Shown here piece after piece: positions 1-32,000 of a DNA stretch of 32,000 nucleotides. How positions within the stretch are numbered: position 1 is the first letter of the stretch; each line of letters begins with the position of its first letter. Source of the stretch: Desulfocapsa sulfexigens DSM 10523 (GTDB lineage Bacteria; Desulfobacterota; Desulfobulbia; Desulfobulbales; Desulfocapsaceae). Under the pieces are notes generated by a model. The model was given only the letters and a program-made list of their open reading frames with translations. It made no database searches and was not told the DNA's origin. The translations under genes were made by a program, and so were the position numbers. Where the stretch lies: NCBI RefSeq assembly GCF_000341395.1, contig NC_020304.1:3360001-3392000 (forward strand), written 5' to 3'.

Positions 1-1125
1 GAAATAGATGCAGTTGGTGGTAGCCGTGCTGGAGGAAGCACGGCCAGTGGCCAGGACGAAAGAAGCCAGACCTTGAATGCACTCCTGGTCGAAATGGATG
101 GATTTTCGTCTACTGACACCATTATAGTGCTTGCAGCAACCAATAGACCAGATATCCTGGATCCAGCCCTGAGACGTCCAGGTCGTTTTGACAGACAGGT
201 CAACATCCTGCCACCTGACATCAAGGGCAGAAAACGAATCCTTAAGGTTCACAGTGCCAAAGTTGCTCTTGCCCCTGAAATCAACCTCGACAAAATTGCT
301 CATATGGTTCCCGGTTTTACTGGTGCAGAGCTGGCAAATCTTGTCAACGAAGCGGCCCTGATGGCTGCAAGAGAGCAAAAGAAAGTTGTTAGCCATCAAC
401 ATTTTGAGCAGGCCAGAGATCGCATACTTATGGGGGTTGAACGAAAGGGGAGAATAATGTCCGACGCTGATCGAGAGATTCTTGCCTACCATGAGGCAGG
501 TCACGCAATTGTTGCCAAAACCCTACCCGACGCTGACCCAATCCACAAAATAACCATCATCCCTCGTGGCCAGGCACTTGGCCAGACGCAGCAATTATCC
601 ATTAACGATAGAAGCAGTTATAACTTCAACTACCTGCGCAGTAGAATTGTTATTTTGATGGGTGGCAGAGCAGCAGAAGAGATTGCATTTGGACAACGTA
701 CTACAGGCGCCCAGGGGGACATTGTTCAAGCCACTGAAATTGCGACCAACATGATCTGCAAGTGGGGAATGAGCGATGTAATAGGTCCGCAGGCCATGGT
801 AATAGATAACGCAGGATTCCTTGGAGGCTCATCGCACCGTGTTGAAATGAGTGACAGGACATCGGAAGCAATTGACAAGGAGATAAAAAATCTCCTGGCG
901 TCCTGCCACGATGAAGCAGTAGTAATCATCAAAGAACAATACTACCTTCTCAAACAGCTTGCAGCCATACTCCTTGAGGTTGAAACCCTGGATGATGAGG
1001 AGTTCAACATCATCATGTCCTGTCAATTTAAGGAAAAAATTGCTGCAGGAATAAAAGAAACTCACGAGTGTGAAACCTGCCCTGCAGCTGACAGATGTAT
1101 TCATTCAAAGCTGAAGAAGGACTAG
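1..1125 (+). CDS. ftsH: ATP-dependent zinc metalloprotease FtsH, paralog 1 (5' end outside the window)
   Basis: Frame 1 is open from nt 1 (EIDAVGGSRAGG...[13 protein letters not shown]). It carries the AAA+ second region of homology ATNRPDILDPALRRPGRFDR, the zinc-protease motif HEAGHA, and IPRGQALG. It is collinear with, and roughly 55-60% identical by eye to, the complete FtsH at 12216-14039. The ORF-track start at 73 is an internal TTG. It ends in a Cys/His tail, HECETCPAADRCIH. Confidence 0.93.
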   Translation, partial: EIDAVGGSRAGGSTASGQDERSQTLNALLVEMDGFSSTDTIIVLAATNRPDILDPALRRPGRFDRQVNILPPDIKGRKRILKVHSAKVALAPEINLDKIAHMVPGFTGAELANLVNEAALMAAREQKKVVSHQHFEQARDRILMGVERKGRIMSDADREILAYHEAGHAIVAKTLPDADPIHKITIIPRGQALGQTQQLSINDRSSYNFNYLRSRIVILMGGRAAEEIAFGQRTTGAQGDIVQATEIATNMICKWGMSDVIGPQAMVIDNAGFLGGSSHRVEMSDRTSEAIDKEIKNLLASCHDEAVVIIKEQYYLLKQLAAILLEVETLDDEEFNIIMSCQFKEKIAAGIKETHECETCPAADRCIHSKLKKD

Positions 1126-1135
1126 GATAAAGAAA

Positions 1136-2041
1136 ATGCGGTCCTTAAAAAAAATGAGCTACCTCGTTTTCATGGGGGTAGCCCTTCTCCTCCTGTTGGT
1201 GATCATCTTCATTGTTCGCCAGTATCAACTGTCAGAACAATACGACACCATCATAACACAAAGCGAGAAGATGGTCTTTCAACTGCTGACGATACGGGAA
1301 CAACTCACCACTTCCCTTATCAAACAGGATTGGAAAGCCATCGCCACAACTGCAAACCAACTTGAAGATCTCAACTCTTCCATCGCAAGACTTCAGGAAA
1401 ATCCATTGATCCCAGGTGAGTTCAGACTTGGAATGGCACATCAAGTAGATGTCTCCGGTATAGCTATCGCTTCAAGAGAAATACTTTCAAGTTCTGACAA
1501 GCTTACAAACAGTCTTGTACTACAAGACAAGATGCGCAGTCTCACAGAATATCTTCTTCAGTTTGACCGTATTATAGGAAGTCAAATGCGTGCAAAAGTT
1601 GTGGCTTTCCAGACGGTAATGATAGGCGCACTTGGTGTGATCATTTGCCTAATAAGTTTTTCTCTTATTCTGCTCTACAAAAAGGCTTTAATCCCCCTCC
1701 TCCACCTTAAAAGACAAACCACGGACAACGATGTCATCAGCACTGGATTTCTGTATGACAAAAGCACCTGCTCAGAAATTACCATTTTTGTTGATTCTGT
1801 AAACTCACTACTCGATCAAATGAAAAACAGATCAGCAACTCAGGAACTTCCCCACACACTCAGCGATGAACTTGCTTCTATTATCAATGAAAGCAATAAT
1901 ATATCAAATGGAATCATCAATTATGCTCAATTGTTAAAGGATTCCTACCGTGAGGTTGAGATGGGAAATGAGGAGATGAAAATCCTCCAGAATATTATCG
2001 AAGGAGCTGAAAGAATCGCTCATCTTAACAAACAAATATAA
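1136..2041 (+). CDS. Two-TM membrane sensor-like protein with a DHp-only, His-less histidine-kinase remnant (pseudo-kinase; sensor paralog A)
   Basis: The ATG lies 10 nt after the ftsH stop. Predicted TM helices are at about res 8-27 and 155-180, around a ~130-aa helical loop homologous to the loop of the 16981 protein (ENPLIPGEFRL vs EDILIPEEFKL). The C-terminus INESNNISNGIINYAQ aligns 11/16 with the H-box AHEINNPINGIINYAQ of the 5975 kinase, but Asn251 (nt 1886-1888) replaces the phospho-His. The protein stops after DHp helix 2 and has no HATPase domain. Confidence 0.8.
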   Translation: MRSLKKMSYLVFMGVALLLLLVIIFIVRQYQLSEQYDTIITQSEKMVFQLLTIREQLTTSLIKQDWKAIATTANQLEDLNSSIARLQENPLIPGEFRLGMAHQVDVSGIAIASREILSSSDKLTNSLVLQDKMRSLTEYLLQFDRIIGSQMRAKVVAFQTVMIGALGVIICLISFSLILLYKKALIPLLHLKRQTTDNDVISTGFLYDKSTCSEITIFVDSVNSLLDQMKNRSATQELPHTLSDELASIINESNNISNGIINYAQLLKDSYREVEMGNEEMKILQNIIEGAERIAHLNKQI

Positions 2042-2397
2042 AACTCATTCTGTGCATATGATCAATGTTGGGCAAAACTTAACCTAACATATACTCTTTC
2101 CGATATTCATATAGCTTTAATATAACAAATTTTTTAAATATCTTCTTGCAAGTTTACATGATTTTTTTCAGTATTTTAGAAACAAATTAAGTTCACTGGC
2201 CATACTAATTTTCACTTGACACTACGCTATTATGGCAGTATGCATTGCCTCCAACAATCTCAAACACTACTAAGTAGTAGCATACCATGTGGTATTACTG
2301 GTAACGATTCCCAGTTATTATGCTATTTAGTAATGTAATTAAACGTTTTATTACCTCCTTCATTTCACGCTGACCCATATCTACCGGAGCACAAAAA

Positions 2398-3342
2398 ATG
2401 ATCAAAAGTCCCCTATTAATGACCAGCTTTTTAACCCTTTCCACTTCCCTCCTGCTTGCTGGAAACTGTCTTGCCGAAGACGAATACGACGTCAAGGCCT
2501 ATGGTCCCAAAAGTGCGATCGTCTGGAACACTCCGATCAAGGCAACTTTTGACCATAAAACGCATACCATGGATGCCGGCGTCGAATGCTCGAGTTGTCA
2601 TGATGAAATATTTTCCATGCAACGCGGTACTGCCGTCAATACAAAAAAATTCACCATGAAAGCGATGGCAGAGGGACAGTTTTGTGGCACATGCCACGAT
2701 GGTGACACAGCCTTTGCCACCGACACAAACTGCATGGCATGCCATGGTGTTGCTGAAGAACCTCTCATATGGGAGGCCCCTACCAAGGCATCGTTCAGCC
2801 ATACTAAACATGTTGAAGAGATAGAACTTGAATGCGCGAGTTGCCACAGTGGTGTTTTTGCCATGAAAAAAGGAGCAGCTACTGCCAATAATGACTTCAC
2901 CATGGCTGCGTTCAAGGAAGGCAAGTATTGCGGGGCATGCCACAACGGTGACGATGCATTCGATTCGTCTACCCAATGCCAATCCTGCCACTACCCACCA
3001 ACTGAAAAAATTGTTTTCAACCAGCCCGTTAAATCCGTTGTCTTTGATCACAACATCCATGTTGGTAAAGCAGAACTTTCCTGCGAATCCTGTCACAAAG
3101 ACGTTTTCACTATGAAAAAAGGAACCATCGAAGGTGAAGAACTCAGCTTTTCTGATGACCCTGCAGAGAAACGAAAATATCTTGAAGCTCTGCACAACAA
3201 GTTTTGTGGCACCTGTCACGACTCATCCCAGGCCTTTGGTTATCTTACCCGATGTACTGTCTGTCACATTGGTGTTAAGGGATTCGACAAGATGAATGAG
3301 GGTACCTCCGGCAGTAAGGAGCATGGGAAAACAGGGCATTAA
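2398..3342 (+). CDS. Periplasmic nine-heme cytochrome c (three tandem c7-type triheme repeats)
   Basis: Sec signal peptide MIKSPLLMTSFLTLSTSLLLAGNCLA. There are nine CxxCH motifs (CSSCH, CGTCH, CMACH, CASCH, CGACH, CQSCH, CESCH, CGTCH, CTVCH). They are arranged as 3 repeats of the pattern F-H-x2-H...CxxCH...F-x-M...CGxCH-x-G-x2-AF...CxxCH. GGAG lies 10 nt upstream of the ATG. Confidence 0.92.
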   Translation: MIKSPLLMTSFLTLSTSLLLAGNCLAEDEYDVKAYGPKSAIVWNTPIKATFDHKTHTMDAGVECSSCHDEIFSMQRGTAVNTKKFTMKAMAEGQFCGTCHDGDTAFATDTNCMACHGVAEEPLIWEAPTKASFSHTKHVEEIELECASCHSGVFAMKKGAATANNDFTMAAFKEGKYCGACHNGDDAFDSSTQCQSCHYPPTEKIVFNQPVKSVVFDHNIHVGKAELSCESCHKDVFTMKKGTIEGEELSFSDDPAEKRKYLEALHNKFCGTCHDSSQAFGYLTRCTVCHIGVKGFDKMNEGTSGSKEHGKTGH

Positions 3343-3453
3343 TGGTCATTAGCTGAATCTGATCAGCGGCTGATCTACTGCCAATTCATTACAATTTTTA
3401 TCATTATTTACAGTTATACAAAATTATAGTTTTACAAATTAAGAGGAGAGAAA

Positions 3454-4761
3454 ATGACTGGAAGGATGGTTAATATTTCAAAAAGATGGGGATTTCATGG
3501 CGTCGAAGCCTTGAAAAATGCAAGTCCCCTGTACAAATTAACAATGGGAATGTTTGCACTTCTTGCTCTTGCCGGTGTGTCTGTAGGTCTCCATGGCATG
3601 ATCACCGGATATCACCATGTATACGGTGTAACAAGAGAAATTTCCTGGGGAGTACTTATATCAGCATATATCTTCTGTGTTGTTACCTCAACCGGACTCT
3701 GTATTGTCTCATCCATTGGTCATGTTTTCGGCGGTGAAGCTTTTATGCCCATTGCTAAGCGTGCCGTATTTATGTCAATTGTTTTTATGTTTGGTGGCTT
3801 TTGTATCATATTCTTTGATATAGAAAACCCCTTTCGCATGGCAATCTGGAACGTCATTTCACCGAATTTTGTTTCAAATATGTGGTGGATGGGAACACTC
3901 TACGGAATGTATCTCGTGTTCATGATTGTTGAATATTATTTTCTTCTCGAGCAAAACCATTCCTTATCCCGCCTCATGGGATTCTTTGGACTTGTTGTTG
4001 GTATTGCAGCTCATAGTAACCTGGGCGCAGTTTTTGGAATGCTTCATGGACGCCCATTCTGGTATGGCCCCTATCTTCCAATTTACTTCATCTTCTCCGC
4101 CGCCATGTCAGGTGGTTGCGCCATTCTCTTCTTCACTACACTTGGCTGGAAAATTAACCCTGAAATCATGAACCAGCGAATGGAACGAGCCATAAAAGCC
4201 ATTACGCAGGTCACAATCTTTCTTATTTCTGTAATTATTTTCTTTACCATCTGGAAAATCATTACCGGGATGGTTTCTGAAGGAAAGCATCTTGTTATAA
4301 TGTCTTTCTTGACTGGAGATTATGCCATTAATTTCTGGGTTTTTGAAATTTTCCTTGGAATGGTTCTTCCCCTCTATCTTCTTATCCGTTCACGAGGAAA
4401 CAATTTCAATCTCATTATGTGGGCCACCGGCCTTATGATGATCGGTATTTTCTTCATGCGTTATGACATTGTCATTCCAGGTCAAATGGAATCAGTATAC
4501 CACTCATTGGGTGTTGAAGAAGCCAAAAACATGCTCACCTACACCCCTTCATTCCATGAAATAATGGCCTCGCTCTTTGGTATTGGATTCATTGGCCTTG
4601 CCTATTTCGCCGGTGAAAAGATGCTCAATGGACACCAGCTTGAAAAGCATGAAATCGTCCCTGAGGGAGGCTATATCTGTCCAGGTTGTGGAGCTATCCA
4701 CTTTATGGAAGAAGGTGAAAGCGAAGAAGATGCAATGAAGCGTCACCATAGAATCTGGTAA
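3454..4761 (+). CDS. NrfD/PsrC-family polytopic membrane (quinone-interacting) subunit with a C-terminal CPGC/His-rich extension
   Basis: Strong RBS AAGAGGAG. The 435-aa protein is very hydrophobic with about 10 predicted TM helices and NrfD-like N-terminal helices. It sits between a cytochrome gene and a Tat-FeS gene, as in NrfBCD/Psr-type modules. The family call comes from composition and context, not from a search. Confidence 0.8.
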   Translation: MTGRMVNISKRWGFHGVEALKNASPLYKLTMGMFALLALAGVSVGLHGMITGYHHVYGVTREISWGVLISAYIFCVVTSTGLCIVSSIGHVFGGEAFMPIAKRAVFMSIVFMFGGFCIIFFDIENPFRMAIWNVISPNFVSNMWWMGTLYGMYLVFMIVEYYFLLEQNHSLSRLMGFFGLVVGIAAHSNLGAVFGMLHGRPFWYGPYLPIYFIFSAAMSGGCAILFFTTLGWKINPEIMNQRMERAIKAITQVTIFLISVIIFFTIWKIITGMVSEGKHLVIMSFLTGDYAINFWVFEIFLGMVLPLYLLIRSRGNNFNLIMWATGLMMIGIFFMRYDIVIPGQMESVYHSLGVEEAKNMLTYTPSFHEIMASLFGIGFIGLAYFAGEKMLNGHQLEKHEIVPEGGYICPGCGAIHFMEEGESEEDAMKRHHRIW

Positions 4762-4780
4762 GAAAACGATAGGAAATTTT

Positions 4781-4806
4781 CTTTCTGCAACACACAATGC
4801 AGAAAG
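4781..4806 (+). other. Intercistronic stem-loop (9-bp perfect stem, 8-nt loop, no U-tract)
   Basis: ctttctgca (4781-4789) pairs with tgcagaaag (4798-4806), with loop acacacaa. It lies between the NrfD-like and FeS genes. Confidence 0.5.
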
Positions 4807-4856
4807 AGAAATACCTGCCACCCTACTGAATGAATATTTGAAAGGATAGTTATCCC

Positions 4857-5681
4857 ATGAAATTTCCTAAAATAAATTTTGATAATATGAAGAACGAGGG
4901 AACCTCATCAGTCACCCCTCAAGAAAGACGAAAGTTTTTAAAACTCGGCCTTGCAGTCGCTGGTGTCTACGCAGGAGGAAAGATACTTTCCTTAACCTCC
5001 ATCGTTGGAACTGCGCATGCATCAGGTGGCAGCAGCATTGTAAAAAAATACCCATACAATCCACACTACAGTATGGTTATCCGTCAGTCTCTCTGTATTG
5101 ACTGTGAGAAATGCGTTGAATCATGCAACAAAACCAACCATGTCCCTGAATATGGTTATAGAACTCGTATCCTGACAAAGAAATATTCAGGAACTCTTGA
5201 CAAACAGGTTGAGTTTATTCCTGTACTTTGCAATCATTGTAACGATGCCCCCTGTGTAAGAGCATGCCCAACACGGGCAACCTTCAAGGATCCTATAACT
5301 GGTATTGTACGCATGGAGAGTAAAAAATGTATAGGCTGTAAAACCTGCATACTTGCATGCCCCTATGATGCCCGTTATTTCAGTGCTGAAAGACGCGCTG
5401 TAGACAAATGTGACTTCTGCTGGGAAGAAAGACTCTCAAAGGGCGAGACACAGACCGGTTGTTCATCTGCCTGCCCCACTGGAGCCAGAACCTTCGGCAA
5501 CCTTACCGATCCCGAAAATATTGTATACAAACTGGTTCATCAGCTGGAAGAACAGGTATGGGTTCTCCGTCCTGCCGATGATACTAAACCAAATATTTTC
5601 TATATGAAGGGTAATATGCGCTCGGTTGACAATATTCTCAATGGTCAGAAATTCAAATACTTCGATCCTGACAAAGTGTAA
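4857..5681 (+). CDS. Tat-exported 4x[4Fe-4S] ferredoxin-type subunit (NrfC/PsrB-like)
   Basis: Twin-arginine signal ERRKFLKLGLAVAG. Four Cys clusters are present: CIDCEKCVESC, CNHCNDAPCVRACP, CIGCKTCILACP, CDFC...CSSACP. There is no C-terminal TM helix. Confidence 0.9.
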   Translation: MKFPKINFDNMKNEGTSSVTPQERRKFLKLGLAVAGVYAGGKILSLTSIVGTAHASGGSSIVKKYPYNPHYSMVIRQSLCIDCEKCVESCNKTNHVPEYGYRTRILTKKYSGTLDKQVEFIPVLCNHCNDAPCVRACPTRATFKDPITGIVRMESKKCIGCKTCILACPYDARYFSAERRAVDKCDFCWEERLSKGETQTGCSSACPTGARTFGNLTDPENIVYKLVHQLEEQVWVLRPADDTKPNIFYMKGNMRSVDNILNGQKFKYFDPDKV

Positions 5682-5715
5682 CACACCGCACCTGGAACCT
5701 ATCCCGTTTCATCAA

Positions 5716-5755
5716 TCCCTTCCTACCAGTTCCTGGTAGGAAGGGATTTTTTTTT
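5716..5755 (+). terminator. Rho-independent terminator of the cytochrome/NrfD/FeS operon
   Basis: A 13-bp perfect stem, tcccttcctacca (5716-5728) / tggtaggaaggga (5734-5746), is followed by a run of 9 T (5747-5755). It starts 35 nt after the FeS stop. Confidence 0.9.
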
Positions 5756-5804
5756 CTTACTCCCATACTCTCCTTTTTCACCCTTTCACCACATCCCTAT
5801 TAAT

Positions 5805-5822
5805 CCGGCACGCCTTGTGCAT
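5805..5822 (+). promoter_or_regulatory. Sigma-54 (-24/-12) promoter, P1
   Basis: The sequence is ccGGCACgccttgTGCAt. GG at 5807-5808 and GC at 5819-5820 are separated by exactly 10 nt, and 6/6 of GGCACG match the consensus TGGCACG-N4-TTGCW. The core GGCAC-N6-TGCA is shared with P2 at 11245-11260. Confidence 0.65.
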
Positions 5823-5857
5823 ATGAAACATAAAAAGACAGTTTTGTTGGATTTAAC

Positions 5858-5873
5858 GCTACACTTATGTAGT
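5858..5873 (+). promoter_or_regulatory. 16-mer palindromic motif copy A (GCTACACTTATGTAGT)
   Basis: It matches 11028-11043 at 14/16 and 10994-11009 at 13/16. It has internal 5-bp inverted arms CTACA/TGTAG. It lies in the leader downstream of P1. Confidence 0.5.
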
Positions 5874-5974
5874 TTTGTGTGGTTATTGTGTCTCACGAAA
5901 CCACACATCTGTTCCACTACTCTCTGAAATCTGGAACAGTTATGCATATTTTTTATCAGTAATGGATATACAAA

Positions 5975-7978
5975 ATGAACCCTTTTCGAAGAAATGAGAT
6001 CCTTCTCGCGATAAATGAACTTGCTGCCTCCGAAGCCGTAGAAGCTACCGGGGCCGACAAGTTGCTGAGGAAGTGTTGTGAAATTATCATGCAAAATCAT
6101 GAATATTGCCTTATATGGGCTGGAATTCGTGATGAAGATGGCGCTGCGATAACCCCTCTGGCAGCACTTACTTCTGCCAACATTCCCGATAGAGACTGTA
6201 TGTATCTCGTTGAGCAGGTTATCACCGACATGAGTTCAAGCAACCCTGCTGCCGAAGCACTCGTGTCTGGAACTAAAGTCATAATTCAGGATGTTCGTTC
6301 AACCAAACACTACAATTCCCTTCGCGAAATCTCTTTGAAAACCGGTTTCAGATCATGTTCTTCCTGGCCTCTTCTCTATATGGGGAGAGAATTTGGTATT
6401 ATTAACATTCACTCCGAAAAGGTTGATTGTTTTACTGATGAGGAAATTTCGTTTTTACAGGCGGTCGTCTCTGATATCGCCCTGGCTCTTTATACTCAGG
6501 ATATGACCAGGCGGATTCAAATAGAACGGGATTTCAACAGAGAAATGGTAGATACAATGCAAGCGCTTCTTATCTCTATTTCTCCCTGCGGAAAAATTTT
6601 ATCCTTTAACCAGAAGGCAGAAGAGGTGACTGGATACACTGAAGAAGAGGTCATTGACCGCTACTGGGTTGATGTCTTGATGGCTGAAGAAAATCGTAAG
6701 GCAGACCAACAACTTCTCACCCATGTACTGAAAGGTGAGACAGAACAGATGAATTTCGAATCATGCCTGCTTACGAAAGACTGTCAAAAGCGGTTTATCA
6801 ACTGGCACGCCTCTTTTCGACAGAATCTCGAAAAAGGAAAACTTGGGCTTGTCCTGTTTGGAATCGACATTACTGGGCAACTCCAAGTTGACCATGATCT
6901 TAAGCAGGCAATTTCACAATGGGAAAATATTTTTTCCGCAATTCAGGATCCAGCCCTCATTGTCTCAAAAGACTCCGTTATTCTTGATGCCAATCTGGCA
7001 ACATTCACAGCTGCACGGAAAACGCGCCCGGATGTCATTGGTCATAAAATATGCGACATTCTCCACCTCGGTCGCTCAACAAATGCACCCTGCCCTCTGG
7101 AACAGTTTATTGCAAAAGGTAAAAGCAGGATTATTGAAACTGAACTAAGAGGACTCCACGGTAACTATCTTCTTACCATCAGTCCTTTAAATATGAATGA
7201 CGGTGAAGAGGAAGCAGCCCTTCTTGTTGCCAGAGATTTAACAGAGGAAGAACTGATGAAGGCAGAAGCCATGCGCGCAGCTCAACTCGCCTCAGTGGGT
7301 GAGCTTGCAGCAGGTGTTGCCCATGAAATCAATAATCCCATAAATGGAATTATCAATTATGCCCAAATCATCCTCGACGACCCCGATGATCCAGACAATA
7401 GAGATCTGCTGGTACGAATAAAAAAAGAAGGAAAACGTATAGCATCGATAGTTTCGAATCTTCTCGATTTCTCAAGACGTGGTGAGGAATCGCCAGAAGA
7501 AGTTGCTATCCAAAGCATACTCAACAAGAGCCTGGAGCTTGTCAGTCACCGCTTTAACAACGATATGATACTTCTGGACATGCAACTCCCTGAAAACCTC
7601 CCTCTGGTTTACTGTAATTCTCAACAGATTCAACAGGTTTTCCTCAACATTCTCTCAAATGCCCGCTATGCCCTGAACGAAAAATTTCCAGGGCCAGATC
7701 CCAACAAGATCCTGACTGTTCGTGGTGAGACGATAATGCATGCAAAGGCCACTTATGTTCGTATTACCATAACAGATAACGGTTCTGGAATTGAACAGGA
7801 TTTAATCGATCGGGTTTTTGATCCATTTTACTCGAGTAAACCCAAAGGTGAAGGTACCGGTCTTGGCCTCTCCATCAGTCATGGACTCATTCAGGACAAC
7901 AAAGGATACCTCAGAATAGCCAGTGAACTCGGATCTTCAACATCCCTACTTGTTGATTTACCTATTTCTTCAAACTAA
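5975..7978 (+). CDS. Soluble GAF-PAS-PAS sensor histidine kinase (canonical catalytic core)
   Basis: No TM segments. The N-terminal ~170 aa are GAF-like and are followed by two PAS-like regions. H-box AHEINNPINGIINYAQ (His450, nt 7322-7324), N-box NILSNARYAL, G1 DNGSGI, F-box FDPFYS, G2 GEGTGLGLSIS. Confidence 0.9.
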   Translation: MNPFRRNEILLAINELAASEAVEATGADKLLRKCCEIIMQNHEYCLIWAGIRDEDGAAITPLAALTSANIPDRDCMYLVEQVITDMSSSNPAAEALVSGTKVIIQDVRSTKHYNSLREISLKTGFRSCSSWPLLYMGREFGIINIHSEKVDCFTDEEISFLQAVVSDIALALYTQDMTRRIQIERDFNREMVDTMQALLISISPCGKILSFNQKAEEVTGYTEEEVIDRYWVDVLMAEENRKADQQLLTHVLKGETEQMNFESCLLTKDCQKRFINWHASFRQNLEKGKLGLVLFGIDITGQLQVDHDLKQAISQWENIFSAIQDPALIVSKDSVILDANLATFTAARKTRPDVIGHKICDILHLGRSTNAPCPLEQFIAKGKSRIIETELRGLHGNYLLTISPLNMNDGEEEAALLVARDLTEEELMKAEAMRAAQLASVGELAAGVAHEINNPINGIINYAQIILDDPDDPDNRDLLVRIKKEGKRIASIVSNLLDFSRRGEESPEEVAIQSILNKSLELVSHRFNNDMILLDMQLPENLPLVYCNSQQIQQVFLNILSNARYALNEKFPGPDPNKILTVRGETIMHAKATYVRITITDNGSGIEQDLIDRVFDPFYSSKPKGEGTGLGLSISHGLIQDNKGYLRIASELGSSTSLLVDLPISSN

Positions 7979-7988
7979 GGAGTACCTG

Positions 7989-9110
7989 ATGAACAAAAAC
8001 TACCGAATTCCACTCCTGCTCTCAATTATGTTCTTATCGGTTGCCACTGTTTTGTATTTTTTTGATTTACGGATTTCTAACAGCTGCTCGACTGTTAACT
8101 ACATCCCTTACAATATCTGGTCCTTAGTTATTCTTTTTTTCCTATACGTCATTACAATTTTTCTTTTTTGGCGTGAATCAAAGATATTTAAAAGGAAAGA
8201 GGTAACCCTTCAGAAGAATCTAAAAATGGCTACTGACTCTTTAAATGATGTTCAGTCATCCTTGGATGATGCTGTCGAGAAAAAAACATTTGAAATGTCG
8301 GTCATCAATGGATCGCTTAACCGGGAAATTGCCGAACGAATTCAAGCAGAAGCCGAAGGCCTTAAACTGCGAAAACGACTCCACACTATTCTCGACTCTG
8401 CAGGAGATGGCATCTTTGGGATAGATCTCGAAGGAAAAGTAACTTTTGTTAACCTTAAAGCCACGGAATTACTCGGTTGGACAAGGGAAGAACTAATAGG
8501 CACATCACACCACGACCTGGTCCATCACACCCGCAGCAATGGCCAGGATTTTCCTGTTGAAGAGTGTCCAATTTATATGGCCTACAAGGATGGACAGATG
8601 CACTTTGAAAAGAACGACGTTTTCTGGAAAAAGTCGGGTGACAACTTTATGGTCGAATACACCTCAACACCACTTCTCGATAACGGTCAGATATCAGGTG
8701 CTGTTGTGGTTTTCAAAGACATATCAAGAACGAAGAGACTCGAACGGCAACTTGATTTGATCGTTAACTCCGCAGGAGAAGGAATTTTTGGACTCGACAC
8801 TAATGGCAATGTAACCTTCATGAACAAGGCAGCATCCATTATGCTCGGGTGGGAGATGAAGGAATTGATCGGTAAATCACATCATCAACTGGTCCACCAC
8901 AGCCATGCGGACGGAACAAAATACCAGGAGTCCGATTGTCCTATTTTCATGGCCTGTAAGGATGGACAGGTACATTTCAAATCAGACGATCTTTTCTGGA
9001 CAAAAGACGGAAGCAGCTTTCCGGTAGAGTATACTTCCACCCCTATCATTGAGGGTAAAACACTTACTGGCGCAGTAGTTGTATTCAGAGATTTAACAAC
9101 CTTTGCATGA
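7989..9110 (+). CDS. Membrane-anchored tandem-PAS protein with no output domain
   Basis: AAGGAG (7977-7982) lies 6 nt before ATG 7989, so the ORF-track start at 7923 would overlap the kinase gene and is rejected. There are two TM helices, a coiled-coil linker, then two ~50% identical PAS repeats (SAGDGIFGIDLEG...VVVFKDIS and SAGEGIFGLDTNG...VVVFRDLT). Each repeat carries SHHxLVHH-x3-(N/D)G-x7-CPI. The protein ends 6 residues after the second PAS. Confidence 0.88.
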   Translation: MNKNYRIPLLLSIMFLSVATVLYFFDLRISNSCSTVNYIPYNIWSLVILFFLYVITIFLFWRESKIFKRKEVTLQKNLKMATDSLNDVQSSLDDAVEKKTFEMSVINGSLNREIAERIQAEAEGLKLRKRLHTILDSAGDGIFGIDLEGKVTFVNLKATELLGWTREELIGTSHHDLVHHTRSNGQDFPVEECPIYMAYKDGQMHFEKNDVFWKKSGDNFMVEYTSTPLLDNGQISGAVVVFKDISRTKRLERQLDLIVNSAGEGIFGLDTNGNVTFMNKAASIMLGWEMKELIGKSHHQLVHHSHADGTKYQESDCPIFMACKDGQVHFKSDDLFWTKDGSSFPVEYTSTPIIEGKTLTGAVVVFRDLTTFA

Positions 9111-9161
9111 TAACAGGGCAGATAACACTTTGGGTACAGAAAAAAAATAACAGGAGCAGCA

Positions 9162-10979
9162 ATGGAAAATAATCCTGCAGTTGAAATACCGATCCTTGTC
9201 GTAGATGACGAAGAATCTCTGCGCCACACCTTTAAGATTTTTCTAAAACGTGAAGGCTATGGCCCAATTATACTCGCATCTAATTTCGAGGAAGCCGTAG
9301 GAGAACTGACAACCCGATCTTTTGATCTGGTAATCAGTGATATCGTCCTTGGCGGAAATTCAGGCATTGACCTTCTAAAACGAATAAGAGAACTGAATAT
9401 CACCTGCCCTGTCATAATGGTAACAGGATATCCACATGTCGATACTGCTTCAGAAGCTTTACGTTTTGGTGCCTTTGACTATATCCAGAAACCGGTAGAG
9501 AAAGATCAACTACTAAAGACGTCGCGGCTGGCCTTACAGCAATATAAACTTCAGCACGAGAAACAGAAAGCCGAAGAAGAAAAAGATCACTATCGAGCCT
9601 ACCTTGACACATTACTTAGAAGCGTTTCAGACAGTATCATCACAATAGACCAGGATCTGAACATTATTAAAATGAATCAGGCTGCTCGGTCTTTCTTCAG
9701 CCCCCTGAACCCCGCAATAAATGAGGGAGGCAATCTCTCAGTTGCGTGTGCTGATAAAAACAGCTGCTTCTTTAAAGAGGATGCTGAAAAAGTCCTGCGA
9801 TCAGGCATTGAAATCAAGGAGCACCGAATCGAATTCACAACTGAAACGATGGATCGAAAGGTTATAAGCATATGCATATCCCCTCTTGAAGATGGTCGTG
9901 GTAGCTTTCATGGCGTTGTCATCGTTATTCGTGATATGACATGTTTAATAGAGTCGGCAAGTTCCAAATTGCGTAGTTCCTTTCATCGAATGATCGGGGC
10001 AAGCCCGGCCATGCAGACTGTCTACACGATGATAGAAAATGTTGGGAAAGTTGATTCAGCAGTACTTATTACCGGAGAAAGTGGAACCGGAAAAGAACTT
10101 GCAACAGAAGCTCTGCACCTTGAAAGTCATCGTAAAAACAGACCACTCGTCAAGGTTGACTGTACGGCTATTCCCGAAAATCTCCTCGAAAGTGAACTTT
10201 TTGGTCATAAAAAAGGCTCGTTTACTGGCGCAGATCAGGATCGAATGGGAAGAATCCTTCAAGCCGATGGTGGCACACTCTTTCTCGACGAAATAGGTGA
10301 CATTCCTCCTATGATGCAACTGCGCCTCTTGCGATTCCTCCAGGAAAAAACCTTTTATCCAGTTGGTCGCGACACTTCCATTCAGGTGGATGTGAGAATT
10401 ATAGCCGCCACTAATGTAAATTTGCGGGAGAAGGTCCAACAGGGGAAATTTAGAGAGGATCTCTATTTTCGATTGAGAGTTATTGATATCATTCTGCCAC
10501 CTCTTCGAGAACGTGCCGGTGATATTCCGCTACTGGCAAATAATTTCATCCAACACTATTCCCGGAAAATGGGGAAGCCGGTATCTGGTATTTCAGATCA
10601 GGCTATGACATTGCTGACAAACTACACATGGCCTGGAAATATCAGAGAACTGGAACATGTTATTGAACGATCATGCGTGCTCTGCAATGGCTCGACGATT
10701 GCGAGTGAACAGCTTCCCATTGAAATTCAGAATCAAACAACTTTTCAGGACACTACAACCAGTTCACCACTACGACAGGGTGGCGAACTGCAGCATTCTG
10801 AAAAACCATTGTTTTCAGATCCTTTCCAGGGCAACAGTCCAGAAAGTAGAATCATTGCAGCACTGAAAAAAAGTGGTGGCAATAAGGCAAAAGCAGCCAG
10901 ACTGCTGTCCATTGATCGTTCAACCCTTTATCGAAAATTACGAGAAATGAAGATTGACCTTAGCACCTTCGACCTCTAA
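9162..10979 (+). CDS. Sigma-54-dependent response regulator (REC-PAS-AAA+-Fis HTH enhancer-binding protein)
   Basis: AGGAG RBS. REC domain with VVDDEES, phospho-Asp in LVISDIVL, and IQKP. A PAS-like middle region follows. Walker A GESGTGKE, sigma-54 contact loop GSFTGA (a variant of GAFTGA), Walker B LFLDEIG, C-terminal HTH RSTLYRKLRE. Confidence 0.93.
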   Translation: MENNPAVEIPILVVDDEESLRHTFKIFLKREGYGPIILASNFEEAVGELTTRSFDLVISDIVLGGNSGIDLLKRIRELNITCPVIMVTGYPHVDTASEALRFGAFDYIQKPVEKDQLLKTSRLALQQYKLQHEKQKAEEEKDHYRAYLDTLLRSVSDSIITIDQDLNIIKMNQAARSFFSPLNPAINEGGNLSVACADKNSCFFKEDAEKVLRSGIEIKEHRIEFTTETMDRKVISICISPLEDGRGSFHGVVIVIRDMTCLIESASSKLRSSFHRMIGASPAMQTVYTMIENVGKVDSAVLITGESGTGKELATEALHLESHRKNRPLVKVDCTAIPENLLESELFGHKKGSFTGADQDRMGRILQADGGTLFLDEIGDIPPMMQLRLLRFLQEKTFYPVGRDTSIQVDVRIIAATNVNLREKVQQGKFREDLYFRLRVIDIILPPLRERAGDIPLLANNFIQHYSRKMGKPVSGISDQAMTLLTNYTWPGNIRELEHVIERSCVLCNGSTIASEQLPIEIQNQTTFQDTTTSSPLRQGGELQHSEKPLFSDPFQGNSPESRIIAALKKSGGNKAKAARLLSIDRSTLYRKLREMKIDLSTFDL

Positions 10980-10993
10980 CCCCCACTGCCACT

Positions 10994-11023
10994 GCTACAC
11001 TTCTGTGGAATCAGAAGTGTAGC
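10994..11023. promoter_or_regulatory. Perfect 12-bp inverted repeat (two head-to-head copies of the 16-mer motif core); candidate enhancer (UAS)
   Basis: gctacacttctg (10994-11005), tggaat, cagaagtgtagc (11012-11023). No U-tract follows, so it is a poor intrinsic terminator. It lies about 225-250 bp upstream of the -24 element of P2. Confidence 0.5.
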
Positions 11024-11027
11024 ACAT

Positions 11028-11043
11028 GCCACACTTATGTGGT
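11028..11043 (+). promoter_or_regulatory. 16-mer palindromic motif copy (GCCACACTTATGTGGT)
   Basis: It matches copy A at 5858-5873 at 14/16. It starts 5 nt after the 10994-11023 palindrome. Confidence 0.5.
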
Positions 11044-11191
11044 GCGACCTTTCCTCAGCCACCACCCCTACCTAGACGCACTCAACATCCTGTATTTATA
11101 TGTTTTTCTCACCCACGGTGCGCATAAGAATTCATTTAATTGATATTATTCTTAAATAGAATCGAAGCAAACACATTCTAAACAAACCTAA

Positions 11192-11238
11192 ATATATTGT
11201 GTATATTCATATTGTTACAAATAAATATACACATATAT
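11192..11238. promoter_or_regulatory. AT-rich 16-bp inverted repeat abutting P2 (candidate IHF/bending or operator site)
   Basis: atatattgtgtatatt (11192-11207) and aatatacacatatat (11224-11238) are reverse complements apart from a 1-nt gap. The repeat ends 7 nt before the TGGCAC of P2. Confidence 0.4.
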
Positions 11239-11244
11239 CCCCAA

Positions 11245-11260
11245 TGGCACCGTATGTGCA
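11245..11260 (+). promoter_or_regulatory. Sigma-54 (-24/-12) promoter, P2
   Basis: The sequence is TGGCACcgtatgTGCA. GG at 11246-11247 and GC at 11258-11259 are separated by exactly 10 nt. It lies about 47 nt upstream of ATG 11307. Confidence 0.7.
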
Positions 11261-11306
11261 ATAACTCAAGCTAAAGTGGATAAGTCAGCTCTTTCAAGGA
11301 GAACTC

Positions 11307-12212
11307 ATGCAGGCCATACATTTTCACATAGAAAGCTTTCCCAAGACTCTTGATGAGTTCAAGAGGCTTTTTAATAATGAAGAGAAAAGTCTGCGTTTTC
11401 TCTTTTCAAAAAGATGGCCTAACGGTTTCGAGTGCCCTTACTGCAACTGGCTTGATGACAACCTTATACCAACCAAGACTAGAACATGCGGTCATTGTGG
11501 TCACCCAACCTCAATTACCACCAACACAATCATGCATGGAACCAAAAAGCCACTTTCACAATGGCTTATCTCCATATACTGGCTCACATCGACAGCAGGC
11601 GGAAACAGTGCTAAAGATTTGCAGCGTCTGCTGAAACTTTCAAGCTACCAGACTGCATGGACATGGCTGCAAAAGCTGCGCATGGCCATGGCCATCGCAG
11701 ACAAAAAACGGTGTAGCAAAACAGTAGAGATTTCTTCCGATACCATTTCCCTAGGTGGCGAAGCCCACAATAAACCTCTTATTCTGGCCGCTGCTGAGAT
11801 AGTCCTTCCTGCCGGAATTACAGGGAGAATAAAAATGGCAACAATTAGCTCTTTTAACTCGGAAACCGTCAACTCCTTTCTTGAGCAACATGTTGCGCCT
11901 GGTGCCTCTCTTATCACACCAGAAGATACGCAATACAAACTCATTACTGGCAACAATTTCGTGACAATTACAGACCCTGCAATTTACCGAACTAAACAAA
12001 TAATCAAAAGTTTTGAGATCTGGATCAATAAGATTCACCGAGGTGGAGTTGCAGCAAAACACCTGCAACTTTATCTCGACGAGTTTTGTTTTCGACGCAA
12101 TGCTGAAATGCTGCCGGACAGAGAAGCAATATTTAACCTTCTTCTTTCAGGCGTAATCAGTAAAAAATCGCTCTCCTACAAAAGCATCATTTCGCAATCC
12201 ACAACGGAGTAG
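11307..12212 (+). CDS. IS1595-family transposase-like protein (N-terminal Zn-ribbon plus ISXO2-like domain), with no detectable IS ends
   Basis: AAGGAG RBS. Zn-ribbon RWPNGFECPYCNW...CGHCGH. VEISSDTISLGG resembles the first-Asp block vEvDEtyiGG, and the C-terminal KHLQLYLDEFCFRRN is the family signature. By eye, the second catalytic Asp position is Pro (LITPEDTQY), and the region before the Glu block is short. The stop lies 3 nt before the ftsH ATG. Confidence 0.7.
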   Translation: MQAIHFHIESFPKTLDEFKRLFNNEEKSLRFLFSKRWPNGFECPYCNWLDDNLIPTKTRTCGHCGHPTSITTNTIMHGTKKPLSQWLISIYWLTSTAGGNSAKDLQRLLKLSSYQTAWTWLQKLRMAMAIADKKRCSKTVEISSDTISLGGEAHNKPLILAAAEIVLPAGITGRIKMATISSFNSETVNSFLEQHVAPGASLITPEDTQYKLITGNNFVTITDPAIYRTKQIIKSFEIWINKIHRGGVAAKHLQLYLDEFCFRRNAEMLPDREAIFNLLLSGVISKKSLSYKSIISQSTTE

Positions 12213-12215
12213 AAT

Positions 12216-14039
12216 ATGTCTCAAATCCAGACAGGATTATTGGTCCTTCTTCTTACTTTCCTTGGTGTTGTTGGATACAACGTCTATCTTCACGAAACTA
12301 CTCCCAATGATATTTCGTACACCGAGTTCGTAGAACTGCTTGAAGACGGTAAAATAAAAGATATACACCTCAAGGGTGGTGTCGTTACTGGTACAGACCT
12401 GACCCTCCATGAGTTCAGCTCTTTTATTGTTGACCTCCCTTCCATTCTCCCCCTAATTGAACGTCAGGGAGTAACAATCACAGCAGAAAAGGATAGTGAG
12501 ACTCTCAGCGGCTTTATGCAATCAATGGTTCCAGTCTTTCTTATTCTTGGCGGTTATCTTATTTTTTCAAGAATGCAGAAAGGTGATAAAGGTGGATTCG
12601 GAAAAAACAAAAGCCGCTCTTTTCACCCTAAAAAGAATACAGGAGTCACTTTTGACGACGTAGCTGGTATCAGTGAAGCCAGAACTGAGCTCGTTGAGAT
12701 TGTAGACTCATTAAAAAATCCTGAAAAATTCTCAAGGCTTGGCGGATATGTGCCAAAGGGAGTTCTCCTCCAGGGCCCTCCAGGAACCGGAAAAACTCTC
12801 CTTGCCAAGGCAATAGCCGGGGAAGCCTTAGTCCCCTTTTATTCCATTGGCGGATCCGATTTTGTTGAAATGTTTGTTGGTGTTGGGGCGTCACGGGTTC
12901 GGGAGCTTTTTACCGAAGCCAAAAAGAATTCACCATGCATCATATTTATAGATGAAATTGATGCCATAGGCGGAAAACGAAGTGGCGGAAATGCTACCGG
13001 ATCAAACGACGAACGTGAACAGACATTGAATGCGCTGCTGGTCGAGATGGATGGATTCGATTCTAACGAAACCGTTATCATCATTGGGGCAACAAACCGT
13101 CCTGACATGCTTGATCCTGCACTTTTAAGGCCCGGACGTTTTGATCGCCAGGTAACTATATCATTGCCGGATGTAAAGGGACGCCGCAACATTCTTGAGG
13201 TCTATGCAAAAAAAATAGTTATGTCTCCCAGTGTCAATCTGTCAGAGATTGCGCGATCAATCCCAGGGTTCAGTGGTGCTGAAATTGCCAACCTCGTCAA
13301 TGAGGCTGCTCTAACTGCAGCCCGTTACAACAAAAAGGCTGTTGAAACATCAGATTTTGATGAGGCAAAAGACAAGATAAGTCTCGGTCTCGAACGTAAA
13401 AATGTTGTCATCAATGAAAAAGACCGCAGGGTCACAGCATATCATGAAGCTGGCCATGCGATTACAGCAAAACTTTTGCCCGACACCGATCCCGTACACA
13501 AGATATCCATTATTCCTCGTGGGCAAGCCCTTGGCCTTACCCAGCAATTGCCTCTTGCTGATAAACACACCTACTCTCGTGACTATCTCCTTAACAGAAT
13601 CAAAATACTCATGGGTGGCAGAATAGCAGAGGAAATAATTTTTGATCATCAAACTACAGGTGCCAGCAATGATCTCGTTGGAGCAACTGAGATTGCCAGT
13701 CGTTTTGTCTGTGAATTCGGCATGAGTTCAACTATTGGCCCAATCGCCTACATGCAGGAACAGGGTGGTTTTCTAGGCGGAACAAGCACGATGAAACCCT
13801 ACAGCGAAAAAACTGCAGAACGCATCGATAATGAAATCAAAAGGGTTATTGAACAATGCTATGTGGAAACAACAGAACTTCTGACTCAGAACAGTAAATT
13901 TCTCCACAAACTCGCTGAGGCCCTTCTTGTCAACGAAACCGTGGATGGTGAAGAATTCGATATCGTCCATAACTGTTATATAAACGAAAAAAATATTGAA
14001 AAAAATTTAAAGAATAAACGCAAGGAGGAACGGCTTTAA
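12216..14039 (+). CDS. ftsH: ATP-dependent zinc metalloprotease FtsH, paralog 2 (complete)
   Basis: 607 aa with two N-terminal TM helices flanking a ~75-aa loop. Walker A GPPGTGKT, Walker [38 protein letters not shown]. The RBS ACGGAG lies inside the preceding ORF. Confidence 0.95.
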
Positions 14040-14098
14040 AAATGAAATGATTACAGGATCACCCTGAAGTTTTGATTCATTAAAAAGGAGGAAATTTA

Positions 14099-14635
14099 AT
14101 GCGAACACGAAAGAAAATCATGAGGACAGCGTTAGCGCTTACCGTTGGTTCCTTTATGATAACACCCATCACAGCGTGGTCAATGGAGGCGTCCGATGCT
14201 CCAGAAACTGTCACCATCGACAGTATGAGTAAGTTGTACGGGCCGGTGGAATTTGATCATAGTATGCACGTTGGATACGCCAGTTGTCAGGAATGCCATC
14301 ATCACACAACCGGTGAAGTTGTAGCTGACCCGAACTGTGCCCGCTGTCACAACAGCGCAGATGAAAATGATGTTGTCAGCTGCAGTGAGTGTCATGAAGC
14401 TAACAGGTTTAACGAAAAATATCTTAAAACCCTTGAAGACCCAAAGCTTTACCACATTGACAAGCCTGGTCTGAAAGGTGCGTACCACCTCAATTGTGTT
14501 GGGTGCCATACCATCACATCTGGACCAACTGGATGTGTAGATTGTCATGCCATGACAGAGGATGGAGAGAAGATGTTTAATACGGGAGCTTTTGCCCCTG
14601 CTAAAGGAACATCATCCTCTGGTCAGAAACATTGA
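14099..14635 (+). CDS. Periplasmic cytochrome c3-family multiheme cytochrome (five CxxCH motifs)
   Basis: AAGGAGG RBS and a signal peptide. VEFDHSMHVGYASCQECHHH is a typical c3 heme-1 block. Motifs: CQECH, CARCH, CSECH, CVGCH, CVDCH. Confidence 0.9.
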   Translation: MRTRKKIMRTALALTVGSFMITPITAWSMEASDAPETVTIDSMSKLYGPVEFDHSMHVGYASCQECHHHTTGEVVADPNCARCHNSADENDVVSCSECHEANRFNEKYLKTLEDPKLYHIDKPGLKGAYHLNCVGCHTITSGPTGCVDCHAMTEDGEKMFNTGAFAPAKGTSSSGQKH

Positions 14636-14674
14636 TCAGAACATCCAGTGACCAGTTTTATGAGAGGAAAAAAA

Positions 14675-15640
14675 ATGAAAAAACTATTTAGCCGTAGAAA
14701 TTTTCTAAAAGGCGGGCTTGCAACGACAGCAGCCGCCGCGGTACTTAAAAATAAAGAAACCAAGGCATCGGGTGACTTCGAAGGATATCCCGATGGCATG
14801 GGTGTACTCGTAGACCTGACCCGTTGTGTTGGCTGCCGATCATGTGAAGCCGCATGTAACAAGGAACAGGAACTTCCAGAACCAGCAAAACCATTCACCG
14901 ATTTTTCAATCTTCGACGAAATGCATCATGGTCAGAAAAGACGCACGGACGAAACAGCTTACACCGTAGTCAATCGGTACGATGTACCAGAACTCGACCA
15001 TCCACTATTCAGGAAATTTCAATGTAATCATTGCCAGGAACCAGCATGCCTCACCTCCTGCTTTGTTAATGCTTATACAAAAACACCTGAAGGTGCTGTT
15101 ATCTATAACTCTAAGGTCTGTGTTGGCTGCAGAACCTGTATGATAGCCTGCCCCTTCTACGTACCAACCTTTAAATATTCCAGTGCATTCAGTCCTAAAA
15201 TCATGAAGTGTGTATTCTGTTACGATACCCGCCTTAAAGAAGGAAAAGCCCCTGCATGTGTTGAGGCATGCCCACAGGAAGCATTGACCTTTGGCAAGCG
15301 TGTTGACTGTATCGATATGGGTCGCCAGCGTATTCGTGAAACTCCTGGGAAATATGTTGATCATATTTATGGCGAGCATGAGGTTGGAGGTACTGCCTGG
15401 ATGTATCTTTCCAGTGTACCTTTTGATAAAGTTGGTTTTGATACCCACGTCCCAAAAGAACCTATCATTAATTCAGTTAAAGACTTCCTTGCCATGGTAC
15501 CAATGGTACTCACCATCTGGCCTGGACTCTTTGTAGGATTCCACTTACTGGCTACACGGAAAGAGAAAATGATGGAAATGGAAAAAGAAAAAGAACTTGC
15601 CAAACAAAAAGCAACCGATGAGAAGGAGGAGCAGGTATGA
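14675..15640 (+). CDS. Tat-exported 4Fe-4S subunit with a C-terminal membrane anchor (HybA/HmcB/DsrO-like)
   Basis: The preferred start is ATG 14675, 6 nt after GAGAGGA, giving MKKLFSRRNFLKGG, a classic Tat signal. The ORF-track GTG at 14648 is less likely. Cys clusters: CVGCRSCEAAC, CNHCQEPACLTSC, CVGCRTCMIACP, CVFC...CVEACP. It has a C-terminal TM helix (FLAMVPMVLTIWPGLFVGFHLLA) and a K/E-rich tail. Confidence 0.9.
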   Translation: MKKLFSRRNFLKGGLATTAAAAVLKNKETKASGDFEGYPDGMGVLVDLTRCVGCRSCEAACNKEQELPEPAKPFTDFSIFDEMHHGQKRRTDETAYTVVNRYDVPELDHPLFRKFQCNHCQEPACLTSCFVNAYTKTPEGAVIYNSKVCVGCRTCMIACPFYVPTFKYSSAFSPKIMKCVFCYDTRLKEGKAPACVEACPQEALTFGKRVDCIDMGRQRIRETPGKYVDHIYGEHEVGGTAWMYLSSVPFDKVGFDTHVPKEPIINSVKDFLAMVPMVLTIWPGLFVGFHLLATRKEKMMEMEKEKELAKQKATDEKEEQV

Positions 15641-16890
15641 AACTCTTTTCAAAAGAACGACCTGATATTCCAATCGTCAACCATCTCAAAGCAGATGGTA
15701 CAGAGTGGACAGTTAAAGAAAAACTCTGGTTAGGCCTGTCAGTATCAGAGTACAAAAAACAGTTTTTCAGAAATCCTGTAAACTGGCTGATGATAGCAAT
15801 TTTTGCTGTTGGTGTTCCACTTATTGTTGGACGTTATATCTTTGGTCTTGGCTGGGTAACCCATGCCTCCAATGACTATCCCTGGGGTCTTTTTCTTGGA
15901 TTCGGACTTTTTGGAATGGTCCCACTTTCAGCATCAGGATTTATGCTTGGAACAACAGTAGAGCTTTTTGGCAGAAAAGATTTTCATGCCATTGAACGCT
16001 TAGCCCTGCTCAACGGTCTTCTCGGTTACTTCTTTGCTGTACTGTTCCTTGAGGTTGACCTTGGCATGCCATGGCGTCTTCCTTACCCTATGTTCGTGTC
16101 TCTAGGACCTGCTGCCGTACTTTTTCTTGTTGCATGGCATGTTGCCACCTATCTTTCTGTTCAAATAGCAGAAGTACTCCCTGCCTTTTTTGAGTGGATT
16201 GGCTGGCTCAAAGGAAAACGTATAATCAGGAAGTATGTTCTTGGACTCACAGTAGCAGGAATTATCCTTTCTACACTCCATCAGGGAGCTCTGGGTGCAT
16301 TATTCACCTATGCACCTGCAAAAGTCCATCCATTATGGCTGTCGGTGAATTTCCAATGGATACATTTTTTCTGCTCATCTATTTTTGCAGGATTATCCAT
16401 GGTCATAATTGCATCAACACTAATTAAAAACTTCATGGGATGGCGCTGTGATGATGAATTCAAAGACAATCTTGACTACATCACCATAGGACTGGCAAAA
16501 GGTGCTTCATATGCCATGATAACATACCTGATCATCAAAATAGTTGCGGTTGCTCATGACCAGGAATGGTCATATCTTCTCACCGGATGGGGCAGTTACT
16601 ACATGTTGGAACTTGGCGTTGCAGTGGTACTTCCAATGTTTATGTTTGCCATTGGTATCAGGAATAAATGGGTAACACTCATTAGATTCGGTGCCTTTAT
16701 TGCTGCATTTGGTATCATCTGGAATCGTCTGAACACTGCTCTTATTTGTTACAACTGGCAGATGTATCAGGAAATTCCTCACTGGAAGGAAGTGTGGATA
16801 ACGATTACAATTTACTCACTCTATTTCCTGACCTACCGCTTTATCGTCTATCGCCTTCCCATCGTATATGGATGGAAGGGTGAAAAATAA
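15637..16890 (+). CDS. NrfD/HybB/DsrP-family polytopic membrane subunit
   Basis: ATGA overlap with the FeS gene stop. 417 aa with about 10 TM helices. The N-terminal block YPWGLFLGFGLFGMVPLSASGF is typical of this family. Confidence 0.85.
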   Translation: MKLFSKERPDIPIVNHLKADGTEWTVKEKLWLGLSVSEYKKQFFRNPVNWLMIAIFAVGVPLIVGRYIFGLGWVTHASNDYPWGLFLGFGLFGMVPLSASGFMLGTTVELFGRKDFHAIERLALLNGLLGYFFAVLFLEVDLGMPWRLPYPMFVSLGPAAVLFLVAWHVATYLSVQIAEVLPAFFEWIGWLKGKRIIRKYVLGLTVAGIILSTLHQGALGALFTYAPAKVHPLWLSVNFQWIHFFCSSIFAGLSMVIIASTLIKNFMGWRCDDEFKDNLDYITIGLAKGASYAMITYLIIKIVAVAHDQEWSYLLTGWGSYYMLELGVAVVLPMFMFAIGIRNKWVTLIRFGAFIAAFGIIWNRLNTALICYNWQMYQEIPHWKEVWITITIYSLYFLTYRFIVYRLPIVYGWKGEK

Positions 16891-16911
16891 AAATCTGTAG
16901 TCATCTTAACA

Positions 16912-16945
16912 GCCAGAGTTTCCAAGAGTATTTGGAAACTCTGGC
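16912..16945 (+). other. Intercistronic 14-bp perfect stem-loop without a U-tract
   Basis: gccagagtttccaa (16912-16925), loop gagtat, ttggaaactctggc (16932-16945). It lies between the NrfD-like gene and the sensor gene. Confidence 0.6.
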
Positions 16946-16980
16946 CACTTCCATACCCTACAACAAAAGAGAGATAAAAG

Positions 16981-18405
16981 ATGAGAAACTTTCTTTCAAA
17001 ACTATCCTTGAAACGTATATTCTCTCTTTTTACTGTCACAACCATAGTCCTGCTTTTCATTGTGATCTTCTTTGCAGGAAAACAGTATTTTCTCTTTCGA
17101 CATTGCGAAAAACTTGTTGACTCAAGCCAGCATCTCCTCTTTCAATTTACCGGAATAAAAGAACACATAAACGAAACCCTGCTCAGTAACGGCACACTGA
17201 ACACTCCTGAAATAAACAAGGAAATCCAAAGCCTCGACTCACAGTTACAACATATACTGGAAGACATTCTCATTCCCGAGGAATTCAAACTTAACTTTAT
17301 CAGTCAGCTCGATCTTGTAAATATCACAGTGGCATTGAGGAATTTGCAAAACAGCACTCCTCCGATCAATAACGAGCAGTTGGCGACACTTTCTGCCCAA
17401 CTCCGTAGTGTCAATTCAAAACTCACCGGTTTTCATGAATTGATAAGCAGATACACCCAGACGCAGCTCCTGGGACTTCATAAAGCACTTGTTGGACTCC
17501 TTTCAATCGTAATTGCTTTGGTGAGCATCATGCTTCTCACCATAAATCGATATATAACCTCCCCCATCCTTCATTATTGCCGGACACGTTCTCCGAGTGA
17601 AACAGAGCCAGTAACTCTCTTTTCCCTACATAAAACAATCGAAACATTGGCAGACAATCCTGTTGCAGGATCGGTAACTAGCCCAGATGACAGTCTTGAG
17701 TTGACACGTCTCTACAGATACAGCTCAATAGGACACTTGCTTGGAGGGCTCAGTCATGAACTGACAAATATTTCGAATGGTATTCTTAATTACACCCAGG
17801 CAATTATTGACCTGAGTAATGATTCTAATTTAGATGCGGACTCTCGACAGCTACTGCACAAACTTTTTGTTGAAGAAAAAAAGATGTCTCAGCTTCTGAG
17901 CAATATGATTGCTTTTACAAGTGGTAGTGCCCAGGGACAGGCAAAAGTACTTTCTGTTGAAGAACTTTTTGAAAACATTAGGACACTCGTTCACGGAACC
18001 TTTAAAAGTGAACAAATAAACCTCAATATTAAACTCAGCAATCCGGCATTTATGCTGAAAAACCATGTAAGTGATTTACAACTTGTCATCCTTTCTGCCA
18101 TACAAAATAGCCGAACGGCCCTCAATTATCGTTATGTGGGGGTTGTCCCCGAGTCAGAAAAGAAAACAATACAGCTCTCCTTCGACGAACCTCTCCAGAA
18201 TAGCAACAGCATATGTGTCGAGATTCTTGATAACGGTGCCAGTCATTCTAAAACGGCAGATGGGAGTAAAACGACCAGGCCATGGCACAATATGAATGTC
18301 TGCAAAAGTTTTCTTCAGACCTTTGGCGGAACCCTTGAGCTCACCAGAACGAGTGACAAAACCAATCGTTGCCTTATCTGTCTTCCTTTATCAAAAGATA
18401 ATTAA
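16981..18405 (+). CDS. Two-TM sensor histidine-kinase-like protein with an intact H-box but degenerate ATP-binding boxes (sensor paralog B)
   Basis: It has the same TM / 130-aa loop / TM layout as the 1136 protein, and the loop is homologous. H-box LSHELTNISNGILNYTQ, N-box ILSAIQNSRTAL. G1 is DNGASH instead of DNGxGI. No F-box or GxGLGL G2 is present (RPWHNMNVCKSF in that position). Confidence 0.85.
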   Translation: MRNFLSKLSLKRIFSLFTVTTIVLLFIVIFFAGKQYFLFRHCEKLVDSSQHLLFQFTGIKEHINETLLSNGTLNTPEINKEIQSLDSQLQHILEDILIPEEFKLNFISQLDLVNITVALRNLQNSTPPINNEQLATLSAQLRSVNSKLTGFHELISRYTQTQLLGLHKALVGLLSIVIALVSIMLLTINRYITSPILHYCRTRSPSETEPVTLFSLHKTIETLADNPVAGSVTSPDDSLELTRLYRYSSIGHLLGGLSHELTNISNGILNYTQAIIDLSNDSNLDADSRQLLHKLFVEEKKMSQLLSNMIAFTSGSAQGQAKVLSVEELFENIRTLVHGTFKSEQINLNIKLSNPAFMLKNHVSDLQLVILSAIQNSRTALNYRYVGVVPESEKKTIQLSFDEPLQNSNSICVEILDNGASHSKTADGSKTTRPWHNMNVCKSFLQTFGGTLELTRTSDKTNRCLICLPLSKDN

Positions 18406-18484
18406 TGGAAGTAATACGATAAAAAAAACGACAATATGATTACGAAACAACATATTATATTGTTTGTACTGTTCTCAGTCGAGA

Positions 18485-19405
18485 TCAACCAGCAACTTTC
18501 TCCGCAAAAAGAGTATGGCTGGCTGCAGTTGATATTGCGAGTACAGCTGGATGAGACAATATTTTTTCAATTGAGATTGCATAAAATCGATATTGCACCT
18601 TTTCCGTTCTCCCCACAATAGAAACCTTATACTGACGCTGCACCTCCTCTTCAATCACCGTTGGTGCCATAAAAACACCATCACCTCGCTGACCGAAGGC
18701 TTTAAGCAGAGCAGCGTCATCAAATTCACCAACGATTAAAGGTGTGATCTTGAGAGACTCAAACCATACATCCAGATCGTTTCTCAAGGTGGTTTCCTGC
18801 AATGGCATCAGTATTGGGGTCCCACTGAGGGAATAAGGAAAATCTGCTTCAAGAGGGCCACTGAGTTCGTCTACTCCAAAAAATGTTACACCACATTCCC
18901 CAAGTATGTGATTATAAGCTTTGATGCTCATACCAGTTCCGATGGGTGAATCGCTGATTATGATATCAAGTTTGTGCAGGGCCAGCTCTGCAAGCAGGGC
19001 TTCTTTTTTGTTTTCACAACAGATCAGGCGTATCGGTTCCGGCAGCTTGAATACCGGATCAAGGAGATCACGTACTATCATCTTGGGAAGTGCATCAACG
19101 ATCCCAACTCGCAGAGGGATTCGCCCGGCCTTTGGATGCCCATGGATCGTATCCATCAACTCTCTTCCAAGTGAAAATATTTCATCTGCATATTGGAATA
19201 CCAATTGACCCATTTCAGTGGGTTCAATGTTGCGCCCCACGCGATGGAAGAGCTTCACCTCAAGAGTTTCTTCAAGTGTGGTGAGTTGGGAGCTGATGGT
19301 AGAAGGTACCAAGTTGAGCCGCTTACCGGCTGCAGTAATGCCGCCCTCGCGTACAACGTTCCAGAAATAATAAAGATGATGATAGTTGAGCCATTCCATA
19401 CACAC
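18485..19405 (-). CDS. LysR-family transcriptional regulator, NhaR-like
   Basis: The N-terminal wHTH is MEWLNYHHLYYFWNVVREGGITAAGKRLNLVPSTISSQLTTLEETLEVKLFHR. It closely follows the NhaR N-terminus pattern (NYNHLYYFW...). A LysR substrate-binding-type C-terminal region follows. Confidence 0.88.
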   Translation of the reverse strand: MCMEWLNYHHLYYFWNVVREGGITAAGKRLNLVPSTISSQLTTLEETLEVKLFHRVGRNIEPTEMGQLVFQYADEIFSLGRELMDTIHGHPKAGRIPLRVGIVDALPKMIVRDLLDPVFKLPEPIRLICCENKKEALLAELALHKLDIIISDSPIGTGMSIKAYNHILGECGVTFFGVDELSGPLEADFPYSLSGTPILMPLQETTLRNDLDVWFESLKITPLIVGEFDDAALLKAFGQRGDGVFMAPTVIEEEVQRQYKVSIVGRTEKVQYRFYAISIEKILSHPAVLAISTAASHTLFAEKVAG

Positions 19406-19408
19406 ACC

Positions 19409-19450
19409 CTATTGTTTGTTTTATCGAACGATAACTATTGTTTTATCAAC
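19409..19450. promoter_or_regulatory. Divergent-promoter operator candidates: direct repeat plus a 6-bp-arm palindrome
   Basis: ctattgtttgttttatcgaac (19409-19429) and ctattgttttatcaac (19435-19450) form a direct repeat. The palindrome ttatcg-aa-cgataa is at 19421-19434. These lie between the LysR gene and the lipoprotein gene. Confidence 0.4.
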
Positions 19451-19525
19451 TTGTCCCAACAATTCTTCATAATTACTCTTTTTTATAAGGGTTTAAAATA
19501 ATAATTTCACCCAGGAGTCAGAATA

Positions 19526-19756
19526 ATGAAATTAAACTTCAAAATGAGACTGATACTTCTAGGTTTGTTGTCTTTTACAGGATTGACGGCATGTGACCAG
19601 GCAGACAAAATGATTGATGATGCTGCAGAAACCGCAAAACAGACAGTGAGTACGGTAAAAGACAGGGCTGCTGAGGTACTGGACACCACAGAAGAAAAAG
19701 ACTCAGAAGAGGACTCAACAGAGAAAAAAGAAGATAAAGAAAAGGATAAAGACTGA
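19526..19756 (+). CDS. Small acidic lipoprotein
   Basis: AGGAG RBS. Signal peptide with lipobox LLSFTGLTAC. The mature part is about 55 aa and highly acidic (EEKDSEEDSTEKKEDKEKDKD). Confidence 0.75.
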   Translation: MKLNFKMRLILLGLLSFTGLTACDQADKMIDDAAETAKQTVSTVKDRAAEVLDTTEEKDSEEDSTEKKEDKEKDKD

Positions 19757-19852
19757 CCACAACGAACTTGAGCGTCGGCCACTTTTCTTTACCTCTCCCT
19801 TTTTATCTCCTGGCAGGCGCTCATTCTTTTCATCGCAACTCGAAGAAGCTCT

Positions 19853-20190
19853 ATGAAGATTTTATTGAAAACCCACAACCTTGAATTGATTCGGGAGACA
19901 ACCACCAGCATGGATAGATGTCTTCGTATTGCCCTCGGTAGATTTTTAGTATCAAGTAATAAGGTTACAGTACGCTTGACGGATTTCAGCGTGTTAAAGG
20001 AACCATTGATAAAGAGTGTTTTATCTTTCTTAGCCAGCGAAAAGGAGGTGAGGTTATTGCCTAGAGAAGGGGCGGATATTGCAATCAAACCTTAAATCGC
20101 TATACAAATCAATTGGCCGTGCAGTTGAGCGGGAACTGGAAGCTGACCTTGATGGTGAGCGCATTGACAAATTGTCAAATAAAAACAGGA
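19853..20190 (+). pseudogene. HPF/RaiA-like (short form) gene remnant with two -1 frame changes
   Basis: The 19853 frame gives MKILLKTHNLEL...ALGRFLVSSNKVTVRLTD. The frame starting near 19978 gives DGFQRVKGTIDKECFIFLSQRKGGEVIA, with a stop at 20062. A third frame from about 20064 gives ...SLYKSIGRAVERELEADL. Joined together, these follow the short-HPF pattern as I remember it: ALGRF..VxVxLsD.NG.KGG.DK.C......l..AI..A..r..r.l.r. Family assignment is from memory only. Confidence 0.35.
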
Positions 20191-20197
20191 GGATGCC

Positions 20198-20479
20198 ATG
20201 GGACGTGAGAAACTGCTGTTTAAAAGTGAAGAGAAGAAGAATAGTGCTGAAATCGTGGCATTTTTACGCAACATTGCCGATAAGATCGAACAGGATGGAA
20301 GTATGACCTTGCTGCAGGGTGAAGACAGGGTTGTCCTTGATTTTCCGAGCAGTATGACCATGGAAATCAAGGTCGAAGATGAAGAAAAAAGACGCAAGGG
20401 CACTAAGCGCACATTTGAAATTGAACTCGAGTGGTACCCCGACTCTGACTACAAACAAAGAAGCGTAGTCATAGAATAA
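20198..20479 (+). CDS. Small acidic protein, amphi-Trp-domain-like
   Basis: Strong RBS AGGAGG 5 nt upstream. 93 aa. The C-terminal FEIELEWYP block resembles the amphi-Trp domain signature as I remember it. It lies directly upstream of the P-type ATPase. Confidence 0.65.
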   Translation: MGREKLLFKSEEKKNSAEIVAFLRNIADKIEQDGSMTLLQGEDRVVLDFPSSMTMEIKVEDEEKRRKGTKRTFEIELEWYPDSDYKQRSVVIE

Positions 20480-20522
20480 ATTCAAACTATTAACCAATAC
20501 TTCAGAGCTGGAAATTGACAGC

Positions 20523-23234
20523 ATGAAAAACATATCATTATCAGATAAAGAGTGGCACCACCTACCTACGGACGAAATAATTCACCTGCTAACCAGTGAC
20601 CGTAAAAAAGGGCTGGTGAAGGAGGAGGCAGAGCGGCGTTTTCATCGATTTGGTGCCAATGTTCTCACCGCGAAGCAGGGACAGAATGTATGGATACGAT
20701 TTCTAATGCAATTTCATCAGCCTCTGATCTATATCCTAATTGCTGCTGGCGTCGTTACTGCGGCATTGCAGGAGTGGGTTGATTCTGGGGTGATCTTCGG
20801 GGTTATCCTGGTTAATGCAATAATTGGTTTTATCCAGGAATCCAAGGCAGAAAGTGCCCTTGCCGCATTGGCCAATACAATGGTTGCAGAGGCCACAGTT
20901 CTACGCAATGGAGAAAAAAAACGTATACCATCAACAGAGCTGGTTCCAGGAGATATTGTCTTGCTCCAGGCAGGTGATAAAGTACCTGCCGATTTGCGGC
21001 TTCTGACAATTCGTAATCTACAAGTGGATGAATCTGCTTTGACCGGTGAATCGATACCTGTTGAAAAAAGAGTGGAAAAGCTTGCGCAGGACACAGCCCT
21101 GGCAGAACGAATAAATATGGCTTATGCCTCATCCATGGTTACATATGGTCAGGGAATCGGTATTGTTACTGCAACAGGTGACCACACTGAAGTAGGCAGA
21201 ATCTCCAGGCTCATTTCCTCGGCACAGGATTTGGCCACGCCCCTTACCCGTAAAATTGCACATTTCAGTCATATCCTGCTCTACGCTATCCTGCTCCTTG
21301 CTGCAATTACTGTGGCAGTGGGTCTACTATGGGGACAATCGCTTTTTGACATGTTCATGGCTGCTGTTGCTCTCGCTGTAGGAGCGATCCCTGAAGGACT
21401 ACCTGCTGCAGTGACCATTACCCTTGCCATCGGTGTTTCCAGGATGGCAAAACGCAGAGCCATTATCCGTAAACTTCCTGCCGTGGAAACTCTTGGCAGT
21501 ACCACGGTTATTTGTTCGGATAAAACAGGTACGCTCACTGAAAATCAGATGACGGTACAGGCTATCATAGCTGGAGATGTTCATTACGAAGTCAGTGGAG
21601 TTGGTTATGCTCCATTTGGTCAAATTGTCAGACAGGAAGGGGCAGAAGATAAATACAGCACCGCACTCAACGAATGTCTGCGGGCAGGTATCCTGTGTAA
21701 CGATAGTTTACTTCTGGAGAAAGATAATAACTGGCAGGTACAGGGCGATCCAACAGAAGGAGCACTGTTTGTGTCAGCTGCCAAGAACGGATTTAACAGA
21801 AAGGAAACCGTGACACAGAACCCCCGCCTTGATTCAATTCCTTTTGAATCCCAGCACCAGTATATGGCTACCCTTCATGATACAGGTACCGACAGACCGC
21901 GAACAGTCTATATTAAAGGTGCAGTGGAACAGATAGTAGCCAAATGTGCCGTAGCAATGGATGAAGACGGCAATACCAAAACACTTCAAAGCGATACGAT
22001 CCATCGGGAAGTCTCTCGCATGGCGGCAAGAGGATTGCGGGTACTGGCTTTTGCCTGTGTAAGATTGCCGGCTCGCACCATGACAATAGATCATGCAGAT
22101 GTTGCATCAGGGCTTACGTTTCTCGGCCTGCAGGGCATGATCGATCCGCCTAGAGCTGAGGTTGTGGTAGCGGTGAAAACCTGCAGGAAAGCCGGAATCA
22201 AGATAAAAATGATTACTGGGGATCACCCGATTACCGCTGCAGCCATTGCCGGACAGATAGGTATTTCAACTGATACCATCGATAAAACTGGAAAAGGAAT
22301 AGTGCTTACCGGTGCAATGCTTGAAAAACTCTCAGACGATGAATTGACTATGGCCGCTGAAGAGACTAACGTCTTCGCAAGGGCCACCCCAGAACAGAAG
22401 ATTCGTCTGGTACGTGCCCTCCAGACAAATGGTCATGTGGTGGCCATGACCGGTGACGGAGTTAATGATGCCCCGGCTCTGAAACAGGCCAATATTGGTG
22501 TGGCCATGGGCATCACCGGCACAGATGTCTCCAAGGAAGCAGCCGACATGGTACTCACAGATGATAATTTCAGCTCTATTGAGGCAGCGGTGGAGGAAGG
22601 GCGCGGCGTGTTTGATAACCTGACCAAGTTTATTGTATGGACTCTACCCACCAACCTTGGAGAAGGGCTGGTTATCCTCACGGCAATTTTTCTCGGCATA
22701 ACGCTGCCCATCCTACCGGTACAGATCCTCTGGATAAACATGACTACAGCAGGTTTTCTGGGTCTGATGCTGGCCTTTGAACCAAAGGAGCCGGGGATTA
22801 TGCAACGACAGCCGCGTCATCCAGATATTCCCATTCTCACCCGGGAATTGATCACCAGGATTTTTCTGGTGGGCACTTTGCTGCTCATCGGCGCTTTTGG
22901 ACTTTTTGAATTGGAACTGGCAAAGGGTGCTTCCCTTGAACAGGCACGTACTGTAGCGGTAAACACTTTTGTTATTATGGAGCTTTTTTACCTGTTTAAC
23001 TGCCGCTCTTTAACTAAATCAATTTTCCAGCTGGGTGTTTTTACCAACATGTGGGTCTTTGGAGGGGTTTCAGTTATGCTTTTTATACAGCTCATCTACA
23101 CCTACTTACCCACCATGAACCGCTTGTTTCACAGCGCACCAATCGGTGCAGGCTCCTGGGCACAAATTGGTGTGGCCGGCCTTGCTGCCTATGTAATCGT
23201 GGAAGTGGAAAAGAAACTTCGCAATAATCGTTAA
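20523..23234 (+). CDS. Cation-transporting P-type ATPase, P2 (Ca2+/Mg2+-ATPase-like) class
   Basis: 903 aa. It has an N-terminal cation-ATPase-N-type region, actuator TGES (ALTGESIPV), TM4 IPEGLPAAV, phosphorylation site CSDKTGTLT, and hinge MTGDGVNDAPALKQA. There are about 10 TM helices. No heavy-metal CPC/HMA motifs are present. Confidence 0.93.
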   Translation: MKNISLSDKEWHHLPTDEIIHLLTSDRKKGLVKEEAERRFHRFGANVLTAKQGQNVWIRFLMQFHQPLIYILIAAGVVTAALQEWVDSGVIFGVILVNAIIGFIQESKAESALAALANTMVAEATVLRNGEKKRIPSTELVPGDIVLLQAGDKVPADLRLLTIRNLQVDESALTGESIPVEKRVEKLAQDTALAERINMAYASSMVTYGQGIGIVTATGDHTEVGRISRLISSAQDLATPLTRKIAHFSHILLYAILLLAAITVAVGLLWGQSLFDMFMAAVALAVGAIPEGLPAAVTITLAIGVSRMAKRRAIIRKLPAVETLGSTTVICSDKTGTLTENQMTVQAIIAGDVHYEVSGVGYAPFGQIVRQEGAEDKYSTALNECLRAGILCNDSLLLEKDNNWQVQGDPTEGALFVSAAKNGFNRKETVTQNPRLDSIPFESQHQYMATLHDTGTDRPRTVYIKGAVEQIVAKCAVAMDEDGNTKTLQSDTIHREVSRMAARGLRVLAFACVRLPARTMTIDHADVASGLTFLGLQGMIDPPRAEVVVAVKTCRKAGIKIKMITGDHPITAAAIAGQIGISTDTIDKTGKGIVLTGAMLEKLSDDELTMAAEETNVFARATPEQKIRLVRALQTNGHVVAMTGDGVNDAPALKQANIGVAMGITGTDVSKEAADMVLTDDNFSSIEAAVEEGRGVFDNLTKFIVWTLPTNLGEGLVILTAIFLGITLPILPVQILWINMTTAGFLGLMLAFEPKEPGIMQRQPRHPDIPILTRELITRIFLVGTLLLIGAFGLFELELAKGASLEQARTVAVNTFVIMELFYLFNCRSLTKSIFQLGVFTNMWVFGGVSVMLFIQLIYTYLPTMNRLFHSAPIGAGSWAQIGVAGLAAYVIVEVEKKLRNNR

Positions 23235-23387
23235 AGCTTGAAAGTATAAGCTTGCTATATAAGGAAAGTATGGAAAAACGTATAGACATGATTTGTCAGA
23301 CCCAAAAGAGTCCCAGGTTCAATACTGCGAAAAATCATTCGTATGGAAGATTAGACACAACAACACAATGGATTTAACAGGAGATAA

Positions 23388-23645
23388 AATATAAGACGCT
23401 TTAAAAATATTCCTCCGGTTCATGACAGTGGCGAGTCTGGCCAATCAAGCCTCAGCAGGGCTATTGATTTGGCAAGACGCAATCCAATACAGCTGCACCA
23501 GGAGCATATCGTTCAGGGGAGAACCGATGGTGTCGTGATGGGTACTGTGTGCCGTGCAGGAATACCCGTTTTTTTTTTCATCGGCAATACAGCTGAAAAA
23601 ATATTGCACAGGCTGGACTGTTCCATTTTGGCAGGTAGGCCAGAC
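23388..23645 (+). pseudogene. Universal stress protein (UspA-family) C-terminal fragment
   Basis: The frame is open only from 23388. DGVVMGTVCRAGIPVFFFIGNTAEKILHRLDCSILAGRP matches the USP C-terminal pattern D-hhhMG-x3-R-x-G-x5-GS-hAEK-hh-x4-CP-hLhV. The N-terminal half of the domain, an ATG and an RBS are all absent. A 10-T homopolymer lies at 23569-23578. Confidence 0.35.
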
Positions 23646-23712
23646 TGCTTTATCAGGCCGGTACAACTTGAACCCATAACTCTTTTAAATTGCACTGTCT
23701 CAGTAAGTAATT

Positions 23713-24537
23713 ATGCAAACAATTAAAATACAGGAAAAATTTGACAAACTTCGCAGCAATAAACTATTTGAGTTTCTTGTCATCGGGGTAATTATTTTTT
23801 CAGCACTGGTTATTGGAGCAAAAACCTATAATATTTCTCGCGGTCTTCTTCAGGTGGTTCACCTGTTAGACTGGTTCATTACCTTCTTTTTTTTAACGGA
23901 AATCACCATTCGCTTTCTGGGGGAAAAGAATAAGATAGATTTTTTTAAACAGGGCTGGAATATTTTTGACACCCTGATAGTTACTGTCAGCCTTATTCCA
24001 ATACAGGACAGTGAGCTTGCAGTTATCGGACGTTTGATTCGGATCTTTCGTGTCCTTCGAATGGTTTCCATTATTCCCGAAATGAGACTGCTATTGAATT
24101 CGCTATTTGTAGCTTTGCCTCAACTTGGTTATATCGTCGGCTTAATGTTTATCATTTTCTACATCTATGCTGCCATTGGAAGCACTTTCTTTGCCGCTAT
24201 TAATCCGGAACTGTGGGGTGACATATCTATTTCACTGTTAACTCTGTTCCGGGTCATGACCTTTGAAGACTGGACCGATGTCATGTATGAAACCATGAAA
24301 GTGCACCCCCTATCCTGGCTCTATTATCTCAGTTTTATCTTTTTCACTGCTTTTGCTTTTTTGAATATGGTCATCGGGGTCGTGGTCAATGTTCTTAACG
24401 AAGAAAGTGATAAAATAAACAGAAAGGAACAACAGGACGCACAACAGATCAGCATGGAAGATCTCGACAAAAAAATCGAAGAACTCAAGGTATTAATTTT
24501 GCAAAGATCGACTTCTTCAACGAAGAAAGAAAGCTGA
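23713..24537 (+). CDS. Single-domain voltage-gated cation channel (BacNaV/NaChBac family) with a Ca-channel-like filter TFEDWTD
   Basis: 274 aa with six TM segments. S4 is GRLIRIFRVLRMVS, with four Arg at every third position. The pore SLLTLFRVMTFEDWTDVMY aligns with NaChBac SLLTLFQVVTLESWASGVM, and the filter codons are at 24259-24279. There is a C-terminal coiled coil (EDLDKKIEELKVLIL). Confidence 0.9.
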   Translation: MQTIKIQEKFDKLRSNKLFEFLVIGVIIFSALVIGAKTYNISRGLLQVVHLLDWFITFFFLTEITIRFLGEKNKIDFFKQGWNIFDTLIVTVSLIPIQDSELAVIGRLIRIFRVLRMVSIIPEMRLLLNSLFVALPQLGYIVGLMFIIFYIYAAIGSTFFAAINPELWGDISISLLTLFRVMTFEDWTDVMYETMKVHPLSWLYYLSFIFFTAFAFLNMVIGVVVNVLNEESDKINRKEQQDAQQISMEDLDKKIEELKVLILQRSTSSTKKES

Positions 24538-25580
24538 TGAAAAACAATAAGAGCAACCTGGCGCAAAAATGGGCAATCCTTGCTGTTCTGACAGTAGGTA
24601 TCACATTGCTGCATTACAATACGGAGCAGAGCCTCTATTATTTTCATGTGTTCTACGGCGAGCTGTACTGTATTCCGATTGTTCTGGCTGGGTTTTGGTT
24701 TGGTTTACGTGGGGCCCTTCTGGTTTCGACCACAATCACAGTATTTTACCTGCCATTTATTTACTGGCACTGGCAGGGCCTTTCCCCGAATGCTCTGGAT
24801 AGCATTTTGTCTCTCTGTCTTTATAACGGCTTGGCTCTACTCACTGGTGCTCTCAAAGACAGAGAGACAGCTACAAGAGAAATGGTGTTACAGACCGACA
24901 ACCTTATTGTCATGGGAAAATCCCTTGCTGCAGCTGCCCATGACATGCGATCCCCTCTGATGCTTATTGGCGGTTTTGCCAGGCGTATTTTGAAAAATAT
25001 GGACGATCACGATCCGGCTCGCCCAAAACTGACCCTTATCATACAGGAAACTGAAAAGATGGAACGAATGGCCGAGGATATGCTAGACTTCTCCAAACCT
25101 TTGGCCTTGACAAAGGTGCGGGGAAATATAGATACAACTGTCAGGAATGGACTGGCTAAAGTACAGGAGGCTGCTCGAAAGAAAAGAGTATCTGTTGAAT
25201 ACCACCCCAGCCCTGAACCGGTAGATATTAAATTCGACAGCGTACGTTTTGAGCAGGCGCTTATCAACCTGATACAGAATGCAGTTGAAGCCTCTCCAGA
25301 AGGAGACACAGTTACAATAGCATTATCAGTTTCATCACTCGGAAGCCCGTTTCTCGATGTGGCGGATAACGGCAGCGGCATCCCACTTGCAAAAAGACAA
25401 AAGGTATTTGATCCCTTCTTTACCACAAAAAAGGAAGGTACCGGCCTTGGACTACCAATTGTGAAAAAGATCATCGACGCCCACGGCTGGTCTCTGCAAA
25501 TTCTGGATAATAATGGTGGTGGGACTATTTGCAGAATAATGCTGAAGGAGGGCAACGGTCATGACTGCATTCATCAATGA
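24537..25580 (+). CDS. Membrane sensor histidine kinase (polytopic N-terminal domain, no large periplasmic domain)
   Basis: The ATG overlaps the channel stop by 1 nt (TGATG). About 4 N-terminal TM helices. H-box AAAHDMRSPL, N-box LIQNAVEAS, G1 DNGSGI, G2 EGTGLGLPIVKKII. Confidence 0.9.
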   Translation: MKNNKSNLAQKWAILAVLTVGITLLHYNTEQSLYYFHVFYGELYCIPIVLAGFWFGLRGALLVSTTITVFYLPFIYWHWQGLSPNALDSILSLCLYNGLALLTGALKDRETATREMVLQTDNLIVMGKSLAAAAHDMRSPLMLIGGFARRILKNMDDHDPARPKLTLIIQETEKMERMAEDMLDFSKPLALTKVRGNIDTTVRNGLAKVQEAARKKRVSVEYHPSPEPVDIKFDSVRFEQALINLIQNAVEASPEGDTVTIALSVSSLGSPFLDVADNGSGIPLAKRQKVFDPFFTTKKEGTGLGLPIVKKIIDAHGWSLQILDNNGGGTICRIMLKEGNGHDCIHQ

Positions 25581-26388
25581 ACTGATCACGGGGAAATATT
25601 TTTCCACAGTGGGTGATACGACCTCTGCAAACCATTTGAACCGTAATAGACGCATTGTGCAGTTTTTCCTGTTTGGTGTGGCTATAGATCTTCTACTCAT
25701 CATGGCTGAAATGGCTGCTGGGATCTCTCCCTTGGAAGATATCTTCAGAAACCCTATGCTATATGGTTATGTTTTTATGGTCACTGTGGCGGCATTTTCA
25801 TTTTTCGGTGCAATGATAGGTTCCCGGGAGGATCATCTGGAGAAACTCGCTCTGCGAGATCCACTTACCGGACTTTTTAATTCCCGCTATCTATGGACTC
25901 GTATGGATGAGCAGTGGGCTACCGGTAAACGGGAAAAGAGTGATAGTTCTCTGATCCTATTTGATCTCGACTTTTTCAAAAGAGTGAATGACAGATACGG
26001 ACATCCGGTGGGTGACGAACTGCTCAAACATGTCGGAAAGATCCTGCAACATGCTGCCCGCAGGAGCGATGTGGCTGCCCGAATCGGTGGTGAAGAGTTC
26101 GTTTTTTTCTTGCCCAACACCTCTTCGACCGCTGCTGCAGCCATTGCGGAACGGATCCGTGATACAATCAGCCGAACAACACTGATAACGGATAAAAATC
26201 ATCAGGTTACAATTACTATTTCAGCAGGTGTTGCTAGTATAGACGACTATAATGCTAATATTCCAAGGACGCTTTACGCGAAAGCTGACAAAGCCCTATA
26301 CCTTGCAAAACAACAGGGAAGAAATCGAGTTGTTATCAGCAAGGAATCGAAAAAAGAGATATCTAAAAAAATAACGACCATGGTATAG
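25561..26388 (+). CDS. Membrane-anchored diguanylate cyclase (GGDEF)
   Basis: RBS GAAGGAGGG. There is a 20-nt overlap with the kinase gene. Two TM helices are followed by a GGDEF domain with active site RIGGEEFVFFL and I-site RRSD five residues upstream. No REC domain. Confidence 0.9.
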   Translation: MTAFINELITGKYFSTVGDTTSANHLNRNRRIVQFFLFGVAIDLLLIMAEMAAGISPLEDIFRNPMLYGYVFMVTVAAFSFFGAMIGSREDHLEKLALRDPLTGLFNSRYLWTRMDEQWATGKREKSDSSLILFDLDFFKRVNDRYGHPVGDELLKHVGKILQHAARRSDVAARIGGEEFVFFLPNTSSTAAAAIAERIRDTISRTTLITDKNHQVTITISAGVASIDDYNANIPRTLYAKADKALYLAKQQGRNRVVISKESKKEISKKITTMV

Positions 26389-26585
26389 GCAAAACTACTC
26401 TGACAAGTCAGAAAACTCTTTAGTTACAGACAATTGCTAATCACCTTATTTGACAACAATAAAAACATACTAAAGTACAGTAAATCGGCCACACCCAGTG
26501 CCACCTACACAAACCTCTCCTCATCGTTTTTCTCACGTTGTAAAATAGAATACTTAAGTTATATTCTCATGTCGACTAACATGCA

Positions 26586-27419
26586 TTATCCGTAACTGTG
26601 CAGGCCCGCCAGGAGGTAATTCACCCCGTAATAAGTAAACATCACCGAGACAAAGCCGACCATAGCAAACCAGGCAATTCTATTCCCACCCCACCCTCTT
26701 GTGAATCTTGCATGTAAGGCTGTTGCATAAATAAACCAGGTAATCAGTGACCAGGTCTCCTTGGGGTCCCAACTCCAATAGGTTCCCCAGGCAGAATTTG
26801 CCCATATGGCACCGGTTACTATCCCAGCTGTCAGCCAGATAAATCCTATCACCAAGGTCTTGTGCATGATGGTGTCAAGAGTTCTCAGGGAAGGCAACAG
26901 TGACAAAAATTTTCCTTCCTGAGCCTTTGCTTTTTTTCTGTCTTTCAGCAGATAAACCACTCCGAGGCCACTGGAAACTGCAAAAGCGGCGTAACCAATA
27001 AAACAGGTGACCACATGGGCAATGAGCCAGTTACTTTGCAGGGCTGGCACAAGAGGCCTGATTTCGGGATTCTTCATTTCAGCCAGGAGCATCGCCACTG
27101 CCGCAAAAGGTATGGCGAAGGCGCCAAGAAAACGATTTTTGTATTTGTATTCCAGCCCCAGATAAAAAACGGCTATGGACCAGGAGAAGAAAACCAATGA
27201 TTCGTACATGTTTGACAGCGGCGCATAGCCAAAACCCATCTGATGTGATTCAATCCACCTCAGACCAATTCCCCCGGTGTTGACCAGAAGAGCAAGAACT
27301 GTTACCGTGCTGGCCACAGCACCATATTGTTCCTTGCGAAAAATAAAGATGCCGACATAAATGAATGCAGCCAGTAAGTATGCAAATGTTGTGACACCGA
27401 GAAGCACTGAGCTATCCAT
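26586..27419 (-). CDS. ccsA: Cytochrome c biogenesis system II heme-handling protein CcsA/ResC
   Basis: GGAGGAAAG RBS. 277 aa, polytopic. Trp-rich WWD motif WGTYWSWDPKETWSLITW. Confidence 0.9.
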   Translation of the reverse strand: MDSSVLLGVTTFAYLLAAFIYVGIFIFRKEQYGAVASTVTVLALLVNTGGIGLRWIESHQMGFGYAPLSNMYESLVFFSWSIAVFYLGLEYKYKNRFLGAFAIPFAAVAMLLAEMKNPEIRPLVPALQSNWLIAHVVTCFIGYAAFAVSSGLGVVYLLKDRKKAKAQEGKFLSLLPSLRTLDTIMHKTLVIGFIWLTAGIVTGAIWANSAWGTYWSWDPKETWSLITWFIYATALHARFTRGWGGNRIAWFAMVGFVSVMFTYYGVNYLLAGLHSYG

Positions 27420-27602
27420 CAGTCTTTCCTCCAGTTGCGTACGTTGAAATATTTTCTAAGCTAACCATGGATGACAGAGTAATACCTATTACCAGTTGTG
27501 ACTAATTGAAAATACAAAGACTTCTTTTCGACAAAAACGAACGCTTTGTTTACTGAGCAAATTCCGACAGATTCACTTTGATTTCACATAAAGGTTAGTA
27601 AA

Positions 27603-27980
27603 ATGAACAAAACCAAAGGACAAATTGTTGCTGAGATCAGCGAAGCCATTATCAAGTTCGAAAAAGAGTACATGGGACGCGGCCCACTGGAGACGAAGAC
27701 CTACATTCTTGGTGATATGGTGCTGGTGCGTCTAAAAGGCGTTCTCACCCAGGCCGAACACCAACTTGTCAGCACAGGTGAAGAGACCAAGGGACGGGAT
27801 CTTATCAAACAGGTACGTATTGCATTGCTGGAAAAAGGACGACCGTTGCTTGAAGCAGTCATAGTATCTATTACCGGGTGCAAGGTAAAAAGTCTGCACA
27901 CCGATATCAGCACCGTAACCGGTGAGAGAATAATACTCTTTACTTTGGAAAAGGATCCCACTTTTGAACAAACCTCCTAA
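27603..27980 (+). CDS. DUF2294 (MpsC-like) family protein
   Basis: 125 aa. ISEAIIKFEKEYMGRGPLETKTYILGDMVLVRLKGVLTQAE matches the DUF2294 N-terminal pattern as I remember it. Confidence 0.7.
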   Translation: MNKTKGQIVAEISEAIIKFEKEYMGRGPLETKTYILGDMVLVRLKGVLTQAEHQLVSTGEETKGRDLIKQVRIALLEKGRPLLEAVIVSITGCKVKSLHTDISTVTGERIILFTLEKDPTFEQTS

Positions 27981-28243
27981 GGGAGATCGATAACATCCTG
28001 GAACAGTAACATTTTTGCAATAAGCCCTTATGCGGTTGTTCGGTGGAGAATCAGTTTTATCTTGACTTGCAGGTGGATTTTAGTGTTAGCTTTCACAAAA
28101 TATAAAGTGAAGAACTGAGAGAGCACTGATCTGTCAGAAACAGACCGCACGAGAAGATATCAAAACTGGGATGTGTTCTTTACCTTAAAAAAATAAGACT
28201 TATATGTTCGTCAGGGCTCTTGTTTGAGTGTTGAACCGAAATA

Positions 28244-28293
28244 AAAGGTCGAAGTACGCTGATTTTTATACGCGTTCTTCGACCTTTTTTTTT
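28244..28293 (+). terminator. Intrinsic terminator inside the carB leader (or 3' end of an unannotated transcript)
   Basis: aaaggtcgaag (28244-28254) pairs with cttcgaccttt (28277-28287), extended by acgc/gcgt inner pairs. A T-run covers 28285-28293. It lies 264 nt after the DUF2294 stop and 74 nt before the carB ATG. Confidence 0.7.
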
Positions 28294-28366
28294 GCCTGTT
28301 CACCAGGATTCAAACAGAATGGCAGACGAAAATTAAGGTTATTCAGCAGAGGGTAAAACAAAATAA

Positions 28367-31300
28367 ATGCCTAAACGCGACGACTTACAAAAAATAATGC
28401 TCATTGGTTCCGGGCCGATTATTATCGGTCAGGCATGTGAGTTTGATTACTCTGGAGTGCAGGCATGTAAAGCGCTGAAGGAAGAGGGGTATGAAGTAAT
28501 ACTGATCAATTCCAACCCGGCCACCATCATGACAGACCCGGAATTCGCACAACGCACCTATATTGAACCGCTTCAGGCCGATGTCCTTGAGGCAATTATC
28601 ATAAGAGAACGGCCAGATGCCCTGCTGCCAACCCTGGGGGGTCAAACAGCTCTGAACCTTGCACTCGATCTTGCCGACCGTGGTGTTCTTGAGCAGTATG
28701 GTGTTGAACTGCTGGGGGCAAATGCCCATTCCATCCGCAAGGCAGAGGACAGGCAACTGTTTAAGGAAGCCATGGCCAATATTGGTCTCGACCTGCCACG
28801 TAGCGGAACAGCGCACACCTTTGAAGAGGCGGTGCTGATCAGGGAGCAACTGGGCGTTTACCCCCTGGTGATTCGGCCTGGTTTCACCCTTGGCGGCACC
28901 GGTGGAGGTATTGCCTACAATAATCAGGATTTTGAAGAAACTGTCAACAGGGGACTGTTTTACAGCCCTACTTCCGAGGTACTCATTGAAGAGTCCATTC
29001 AGGGCTGGAAGGAGTTTGAGTTGGAGGTGATGCGGGACGGGAAAGATAACTGCGTGATTGTCTGTTCCATTGAAAACTTCGACCCCATGGGTATTCACAC
29101 GGGGGACTCCATCACGGTGGCTCCAATCCAGACCCTCACTGACCGCGAATACCAGCTCATGAGGGATGCCTCCCTTGCCGTCATGCGTGAAATTGGTGTG
29201 GAGACGGGTGGTTCCAACGTCCAGTTTGCCTTAAACCCCAAGGACGGCAGGATGGTCATCATTGAAATGAACCCGAGAGTCTCCCGTTCAAGCGCACTGG
29301 CCTCCAAGGCTACTGGTTTTCCCATAGCCAAGATTGCCGCTAAACTAGCCATTGGCTATACACTGGATGAACTGCAGAATGATATCACCCGTGAAACTCC
29401 GACCTGCTTTGAACCCACCCTGGATTATGTGGTAACCAAAATCCCGCGCTTCACCTTTGAAAAATTTCCGACCGCCGATGATACTTTGGGCACTCAGATG
29501 AAATCTGTCGGGGAAGCCATGAGCATTGGCAAGACATTTAAGCAATCCCTGCAAAAAGCCCTGCGTTCAATTGAGACCGGTCGGGCCGGTTTTGGTGCTG
29601 ATGGCAGGGACGGATCCCTTGAAACTTTAAGTGATGATGAACTTGAAAGCCGGCTGCGCACCGCAAAGCCGGATCGGATCTTTCTGATACGAGTCGCTTT
29701 TAGAAGATGTTGGAGCGTGGAAAAAGTACACCATCTTTGCACCGTTGACCCCTGGTTTCTTGGTCATCTAGCTGAGCTTGCCGCCTACGAGGATGAGATC
29801 AGAAGTGCTGAATCACTGAAAGGTCTCAGGCAGGATCTGCCTCTCTTTAGACAGGCTAAGGAATTTGGCTACTCAGATTGTCAAATTGCCTGGTTGCTGA
29901 ATACCACAGAGGAGAAGGTACGACAGGCCAGAATGGAGTGCAACCTTCTACCGGTATACTCTCAGGTTGACACCTGTGCAGCAGAGTTTGCAGCACATAC
30001 CCCTTATTTTTATTCAACCTATGGTGATGTCAACGAAAGCATACCAACAGAGCGAAAGAAGATCATGATCATTGGCGGCGGGCCAAACCGTATCGGCCAG
30101 GGTATCGAATTTGATTATTGCTGTGTTCATGGCTCATACGCACTGCAGGGTGCAGGGATTGAAACCATTATGGTGAATTCAAACCCTGAAACCGTCAGCA
30201 CCGACTACGACACCAGTGATCGTCTCTATTTTGAGCCTTTGACTCTGGAAGATATCCTTCATATCTATGGGAACGAAAAATGTGACGGTGCCATAGTTCA
30301 ATTTGGCGGCCAAACCCCGCTGAATCTCGCCCGTGATCTTGAAAAAAATGGAGTAACCGTCATCGGTACCAGCCCCGCTGATATTGAAGCTGCTGAAGAC
30401 CGTAAGTTTTTCAGCCGACTGGTGAAAAACCTTGGCATCCTCCAGCCTGAAAATGGTATGGCCTCGACCATTGAGGAAGCCAGGACCATAGCGGCAGAGA
30501 TCGGATATCCGGTGTTGATCCGTCCTTCATTTGTACTGGGCGGACGGGCTATGATGATTGTTTATGATGAAGAGATGCTCACAACATACATGGACGAGGC
30601 AGTTGATGCTTCGGAAGATCGACCTGTGCTGATTGATCGCTATCTTGAGGATGCGGTGGAGGTTGATGTGGACTGTATCTCGGATGGTCACACAACGGTT
30701 GTGGCCGCGGTCATGGAGCATATTGAACATGCCGGAGCTCATTCTGGTGATTCTGCCTGTATGATTCCTGCCGTCAGTCTTTCAGCTTCAACAGCTGAAA
30801 GCATCAGAAGCCATGCCCATTCACTGGCAAAGGGGTTACGGGTATGTGGATTGATGAATATTCAATTCGCCATCCATAACGAGGATGTGTATGTCCTTGA
30901 AGTCAATCCGCGCGCCTCACGTACCGTGCCCTTTGTCAGCAAGGCCATTGGCGTCCATCTGGCCAAACTTGGCGCTCTGGTTATGGCCGGATACAGCCTG
31001 GAGTCGCTTGGATTTACTGAAGAGATTATCCCGGCTCACTGCAGTGTCAAAGAGGCGGTATTTCCCTTTAATCGGTTTCCCGGGATTGATGTGCAGCTTG
31101 GCCCGGAAATGAAATCCACCGGTGAGGTCATGGGCATTGATCCTTTCATGAACCTTGCCTTTTATAAAAGTCAGCTGGCTGCCGGTAATCATATTCCCAC
31201 CAGCGGCAACATTTTCTTGAGTATCCGTAACCGGGATAAGGCTGCCATGCTCCCTCTTGCCGACAGACTGTTTAGAATTGGCTTCACCATCTTTGCTACC

Positions 31301-31639
31301 AGCGGCACCAGCAGTATTCTCGCAGATCACTCCATCCCCAGCCTCTCTGTTGCGAAAATCGCAGACGGCAGCCCCAATGTTCTTGATCTTATTGAGGAGA
31401 AGAAAGTGGACTGGCTGATCAATATCCCCACCGGCAGCACAACAACACGGATTGACGGAATAAAAATGCGCAGTCTGGCCGTAATGCGAGGACTGCCCAT
31501 CACCACAACCTTAAGCGGTATGCAGGCAGCAACAAATGGACTGTCAACGCTGAAAGAAAAGCCTATTACTGTCTGCAGCCTACAGGAATTTCACAGTAAT
31601 GCACCGCTGATCAACCTGCCAGGAGGCACAGCACCATGA
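28367..31639 (+). CDS. carB: Carbamoyl-phosphate synthase large subunit
   Basis: 1090 aa. N-terminus [30 protein letters not shown], with the duplicated second half starting [22 protein letters not shown]. It has two ATP-grasp halves and a C-terminal MGS-like domain. Confidence 0.97.
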
Positions 31640-32000
31640 AAGAAGTACAATCAAAATCCTGGGATTGGGCAGCAAAAAGGGAAAAAAAAGCATTTCTTGC
31701 GCTTGAAGACGGCTCAATATATCATGGCTACTCAATTGGGTTTACTCGTGACACCATGGGAGAAGTTGTCTCTAATACCGGCATGACGGGGTATCAGGAG
31801 ATACTCTCTGATCCCTCTTACAGTGGCCAGTTGATCACTCTGACCTACCCTGAAATCGGCAACACAGGAGTAAACCCGGCTGATATGGAGTCAAGAGGTA
31901 TATTTGCCCGTGGTCTGATTGTTCATGATTACAACATTCACAGCAACTGGCGGGCCAAGGAACCGCTCAGCTCATGGCTTACCCGCAGCAAAGTGCCAGC
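31636..32000 (+). CDS. carA: Carbamoyl-phosphate synthase small (glutaminase) subunit, N-terminal part; runs off the window
   Basis: The ATG at 31636 overlaps the carB stop (ATGA). The frame is open to nt 32000. [59 protein letters not shown] aligns with the CarA N-terminus. It is absent from the ORF track because there is no stop codon in the window. Confidence 0.9.

Follow-up and report, generated by a model that had tools for sequence, protein, structure and literature searches.

The window, a stretch of 32,000 nucleotides from Desulfocapsa sulfexigens DSM 10523 (UWK_03027-03040), a sulfur-disproportionating bacterium, comprises, as judged by gene content and order, two copies of a conserved cassette that is shared by Desulfobulbales genomes and unclassified metagenome contigs. 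Each copy has a predicted regulatory part, consisting of a soluble PAS/GAF histidine kinase, a REC-AAA+ sigma-54 activator and a sigma-54 promoter, and an operon that would encode small single-helix membrane proteins, an FtsH paralog that is catalytically competent by its motifs, a NarQ-like membrane pseudokinase, and a putative quinone-linked periplasmic electron-transfer module, variable in type and devoid of a catalytic subunit. Where other cassettes have the small single-helix proteins, the Desulfocapsa lineage has an apparently dead IS1595 transposase gene in its module 2. What the sequences establish is the make-up of the cassette, that its parts are inherited together, that the promoter is conserved, that the motifs of the protease are intact, and that those of the kinase and the transposase are dead. 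The combination of a dedicated FtsH with a cytochrome complex, small membrane proteins and a dead sensor kinase, mostly behind a sigma-54 promoter, appears to be undescribed; the original prediction had spoken of a candidate undescribed system, and a literature search for the cassette found no paper describing such a gene set.

Gene content of the two cassette copies

Open reading frame calls, together with Pfam and NCBIfam searches, placed all window genes on the plus strand, confirmed the coordinates of the original prediction and upheld its two FtsH-anchored modules; as it had also proposed, no catalytic subunit was found within positions 1-18405. The genes it listed are present, but it had overlooked the small transmembrane (TM) proteins and an upstream activator: in a Logan contig (L001) that extends 3692 bases upstream of the window, four small TM genes and another activator lie just outside the upstream edge of the window.

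Module 1 enters the window as the 3' part of ftsH1 (1..1125, 374 codons), identified by Pfam Peptidase_M41, AAA and AAA_lid_3 and by TIGR01241 (714 bits, cutoff 600); the full gene, at L001 2946-4817, begins 1871 nt before the window and encodes 623 aa. Module 2 contains the full-length ftsH2 (12216..14039, 607 aa; TIGR01241 740 bits), whose product has all catalytic motifs intact and aligns with E. coli FtsH (7vhp) over residues 26-582. That the two are paralogs, as predicted, is borne out by 56% identity across 346 aa. All 36 FtsHs checked keep HEAGH, Walker B, the pore loop and SRH intact, and Walker A matches the strict pattern GPxGxGKT in 31 of these 36; judged by motifs, the cassette FtsHs are predicted to be catalytically active. 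A phylogeny had been suggested as a means of telling whether the module FtsHs stand apart, and they do: in a neighbour-joining tree of the nearest FtsH representatives only, built without support values, one clade unites FtsH1 and FtsH2 with a third type, FtsH3, and its sole further member (P0312) is itself located in the same cassette. The C-terminal tail of FtsH1 contains H-x-C-x2-C-x5-C-x-H, and Cys-rich tails are found in both FtsH1 and FtsH3.

Ten nucleotides separate ftsH1 from sensA (1136..2041; UWK_03028, 100% identity). SensA is laid out as TM1, a periplasmic four-helix bundle, TM2, a linker and a DHp hairpin in which Asn occupies the phospho-acceptor His position; it has no ATPase domain, and a Pfam search gave no match. 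Its homologs form 280 clusters, the best 120 of which are 289-323 aa long, mostly 301, and N251 is invariant in the 56 sequences compared. The top fold match of its AF2 model (pLDDT 78) is the NarQ sensor-TM-HAMP, with a TM-score of 0.51 by query length and 0.64 by target length. SensB (16981..18405) joins a DHp to a degenerate ATPase-like domain from which the G1 and G2 boxes are absent; the phospho-acceptor His is present in the SensB of the window, but one subclade of SensB has Asn in its place. The description of the two as sensor paralogs holds with respect to paralogy (24% identity, E = 2e-26) but not to real kinase activity: because of the lost phospho-acceptor His and the catalytic domain that is absent in SensA and degenerate in SensB, the Sens proteins are predicted to be NarQ-like pseudokinases, not kinases.

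The gap between sensA and the cytochrome gene is 357 nt in D. sulfexigens as compared to about 100 nt in relatives, so cotranscription of the two is putative in this organism. There follow genes for a periplasmic nine-heme cytochrome c with three c7-type triheme repeats (2398..3342; nine CxxCH; Pfam Cytochrome_C7 three times, E = 1e-42; TIGR04257), for an NrfD-family polytopic, quinone-interacting membrane subunit (3454..4761; Pfam NrfD E = 3e-24) with a C-terminal CPGC tail and weak matches, far under the cutoffs, to the HmcC and DsrP models, and for a Tat-exported, NrfC/DsrO/TtrB-like ferredoxin with no TM helix (4857..5681; Fer4_11). The ferredoxin scores 165 bits against NrfC and 156 bits against DsrO, both under cutoff, and its 16 Cys could ligate four [4Fe-4S] clusters. 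A strong predicted intrinsic terminator, a 16-bp stem followed by a T-run (5714..5758, plus strand), marks the end of the module-1 operon.

The redox genes of module 2 encode a c3-type periplasmic cytochrome with five CxxCH (14099..14635) that resembles TmcA and the C-terminus of HmcA; an HmcB/HybA-type Tat FeS protein (14648..15640; HmcB 402 bits, cutoff 420; HybA 197 bits; TAT_signal), whose true start is probably the ATG at 14675 and whose C-terminal TM anchor spans residues 280-298; and an HmcC/HybB-type membrane subunit of the NrfD superfamily (15637..16890; HmcC 356 bits, cutoff 550; HybB 164 bits), for which the Pfam search was without match and whose gene shares its first 4 nt with the end of hmcB. 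The small one-helix proteins encoded beside FtsH (62-76 aa, in arrays reaching five genes) are weakly related to ~100-aa proteins bearing a weak precomputed match to the DVU_0533 family (PF28260), and relatives of module 2 also hold a ~100-aa protein with such a match.

Between the modules lie the genes for a soluble GAF-PAS-PAS histidine kinase (5975..7978), in which Pfam finds HisKA and HATPase_c intact, a membrane-anchored two-TM, two-PAS protein with no output domain (7989..9110; Pfam PAS in two stretches, TM scan, L001 gene call), and EBP1, a REC-PAS-AAA+-HTH sigma-54 enhancer-binding protein (9162..10979; Pfam Sigma54_activat E = 8e-69, Response_reg, HTH_8). The DHp of Sens proteins resembles that of cognate kinases: the soluble kinase DHp, AHEINNPINGIINYAQ, is similar to those of SensA and SensB, and BLASTP aligns this kinase with SensB at 28% identity over 151 aa (E = 1e-10). 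Sigma-54 control, another element of the original prediction, is supported by the promoter TGGCACCGTATGTGCA (TGGCAC-N5-GTGCA; 11245..11260, plus strand), which begins 62 nt upstream of the operon's first gene and is kept at the same position in 31/31 related loci; sites sought in these 31 loci before ftsH2, the c3-type cytochrome gene and sensB were not found there. The motif is not enriched by itself across the window (23 matches, 19.6 expected). Among 25 arrays of small TM genes, 23 are preceded by a sigma-54 promoter of their own. Three copies of TGCYACACTT in alternating orientation (10993..11039) lie about 205-250 bp upstream of the module-2 promoter and constitute a candidate activator-binding site, and at least two copies occur at equal promoter distance in 13/47 related loci.

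The IS1595-like ORF (11307..12212) had been assigned correctly by kinship, with an NF033547 match of 95 bits and 32% identity to real transposases; it keeps the zinc ribbon, the following N-terminal block and the C-terminal block. The transposase itself is predicted to be catalytically dead, both catalytic Asp being replaced in 30/30 syntenic orthologs, and in orthologs at 44-46% identity the gene context is unchanged. Its stop lies 3 nt before ftsH2 and thus leaves no room for terminal repeats, and most of the homolog clusters listed occur on 1-10 contigs, a spread in which nothing points to a multi-copy element. With both catalytic Asp lost and synteny conserved, we reject a mobile insertion; the pattern is that of a domesticated, vertically inherited operon gene.

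Conservation of gene order

A comparison of about 110 loci related to these, taken from metagenomes and genomes of Desulfobulbales, answers the synteny check that accompanied the original prediction in its favor. The module-2 order of kinase, PAS protein, activator, IS1595-like ORF, FtsH2, c3-type cytochrome, HmcB, HmcC and SensB is kept in 30/30 genome loci with enough flank, at protein identities of 47-94%. The module-1 set (kinase, activator, small TM genes, FtsH1, SensA, cytochrome, NrfD and FeS) is kept in every locus examined, that is, in L032-L035 and about 30 metagenome loci. All 68 Sens genes with enough flank lie less than 4.5 kb downstream of a same-strand ftsH, and in one locus (L034) the FtsH3 and SensC genes overlap. 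Clade FtsHs are followed by Sens in 58/61 cases and by cytochrome, FeS or NrfD homologs in 56/61, the loci having been gathered mostly via Sens, so that the conditional from FtsH to Sens is sampled less fairly. The central claim, that the FtsH-sensor pairing is kept beside distinct quinone-linked modules, holds for modules of four types: c7-cytochrome/NrfD/NrfC-like, c3/HmcB/HmcC, FeS/NrfD, and a NapC/NirT-type multiheme cytochrome. Comparative genomics thus supports a functional FtsH-Sens-redox link, and the original interpretation as a whole is partly supported.

Relation to known systems

Module 2 shares with the Hmc and Nhc complexes of Desulfovibrio (HmcABCDEF, NhcABCD) a multiheme c3-type cytochrome, a C-terminally anchored Tat FeS protein, an HmcC-type subunit and the lack of a catalytic subunit, and the ~100-aa protein with its weak DVU_0533-family (PF28260) match is common to Hmc/Nhc and the module-2 relatives. 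NhcABCD is described as a TpIc3:quinone oxidoreductase (PMC8076601). In contrast to the 9 or 16 hemes of the Hmc/Nhc cytochromes, that of module 2 has five; module 2 is without HmcE and HmcF, and its HmcB-like and HmcC-like scores fall under the NCBI equivalog cutoffs. Descriptions of the hmc/nhc operons mention no FtsH, pseudokinase or sigma-54 two-component system, and a literature search for FtsH together with HmcB or HmcC returned no paper containing FtsH. Module 1 has in common with NrfBCD and DsrJOP an NrfD-family subunit, an NrfC/DsrO/TtrB-like 16-Cys ferredoxin and a periplasmic multiheme cytochrome, but differs in its nine-heme c7-repeat cytochrome, its gene order, matches far under equivalog cutoffs, and an operon shared with FtsH and a pseudokinase. 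The Geobacter Cbc complexes are further NrfCD-type quinone modules with multiheme cytochromes.

The NarQ/NarX and Tar-type sensors share with SensA the succession of TM1, periplasmic four-helix bundle, TM2 and helical linker. The top Foldseek matches of SensA are the NarQ fragments 6yue, 5iji and 5jgp (TM-scores 0.5-0.66, probability 1.0), whereas sequence identity to NarQ is 13-14% (E = 0.04) and the output of SensA is a dead DHp. RetS, acting with GacS, is a pseudo-histidine kinase that regulates a real kinase. The same is true of DivL with CckA (PMC4211667) and of the ChrS pseudokinase variant (PMC9491836). All three resemble the Sens proteins in being derived from histidine kinases, in lacking the phospho-acceptor His and/or catalytic function, and in having a partner-like DHp; unlike them, SensA is without any catalytic domain, is anchored in the membrane by a NarQ-like bundle and always lies beside FtsH, and its kinase partnership is putative.

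Cyanobacterial and chloroplast FtsH2/FtsH3 are specialised paralogs acting in photosystem II repair. They, too, are extra, catalytically intact FtsHs serving one membrane redox complex, a dedication that in the cassette is presumptive; to our knowledge, they are encoded outside the operon of the substrate complex, with no sigma-54 control and no pseudokinase partner. Small membrane peptides that steer FtsH include MgtR (with MgtC), SpoVM and YccA. The one-helix proteins of the cassette (62-76 aa), encoded beside FtsH, are similar in kind but unrelated in sequence, and they are arranged in arrays behind their own sigma-54 promoter.

A proposed mechanism and its alternatives

We favor, with a probability of about 0.55, a reading of the cassette as a regulated redox wire with pseudokinase-kinase feedback and FtsH proteolysis. 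The soluble kinase and the activator would switch on the sigma-54 promoter of the cassette operon, and the redox module would then be a conditionally expressed wire between quinol/quinone and periplasmic cytochrome. The pseudokinase may read a periplasmic or membrane cue and, by means of its look-alike, His-less DHp, bind or sequester the cognate soluble kinase. Targets of the dedicated FtsH would be the pseudokinase, small and NrfD-type subunits that are unassembled or damaged, or both, and this proteolysis would set the lifetime of the complex and feed back onto the sigma-54 activator. The most likely role of FtsH would be regulated proteolysis of the pseudokinase and the module membrane subunits, or their quality control, feeding back on kinase and activator. 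Three observations weigh on this scheme. The sensB gene is terminal in module 2 and not beside ftsH2, which speaks against an FtsH-pseudokinase model; the small TM proteins may simply be structural subunits; and in one locus (L074) a Sens domain is joined to an apparently functional kinase, so the decoy model is not universal.

It is distinctly less probable, if still a serious competitor, that FtsH serves purely in the assembly and quality control of the redox complexes, with no part in signaling, clearing damaged or orphan NrfD/HmcC and small subunits as cyanobacterial FtsH2/3 do with photosystem II D1, the pseudokinase being an independent accessory sensor. Unassembled polytopic and one-helix membrane subunits are typical FtsH substrates; the units hold several small one-helix proteins, weakly related to DVU_0533-like ones, beside polytopic membrane subunits without cofactors, and FtsH, active by sequence, is found with four module types. 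However, co-occurrence of Sens with FtsH (68/68) is stricter than that of NrfD-type modules, in the units of FtsH1 and FtsH3 the ftsH and sens genes lie next to each other or overlap, and the constant presence of a kinase-like, His-less DHp is left unexplained.

We consider it unlikely that the cassette is a response to envelope or redox stress in the manner of the sigma-54-dependent Psp system, with FtsH clearing damaged membrane proteins generally and the cytochrome module dissipating electrons or supplying them to detoxify, for instance, polysulfide, oxygen or metals. Control by sigma-54 and an activator, modules without a catalytic subunit, and the Cys-rich tails of FtsH1 and FtsH3 fit such a response, as does the life of D. 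sulfexigens on reactive sulfur species (PMC3739170). The units nevertheless contain no chaperone or Psp-like genes, and genomes carry several parallel cassettes, each with its own kinase and activator, which argues for specific signals rather than general stress.

Very improbable, and already contradicted by synteny, is a coincidental or mobility-borne linkage of housekeeping ftsH copies, or of copies brought near respiratory genes by an IS1595 element: FtsH1 and FtsH2 do pass the FtsH equivalog model, and the IS1595-family ORF immediately 5' of ftsH2 passes the NCBI transposase model, but that ORF has lost both catalytic Asp in 30 orthologs and any room for terminal repeats, gene order is kept over about 110 loci with IS1595-like identity down to 44%, the FtsHs form a separate clade, and the promoter is a conserved sigma-54 site, not one of housekeeping type.

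Gene content of the two modules and their relation to known complexes

The genes of both redox modules and the regulatory genes between them all lie on the + strand. The original prediction described two FtsH-anchored modules, and its genes, their coordinates, and the paralogy of the FtsH proteins (FtsH1 and FtsH2, 56% identity) and of the sensor-like Sens proteins (SensA and SensB, 24% identity, E = 2e-26) were all confirmed. Module 1 enters the window with the 3' part of ftsH1 (1-1125), whose product is complete at 623 aa in L001, a Logan contig extending 3692 bases 5' of the window (subtracting 3692 from an L001 position gives the position in the window). It continues with sensA (1136-2041), which is UWK_03028 of Desulfocapsa sulfexigens DSM 10523 at 100% identity on a 3.99-Mb contig, and with genes for a cytochrome of nine CxxCH motifs in three c7 triheme repeats (2398-3342), an NrfD-family membrane protein (3454-4761), and an unanchored Tat ferredoxin (4857-5681). 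A strong terminator closes the module at 5714-5748. Of the regulatory genes, the first (5975-7978) encodes a soluble GAF-PAS-PAS kinase, the second (7989-9110) a membrane protein that contains two PAS domains, and the third (9162-10979) EBP1, a REC-PAS-AAA+-HTH sigma-54 activator. Module 2 is opened by a sigma-54 promoter on the + strand (11245-11260) and comprises an IS1595-like ORF (11307-12212), ftsH2 (12216-14039), genes for a five-heme c3-type cytochrome with 5 CxxCH motifs (14099-14635), an HmcB/HybA-type anchored FeS protein (14648-15640), and an HmcC/HybB-type membrane protein (15637-16890), and sensB (16981-18405).

Cytochrome modules of the NrfD type that have no catalytic subunit usually receive an annotation but no further attention. 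The NrfD protein of module 1 matches PF03916 with 86.6 bits (cutoff 25.8) and its ferredoxin, of the putative four-cluster Tat type, combines a Fer4_11 domain with the twin-Arg motif RRKFLKLG and 16 Cys; by these family matches module 1 is predicted to be an NrfCD-type quinone module with a c7-repeat cytochrome. Module 2 is treated here, as a working assignment from family models, as an Nhc/Hmc-type complex that falls below the equivalog thresholds and lacks HmcE/HmcF. Its FeS protein, which has a Tat signal and a C-terminal TM helix, scores 402 bits against the Hmc/Nhc HmcB model (NF045715, cutoff 420), and its membrane subunit is homologous to HmcC (NF045714, E = 2.5e-106) but reaches 356 bits against a cutoff of 550. 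The five CxxCH motifs of its cytochrome compare with 16 hemes in HmcA and 9 in NhcA, and the match to the HmcA model is confined to the C-terminal domain (38 bits, cutoff 400). HmcE and HmcF, cytoplasmic-side subunits that only Hmc possesses, are absent from the window and from related loci. Neither the NrfD protein of module 1 nor the HmcC-like protein had a match in sequence searches of the PDB. The C-terminus of the module-1 NrfD protein (~4660-4761) is a cytoplasmic extension bearing a CPGC motif and then an acidic His-rich tail.

Upstream of ftsH1, L001 carries a second sigma-54 activator, followed directly 5' of the window by the sigma-54 promoter TGGCACGCAGCGTGCA and four tandem genes for small one-helix membrane proteins (sm, 68-74 aa; L001 1657-2840). 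A strong hairpin with a T-run (L001 2806-2840) separates this sm array from ftsH1, which looks like an arrangement for high expression of the small proteins with attenuated read-through into ftsH1. A third FeS/cytochrome/NrfD module lies directly 5' of the module-1 PAS-kinase/activator pair in locus L035 (12-3081, the UWK_03020 region according to PMC3739170), and therefore three such modules occur in succession in this region. The D. sulfexigens genome paper lists this third operon, a few genes upstream (UWK_03020), and offers no reading of any of these NrfD genes other than 'polysulfide reductases' (PMC3739170).

Linkage of FtsH, Sens, and redox genes across relatives

A genome collection was scanned with a SensB alignment, yielding 30 loci from Desulfocapsa, Desulfocapsaceae, and Desulfobulbaceae. 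In every genome locus with enough flank the module-2 order is kinase, PAS protein, activator, IS1595-like, FtsH2, c3-type cytochrome, HmcB, HmcC, SensB, with protein identities over the genome loci of 47-84% for the IS1595-like protein, 65-90% for FtsH2, and 77-94% for HmcC. SensA homologs form 280 clusters, and four SensA contexts, including one from Desulforhopalus, consist of PAS-kinase, activator, three to five sm, FtsH1, SensA, c7-type cytochrome, NrfD, and FeS; two of the four also contain a third unit, sm-FtsH3-SensC. An independent metagenome scan with a mixed Sens alignment supplied 80 further loci. In the pooled loci, every Sens gene whose 5' flank spans 6.5 kb or more has an ftsH ending <4.5 kb 5' of it on the same strand (68/68), while a Sens gene follows FtsH in 58/61 instances and cytochrome/FeS/NrfD homologs follow it in 56/61. 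The predicted retention of the FtsH-sensor pairing beside distinct quinone-linked modules thus holds across relatives, and four module types can now be counted. Beside the FtsH-Sens core these are a c7-type cytochrome with NrfD and an NrfC-like FeS protein, or a c3-type cytochrome with HmcB and HmcC; beside FtsH3-SensC, FeS with NrfD (L076, L077); and in a set of further-diverged loci that includes L070 and L074, a NapC/NirT-type multiheme cytochrome of 477-502 aa. In L070 (6786-9293) and in L074 this cytochrome comes after Sens, replacing the NrfD module.

FtsH is usually viewed as a housekeeping protease. FtsH1 and FtsH2 pass the equivalog cutoff of TIGR01241 (600) with whole-protein scores of 714 and 740 bits, and in both, two TM helices flank the periplasmic domain (residues 1-19 and 99-117 in FtsH1; 7-25 and 99-117 in FtsH2). 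FtsH2, in which an FtsH_ext domain was detected, aligns to E. coli FtsH (7vhp) over residues 26-582. The Walker B motif, the FVGVG pore loop, the SRH (TNRPD..GRFD), and the HEXXH site (HEAGH; HESGH in one) are intact in 36/36 of the FtsH1, FtsH2, and FtsH3 proteins, hereafter module FtsHs. The strict form of the Walker A pattern, GPxGxGKT, matched in 31/36, window FtsH1 and FtsH2 included. Judged by sequence, the module FtsHs are predicted to be active proteases and not pseudoproteases.

FtsH2 was queried against 1.84 billion cluster representatives, and a neighbour-joining tree was constructed from the 77 nearest full-length representatives and 18 module FtsHs. FtsH1, FtsH2, and FtsH3 form one clade, separate among these 77 representatives, whose sole additional member, P0312, comes from the same kind of cassette. 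P0312 is 60% identical to FtsH2, every other representative being at 48% or less, and its locus encodes a PAS-kinase, PAS protein, activator, FtsH, cytochrome, FeS, HmcC-like protein, Sens, sm, and a 104-aa protein, without the IS1595-like gene. Two ftsH copies lie within 18 kb in the window, and three each in the related loci L033 and L034. An ordinary housekeeping copy is an unlikely reading of module ftsH because two or three sigma-54-driven copies occur and belong to a separate clade; a single essential copy would not be expected to show this multiplicity, a sigma-54 promoter in 31/31 loci, and a clade of its own. We regard it as highly probable that FtsH is a genuine, co-regulated component of the cassettes. 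All FtsH1 and FtsH3 orthologs (FtsH3 in L033 and L034) end in a tail of the form H-x-C-x2-C-x5-C-x-H (THECETCPAADRCIHSK, window ~1060-1110), in place of which FtsH2 orthologs carry H[HNQ]CY; the Cys-His tail may be a metal- or redox-sensing site.

The original inventory was incomplete, since the sm proteins also belong to the cassette. The sm family has 56 strong members in the related loci examined, which have in common a polar N-terminal part, a GxWxxxC-containing helix, and a tail with GGPxxL, and which gave nothing significant against Pfam and NCBIfam. The only weak matches of an sm profile among 3471 small ORFs were ~100-aa proteins (E = 6e-9 to 0.07), encoded after sm genes 3' of SensB in most genomes. 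Where annotated, these proteins are placed in the DVU_0533 family (PF28260) by a precomputed 'weak' annotation only; DVU0533 we take to be hmcD of the D. vulgaris hmc operon. In the SensB 3' flank of most relatives (L038 12223-12762, L039 15453-15992, and most of L006-L031), an sm gene with its own sigma-54 promoter precedes the gene for the ~100-aa protein, and some loci have several such pairs. D. sulfexigens lacks the pair at this place and has a LysR gene (- strand) instead.

Sigma-54 promoters and the IS1595-like gene

The sigma-54 motif TGGCA[CT]-N5-[GAC][TA]GC[AT] lies 5' of the IS1595-like start in 31/31 loci; the distance is 40-83 nt for 28 loci, 22 of which have it at 61-65 nt, and 133-174 nt for the other three. 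The window copy reads TGGCAC-N5-GTGCA. In these 31 loci, ftsH2, the c3-type cytochrome gene, and sensB have nothing comparable in front of them. The activators have Sigma54_activat domains with the loops GSFTGA (EBP1) and GAFTGA (the upstream activator), and from promoter and cognate AAA+ activator together module 2 is predicted to be a sigma-54-dependent operon. Own sigma-54 promoters also serve 23/25 sm arrays, 19 of them at 40-80 nt 5' of the mapped array start and the remainder no more than 20 nt from an ORF call that is over-extended. Over the whole window the motif shows no enrichment (23 matches, 19.6 expected); this count was discarded as evidence, and the conserved sites alone were considered. 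Genes are closely packed within the modules: ftsH1 and sensA are 10 nt apart and hmcB and hmcC overlap by 4 nt. The 357-nt gap from sensA to the nine-heme cytochrome gene in D. sulfexigens, compared with ~100 nt in relatives, is the weak point of the transcription argument.

A triple TGCYACACTT motif at 10993-11039, 5' of the module-2 promoter, looks like a candidate activator-binding site and recurs at the same distance only in closer relatives (13/47 loci). A sigma-54-like site, CGGCACGCCTTGTGCA, is also present at 5806-5821, 169 nt 5' of the GAF-PAS kinase gene; because a similar site occurs in the related locus L031, the regulatory operon may itself be sigma-54-dependent.

The first gene of module 2, the IS1595-like ORF, is by comparison of its orthologs a domesticated operon gene. 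Its product passes the NCBI family model NF033547 (95 bits, cutoff 75), has Pfam matches to a Zn ribbon and DDE_Tnp_IS1595, and is 32% identical to annotated IS1595 transposases. Alignment with two of the latter demonstrated that both catalytic Asp (VEvDE, TD) are replaced in 30/30 syntenic orthologs, with conservation of the zinc ribbon, of the following block (SAKDLQRLL..YQTAWTW, a putative helix-turn-helix), and of a C-terminal block. The gene holds the same position in >45 loci, between a sigma-54 promoter 62 nt 5' of its start and an ftsH2 that begins 3 nt after its stop, and even relatives of only 44-46% identity open the same operon. Most of its homolog clusters, among those listed, are on 1-10 contigs. 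A recent insertion was excluded by the synteny, the loss of the catalytic Asp, and the want of room for terminal repeats. The slot is empty in L040 (368-nt gap), and in the metagenome loci L080 and L089 an sm gene and a DVU_0533-like gene occupy it between activator and ftsH2. We found no description of a domesticated IS1595 transposase in bacteria in the literature.

Sens pseudokinases and a model of complex turnover

The Sens proteins had been put forward as sensor paralogs; they are paralogous but are not functional kinases. A histidine kinase requires an H-box His and an ATPase domain with N, G1, and G2 boxes, and SensA has neither. In the SensA-family H-box (INESNNLSNGIINYAQLL) the phospho-acceptor position is an invariant Asn (N251) in 56 sequences, and the protein ends after the DHp hairpin, without a catalytic ATP-binding domain. 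SensB is degenerate: the His is present in D. sulfexigens and replaced by Asn in 4/17 orthologs, and its C-terminal domain has no HATPase_c match in Pfam and lacks the G1 and G2 ATP-binding boxes. A truncated kinase pseudogene was excluded for SensA, the best 120 of the 280 clusters being 289-323 aa long, mostly 301, with the Asn invariant. The AlphaFold model of SensA is all-helical (pLDDT 78), and its best PDB structural matches are NarQ sensor-TM-HAMP fragments (TM-scores 0.5-0.66, probability 1.0, E = 0.04). In their DHp regions SensA and SensB resemble the co-encoded soluble kinases (AHEINNPINGIINYAQ), SensB matching the GAF kinase with E = 1e-10 and SensA the PAS kinase with 41% identity over 49 aa. 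In the divergent locus L074 (6481-10000) the Sens-type domain forms the N-terminus of a 665-aa protein that continues as an intact GAF-HisKA-HATPase kinase.

These comparisons show a conserved cassette, predicted to be sigma-54-gated, that contains its own kinase and activator, an FtsH active by sequence, a dead sensor kinase, small membrane proteins, and a quinone-linked periplasmic cytochrome module free of a catalytic subunit. For its function we favour a model of proteolysis plus feedback, to which, as a whole, we assign a probability of roughly 0.55. The redox module would be a conditionally installed quinol/quinone:periplasmic-cytochrome wire. The pseudokinase would sense a periplasmic or membrane cue, and its His-less DHp would bind or sequester the soluble kinase, by analogy with DivL (PMC4211667) and a ChrS pseudokinase variant (PMC9491836), which bind or sequester partner kinases. 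The dedicated FtsH would break down the pseudokinase, or sm and NrfD/HmcC subunits that are damaged or without partners, or both, thereby coupling turnover of the complex to transcriptional feedback. Two observations speak against the decoy part of this model: the L074 sensor domain sits on an apparently functional GAF kinase, and module-2 sensB is the last gene, not adjoining ftsH2. The main rival, in which FtsH serves purely in assembly and quality control of the complex and has no signalling role, we hold to be unlikely, although it is the strongest of the alternatives. A general envelope-stress response is less plausible again, and coincidence or mobility is scarcely tenable, being contradicted by the conserved synteny.

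We put forward only tentatively that sm might combine with the FtsH paralog and the NarQ-like pseudokinase, which lacks the His, into a proteolytic signalling switch reporting the state of the cytochrome module to the kinase/sigma-54 activator, joined in one lineage by the domesticated IS1595 transposase as an extra DNA-binding component. If true, two-component signalling would here be tied to ATP-dependent membrane proteolysis in a new way, dedicated to respiratory modules.

Precedents exist separately for specialised FtsH paralogs, for pseudo-histidine kinases, and for small peptides that modulate FtsH. Literature searches pairing FtsH with D. sulfexigens, the locus tag, NrfD, Hmc, and pseudokinases found no description of the FtsH/pseudokinase/small-protein combination inside respiratory operons; its parts are familiar ones, but neither the conserved cassette nor the logic it implies appears to have been described. 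Throughout the lineage, NrfD-type modules are accompanied by an FtsH of their own, a dead sensor kinase, and small membrane proteins, behind signal-gated sigma-54 promoters. This rule opens a concrete way to study how anaerobes set up, survey, and dismantle alternative electron-transfer wires, and supplies a natural system in which the substrates of a specialised FtsH are predictable from the operon. It also provides two clean cases of enzyme domestication, the pseudo-histidine kinase and the dead transposase. Because several cassette copies occur in a model disproportionator, the cassette may be relevant to the chain of electron transfer in sulfur disproportionation.

Two further features of the region were recorded. 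The PAS-PAS protein (7989-9110) has no output domain, and both of its PAS domains contain a repeated His-rich/Cys motif (HHDLVHH...ECPIYMAYKDGQ and HHQLVHH...DCPIFMACKDGQ), which suggests a metal or cofactor ligand. The genes 3' of the cassette (18485-31639) are apparently unrelated to it; they encode a LysR regulator (18485-19405, - strand), a P-type cation ATPase (20523-23234), a voltage-gated-type ion channel (23713-24537), a histidine kinase (24537-25580) overlapping a GGDEF cyclase (25561-26388), a CcsA-type cytochrome c assembly protein (26586-27419, - strand), an MpsC-domain protein (27603-27980), and the large subunit of carbamoyl-phosphate synthase (28367-31639).

Follow-up and report, generated by a model that had tools for sequence, protein, structure and literature searches.

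Introduction

Known pseudo-histidine kinases are a few single cases, namely RocA, DivL and RcsD, together with laboratory mutants. RcsD is a sensor-kinase homolog that has been repurposed as a non-kinase signaling partner, and Zhu and colleagues reportedly found in 2000 that the isolated DHp of EnvZ has phosphatase activity. DivL is likewise a kinase homolog repurposed as a non-kinase partner of real kinases (PMC4211667). RocA of S. pyogenes is a pseudokinase accessory protein of CovS/CovR, and a form of it without the catalytic domain still complements (PMC7028121). For FasC, also from S. pyogenes, the transmembrane (TM) segment plus DHp suffices, and the protein heterodimerizes with FasB (PMC12675982). 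A ChrS variant of Corynebacterium glutamicum with a frameshift in the catalytic domain heterodimerizes with HrrS (PMC9491836), and the H139N mutant of NtrB (NRII) has been described as phosphatase only (bioRxiv 10.1101/122606).

Here we describe UWK_03028 of Desulfocapsa sulfexigens, encoded in a window of 32,000 nucleotides, which is the whole stretch of DNA analyzed. Judged by its sequence and predicted fold, UWK_03028 is a pseudo-histidine kinase, a protein of sensor-kinase descent whose catalytic competence has been lost. It most likely regulates a nearby signaling pair by contact and not by phosphorylation. A literature search on the locus tags of the region found no paper.

Organization of UWK_03028

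The gene and its parts, all on the forward strand, are as follows.

1136..2041, + strand, UWK_03028, pseudo-histidine-kinase gene (301 aa)
1157..1216, + strand, TM1, residues ~8-27 (hydrophobic stretch, within AF2 helix 2-62)
1217..1606, + strand, periplasmic helical sensor domain, residues ~28-157 (AF2 helices, invariant columns)
1607..1678, + strand, TM2, residues ~158-181 (sequence, AF2)
1682..1828, + strand, HAMP-like segment, residues ~183-231 (alignment, AF2 helix-connector-helix)
1829..1855, + strand, variable linker, residues 232-240 (pLDDT <50, indels, least conserved columns)
1856..2035, + strand, DHp helical hairpin (AF2: helix 1 residues 241-272, helix 2 residues 278-300)

The protein thus runs from TM1 through the periplasmic sensor, TM2 and the HAMP-like segment to the DHp hairpin, where it stops. 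No Pfam or NCBIfam family matched UWK_03028 above threshold; Pfam HAMP and HATPase_c gave no match, and Pfam HisKA stayed below threshold (E 0.09, with E 0.0015 for the paralog in locus L001). Conserved residues of the sensor domain are F48, P93, D105, R134, D144 and R145. When the model was searched against the PDB with Foldseek, the best matches were the NarQ sensor-TM-HAMP fragment, which came first, and four-helix-bundle sensor domains (TM-score ~0.6); E-values were weak throughout, and the matches were used as support for the architecture only. Pro187 and Glu214 are invariant in the HAMP-like segment and Gly204 is kept among close orthologs, while a profile search of PDB sequences aligned TM2 and HAMP of the PcaY chemoreceptor to TM2 and the HAMP-like segment of UWK_03028 (E 0.011).

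An earlier sequence-only reading of this DNA had placed an Asn at the phospho-acceptor position, and the codon at 1886-1888 is indeed AAT, encoding Asn251 at the position of the kinase His. It is the first of a ladder of Asn residues in the DHp that continues with Asn255 (1898-1900), Asn258 (1907-1909) and Asn262 (1919-1921). The same reading had the open reading frame end directly after DHp helix 2, followed by 356 nt with no remnant of a catalytic domain. Both points held: the stop lies 36 residues past the H-box motif, at the end of helix 2 in the AF2 model, and a tblastn search of the spacer found neither similarity to a catalytic domain nor a frameshift.

2042..2397, no strand, AT-rich intergenic region without catalytic-domain remnant

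This spacer has 32% GC and stops in every frame, and it is conserved among close relatives. Neither a terminator after UWK_03028 nor a known RNA was found in it. The spacer probably serves to regulate the genes for cytochrome c7, NrfD and NrfC.

Descent from histidine kinases

Profile-profile comparison (hhalign) of the UWK_03028 family with the family of the soluble PAS kinase encoded at the same locus aligned residues 242-304 to the kinase DHp with a probability of 97.6% and an E-value of 4.3e-12, and the kinase His fell on Asn251. With the two helices of the AF2 model, this identifies a DHp hairpin homologous to HisKA. Positions +1 (E) and +4 (N) of the H-box are retained; the phospho-acceptor His and the HATPase_c domain of a functional HisKA kinase are both absent. 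Over its full length UWK_03028 is also homologous (E 2e-26) to a 474-aa paralog in the window, which is listed here with the kinase that the sequence-only reading had proposed as a partner.

5975..7978, + strand, GAF-PAS-PAS-HisKA-HATPase kinase (Pfam)
16981..18405, + strand, 474-aa paralog of UWK_03028 with the same sensor-TM-HAMP module, His retained (LSHELTNISNG)

A hand count confirmed that the H-box of UWK_03028, INESNNISNGIINYAQ, and that of the 5975 kinase, AHEINNPINGIINYAQ, are identical at 11/16 positions. BLASTP between the two proteins returned nothing significant, the H-box segment scoring E 36, because the motif is short. Over the whole DHp, UWK_03028 matches the PAS kinase at 21/55 positions spread over both helices, with the motifs NGIINYAQLL.D and II..GERIA in common, and the 5975 kinase at 13/23 positions in helix 1 only. 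The PAS kinase of the locus, the 474-aa paralog and full-length relatives also have an H-box of the NGIINYAQ type. The likeness on which the sequence-only reading had built its idea of mimicry reflects common ancestry inside one DHp subfamily instead.

Two other assignments were considered and dropped. A phosphotransferase of the Spo0B, ChpT or Hpt type would need a His to relay phosphate; UWK_03028 has none at the site, and its His239 and His296 are not conserved. Calmodulin matches, which dominate the profile search of the PDB, reach only E 0.05-0.7; where an EF-hand loop has acidic ligands, at its positions 1 and 12, the protein has Asn/Thr and Gln, the AF2 model shows an unbroken helix and no helix-loop-helix over the segment, and the motif is also found in ordinary kinase H-boxes. 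The matches were rejected as homology and ascribed to chance similarity of the NG-I-NY motif.

Gene neighborhood

Directly upstream of UWK_03028 lies a gene for an FtsH paralog, of which the window holds the 3' part.

73..1125, + strand, ftsH paralog, 3' part (AAA, lid, M41 peptidase with HEAGH; Pfam)

A full-length ortholog of this gene passes TIGR01241. Its stop is 10 nt ahead of the UWK_03028 start, and its C-terminal tail carries four conserved Cys (codons 1021, 1069, 1078 and 1096; C...CxxCPAxxxC). In 69/73 species ftsH stands directly upstream of the UWK_03028 gene, and most of them have the two genes spaced by -17 to +17 nt. The pair lies directly 3' of a block made up of a PAS kinase, a sigma-54 regulator and tandem small genes. 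The small genes, which encode membrane proteins of ~70 aa behind a sigma-54-type promoter, are present in 71/71 species, the NtrC-type sigma-54 response regulator is linked in 57/62 and the soluble PAS kinase in 51/62. Going by its Pfam domains, the PAS kinase itself receives no input from the membrane or the periplasm. Loci L068, L069 and L079 keep the UWK_03028 homolog with the regulator and the small genes and have no adjacent ftsH; L069 and L079 have no adjacent PAS kinase either.

A strong terminator and a near-consensus sigma-70-type promoter separate the last small gene from ftsH in a 98% relative, and terminator-like hairpins occur at this place in 34/68 loci. UWK_03028 had been considered to share a sigma-54 unit with the small genes; that assignment was revised, as the terminator and the sigma-70-type promoter intervene. 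The arrangement suggests that ftsH and UWK_03028 form a two-gene unit of their own.

A second ftsH module lies further downstream in the window, with ftsH2 at 12216-14039 and the 474-aa paralog as its last gene. The C-terminal catalytic-like region of this paralog lacks a G2 box and has no Pfam HATPase_c match. The second module is preceded by a sigma-54-type promoter 3' of the regulator gene of the 5975 kinase, and that kinase appears to belong to this parallel module with its own HK-like membrane protein (16981-18405). A 5975-type GAF-PAS kinase is found downstream of UWK_03028 in only 3/60 species and is absent from L001.

Conservation and evolutionary origin

UWK_03028 has 280 close homologs, nearly all of 301 aa, and the family is restricted to Desulfobulbales. 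Asn occupies the His position in 85/85 short homologs (80 loci of the species-representative genome set plus metagenome loci), with the stop 33-44 residues past the motif, and every one of ~30 clusters at 50% identity has Asn. Among the relatives of 430-505 aa with a catalytic-like region the same position is H, N, Q, S or A. The constancy of Asn in the short class, against this variability, argues for a specific role of Asn251. Ten columns are invariant among sequences 25-57% identical to UWK_03028, and four of these are Asn251, 255, 258 and 262. Position 256, His+5, is Ile/Leu or other residues in the family, not Pro.

Overall dN/dS was 0.03-0.08, and it was 0.03-0.05 in the DHp for the three informative comparisons. 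It was ~0.06 for the N-terminal half and ~0.06-0.07 for the periplasmic domain, and highest (0.17-0.33) in the linker of residues 232-240. By this measure UWK_03028 is intact and strongly selected, not a decaying pseudogene. The invariant periplasmic and HAMP positions, with the low dN/dS of the N-terminal half, suggest that the sensor is still in use. The sequence-only reading had called for an ortholog comparison of its conserved DHp-only pseudo-kinase, and the Asn, the stop and the low dN/dS uphold that description.

In L088, L089 and L092 the order is soluble kinase, sigma-54 regulator, small genes, ftsH and a kinase with both His and HATPase_c. The full-length relative P0140 (L088/L089) occupies the same slot after ftsH, with His and an intact HATPase_c; the context of P0147, P0162 and P0209, also full-length relatives, was seen on short contigs only. 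Identity to UWK_03028 over the full length is 29% for P0140 and 24% for the 474-aa paralog. Both share its sensor-TM-HAMP module and an NGIINY-type DHp, and as UWK_03028 follows ftsH, P0140 does so too and the paralog ends an ftsH module. They differ from it in that P0140 has His and HATPase_c and the paralog has His and a degenerate catalytic region. Since a full kinase fills the post-ftsH slot of another lineage, UWK_03028 is a derived, kinase-dead form of that sensor. The soluble kinase of L088 has one domain more at its N terminus, a receiver, which its Desulfobulbales counterparts lack, a single lineage of the L088 kind having been seen whole. A full kinase in the slot elsewhere and degenerate intermediates, one of them in the window, make up a series from kinase to contact-only regulator, which lets one ask which DHp residues serve docking rather than catalysis.

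Proposed function

We tentatively favor, at somewhat less than an even chance, a model in which UWK_03028 is a kinase-dead membrane sensor acting through its DHp face on the sigma-54 regulator of the locus, as a phosphatase or a trap. The protein presumably neither autophosphorylates nor accepts phosphate. Its most constrained part appears to be the face of DHp helix 1 that carries the His position, the phosphatase residue and the positions His+7, +11 and +12, which we take to be regulator-specificity positions (EnvZ T250/L254/A255; HK853-RR468 complex). Because this face is constrained, docking of a receiver domain is the function most likely to have been retained. The choice of the regulator as partner follows from its linkage in 57/62 species, the presence of the small genes in 71/71, and the persistence of regulator, small genes and UWK_03028 homolog in L069 and L079 without an adjacent PAS kinase or ftsH. 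The retained DHp would dock the receiver of the sigma-54 regulator, and a membrane-bound UWK_03028 homodimer, governed by the periplasmic sensor, would dephosphorylate or trap it. The soluble PAS kinase would supply phosphate and UWK_03028 a signal-dependent opposing activity, while the co-translated FtsH might, more speculatively, control the level of UWK_03028 or act on the small membrane proteins.

The HisKA phosphatase motif (H-E/D-x-x-N/T) is represented in UWK_03028 by an invariant Asn at His+4 (Asn255), and Pro at His+5 is absent. In many kinases phosphatase activity is full only when the catalytic domain is present, which counts against the model. In HisKA kinases it is phosphatase activity alone that depends on the N/T at His+4; the His raises this activity without being essential to it (PMC3510030). 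Replacement of the His+5 Pro by Ile/Leu also weighs against the model, as CrdS P376A, the equivalent change, cut phosphatase activity strongly (PMC3510030). As the HAMP-DHp linker is variable and predicted to be disordered, rigid transmission from sensor to DHp is doubtful, and a tether fits better than a switch. The conserved residues are common to the DHp of the PAS kinase, and a heterodimer or pseudo-substrate would keep them too. Finally, the tightest physical linkage of the gene is to ftsH and not to the regulator.

Alternative explanations

That both the His and the catalytic domain are gone, with a full-length kinase in the same slot of another lineage, is what one might expect of a functionless, decaying pseudogene or truncated allele. 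Length, stop and Asn are nevertheless kept in 85/85 homologs across an order, dN/dS is 0.03-0.08, and there is no frameshift or downstream remnant; we count this explanation as refuted and its probability as negligible. The sequence-only reading had named a full-length kinase with His at this locus in close relatives, combined with relaxed selection, as the signs of such decay: the former was found, in a more distant lineage, but selection on the truncated form is strong. The partner it had proposed fares little better. A decoy or adaptor for the 5975 GAF-PAS kinase could draw on the H-box identity, on the same residues at His+7, +11 and +12, and on the 4 kb distance of the genes in D. sulfexigens and its closest relatives. 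The linkage, however, does not extend beyond 3/60 species and is missing in L001, the likeness stays within helix 1 and does not exceed that to other kinases of the subfamily, and the HK-like protein of the second ftsH module is the more natural partner. With the motif unspecific and the PAS kinase closer over the whole DHp, we hold this pairing to be very improbable. The broader idea, that a periplasmic or membrane signal is coupled to a cytoplasmic two-component pair, remains the most sensible reading once the 5975 kinase is removed from it.

The same mechanism with another partner would have the His-less DHp pair with its counterpart in the soluble PAS kinase, or offer its Asn face to the catalytic domain of that kinase, which would tether a soluble kinase to the membrane under periplasmic sensor control. 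The DHps of the two families align with both helices similar (E 4.3e-12), the linkage holds in 51/62 species, and the PAS kinase itself is devoid of membrane or periplasmic input. The additional receiver of the soluble kinase in L088, whose membrane protein is a true kinase, is consistent with direct contact having replaced phosphotransfer (one such lineage was seen whole). Precedents exist in FasC-FasB (PMC12675982) and in the frameshifted ChrS with HrrS (PMC9491836). Against the pairing, kinases that are paralogs of each other generally evolve so as not to heterodimerize. A heterodimer also leaves the constant Asn unexplained, Q, S and A being accepted at this position by relatives whose catalytic domain is degenerate, and L069 and L079 retain the gene without an adjacent PAS kinase. 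Lineage-specific covariation of the two DHps was not seen, helix 1 of UWK_03028 being invariant and the comparison uninformative. On balance we regard this pairing as rather unlikely. Less probable still is that UWK_03028 works mainly with the co-translated FtsH paralog, as its adaptor, its regulator or a regulated substrate, in one version as an anti-activator destroyed by FtsH on membrane or redox stress, with the DHp only dimerizing or docking. The near-universal upstream position of ftsH, with stop and start overlapping or nearly abutting, speaks for it, as do the conserved four-Cys tail of FtsH, the terminator and promoter ahead of ftsH in close relatives, and the recurrence of the pairing in three paralogous modules, including L001 2902-3831 and ftsH2 with the 474-aa paralog in the window. 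But the ancestral occupant of the slot was a working kinase, whose job is phosphotransfer and not protease control, the most constrained residues form a kinase-regulator interface, and L068, L069 and L079 keep the gene away from ftsH.

Comparison with known systems

UWK_03028 resembles RocA in being a membrane homolog of sensor kinases that needs no autophosphorylation, and RocA acts by contacting the real kinase and altering the phosphorylation of its regulator (PMC7028121). RocA differs in keeping a dispensable His, a degenerate catalytic domain and six TM helices; it has no large periplasmic sensor, HAMP or ftsH linkage, and only the HK fold is common to both. FasC and the ChrS frameshift variant are, like UWK_03028, TM-plus-DHp proteins with no working catalytic domain. 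FasC, however, needs its His246, which is phosphorylated by the partner, whereas UWK_03028 has no His, and the ChrS variant is a laboratory mutation whereas UWK_03028 belongs to a conserved natural family. In NtrB H139N, a His-to-Asn replacement like that of UWK_03028 leaves a protein with phosphatase activity only (10.1101/122606). It and the EnvZ DHp are an engineered mutant and a fragment, and UWK_03028 is natural, membrane-anchored, order-wide and without the His+5 Pro. RcsD and DivL keep a catalytic-like domain and neither ends after the DHp; RcsD relays phosphate via its Hpt domain, and the His site, which is Asn in UWK_03028, is Tyr in DivL.

Against these systems, the UWK_03028 family stands out as natural, order-wide and reduced to a sensor, a HAMP-like segment and a DHp. 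It is part of a recurrent unannotated module that also contains a Cys-tail ftsH paralog, cytochrome/NrfCD genes and small membrane proteins whose genes follow sigma-54 promoters, and that may matter for the homeostasis of membrane or redox state in sulfur-disproportionating bacteria. We guardedly propose, as a picture that is doubtful as a whole, that UWK_03028, the four-Cys FtsH, the PAS kinase, the sigma-54 regulator and the small proteins could together make up a single circuit of Desulfobulbales, hitherto undescribed, that responds to envelope or redox stress. Its transmembrane receptor would signal to the cytoplasmic two-component pair by contact, through a DHp that has neither His nor catalytic domain, and not by phosphotransfer, and would be a natural phosphatase-only or anti-kinase receptor derived from a true kinase that is still found in the same slot of a sister lineage.

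Identity and architecture of the ORF

1136..2041, + strand, ORF of 301 aa, sequence-identical to the hypothetical protein UWK_03028 of Desulfocapsa sulfexigens DSM 10523

A literature search returned no paper mentioning UWK_03028 or the neighbouring tags UWK_03027, 03029 and 03030. No Pfam or NCBIfam model covers the protein, and Pfam HisKA falls below threshold (E 0.09). The sequence-only reading had described Asn at the phospho-acceptor position, an H-box 11/16 identical to that of a nearby GAF-PAS-PAS-HisKA-HATPase kinase (5975..7978, + strand; the 5975 kinase), a stop after the DHp hairpin and an AT-rich 356 nt downstream free of catalytic remnants, all of which we confirmed. When INESNNISNGIINYAQ of the ORF is set against AHEINNPINGIINYAQ of the 5975 kinase, the kinase His is aligned with Asn251 (codon AAT, nt 1886-1888). 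The 356 nt 3' of the ORF have 32% GC and stop codons in all frames, and no similarity to a catalytic domain was found in them.

Pairwise BLASTP between the ORF and the 5975 kinase gave no significant match because the shared motif is short. A 474-aa paralogue elsewhere in the window (16981-18405) retains the His (LSHELTNISNG) and weakly matches HisKA; the ORF aligns with it from end to end (24% identity, E 2e-26). When 22 divergent ORF homologues were combined in a profile, residues 242-304 aligned with the DHp of the soluble PAS-HisKA-HATPase kinase family of the ORF locus (the PAS kinase), with His on Asn251 (probability 97.6%, E 4.3e-12), and an AlphaFold2 model (mean pLDDT 74) predicts terminal helices at 241-272 and 278-300, after which the protein ends. 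These observations settle the homology to a kinase DHp. The model and alignments give the following predicted layout.

Residues ~8-27, TM1
Residues 28-157, helical periplasmic domain
Residues 158-181, TM2
Residues 183-231, helix-connector-helix segment (HAMP-like), with invariant Pro187 and Glu214
Residues 232-240, variable linker of low model confidence
C-terminal, after linker 232-240, DHp hairpin

The best fold matches of the model were the NarQ sensor-TM-HAMP fragment and four-helix-bundle sensor domains (TM-score ~0.6, weak E-values), and a sequence profile matched TM2 and the next segment to the TM2-HAMP of the chemoreceptor PcaY (E 0.011). Segment 183-231 is thus described as HAMP-like, not as a proven HAMP.

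Selection and family distribution

A search of 1.84 billion cluster representatives yielded only 168 related clusters, in three length classes, and a scan of species-representative genomes found 148 relatives, in Desulfobulbales only. All members of the ~296-320 aa class have Asn at the His position. The His position is variable (H, N, Q, S, A) in the ~430-505 aa class, where testing showed five members to be true kinases, carrying both His and HATPase_c, and five others to have no HATPase_c match, three of these with N, Q or S at the position. Proteins of ~580-915 aa carry the sensor module of the ORF family followed by further domains.

Length is 301 aa in nearly all of the best 120 of 280 homologues, and 28 orthologues with 60-82% identity to the ORF show no variation at Asn251 or across most of helix 1. 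The orthologue comparison that had been proposed as a check covered 85 short homologues, from 80 loci kept of the species-representative scan and earlier metagenome loci; Asn is present in 85/85, and every protein ends 33-44 residues past the motif. Nei-Gojobori dN/dS of the ORF was 0.063, 0.033 and 0.084 against 98%, 83% and 72% relatives, respectively, and 0.03-0.05 for the DHp part in comparisons with usable dS (DHp dS against the 98% relative being too small to inform). Short-class members only 25-57% identical to the ORF share ten invariant columns, four of which, Asn251, 255, 258 and 262, lie on one face of helix 1 and correspond to His, the His+4 phosphatase residue, His+7 and His+11. 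On these data the ORF is a selected gene and no relic.

Gene neighbourhood of the ORF

Neighbours are counted as species with the neighbour over species with enough flank.

Within 3.3 kb upstream, tandem genes for ~70-aa single-TM proteins, 71/71
Directly upstream, ftsH paralogue, 69/73
Neighbour, NtrC-type sigma-54 response regulator, 57/62
Neighbour, soluble PAS-HisKA-HATPase kinase, 51/62
Downstream, cytochrome c7 (with NrfD and NrfC), 40/69
Neighbour, GAF-PAS kinase of the 5975 type, 3/60

In most loci, -17 to +17 nt separate the ftsH stop from the start of the ORF. Genes upstream of ftsH are not visible in the window because it starts inside ftsH; UWK_03023 is the first small protein and precedes UWK_03028 by five locus tags. 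In the loci examined, a sigma-54-type promoter, TGGCAC-N5-TTGCA, lies 70-135 nt 5' of the first small gene, and a scan found 101 such intergenic matches over 86 loci. Terminator-like hairpins separate the last small gene from ftsH in 34/68 loci, and the 98% relative has a 14-bp-stem terminator after the last small gene and a TTGACT-18-TATAAT promoter before ftsH; ftsH and the ORF are therefore probably their own two-gene unit beside the sigma-54-driven small genes and not simply part of them.

The small genes (L005 6924-7938, with equivalents in comparison loci L001-L086; UWK_03023 onward) number 2-6 in tandem behind the sigma-54-type promoter, often with a strong terminator after them, and are always linked to the ORF. 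Their ~65-75-aa products have a polar N-terminus, a single TM helix with a conserved Cys and an SGGP motif, and matched no Pfam or NCBIfam family. The C-terminal tail of the upstream FtsH (window 1021-1098) carries a four-Cys motif, C...CxxCPAxxxC. Most FtsH proteins linked to the ORF keep this motif throughout the order, and the second FtsH of the window (ftsH2) lacks it; the tail may be metal- or redox-sensitive. Some genomes have a second ftsH with a 306-309-aa ORF paralogue (L001 2902-3831, L026 1204-2124, L029 902-1831) that shares 31-33% identity with the ORF. It too has Asn in place of the His and ends after DHp, with a 17-nt overlap between its start and the ftsH stop.

Relatives that are saturated at synonymous sites still share 82% identity in the AT-rich spacer 2042-2397, with conserved blocks that include TTGACAC and the palindromes CTACTAAGTAGTAG (2267-2280) and ATACCATGTGGTAT (2282-2295). 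It has no Rfam match and is probably the regulatory region of the cytochrome c7 - NrfD - NrfC genes. Distant lineages have a NapC/NirT-type multihaem cytochrome gene (~480-490 aa) directly 3' of the ORF homologue or full kinase, overlapping the stop of the homologue in L069 and L079.

L069 8923-10386, NapC/NirT-type cytochrome gene
L079 8917-10392, NapC/NirT-type cytochrome gene
L088 8732-10168, NapC/NirT-type cytochrome gene

These genes and the cytochrome c7 of the window suggest a recurrent link of the sensor family to periplasmic electron carriers.

The 5975 kinase and the second module

The 5975 kinase had been proposed as partner of the ORF protein and as the model mimicked by its H-box. 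Linkage did not bear out the pairing (3/60 species for the 5975 type, 51/62 for the PAS kinase). Over the whole DHp, the ORF is nearer to the PAS kinase, sharing 21/55 positions in both helices (score 86), than to the 5975 kinase, with 13/23 in helix 1 only (score 67). The PAS kinase H-box reads AHEVNNP[IM][TN]GIIN[FY]AQLL at every locus, with exact NGIINYAQLL in many lineages, and a motif of the ORF type is also found in the 474-aa paralogue and in P0140, a full-length kinase of loci L088 and L089. Mimicry of one neighbour was accordingly rejected, the motif being generic and the PAS kinase DHp closer; the likeness reflects common ancestry inside a single DHp subfamily and has been maintained by selection.

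7923-9110, PAS-PAS protein, after the 5975 kinase
9162-10979, sigma-54 regulator, after the PAS-PAS protein
11245, sigma-54-type promoter, after regulator 9162-10979; sequence TGGCACCGTATGTGCA
11307-12212, IS1595-like gene, 301 aa, 62 nt past the promoter
12216-14039, ftsH2, starting 3 nt after the IS1595-like gene stop

Cytochrome c, NrfC (TAT signal) and an NrfD-like protein follow ftsH2 in that order (12216-16890 from ftsH2 on), and the 474-aa paralogue (16981-18405) closes this second, parallel module of the window; modules of this type end in a true long kinase in other lineages. As an HK-like companion of the 5975 kinase, the 474-aa paralogue is thus a more natural candidate than the ORF protein. 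The catalytic-like region of the paralogue has an N box and DxG, with no G2 box and no Pfam HATPase_c match, and the protein may represent another pseudo-kinase at a less advanced stage.

At 5806-5821, 169 nt 5' of the GAF-PAS kinase gene, stands a site resembling a sigma-54-type promoter, CGGCACGCCTTGTGCA, and close relatives have a similar one. The PAS-PAS protein between this kinase and the sigma-54 regulator is membrane-anchored and without an output domain; because the GTG listed as its start overlaps the 3' end of the 5975 kinase gene, the real start is probably further downstream. The IS1595-family transposase-like gene holds the same position in all close relatives, which suggests that it has become fixed, and perhaps domesticated, and is not a mobile insertion.

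Origin of the kinase-dead form

L088 and L089 (groundwater metagenome and MAG) carry, in this order, a receiver-PAS kinase, a sigma-54 regulator, small genes numbering three or four (four were called and three match the small-protein reference), ftsH and P0140, with a NapC/NirT-type cytochrome next in L088. P0140 (488 aa) has the ORF-type sensor module, His, HisKA and HATPase_c, starts 3 nt past the ftsH stop, and is ~40% identical in its DHp-catalytic part to the soluble kinases of the locus. L092 repeats this arrangement. A working kinase therefore at one time occupied the post-ftsH slot, and comparison of the loci indicates that in the Desulfobulbales form the catalytic domain disappeared and Asn replaced the His. 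The soluble kinase of L088 carries a receiver domain at its N-terminus, which is absent from the PAS kinases of Desulfobulbales, and there are hints, from a single lineage seen whole, that the link between membrane protein and soluble kinase changed from phosphotransfer to contact.

Proposed function and known systems

We infer that the ORF protein neither autophosphorylates nor accepts phosphate. In the alignments, constraint is strongest on the His face of DHp helix 1 and extends to the sensor and the HAMP-like segment. Regulator specificity in HisKA kinases is set by His+7, +11 and +12. The His+4 Asn/Thr of these kinases is needed only for phosphatase activity, for which His is not required (PMC3510030), and NtrB H139N is phosphatase only (10.1101/122606). 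On the favoured reading, the ORF protein would still dock the receiver domain of the sigma-54 regulator encoded at the locus and, as the signal of the periplasmic domain dictates, either remove its phosphate or hold it at the membrane. Docking is favoured by the invariance of Asn251, against free variation there in relatives with a catalytic-like region, by the regulator being linked more often than the PAS kinase (57/62 against 51/62), and by L069 and L079, which have regulator, small genes and ORF homologue without an adjacent PAS kinase or ftsH. Against it stand the loss of Pro at His+5, which in CrdS harms phosphatase activity (PMC3510030), the missing catalytic domain, and the flexible linker before DHp in the AlphaFold2 model.

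The main rival to regulator docking, of similar probability, is that the ORF protein heterodimerises with the PAS kinase, for which FasB/FasC and the ChrS frameshift are precedents, or inhibits it as a pseudo-substrate. Even with the tight ORF-ftsH coupling, the kinase ancestry of the ORF and the nature of its conserved residues make a function built around FtsH less likely.

The ORF protein belongs with the pseudo-histidine kinases and HK-like accessory regulators, among them DivL and RcsD. RocA is a further example (PMC7028121). The ORF protein differs from all of these in ending after DHp, in having an invariant Asn at the His site within a four-Asn stripe, in its coupling to an ftsH paralogue, and in that the full kinase from which it descends can still be seen in its slot of the operon.

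Follow-up and report, generated by a model that had tools for sequence, protein, structure and literature searches.

Is a transposase-like gene that leads an ftsH operon a mobile element, or has the host put it to another use? The question arises in a 32,000-nucleotide stretch of Desulfocapsa sulfexigens DSM 10523 (the window; contig NC_020304.1, positions 3,360,001 to 3,392,000), in which a reading frame related to IS1595 insertion sequences (IS) lies directly before ftsH. A sequence-only reading of the window had taken the gene to be domesticated, encoding perhaps a DNA-binding regulator or a partner of FtsH. We followed up this reading with profile, structure, synteny and evolutionary analyses.

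The gene and its operon

Profile searches place the protein in the IS1595 family. The two domains that characterize the family, Zn-ribbon and DDE_Tnp_IS1595, are both matched: Zn_ribbon_IS1595 (PF12760) at residues 24-66 (E=1.1e-7, 32.1 bits) and DDE_Tnp_IS1595 (PF12762) at residues 152-265 (E=1.4e-12, 48.3 bits; both Pfam), the latter match spanning only positions 33-153 of the 153 in the profile. With the NCBIfam model transpos_IS1595 (NF033547) the protein reaches 95 bits, above the cutoff of 75. The hallmarks noticed earlier, a Zn-ribbon (CPYC, C43-C46; CGHC, C61-C64) and the signature YLDEFCFRRN (residues 256-265), are both present. The motif LITPEDTQY occupies residues 202-210.

The best PDB fold matches of the AF2 model (pLDDT 87.8) are DDE transposases and retroviral integrases (ISCth4, IstA, Sleeping Beauty). 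A sequence search of solved structures found no IS1595 structure and returned only chance Zn-ribbon matches. The model has helices at residues 102-109 and 114-131 in the helix-turn-helix (HTH) region, and 28 of the 36 invariant residues fall in residues 40-132, which correspond to the Zn-ribbon/HTH region.

Orthologs occupy the same place in 61 loci, each from a different Desulfobulbales species and one per assembly, with identities from 84% down to 31% (Desulfocapsa, Desulfobulbus, Desulforhopalus). The gene order in these loci is histidine kinase, PAS protein and sigma-54 regulator, followed by the transposase-like gene, ftsH and an Hmc-like module. The proposal that the gene is the first of an ftsH-cytochrome operon is supported by this position, kept across all 61 loci. 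Culturable organisms with the gene include Desulfobulbus rhabdoformis DSM 8777 and D. elongatus DSM 2908.

The stop codon of the ORF (TAG, 12210-12212) is separated from the ftsH ATG (12216) by the spacer AAT; both this 3-nt distance and the location of the ftsH ribosome-binding site inside the ORF had been read correctly from the window. The junction measures -8 to +6 nt in most of the 61 loci and up to +40 nt elsewhere, the commonest forms being a gap of 3-4 nt or an overlap of 1-8 nt. Translation of ftsH is probably coupled to that of the transposase-like gene. Because the window contains a second FtsH paralog, the linked FtsH is probably a specialised one. A 301-aa ORF beside this second FtsH (1136-2041) was considered as a second transposase-like gene and rejected, having no similarity and no family match. 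At the other end of the cluster, the counterpart of the 474-aa protein has ~475 aa in most orthologous loci examined and 437-675 aa in others.

The sigma-54 promoter that had been noticed about 47 nt upstream of the ORF was confirmed. It reads TGGCAC-N5-GTGCA, with GG at -24 and GC at -12 in canonical spacing, and ends 46 nt before the ATG. Among the window's matches with one mismatch from TGGCAC-N5-TTGCW, TGGCACCGTATGTGCA alone precedes a gene that has a sigma-54 activator next to it. Wherever a syntenic locus extends far enough upstream (~60 loci), the gene is preceded by the form TGGCAY-N5-(G/A)TGCA, and nearly all syntenic loci on sufficiently long contigs also encode the activator upstream. 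Real IS copies lack the motif upstream, L086 being the one exception with a weak match at a distance of 383 nt. Transcription of the operon is predicted to start near 11271. Three conserved palindromes stand 200-270 nt upstream; they include a perfect 13-nt inverted repeat (10993-11005/11012-11024) and are conserved in six orthologs at 46-100% protein identity. A search of the window for a further copy of the palindrome yielded only chance matches with two mismatches. Gene content and palindromes provide an adjacent AAA+ activator and presumed upstream enhancer sites, which the activator is predicted to bind.

Table 1. Positions in the window of the transposase-like gene, its control region and neighbouring genes
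Feature	Coordinates	Strand	Basis or remark
Second FtsH paralog	73..1125		55% identical to operon-linked FtsH
GAF-PAS-HisKA-HATPase sensor kinase, first of conserved regulatory trio	5975..7978	+	Pfam; position kept in orthologous loci
Protein with two PAS domains, between kinase and regulator	7923..9110	+	Pfam; synteny
Sigma-54 activator response regulator, REC-PAS-AAA+ Sigma54_activat-HTH_8	9162..10979	+	Sigma54_activat E=7.9e-69 (Pfam)
Three palindromic sites, consensus CCACAC-TT-GTGTGG, presumed enhancer (UAS) of sigma-54 activator	10990..11044		Conservation
Sigma-54 (-24/-12) promoter TGGCACCGTATGTGCA	11245..11260	+	One mismatch from TGGCAC-N5-TTGCW
12-mer AAGTGGATAAGT, proposed operator, about +4..+15 of predicted transcript	11274..11285	+	Near-invariant in orthologs
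Shine-Dalgarno AAGGAG of transposase-like gene	11296..11301	+	Read from sequence
Transposase-like gene, domesticated IS1595-family homolog, 301 aa	11307..12212	+	ATG start
Zn-ribbon CxxC-x14-CxxC (C43, C46, C61, C64)	11433..11498	+	Invariant across family
Helix-turn-helix region, residues 99-127, ...SAKDLQRLLKLSSYQTAWTWLQKLRMA	11601..11687	+	Most conserved part of the protein
Codon 143, Ser at first catalytic Asp position (VEVDETY in real IS); 11-residue deletion follows	11733..11735	+	Alignment
Codon 205, Pro at second catalytic Asp position (TDGW in real IS)	11919..11921	+	Alignment
Codon 259, Glu, third catalytic-motif residue retained, in YLDEFCFRRN	12081..12083	+	Alignment
GGAG ribosome-binding site of ftsH, within last codons of transposase-like gene	12206..12209	+	Sequence
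FtsH paralog, AAA+/M41 membrane protease	12216..14039	+	Pfam; TIGR01241 739.7 bits; directly downstream in all syntenic loci
Small multihaem c3-type cytochrome, TmcA/HmcA-like	14099..14635	+	Profile matches
TAT-exported Fe-S protein, HmcB-like	14648..15640	+	Pfam; NF045715 402 bits, just below cutoff 420
Integral membrane HmcC-like (NrfD/HybB-type) subunit	15637..16890	+	NF045714 356 bits, below cutoff 550
474-aa protein, weak HisKA-like region only	16981..18405	+	Usually last conserved gene of the cluster

Loss of transposition functions and vertical descent

The gene retains neither terminal repeat, and its product lacks a beta-hairpin and two of the three catalytic carboxylates. Catalytic positions were assigned by alignment to bona fide IS1595 transposases, and this mapping agrees with the IS1016/IS1595 signature DE..YFG / TD / ExxFRxN (PMC12561309). 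The intact D-D-E(N/H) triad of the signature is missing from the ORF, which retains Glu259 only. The alignment confirmed the suspected Pro at the second Asp position and added the Ser at the first. It also showed the segment before the Glu block to be shorter than in bona fide IS1595 transposases, as had been suggested by eye, and an 11-residue deletion, corresponding to the hairpin, after the first catalytic strand. Among 121 close homologs, Asp occurs at position 143 in one and at position 205 in three (Pro in 103), and Glu259 is retained in all 121. At least one catalytic residue is missing in each of the 61 ftsH-linked loci, and the residues that replace the catalytic Asp differ between lineages. 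By contrast, all 19 non-linked relatives retain VEVDET, TDGW and YLDEF (D-D-E). The matches to the IS1595 profiles are real, yet two of the three catalytic residues are lost family-wide.

No flanking pair of terminal inverted repeats was found around the ORF, in line with the sequence-only reading. The best flanking pair (11301-11313/12404-12416) is a 13-nt match at chance level, lies within coding sequence and is unlike IS1595 ends. The GGG-starting repeats that bound IS1595 elements at both ends are thus missing, and the sole trace of a repeat at the locus is a single upstream copy of a 9-nt core, discussed below. The locus thus has no definable ends at which the 8-bp target-site duplication of an IS1595 element would lie. 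Most of the 19 non-syntenic D-D-E relatives show clear terminal repeats of 25-45 bp, and a real IS in the MAG CAVQIG01 is present twice with identical ends (L082/L089). Multiple copies, a variable position or presence on plasmids, which would be expected of an IS1595 element, are likewise not seen for the ORF. A copy-number check, proposed along with the earlier reading, found no more than one syntenic copy in any of the 61 assemblies. Among 72,556 plasmids, relatives of the ORF reach at most 33% identity, and no DNA similarity to plasmids was found.

The gene co-diverged with its operon across the Desulfobulbales: distances between the transposase-like proteins correlate with those between the FtsH proteins (r=0.95, Mantel p=0.001). 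Its dN/dS (NG86, pairs with dS 0.2-0.8) is 0.10-0.25, versus 0.05-0.15 for ftsH. Frames are intact at ~301 aa throughout, and the proteins of over 100 clusters measure about 291-313 aa. Zn-ribbon, HTH and fold have been kept under purifying selection.

The locus thus combines syntenic orthologs that co-diverge with their neighbours, purifying selection on an intact frame, and loss of ends and catalytic residues, as exaptation predicts. It is strongly supported that the ORF is a domesticated IS1595-family transposase, unable to transpose and vertically inherited. This was the core of the sequence-only reading, with which catalytic loss, synteny in 61 loci, dN/dS and single copy number all agree. 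Of the checks suggested with it, the search for orthologs upstream of ftsH recovered the same position in the 61 Desulfobulbales loci, and dN/dS (0.1-0.25) supports domestication. The view that the gene is not mobile also held, as we found neither multicopy elements with inverted repeats nor a complete triad in a gene that relatives lack.

A candidate operator at the promoter

A clue to the function of the domesticated protein is the 12-mer downstream of the promoter. In nearly all orthologs its spacing is fixed at 13 nt from the -12 element, and not from the ATG. Read in reverse complement, its 9-nt core AAGTGGATA gives TATCCACTT, the block that active relatives conserve most strongly in their terminal repeats of 25-45 bp; the chance of such a 9-mer match to the repeat core is at most 0.008 in a conservative test. 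The exact 9-mer is found at the promoter site in 40 of the 61 loci, and only three other times in 479 kb (40/43 on site). None of the 61 loci has a second 9-mer site, and a search of the window for a second 12-mer gave only chance matches with two mismatches. The site is thus conserved and lies at the promoter, close to the predicted transcription start, and a cognate role is predicted from its sequence. Active relatives that carry TATCCACTT have a recognition helix, SYQTAWTWLHKLR, that hardly differs from SYQTAWTWLQKLR of the ORF, and real IS with altered helices show altered cores (TATCCGGTT in L014, TATGCAGTT in L015).

Other features were sought at the same place. RNAalifold on 22 leaders predicted zero pairs of conserved RNA structure, and a known RNA element was rejected, as Rfam at a permissive threshold returned only chance matches to eukaryotic miRNAs and scaRNAs. 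An extended fossil repeat is not supported either, right-justified identity to the terminal repeats being near chance beyond the 9-nt core.

Because the 12-mer is conserved, restricted to its site and shared with the repeat core, because the helices are alike, and because no RNA feature competes for the site, we favour a regulatory role. On balance, the locus is probably best explained as an operon-leading domesticated transposase that is now a sequence-specific DNA binder at AAGTGGATAAGT. That this nuclease-dead protein is kept to autoregulate its own sigma-54 operon, with the 12-mer as putative operator, has in our estimate about an even chance. The earlier guess of a DNA-binding regulator thereby gains specific support, at the level of sequence, from a conserved promoter site that resembles an inverted repeat (IR) of the IS.

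The transposase-like gene, ftsH paralog and Hmc-like cytochrome, Fe-S protein and membrane module form one predicted sigma-54-dependent operon. In the regulator model, the transposase-like protein would persist as a sequence-specific DNA binder, with AAGTGGATAAGT, containing the TATCCACTT core of active relatives' terminal repeats, as its cognate site. Bound at +4..+15, it would impede open-complex formation or promoter escape. The operon, which the adjacent two-component sigma-54 activator would turn on, would thereby come under negative feedback. The model would parallel IS transposases that autoregulate by binding an end overlapping their own promoter. The sign of regulation is speculative, and so is an involvement of FtsH, for instance in controlling how fast the transposase-like protein is turned over.

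Several observations count against the regulator model. Only 9 nt of the 12-mer resemble terminal repeats, the core runs opposite to the orientation expected at the left end of this gene, and each locus has only one site. In L075-L087, the syntenic members that have diverged most (31-34% identity), no more than a GGATA(A/G)G remnant is left. Repression of sigma-54 promoters by DNA-binding proteins is also uncommon.

Conservation is likewise high in the C-terminal RNase-H-like half, with Glu259 and HRGG. A protein that only bound DNA would not obviously need this half, and its conservation therefore hints at a further function such as oligomerisation or partner binding. One conceivable partner is the co-translated FtsH paralog, of which the protein could be an adaptor, modulator or dedicated substrate, with DNA binding being incidental. 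The tight junction in 61/61 loci (-8 to +40 nt), with the ftsH ribosome-binding site inside the gene, is consistent with such a partnership, and in this clade the gene is never seen without ftsH. So are the conservation of the C-terminal half although catalysis is lost, and the probable specialisation of the linked FtsH relative to the second paralog. However, co-transcription is no proof of interaction, conservation peaks in the Zn-ribbon/HTH DNA-binding region, and the conserved IR-like 12-mer at the promoter is left unexplained. We consider it unlikely that partnership with FtsH is the main explanation, although it is compatible with the regulator model.

A different protein might also bind the 12-mer. 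The AAGTGGATAAGT region is also DnaA-box-like (TTATCCACt), in that its reverse complement TTATCCACT agrees in 8/9 positions with the DnaA box, TTATCCACA, and another protein could therefore bind there. The 12-mer would then be bound by DnaA or another host factor, or would act through its primary sequence as a signal in the RNA leader, and the domesticated protein would act elsewhere, e.g., by titrating incoming IS1595 ends. The match to the repeat core, which is only 9 nt long and inverted, leaves room for this idea. A second point in its favour is that truncated or inactive transposases are known to inhibit transposition (Tn5 Inh, IS1 InsA). However, the core matches the IS repeat in 9/9 positions, its invariant CTT end (CCACTT in the repeat) included, and this end differs from the DnaA consensus where the E. 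coli oriC R boxes have A. Moreover, the A/G wobble sits on a T of the DnaA box, and the recognition helix is conserved with relatives bearing the same core. Action elsewhere is also at odds with the strict operon context across the entire order, which points to an operon-tied function. In our view, this alternative is quite improbable.

An ordinary IS1595 insertion, whether recent or decaying, and whether mobile through a non-canonical active site or on the way to being lost as a pseudogene, is hardly credible: curated IS1595 HMM cutoffs are passed and public annotation of relatives reads 'IS1595 family transposase', but the position shared by 61 species-level genomes, co-divergence, dN/dS well under 1 with frames intact at ~301 aa, single copy per assembly, absent terminal repeats and lineage-specific replacement of the catalytic Asp residues refute it.

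Significance and comparison with known systems

Under the regulator model, the locus is an ancient bacterial example of transposase domestication that can be tested as one protein, one 12-bp site and one promoter. Hundreds of Desulfobulbales proteins annotated as 'IS1595 family transposase' are not mobile-element genes, and their misannotation affects IS censuses and quality or mobility metrics of MAGs. The analysis also flags an order-wide, uncharacterised operon of sulfur-cycling bacteria that combines two-component/sigma-54 control with an FtsH paralog and an Hmc-like module. A literature search on IS1595 domestication and on the ftsH/Hmc-like operon found nothing relevant.

IS1595 is related to eukaryotic Merlin. 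As a tentative and rather doubtful extension, the protein might be the first bacterial DDE (IS1595/Merlin-type) transposase turned transcription factor, with a terminal-repeat fossil as operator (+4..+15). Together with the co-translated FtsH paralog it might constitute a feedback module, possibly a protease-tuned repressor, over an Hmc-like membrane redox complex, dating to the common ancestor of Desulfobulbales.

The closest known systems are the IS1595 IS themselves (ISRama1, ISCsp2, the IS1016 group, ISApl4). They share with the ORF the Zn-ribbon, HTH, RNase-H-like DDE_Tnp_IS1595 domain and C-terminal YLDEFxFRxN. Active copies have about 31-35% identity to it and a near-identical recognition helix, and a copy of their 9-nt repeat core TATCCACTT lies beside the gene here. 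Unlike these IS, the ORF has no terminal inverted repeats or second end, is single-copy at a fixed chromosomal position, and has lost the first and second catalytic Asp and the 11-residue hairpin. It also has a sigma-54 promoter, and its translation is probably coupled to that of ftsH.

Domestication of DDE transposases as regulators is well documented in eukaryotes. In FHY3/FAR1, derived from Mutator-like elements, a DDE transposase was likewise co-opted, with catalytic residues lost and the DNA-binding domain kept. The eukaryotic transposase-derived factors act on cis-elements related to transposon ends, as shown experimentally. The present case differs in its bacterial host, its IS1595 source and its one site at its own sigma-54 promoter, and in that its function is predicted. 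A preprint on catalytically dead domesticated MuDR/Spm proteins describes such co-option as turning a transposase into a regulator in one step (bioRxiv 10.64898/2026.08.24.746577).

In prokaryotes, the accepted domestication cases are mostly other enzyme types, namely RAYTs, Cas1 and TnpB-derived proteins. RAYTs (TnpAREP, derived from IS200/IS605) were recognized as domesticated by single copy, vertical inheritance and housekeeping-like evolution (Bertels et al., PMC5581495). Like the ORF they are single-copy and vertically inherited, and they act on repeats related to transposon ends. However, RAYTs are catalytically active tyrosine/HUH enzymes that disperse REP/REPIN repeats, whereas the ORF is of the DDE type with its active site lost, lies within an operon and is accompanied by a single cognate-like site.

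Repressors provide a further parallel. TldR is an RNA-guided, nuclease-dead repressor derived from TnpB, and IS1 InsA, which still belongs to a mobile element, acts as a repressor by binding to IS ends where these overlap the promoter. Both show a nucleic-acid-targeting protein of a transposon serving as a repressor of transcription. If the regulator model is right, the Desulfobulbales protein would differ from both as a DDE transposase that acts through direct protein-DNA recognition at a host sigma-54 promoter.

An IS1595 descendant in an ftsH operon

Judged by homology, the transposase-like ORF encodes an IS1595-family protein. It matches the Pfam families Zn_ribbon_IS1595 and DDE_Tnp_IS1595 (the latter only from profile position 33 of 153) and scores 95 bits with the NCBIfam IS1595 model, versus a cutoff of 75. 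The sequence-only reading, which saw a domesticated rather than a mobile gene, was borne out in all details of its observation. The Zn-ribbon (CPYC...CGHC), LITPEDTQY and YLDEFCFRRN motifs that it quoted are all in the ORF, and a -24/-12 element was found where it had placed a sigma-54 promoter, about 47 nt before the ORF. Between the TAG stop codon (12210-12212) and the ftsH ATG (12216) lie 3 nt, and the ftsH RBS (GGAG) is inside the final codons. We sought inverted repeats flanking the ORF, and found none, as had been claimed. A 13-nt inverted pair (11301-11313 and 12404-12416, 92% complementary), spanning from the ORF start to a site within ftsH, was rejected as IS ends: it is in coding sequence, is unlike IS1595 ends and was put down to chance.

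Features in the window
Feature	Position	Remarks
Second FtsH, C-terminal part	from 73	350 aa
301-aa ORF beside second FtsH	1136-2041	unrelated to the transposase-like protein
c7-type multihaem cytochrome	2398-3342	
NrfD-type membrane protein	3454-4761	
DsrO/NrfC-like Fe-S protein	4857-5681	
Three palindromes	10990-11044	consensus CCACAC-TT-GTGTGG; directly after activator stop codon
Sigma-54 -24/-12 element	11245-11260	TGGCACCGTATGTGCA; ends 46 nt before ORF ATG
Invariant 12-mer	11274-11285	AAGTGGATAAGT
Transposase-like ORF	11307..12212 (+)	301 aa
474-aa protein, final gene of cluster	16981-18405	weak HisKA-like stretch

Upstream of the ORF are, in order, a GAF-PAS histidine kinase, a PAS protein and a REC-PAS-AAA+ sigma-54 activator with HTH_8. 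Directly downstream is a full-length FtsH (TIGR01241, 740 bits), followed by a small c3-type cytochrome, an HmcB-like TAT-exported Fe-S protein and an HmcC-like membrane protein. The 474-aa protein that ends the cluster has a HisKA match below the cutoff (Pfam, 22.9 bits) and no match to a HATPase domain. Orthologous loci usually hold a protein of similar size (~437-484 aa) at this place, and the gene product may be a sensor or partner resembling a degenerate kinase. Since the window opens with the C-terminal portion of another FtsH, 55% identical to the ORF-linked one, the latter is probably a specialised paralog. The second FtsH belongs to a paralogous FtsH-plus-redox cluster (73-5681) just upstream, and therefore two such clusters stand side by side. 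The 301-aa ORF in that cluster has no family match.

A protein search found ~1,600 homologs of the ORF, with identities declining smoothly from 99% to 44%. Nearly all are ~301 aa long, and each cluster occurs on few contigs only. Representatives P0132-P0135 (~36% identity) are longer, at 457-616 aa: an extension of 140-300 aa precedes the IS1595-like part, which is C-terminal. They may be fusions, a further case of co-option or artefacts of gene calling. Orthologs at 80, 70, 64, 53 and 46% identity have gene neighbourhoods matching that of the window, with a gap or overlap of a few bases at ftsH.

The sequence-only reading had proposed looking for orthologs at the same position, for additional copies and at dN/dS, and its interpretation held on every point that could be tested. 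In a scan of one genome per species, analysed by tblastn with the window's proteins, 61 of 80 loci have ftsH directly 3′ of the homolog (junction -8 to +40 nt), with the activator upstream and cytochrome, Fe-S and membrane genes downstream wherever the contig extends far enough. These linked loci (84% to 31% identity) occur in Desulfocapsa, Desulfocapsaceae, Desulfobulbus (including D. rhabdoformis DSM 8777 and D. elongatus DSM 2908), Desulforhopalus and one “Desulfobacterales” MAG, never two in one assembly. The 19 loci without ftsH are found in Planctomycetota, Bacillota, Bryobacterales, Alphaproteobacteria and other groups. Over 55 loci, the distances between pairs of transposase-like proteins track those between the corresponding FtsH proteins (r=0.95, Mantel p=0.001), with the former evolving ~1.6 times as fast. 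The dN/dS of its gene is 0.10-0.25 (Nei-Gojobori, pairs with dS 0.2-0.8); on the same pairs, ftsH has 0.05-0.15 and the activator 0.06-0.18. A set of 72,556 plasmids yielded relatives of 33% identity at best. Given the synteny, the co-divergence with FtsH, the low dN/dS, the single locus per assembly and the lack of close plasmid relatives, the ORF bears the marks of a vertically inherited host gene and not those of an insertion sequence. Its domestication is solid and order-wide.

Catalytic residues and fold

The catalytic positions were mapped by alignment with IS1595 elements annotated as active, ISRama1 and ISCsp2 among them. The mapping is supported by its agreement with the published IS1016/IS1595 signature, DESYFG ... 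YTD ... ECEFRFN (PMC12561309). The IS1595 profiles match and both Asp residues are replaced: the first (D1; VEVDETY in active elements, VEISSDT here) by Ser143 and the second (D2; TDGW, here TPED) by Pro205, while Glu259 is retained (YLDEFxFRxN, here YLDEFCFRRN). Thus, the proline at D2 and the shortened stretch before the Glu block, both previously noted by eye, were recovered, and there is also an 11-residue deletion after the D1 strand. Among 121 close homologs, Asp occurs at D1 in one and at D2 in three, D2 is Pro in 103, and Glu259 is invariant.

The 80 loci split completely in these residues. Every unlinked relative keeps all three, whereas every ftsH-linked protein lacks at least one, with replacements that differ by lineage. 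The very divergent syntenic members (31-37% identity; loci L075 478-1311, L078 4001-4885, L071 3983-4987 and L079/L084/L087) decay unalike. Those of L075 and L078 have lost the Glu too (QIAQFSF) and keep Asp at D1; that of L071 (334 aa, leader ~215 nt) retains Asp at D2 as well as the long hairpin. These differences suggest lineage-specific, stepwise erosion of the active site following a single old domestication.

The top PDB fold matches of a confident AF2 model of the ORF protein (pLDDT 87.8) are DDE transposases and integrases; the fold is retained and the chemistry lost. The domesticated family has (nearly) invariant cysteines at two places where active relatives carry Leu and Val/Thr, respectively: Cys136 (11712-11714), just before the former first catalytic strand, and Cys261 (12087-12089), two residues past Glu259. 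The two cysteines may represent a gained metal or redox site.

The promoter and the DNA-binding region

An alignment of six orthologous upstream regions revealed four conserved noncoding features: the palindromes, the -24 element, the -12 element and, unexpectedly, the 12-mer. One palindrome consists of two 13-nt arms that are perfect inverted copies, separated by a 6-nt loop, and the palindrome sequences are conserved down to 46% protein identity. Because no T-run follows, they are probably an enhancer for the sigma-54 activator and not a terminator. Across ~60 loci the promoter is always present, and the 12-mer is fixed at 13 nt after the -12 TGCA, while the start-codon distance varies from -1 to 218 nt. 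This fixed spacing indicates that the 12-mer is tied to the promoter, at about +4 to +15 of the predicted start. Its exact 9-nt core, AAGTGGATA, is at the promoter site in 40 of 61 loci; elsewhere, it occurs three times in 479 kb (both strands), versus 3.4 expected by composition. No RNA secondary structure common to the leaders and no matching Rfam family was found.

Whether the 12-mer is like the ends of active relatives was asked before the comparison was made. Most unlinked relatives have clear terminal inverted repeats of 25-45 bp in elements of 1.0-1.08 kb, and one MAG has two IS copies with identical ends (L082/L089). In the terminal-repeat consensus, gGGGTATCCACTT.aCtCAaGT..ccCC, conservation is highest in the block TATCCACTT, whose reverse complement is exactly the core of the 12-mer. 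The probability that a random 12-mer has some 9-mer in common with at least one of the 26 real ends, both orientations allowed, is 0.008, or ~7e-4 when estimated against the consensus alone. There is no similarity outside this core, which runs opposite to the orientation of the ORF's own left end. Some relatives, L077 among them, have palindromic repeats, and the core has the orientation of their inner half-site, AAGTG(G/A).

A family alignment of 93 sequences has 36 invariant residues, 28 of them between residues 40 and 132, a region that contains the four Zn-ribbon cysteines and a helix-turn-helix (SAKDLQRLLxLSSYQTAWTWLQKLR). The domesticated proteins have the recognition helix SSYQTAWTWLQKLR, which differs little from the GSYQTAWTWLHKLR of relatives with the TATCCACTT core. 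Two real IS have both an altered helix and an altered core (L014, RYETAWTMLHKLR with TATCCGGTT; L015, SYHTAWEWLHKLR with TATGCAGTT). Among active relatives, the core covaries with two helix positions, the pairs being SYQTAWTW with TATCCACTT, RYETAWTM with TATCCGGTT and SYHTAWEW with TATGCAGTT (L014 552-582/1532-1562; L015 555-606/1491-1542; L077, L082 and others). This covariation, seen in very few examples, may amount to a simple recognition code within the IS1595 family.

Proposed regulation and related systems

The ORF is a nuclease-dead, immobile and selected IS1595 descendant, predicted to be co-transcribed with the probably specialised ftsH and an Hmc-like module from a sigma-54 promoter that is conserved and has its activator gene nearby. 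We propose that the two-component activator would switch the operon on, and that the ORF protein would feed back on it, probably negatively, by binding the IR-like site where its own transcript begins. We give this binding and feedback an even chance of being correct; it is a specific prediction that can be tested cheaply.

The ORF protein could instead be a partner or substrate of FtsH, which is compatible with the feedback model. The tight coupling with ftsH and the conserved C-terminal half are all that speaks for this role, and we regard it as unlikely. Somewhat less probable still is that the 12-mer belongs to DnaA or another factor and that the ORF protein acts elsewhere. The 12-mer resembles a DnaA box (TTATCCACt): its reverse complement, ACTTATCCACTT, contains TTATCCACT, one mismatch from the DnaA box TTATCCACA. 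The terminal-repeat core of active relatives (GTATCCACT) is likewise DnaA-box-like. An ordinary or decaying IS is refuted. Of the traits that define an insertion sequence, the ORF lacks three: an intact catalytic triad, terminal repeats, and mobility or multiple copies.

We found no reports of IS1595 domestication or of this operon in the literature. RAYT/TnpAREP, described as the first prokaryotic domesticated transposase, is of a different enzyme class. The proposed feedback by the ORF protein resembles the autoregulation of IS transposases, which bind an end overlapping their own promoter. In eukaryotes, a route from transposase to transcription factor is described (bioRxiv 10.64898/2026.08.24.746577), and the ORF protein would have followed the same course.

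Follow-up and report, generated by a model that had tools for sequence, protein, structure and literature searches.

We identified, in a 32,000-nucleotide stretch of the Desulfocapsa sulfexigens DSM 10523 genome (contig NC_020304.1, positions 3,360,001 to 3,392,000; hereafter the window, to which our coordinates refer unless a locus is named), a gene for a single-domain voltage-gated cation channel of the BacNav superfamily. By sequence, this channel is unremarkable within its clade, which is large, has been described before and has a selectivity filter that reads TFEDWTD. The joint reading that we prefer, with a probability of roughly 55%, is that of a TFEDWTD-clade BacNav channel with a NavPp-like selectivity, located downstream of a P2-type ATPase that is not its dedicated partner and likely co-transcribed with a histidine kinase and a diguanylate cyclase. 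The initial annotation of this locus read the sequence accurately and over-read its meaning; its central idea, a native Ca2+ channel, has been in print since 2002.

The channel coding sequence (23713..24537, + strand) encodes 274 amino acids, and its translation includes LTLFRVMTFEDWTDVMY. The Pfam domain Ion_trans (PF00520) spans residues 17–232 (E = 1.2e-41), in agreement with the open reading frame and with the initial annotation of a single-domain voltage-gated channel at this position. Comparison with PDB entries gave full-length alignments with NavRh (4dxw, 6e-62) and NaChBac (6vwx, 1e-47), and the channel also aligned with single repeats of Cav and Nav channels from eukaryotes. The protein was 100% identical to the database entry "Ion transport protein" of D. 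sulfexigens DSM 10523 (P0001). Two features of the BacNav superfamily were present: a single six-transmembrane (6TM) Ion_trans domain of about 270 amino acids, and an S4 segment with arginine at every third position (R1–R4). The four S4 arginines reported earlier were indeed found, as gating charges R107, R110, R113 and R116 (RLIRIFRVLR, 24031..24060, + strand), and they were invariant in the homolog alignments. Across 42 homologs (65–85% identity) about 90 positions were invariant, and the voltage sensor, the filter and S6 were strongly conserved. An AF2 model built with these 42 homologs as input had a mean pLDDT of 63 and a pTM of 0.29, and it was used for secondary structure alone. At this low confidence we distinguished S1–S6, P1 (residues 165–182), the filter loop (183–186), P2 (187–197) and a C-terminal cytoplasmic helix (residues 248–270; 24454..24522, + strand; pLDDT about 65–76). 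The latter is probably a tetramerisation helix, and the alignment with NaChBac reaches residue 264 of the query. The Rfam scan of the whole window returned no matches.

The selectivity filter, T183-F-E-D-W-T-D189, maps exactly to 24259..24279 (+ strand), where the E-D-W-x-D filter codons had been placed. We checked a possible mis-assignment of the register with a MAFFT alignment of the query and 26 reference channels (the set of Shimomura et al. 2020). TFEDWTD aligned column for column with TLESWAS of NaChBac, TLESWSM of NavAb, TLEDWTD of NavPp, TLEGWVD of CavMr and TLSSWET of NavRh, so the register is right; the HMMER alignment to PDB 4dxw gave the same one. E185 aligned with the filter Glu of NaChBac and NavAb, and T-x-E-x-W, another BacNav feature, was in register. 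One detail had to be corrected: the second added Asp is located two residues after the Trp (W187-T188-D189) and not three. The query also carries the AnclNav filter pattern T-[LF]-E-[DG]-W-x-D; AnclNav filters have one or two more acidic residues than those of canonical BacNavs (Shimomura et al. 2020, PMC7041947). Filter position 4 is Asp186, not the Gly4 of the CavMr type. The Asp residues at positions 4 and 7 are arranged as in CavAb and CaChBac, on a scaffold that is non-canonical (27–36% identity, separate clade). Identity over the P1-filter-P2 region was 59% to NavPp, 44% to NaChBac and 37% to both NavAb and CavMr. Over the whole pore module, no reference channel exceeded 47% identity, and among those with measured selectivity NavPp reached 37%. 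The 18–20-residue P2–S6 loop of NavPp and CavMr is absent from the query, whose loop is short, as in canonical BacNavs.

The TFEDWTD filter was exact in all of the best 120 database homologs (66–100% identity), and at least 554 GTDB species, scanned with one genome per species, encode a relative of the channel. A phylogeny against BacNaV and CavMr-type channels, which had been proposed as a check, placed the query in a third clade. In particular, the neighbour-joining tree (200 bootstraps) grouped it with the channels of T. turnerae (99.5%) and H. elongata (99.5%) and with NavRh (98.5%), apart from the NavPp/CavMr branch, the NavAb-like group and the Bacillus group. The channels of T. turnerae and H. 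elongata are named members of AnclNav, and the clade that they form with the query and NavRh was not joined to the NavPp/CavMr branch. Identity to the query was 60% for T. turnerae, 50% for H. elongata, 45.5% for NavRh, 28% for both NavPp and CavMr, and 27–36% for NavAb and NaChBac. [quoted passage not shown]

Natural Ca2+-selective channels of this kind had been presented as very rarely described, but the exact motif was raised in 2002, when Yue et al. asked if bacterial FEDWTD channels are native Ca2+ channels. Four "ancestor-like" BacNavs were later cloned. Two of them, those of T. turnerae and H. elongata, belong to the query's clade, and in 2020 neither produced a detectable current when expressed in Sf9 cells (PMC7041947). 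Every selectivity statement about this clade is therefore an extrapolation. The D. sulfexigens gene adds one ortholog to a clade that has so far resisted recording, and alone it leaves the known picture unchanged. FEDWTD channels have been candidates for voltage-gated Ca2+ entry in bacteria since 2002.

The prediction of a Ca2+-selective channel rests on mutants of canonical BacNavs. The NaChBac mutants LEDWAD and LDDWAD have PCa/PNa values of 73 and 133, respectively, and TLEDWSD-type mutants of NavAb are Ca2+-selective as cited in PMC7041947. In addition, the TLEDWTD filter transferred to the CavMr backbone (CavMr-Pp) still prefers Ca2+ (PCa/PNa 13.8), the P2–S6 loop of the query is short as in canonical BacNavs, and its motif is similar to that of Cav domain II. 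These observations would fit a native, highly Ca2+-selective channel with a CavAb/CaChBac-like Asp ring, that is, a second natural route besides the Gly filter of CavMr; we regard this as possible and somewhat doubtful. Among characterised native channels, NavPp is the only one with this filter type (TLEDWTD), and its preference is for Na+ (PCa/PNa 0.308), with a low-affinity block by Ca2+ (PMC7041947). Even the exact engineered Ca2+-selective filters failed in this scaffold, as NavPp T6S and T6A (TLEDWSD and TLEDWAD) still pass Ca2+ poorly (PMC7041947). The residue at position 4 argues in the same direction: Ca2+ selectivity in AnclNavs needs Gly there and is reduced by Asp, with PCa/PNa falling from 218 to 7.7 in CavMr G4D and rising to 41 in NavPp D4G. 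The distance of the query from NavAb and NaChBac, in both identity and clade, further weakens the comparison with the engineered channels.

PCa/PNa values of 0.31, 13.8 and 73 for the same or nearly the same filter in different scaffolds mean that selectivity is not predictable from the motif, and reading Ca2+ selectivity off E-D-W-x-D is unsafe. The one difference between the query and NavPp filters, Phe at position 2, is probably harmless, since NavAb L176F shows normal conduction and no added block by divalent cations. The closest functional evidence, that from NavPp, speaks against high Ca2+ selectivity. Our best guess, held loosely, is a NavPp-like channel with Na+ as the main current carrier and with Ca2+ appreciably bound, partly permeating and blocking. 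The silence of the T. turnerae and H. elongata orthologs in Sf9 cells, together with the lack of selectivity of CavMr-Pp among monovalent cations, would also suit a weakly selective cation channel, or one that is silent alone and would open only with a native partner or lipid or under some native condition. We consider this unlikely: failure of heterologous expression is common for BacNav homologs, which counts against such a reading, and the strong conservation, seen in about 90 positions that never vary among the 42 homologs, speaks for a functional channel.

The NavPp-like channel would work as follows, as far as family knowledge allows. Four subunits would assemble into a homotetrameric 6TM channel of the BacNav superfamily, in the TFEDWTD clade that includes T. 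turnerae, H. elongata and NavRh. Depolarisation would shift the four-arginine S4 and open the S6 gate, and ions would then cross a filter surrounded by four Glu and eight Asp residues. In a marine cell the current would be mainly Na+, and high Ca2+ selectivity would not be expected.

Upstream of the channel we found a gene for a P2-type (SPCA/LMCA1/SERCA-like) P-type ATPase of 903 amino acids (20523..23234, + strand), assigned with Pfam, NCBIfam and PDB comparisons. Its description in the initial annotation, as a P2 ATPase about 480 bp upstream with PEGLP and no heavy-metal motifs, was accurate: the gap measures 478 bp, the motif reads IPEGLP and there was no assignment to a heavy-metal family. 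The core motifs DKTGT and GDGVND were present, as was the PEGLP of M4 (E309). The best PDB matches were SPCA1 (8e-178) and LMCA1 (1e-168), with SERCA also among the best. The protein passed the generic P-type NCBIfam model and missed the cut-offs of the PMR1-type (709 vs 798) and SERCA-type (606 vs 703) models. The M6 sequence WINMTTAG aligned with WVNLVTDG of SERCA2 and WINIIMDG of SPCA1, which places Ala743 (22749-22751) at the position of SERCA D800. The string LWINMTTA (M6, window 22722-22787) was found in 120 of 120 homologs, and the Ala also in the ATPase of locus L006. Other SERCA-site residues are kept, as TNLGEG, WIN..T and IMELF align with SERCA2; we take these to be the equivalents of N768, E771, N796, T799 and E908 (SERCA numbering). 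The predicted ion specificity of the pump is thus uncertain, because it has Ala743 in place of the Asp at the Ca2+-ligand position D800 and yet retains the other site residues. Na_Ca_ex antiporter genes adjoin two orthologs of the pump (L083 and L085), a hint that the pump may act on Ca2+ or Na+. A literature search on the pump motifs INMTTA and PTNLGEG returned nothing relevant.

The gene directly upstream of the ATPase encodes a protein with an Amphi-Trp domain (20198..20479, + strand; PF20068, 6.5e-30). This order was also found in pump ortholog loci L081 (Amphi-Trp at 5674-5955), L087 (5672-5953) and L082, and the Amphi-Trp domain and the ATPase are fused in homolog P0181. These arrangements suggest that the Amphi-Trp protein is a pump accessory and the real partner of the ATPase; our literature search on the Amphi-Trp term found nothing on a pump-accessory role. 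A divergent LysR-type regulator (18485..19405, - strand; Pfam HTH_1 and LysR_substrate) heads the Amphi-Trp-ATPase module, and it is kept in L001, L002, L081 and L087. A 131-aa ORF located upstream of the Amphi-Trp gene in L081 matches window positions 19853-20174 in three frames, and this segment is probably a frameshifted pseudogene in D. sulfexigens. A P2 ATPase subfamily without the canonical M6 Asp, partnered with an Amphi-Trp protein, is in our view a modest lead.

We then considered the proposal that the channel and the ATPase form an influx/extrusion pair for one ion, Ca2+ or Na+. The initial annotation had proposed the Ca2+ version of it. The two genes are close and on the same strand in the window, in L002 (146 bp apart) and in L006; the best matches of the ATPase are Ca2+ pumps, and Na_Ca_ex genes stand beside two pump orthologs. 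For the genomic context we kept 80 channel ortholog loci, mostly from marine Gammaproteobacteria (52 of them flanked by 5 kb or more on each side). A P-type ATPase was found within 10 kb of the channel in three of these loci (L001, L002 and L006). Co-occurrence over these loci goes against the pair, with 77 of the 80 channel loci lacking such a gene at that distance. L001 and L002 belong to close Desulfobulbaceae relatives, and L006 to an unrelated Thiogranum MAG. In L006 an integrase-core (rve_3) fragment is located between the channel and the ATPase (1185-1508), and the adjacency there may have arisen through a mobile element. No conserved neighbour of the channel family was found across the 80 loci; the largest neighbour cluster was present in 13 of them and looks like lineage synteny.

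The pump side gave a similar picture. Pump orthologs were sampled in six distinct contexts; five had no channel (two with Na_Ca_ex and three without such a partner), and the sixth, L081/L082, had the channel only as a truncated fragment. This 100-aa fragment, beside an IS110 transposase (11121-11423 and 12088-13131 in L081; also in L082), is 93% identical to query residues 117-199, then diverges and ends at a premature stop. The pump, kinase and cyclase genes are intact in L081/L082 despite the truncated channel.

Most of the gap between pump and channel in D. sulfexigens is filled by a remnant of a universal-stress-protein (Usp) gene (23391..23672, + strand), detected with tblastn and blastn against Usp2 of L081. 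At the protein level, aa 1-35 of Usp2 matched with 74% identity and aa 210-309 with 50%; at the DNA level, the two ends of the gene matched with 85–89% identity, and about 600 bp of the middle were deleted. Two intact Usp genes directly follow the pump in L001, L081/L082 and L087, and ancestrally a pair of Usp genes separated the pump from the channel. A scan for promoters and terminators over 19400-26700 gave counts no higher than expected from shuffled sequence and no usable candidate in the pump-channel gap. Judged from gene order, the closeness of pump and channel is a product of local gene loss, with no sign of a dedicated partnership. The ATPase would be part of a LysR/Amphi-Trp/ATPase(/Usp) module of its own. 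Within the Desulfocapsa lineage this module would have been brought close to the channel, before D. sulfexigens lost the Usp genes in between. The claimed pair thus fails on several counts, namely its occurrence in three of 80 loci, the Usp scar, the Ala at the D800 position of the pump and the truncation of the channel in a relative whose pump is intact, and we find it very improbable. Some functional link is possible, since 146 bp separate the co-oriented pump and channel genes in L002 and the two are neighbours in the unrelated L006.

Downstream of the channel, and on the same strand, are a membrane histidine kinase (HisKA and HATPase_c in Pfam; 24537..25580), whose ATG overlaps the TGA of the channel (TGATG, 24535-24539), and a membrane diguanylate cyclase with a GGDEF domain and a GGEEF motif (25561..26388; PF00990, 5.6e-48). 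The kinase and cyclase genes overlap by 20 nt (25561-25580), and because of these two overlaps a translational coupling of channel, kinase and cyclase is implied. The two enzymes would be the likely co-transcribed partners of the channel in our preferred reading. The trio is kept in L001 and L002, in the Desulfocapsa lineage only, and cyclase orthologs were also found in L081/L082. Since this lineage is narrow, we treat the channel-kinase-cyclase operon as a lead and not as a rule. A general association of GGDEF genes with the channel was also considered and set aside: it was seen in 18 of the 80 loci, which by a rough estimate is about the chance level given the abundance of GGDEF in such genomes.

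A broader proposal, which we think improbable, is that the TFEDWTD clade, with its hundreds of mostly marine species, is natively Ca2+-selective through a CavAb-like Asp ring, and that Ca2+ entry in Desulfocapsa may feed c-di-GMP signalling. If true, the TFEDWTD Asp ring would be a second natural solution for Ca2+, independent of the CavMr glycine filter, and depolarisation-triggered Ca2+ entry would lead to c-di-GMP signalling via the coupled kinase and diguanylate cyclase.

Elsewhere in the window, an IS1595-family transposase gene (11307-12212) lies directly upstream of a full-length FtsH gene (12216-14039), and a second FtsH copy (73-1125) runs off the window start. Two respiratory-type clusters were also present, at 2398-5681 and 14648-18405. 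One comprises a multihaem cytochrome c7, an NrfD-like membrane subunit and a 4Fe-4S protein, and the other a 4Fe-4S protein with a TAT signal, after which come two ORFs (417 and 474 aa) without a Pfam match.

Finally, we compared the channel with its known relatives. The AnclNav of T. turnerae T7901 (YP_003073405) is in the same clade and shares 60% identity, the filter and the pore string with the query, and that of H. elongata, in the same clade at 50% identity, has the identical TFEDWTD filter. The hosts differ, as D. sulfexigens is a deltaproteobacterial sulfur disproportionator and the other two are marine Gammaproteobacteria, whose channels gave no currents (PMC7041947). The engineered NaChBac LEDWAD/LDDWAD and NavAb TLEDWSD channels have Asp at positions 4 and 7, as the query does, but their scaffolds are canonical BacNavs of other clades (27–36% identity). 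CavMr (Meiothermus ruber), the characterised native prokaryotic Cav, is a single-domain channel of the group named AnclNav by its authors, and its filter position 7 is acidic, as in the query; it differs in its TLEGWVD filter, in which Gly4, the key determinant of its Ca2+ selectivity, stands in place of Asp4, in its long P2–S6 loop and in an overall identity of 28%. NavRh (4dxw, Rickettsiales sp. HIMB114), the sister of the TFEDWTD clade with 98.5% support, is the closest solved single-domain structure (45.5% identity, 55% in the voltage sensor). Its TLSSWET filter is without Glu at position 3 and therefore tells little about the selectivity of the query; according to a review, the NavRh crystal held a hydrated Ca2+ that was read as a possible blocking site. 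NavPp (Plesiocystis pacifica) is placed in a separate clade, with 28% overall identity and a Cys-containing P2–S6 loop of 18–20 residues that is missing in the query, whereas its TLEDWTD filter is like that of the query except for Leu instead of Phe at position 2, and the two channels have in common the AnclNav signature FRxxTxEDWTDVMY and 59% identity across P1-filter-P2.
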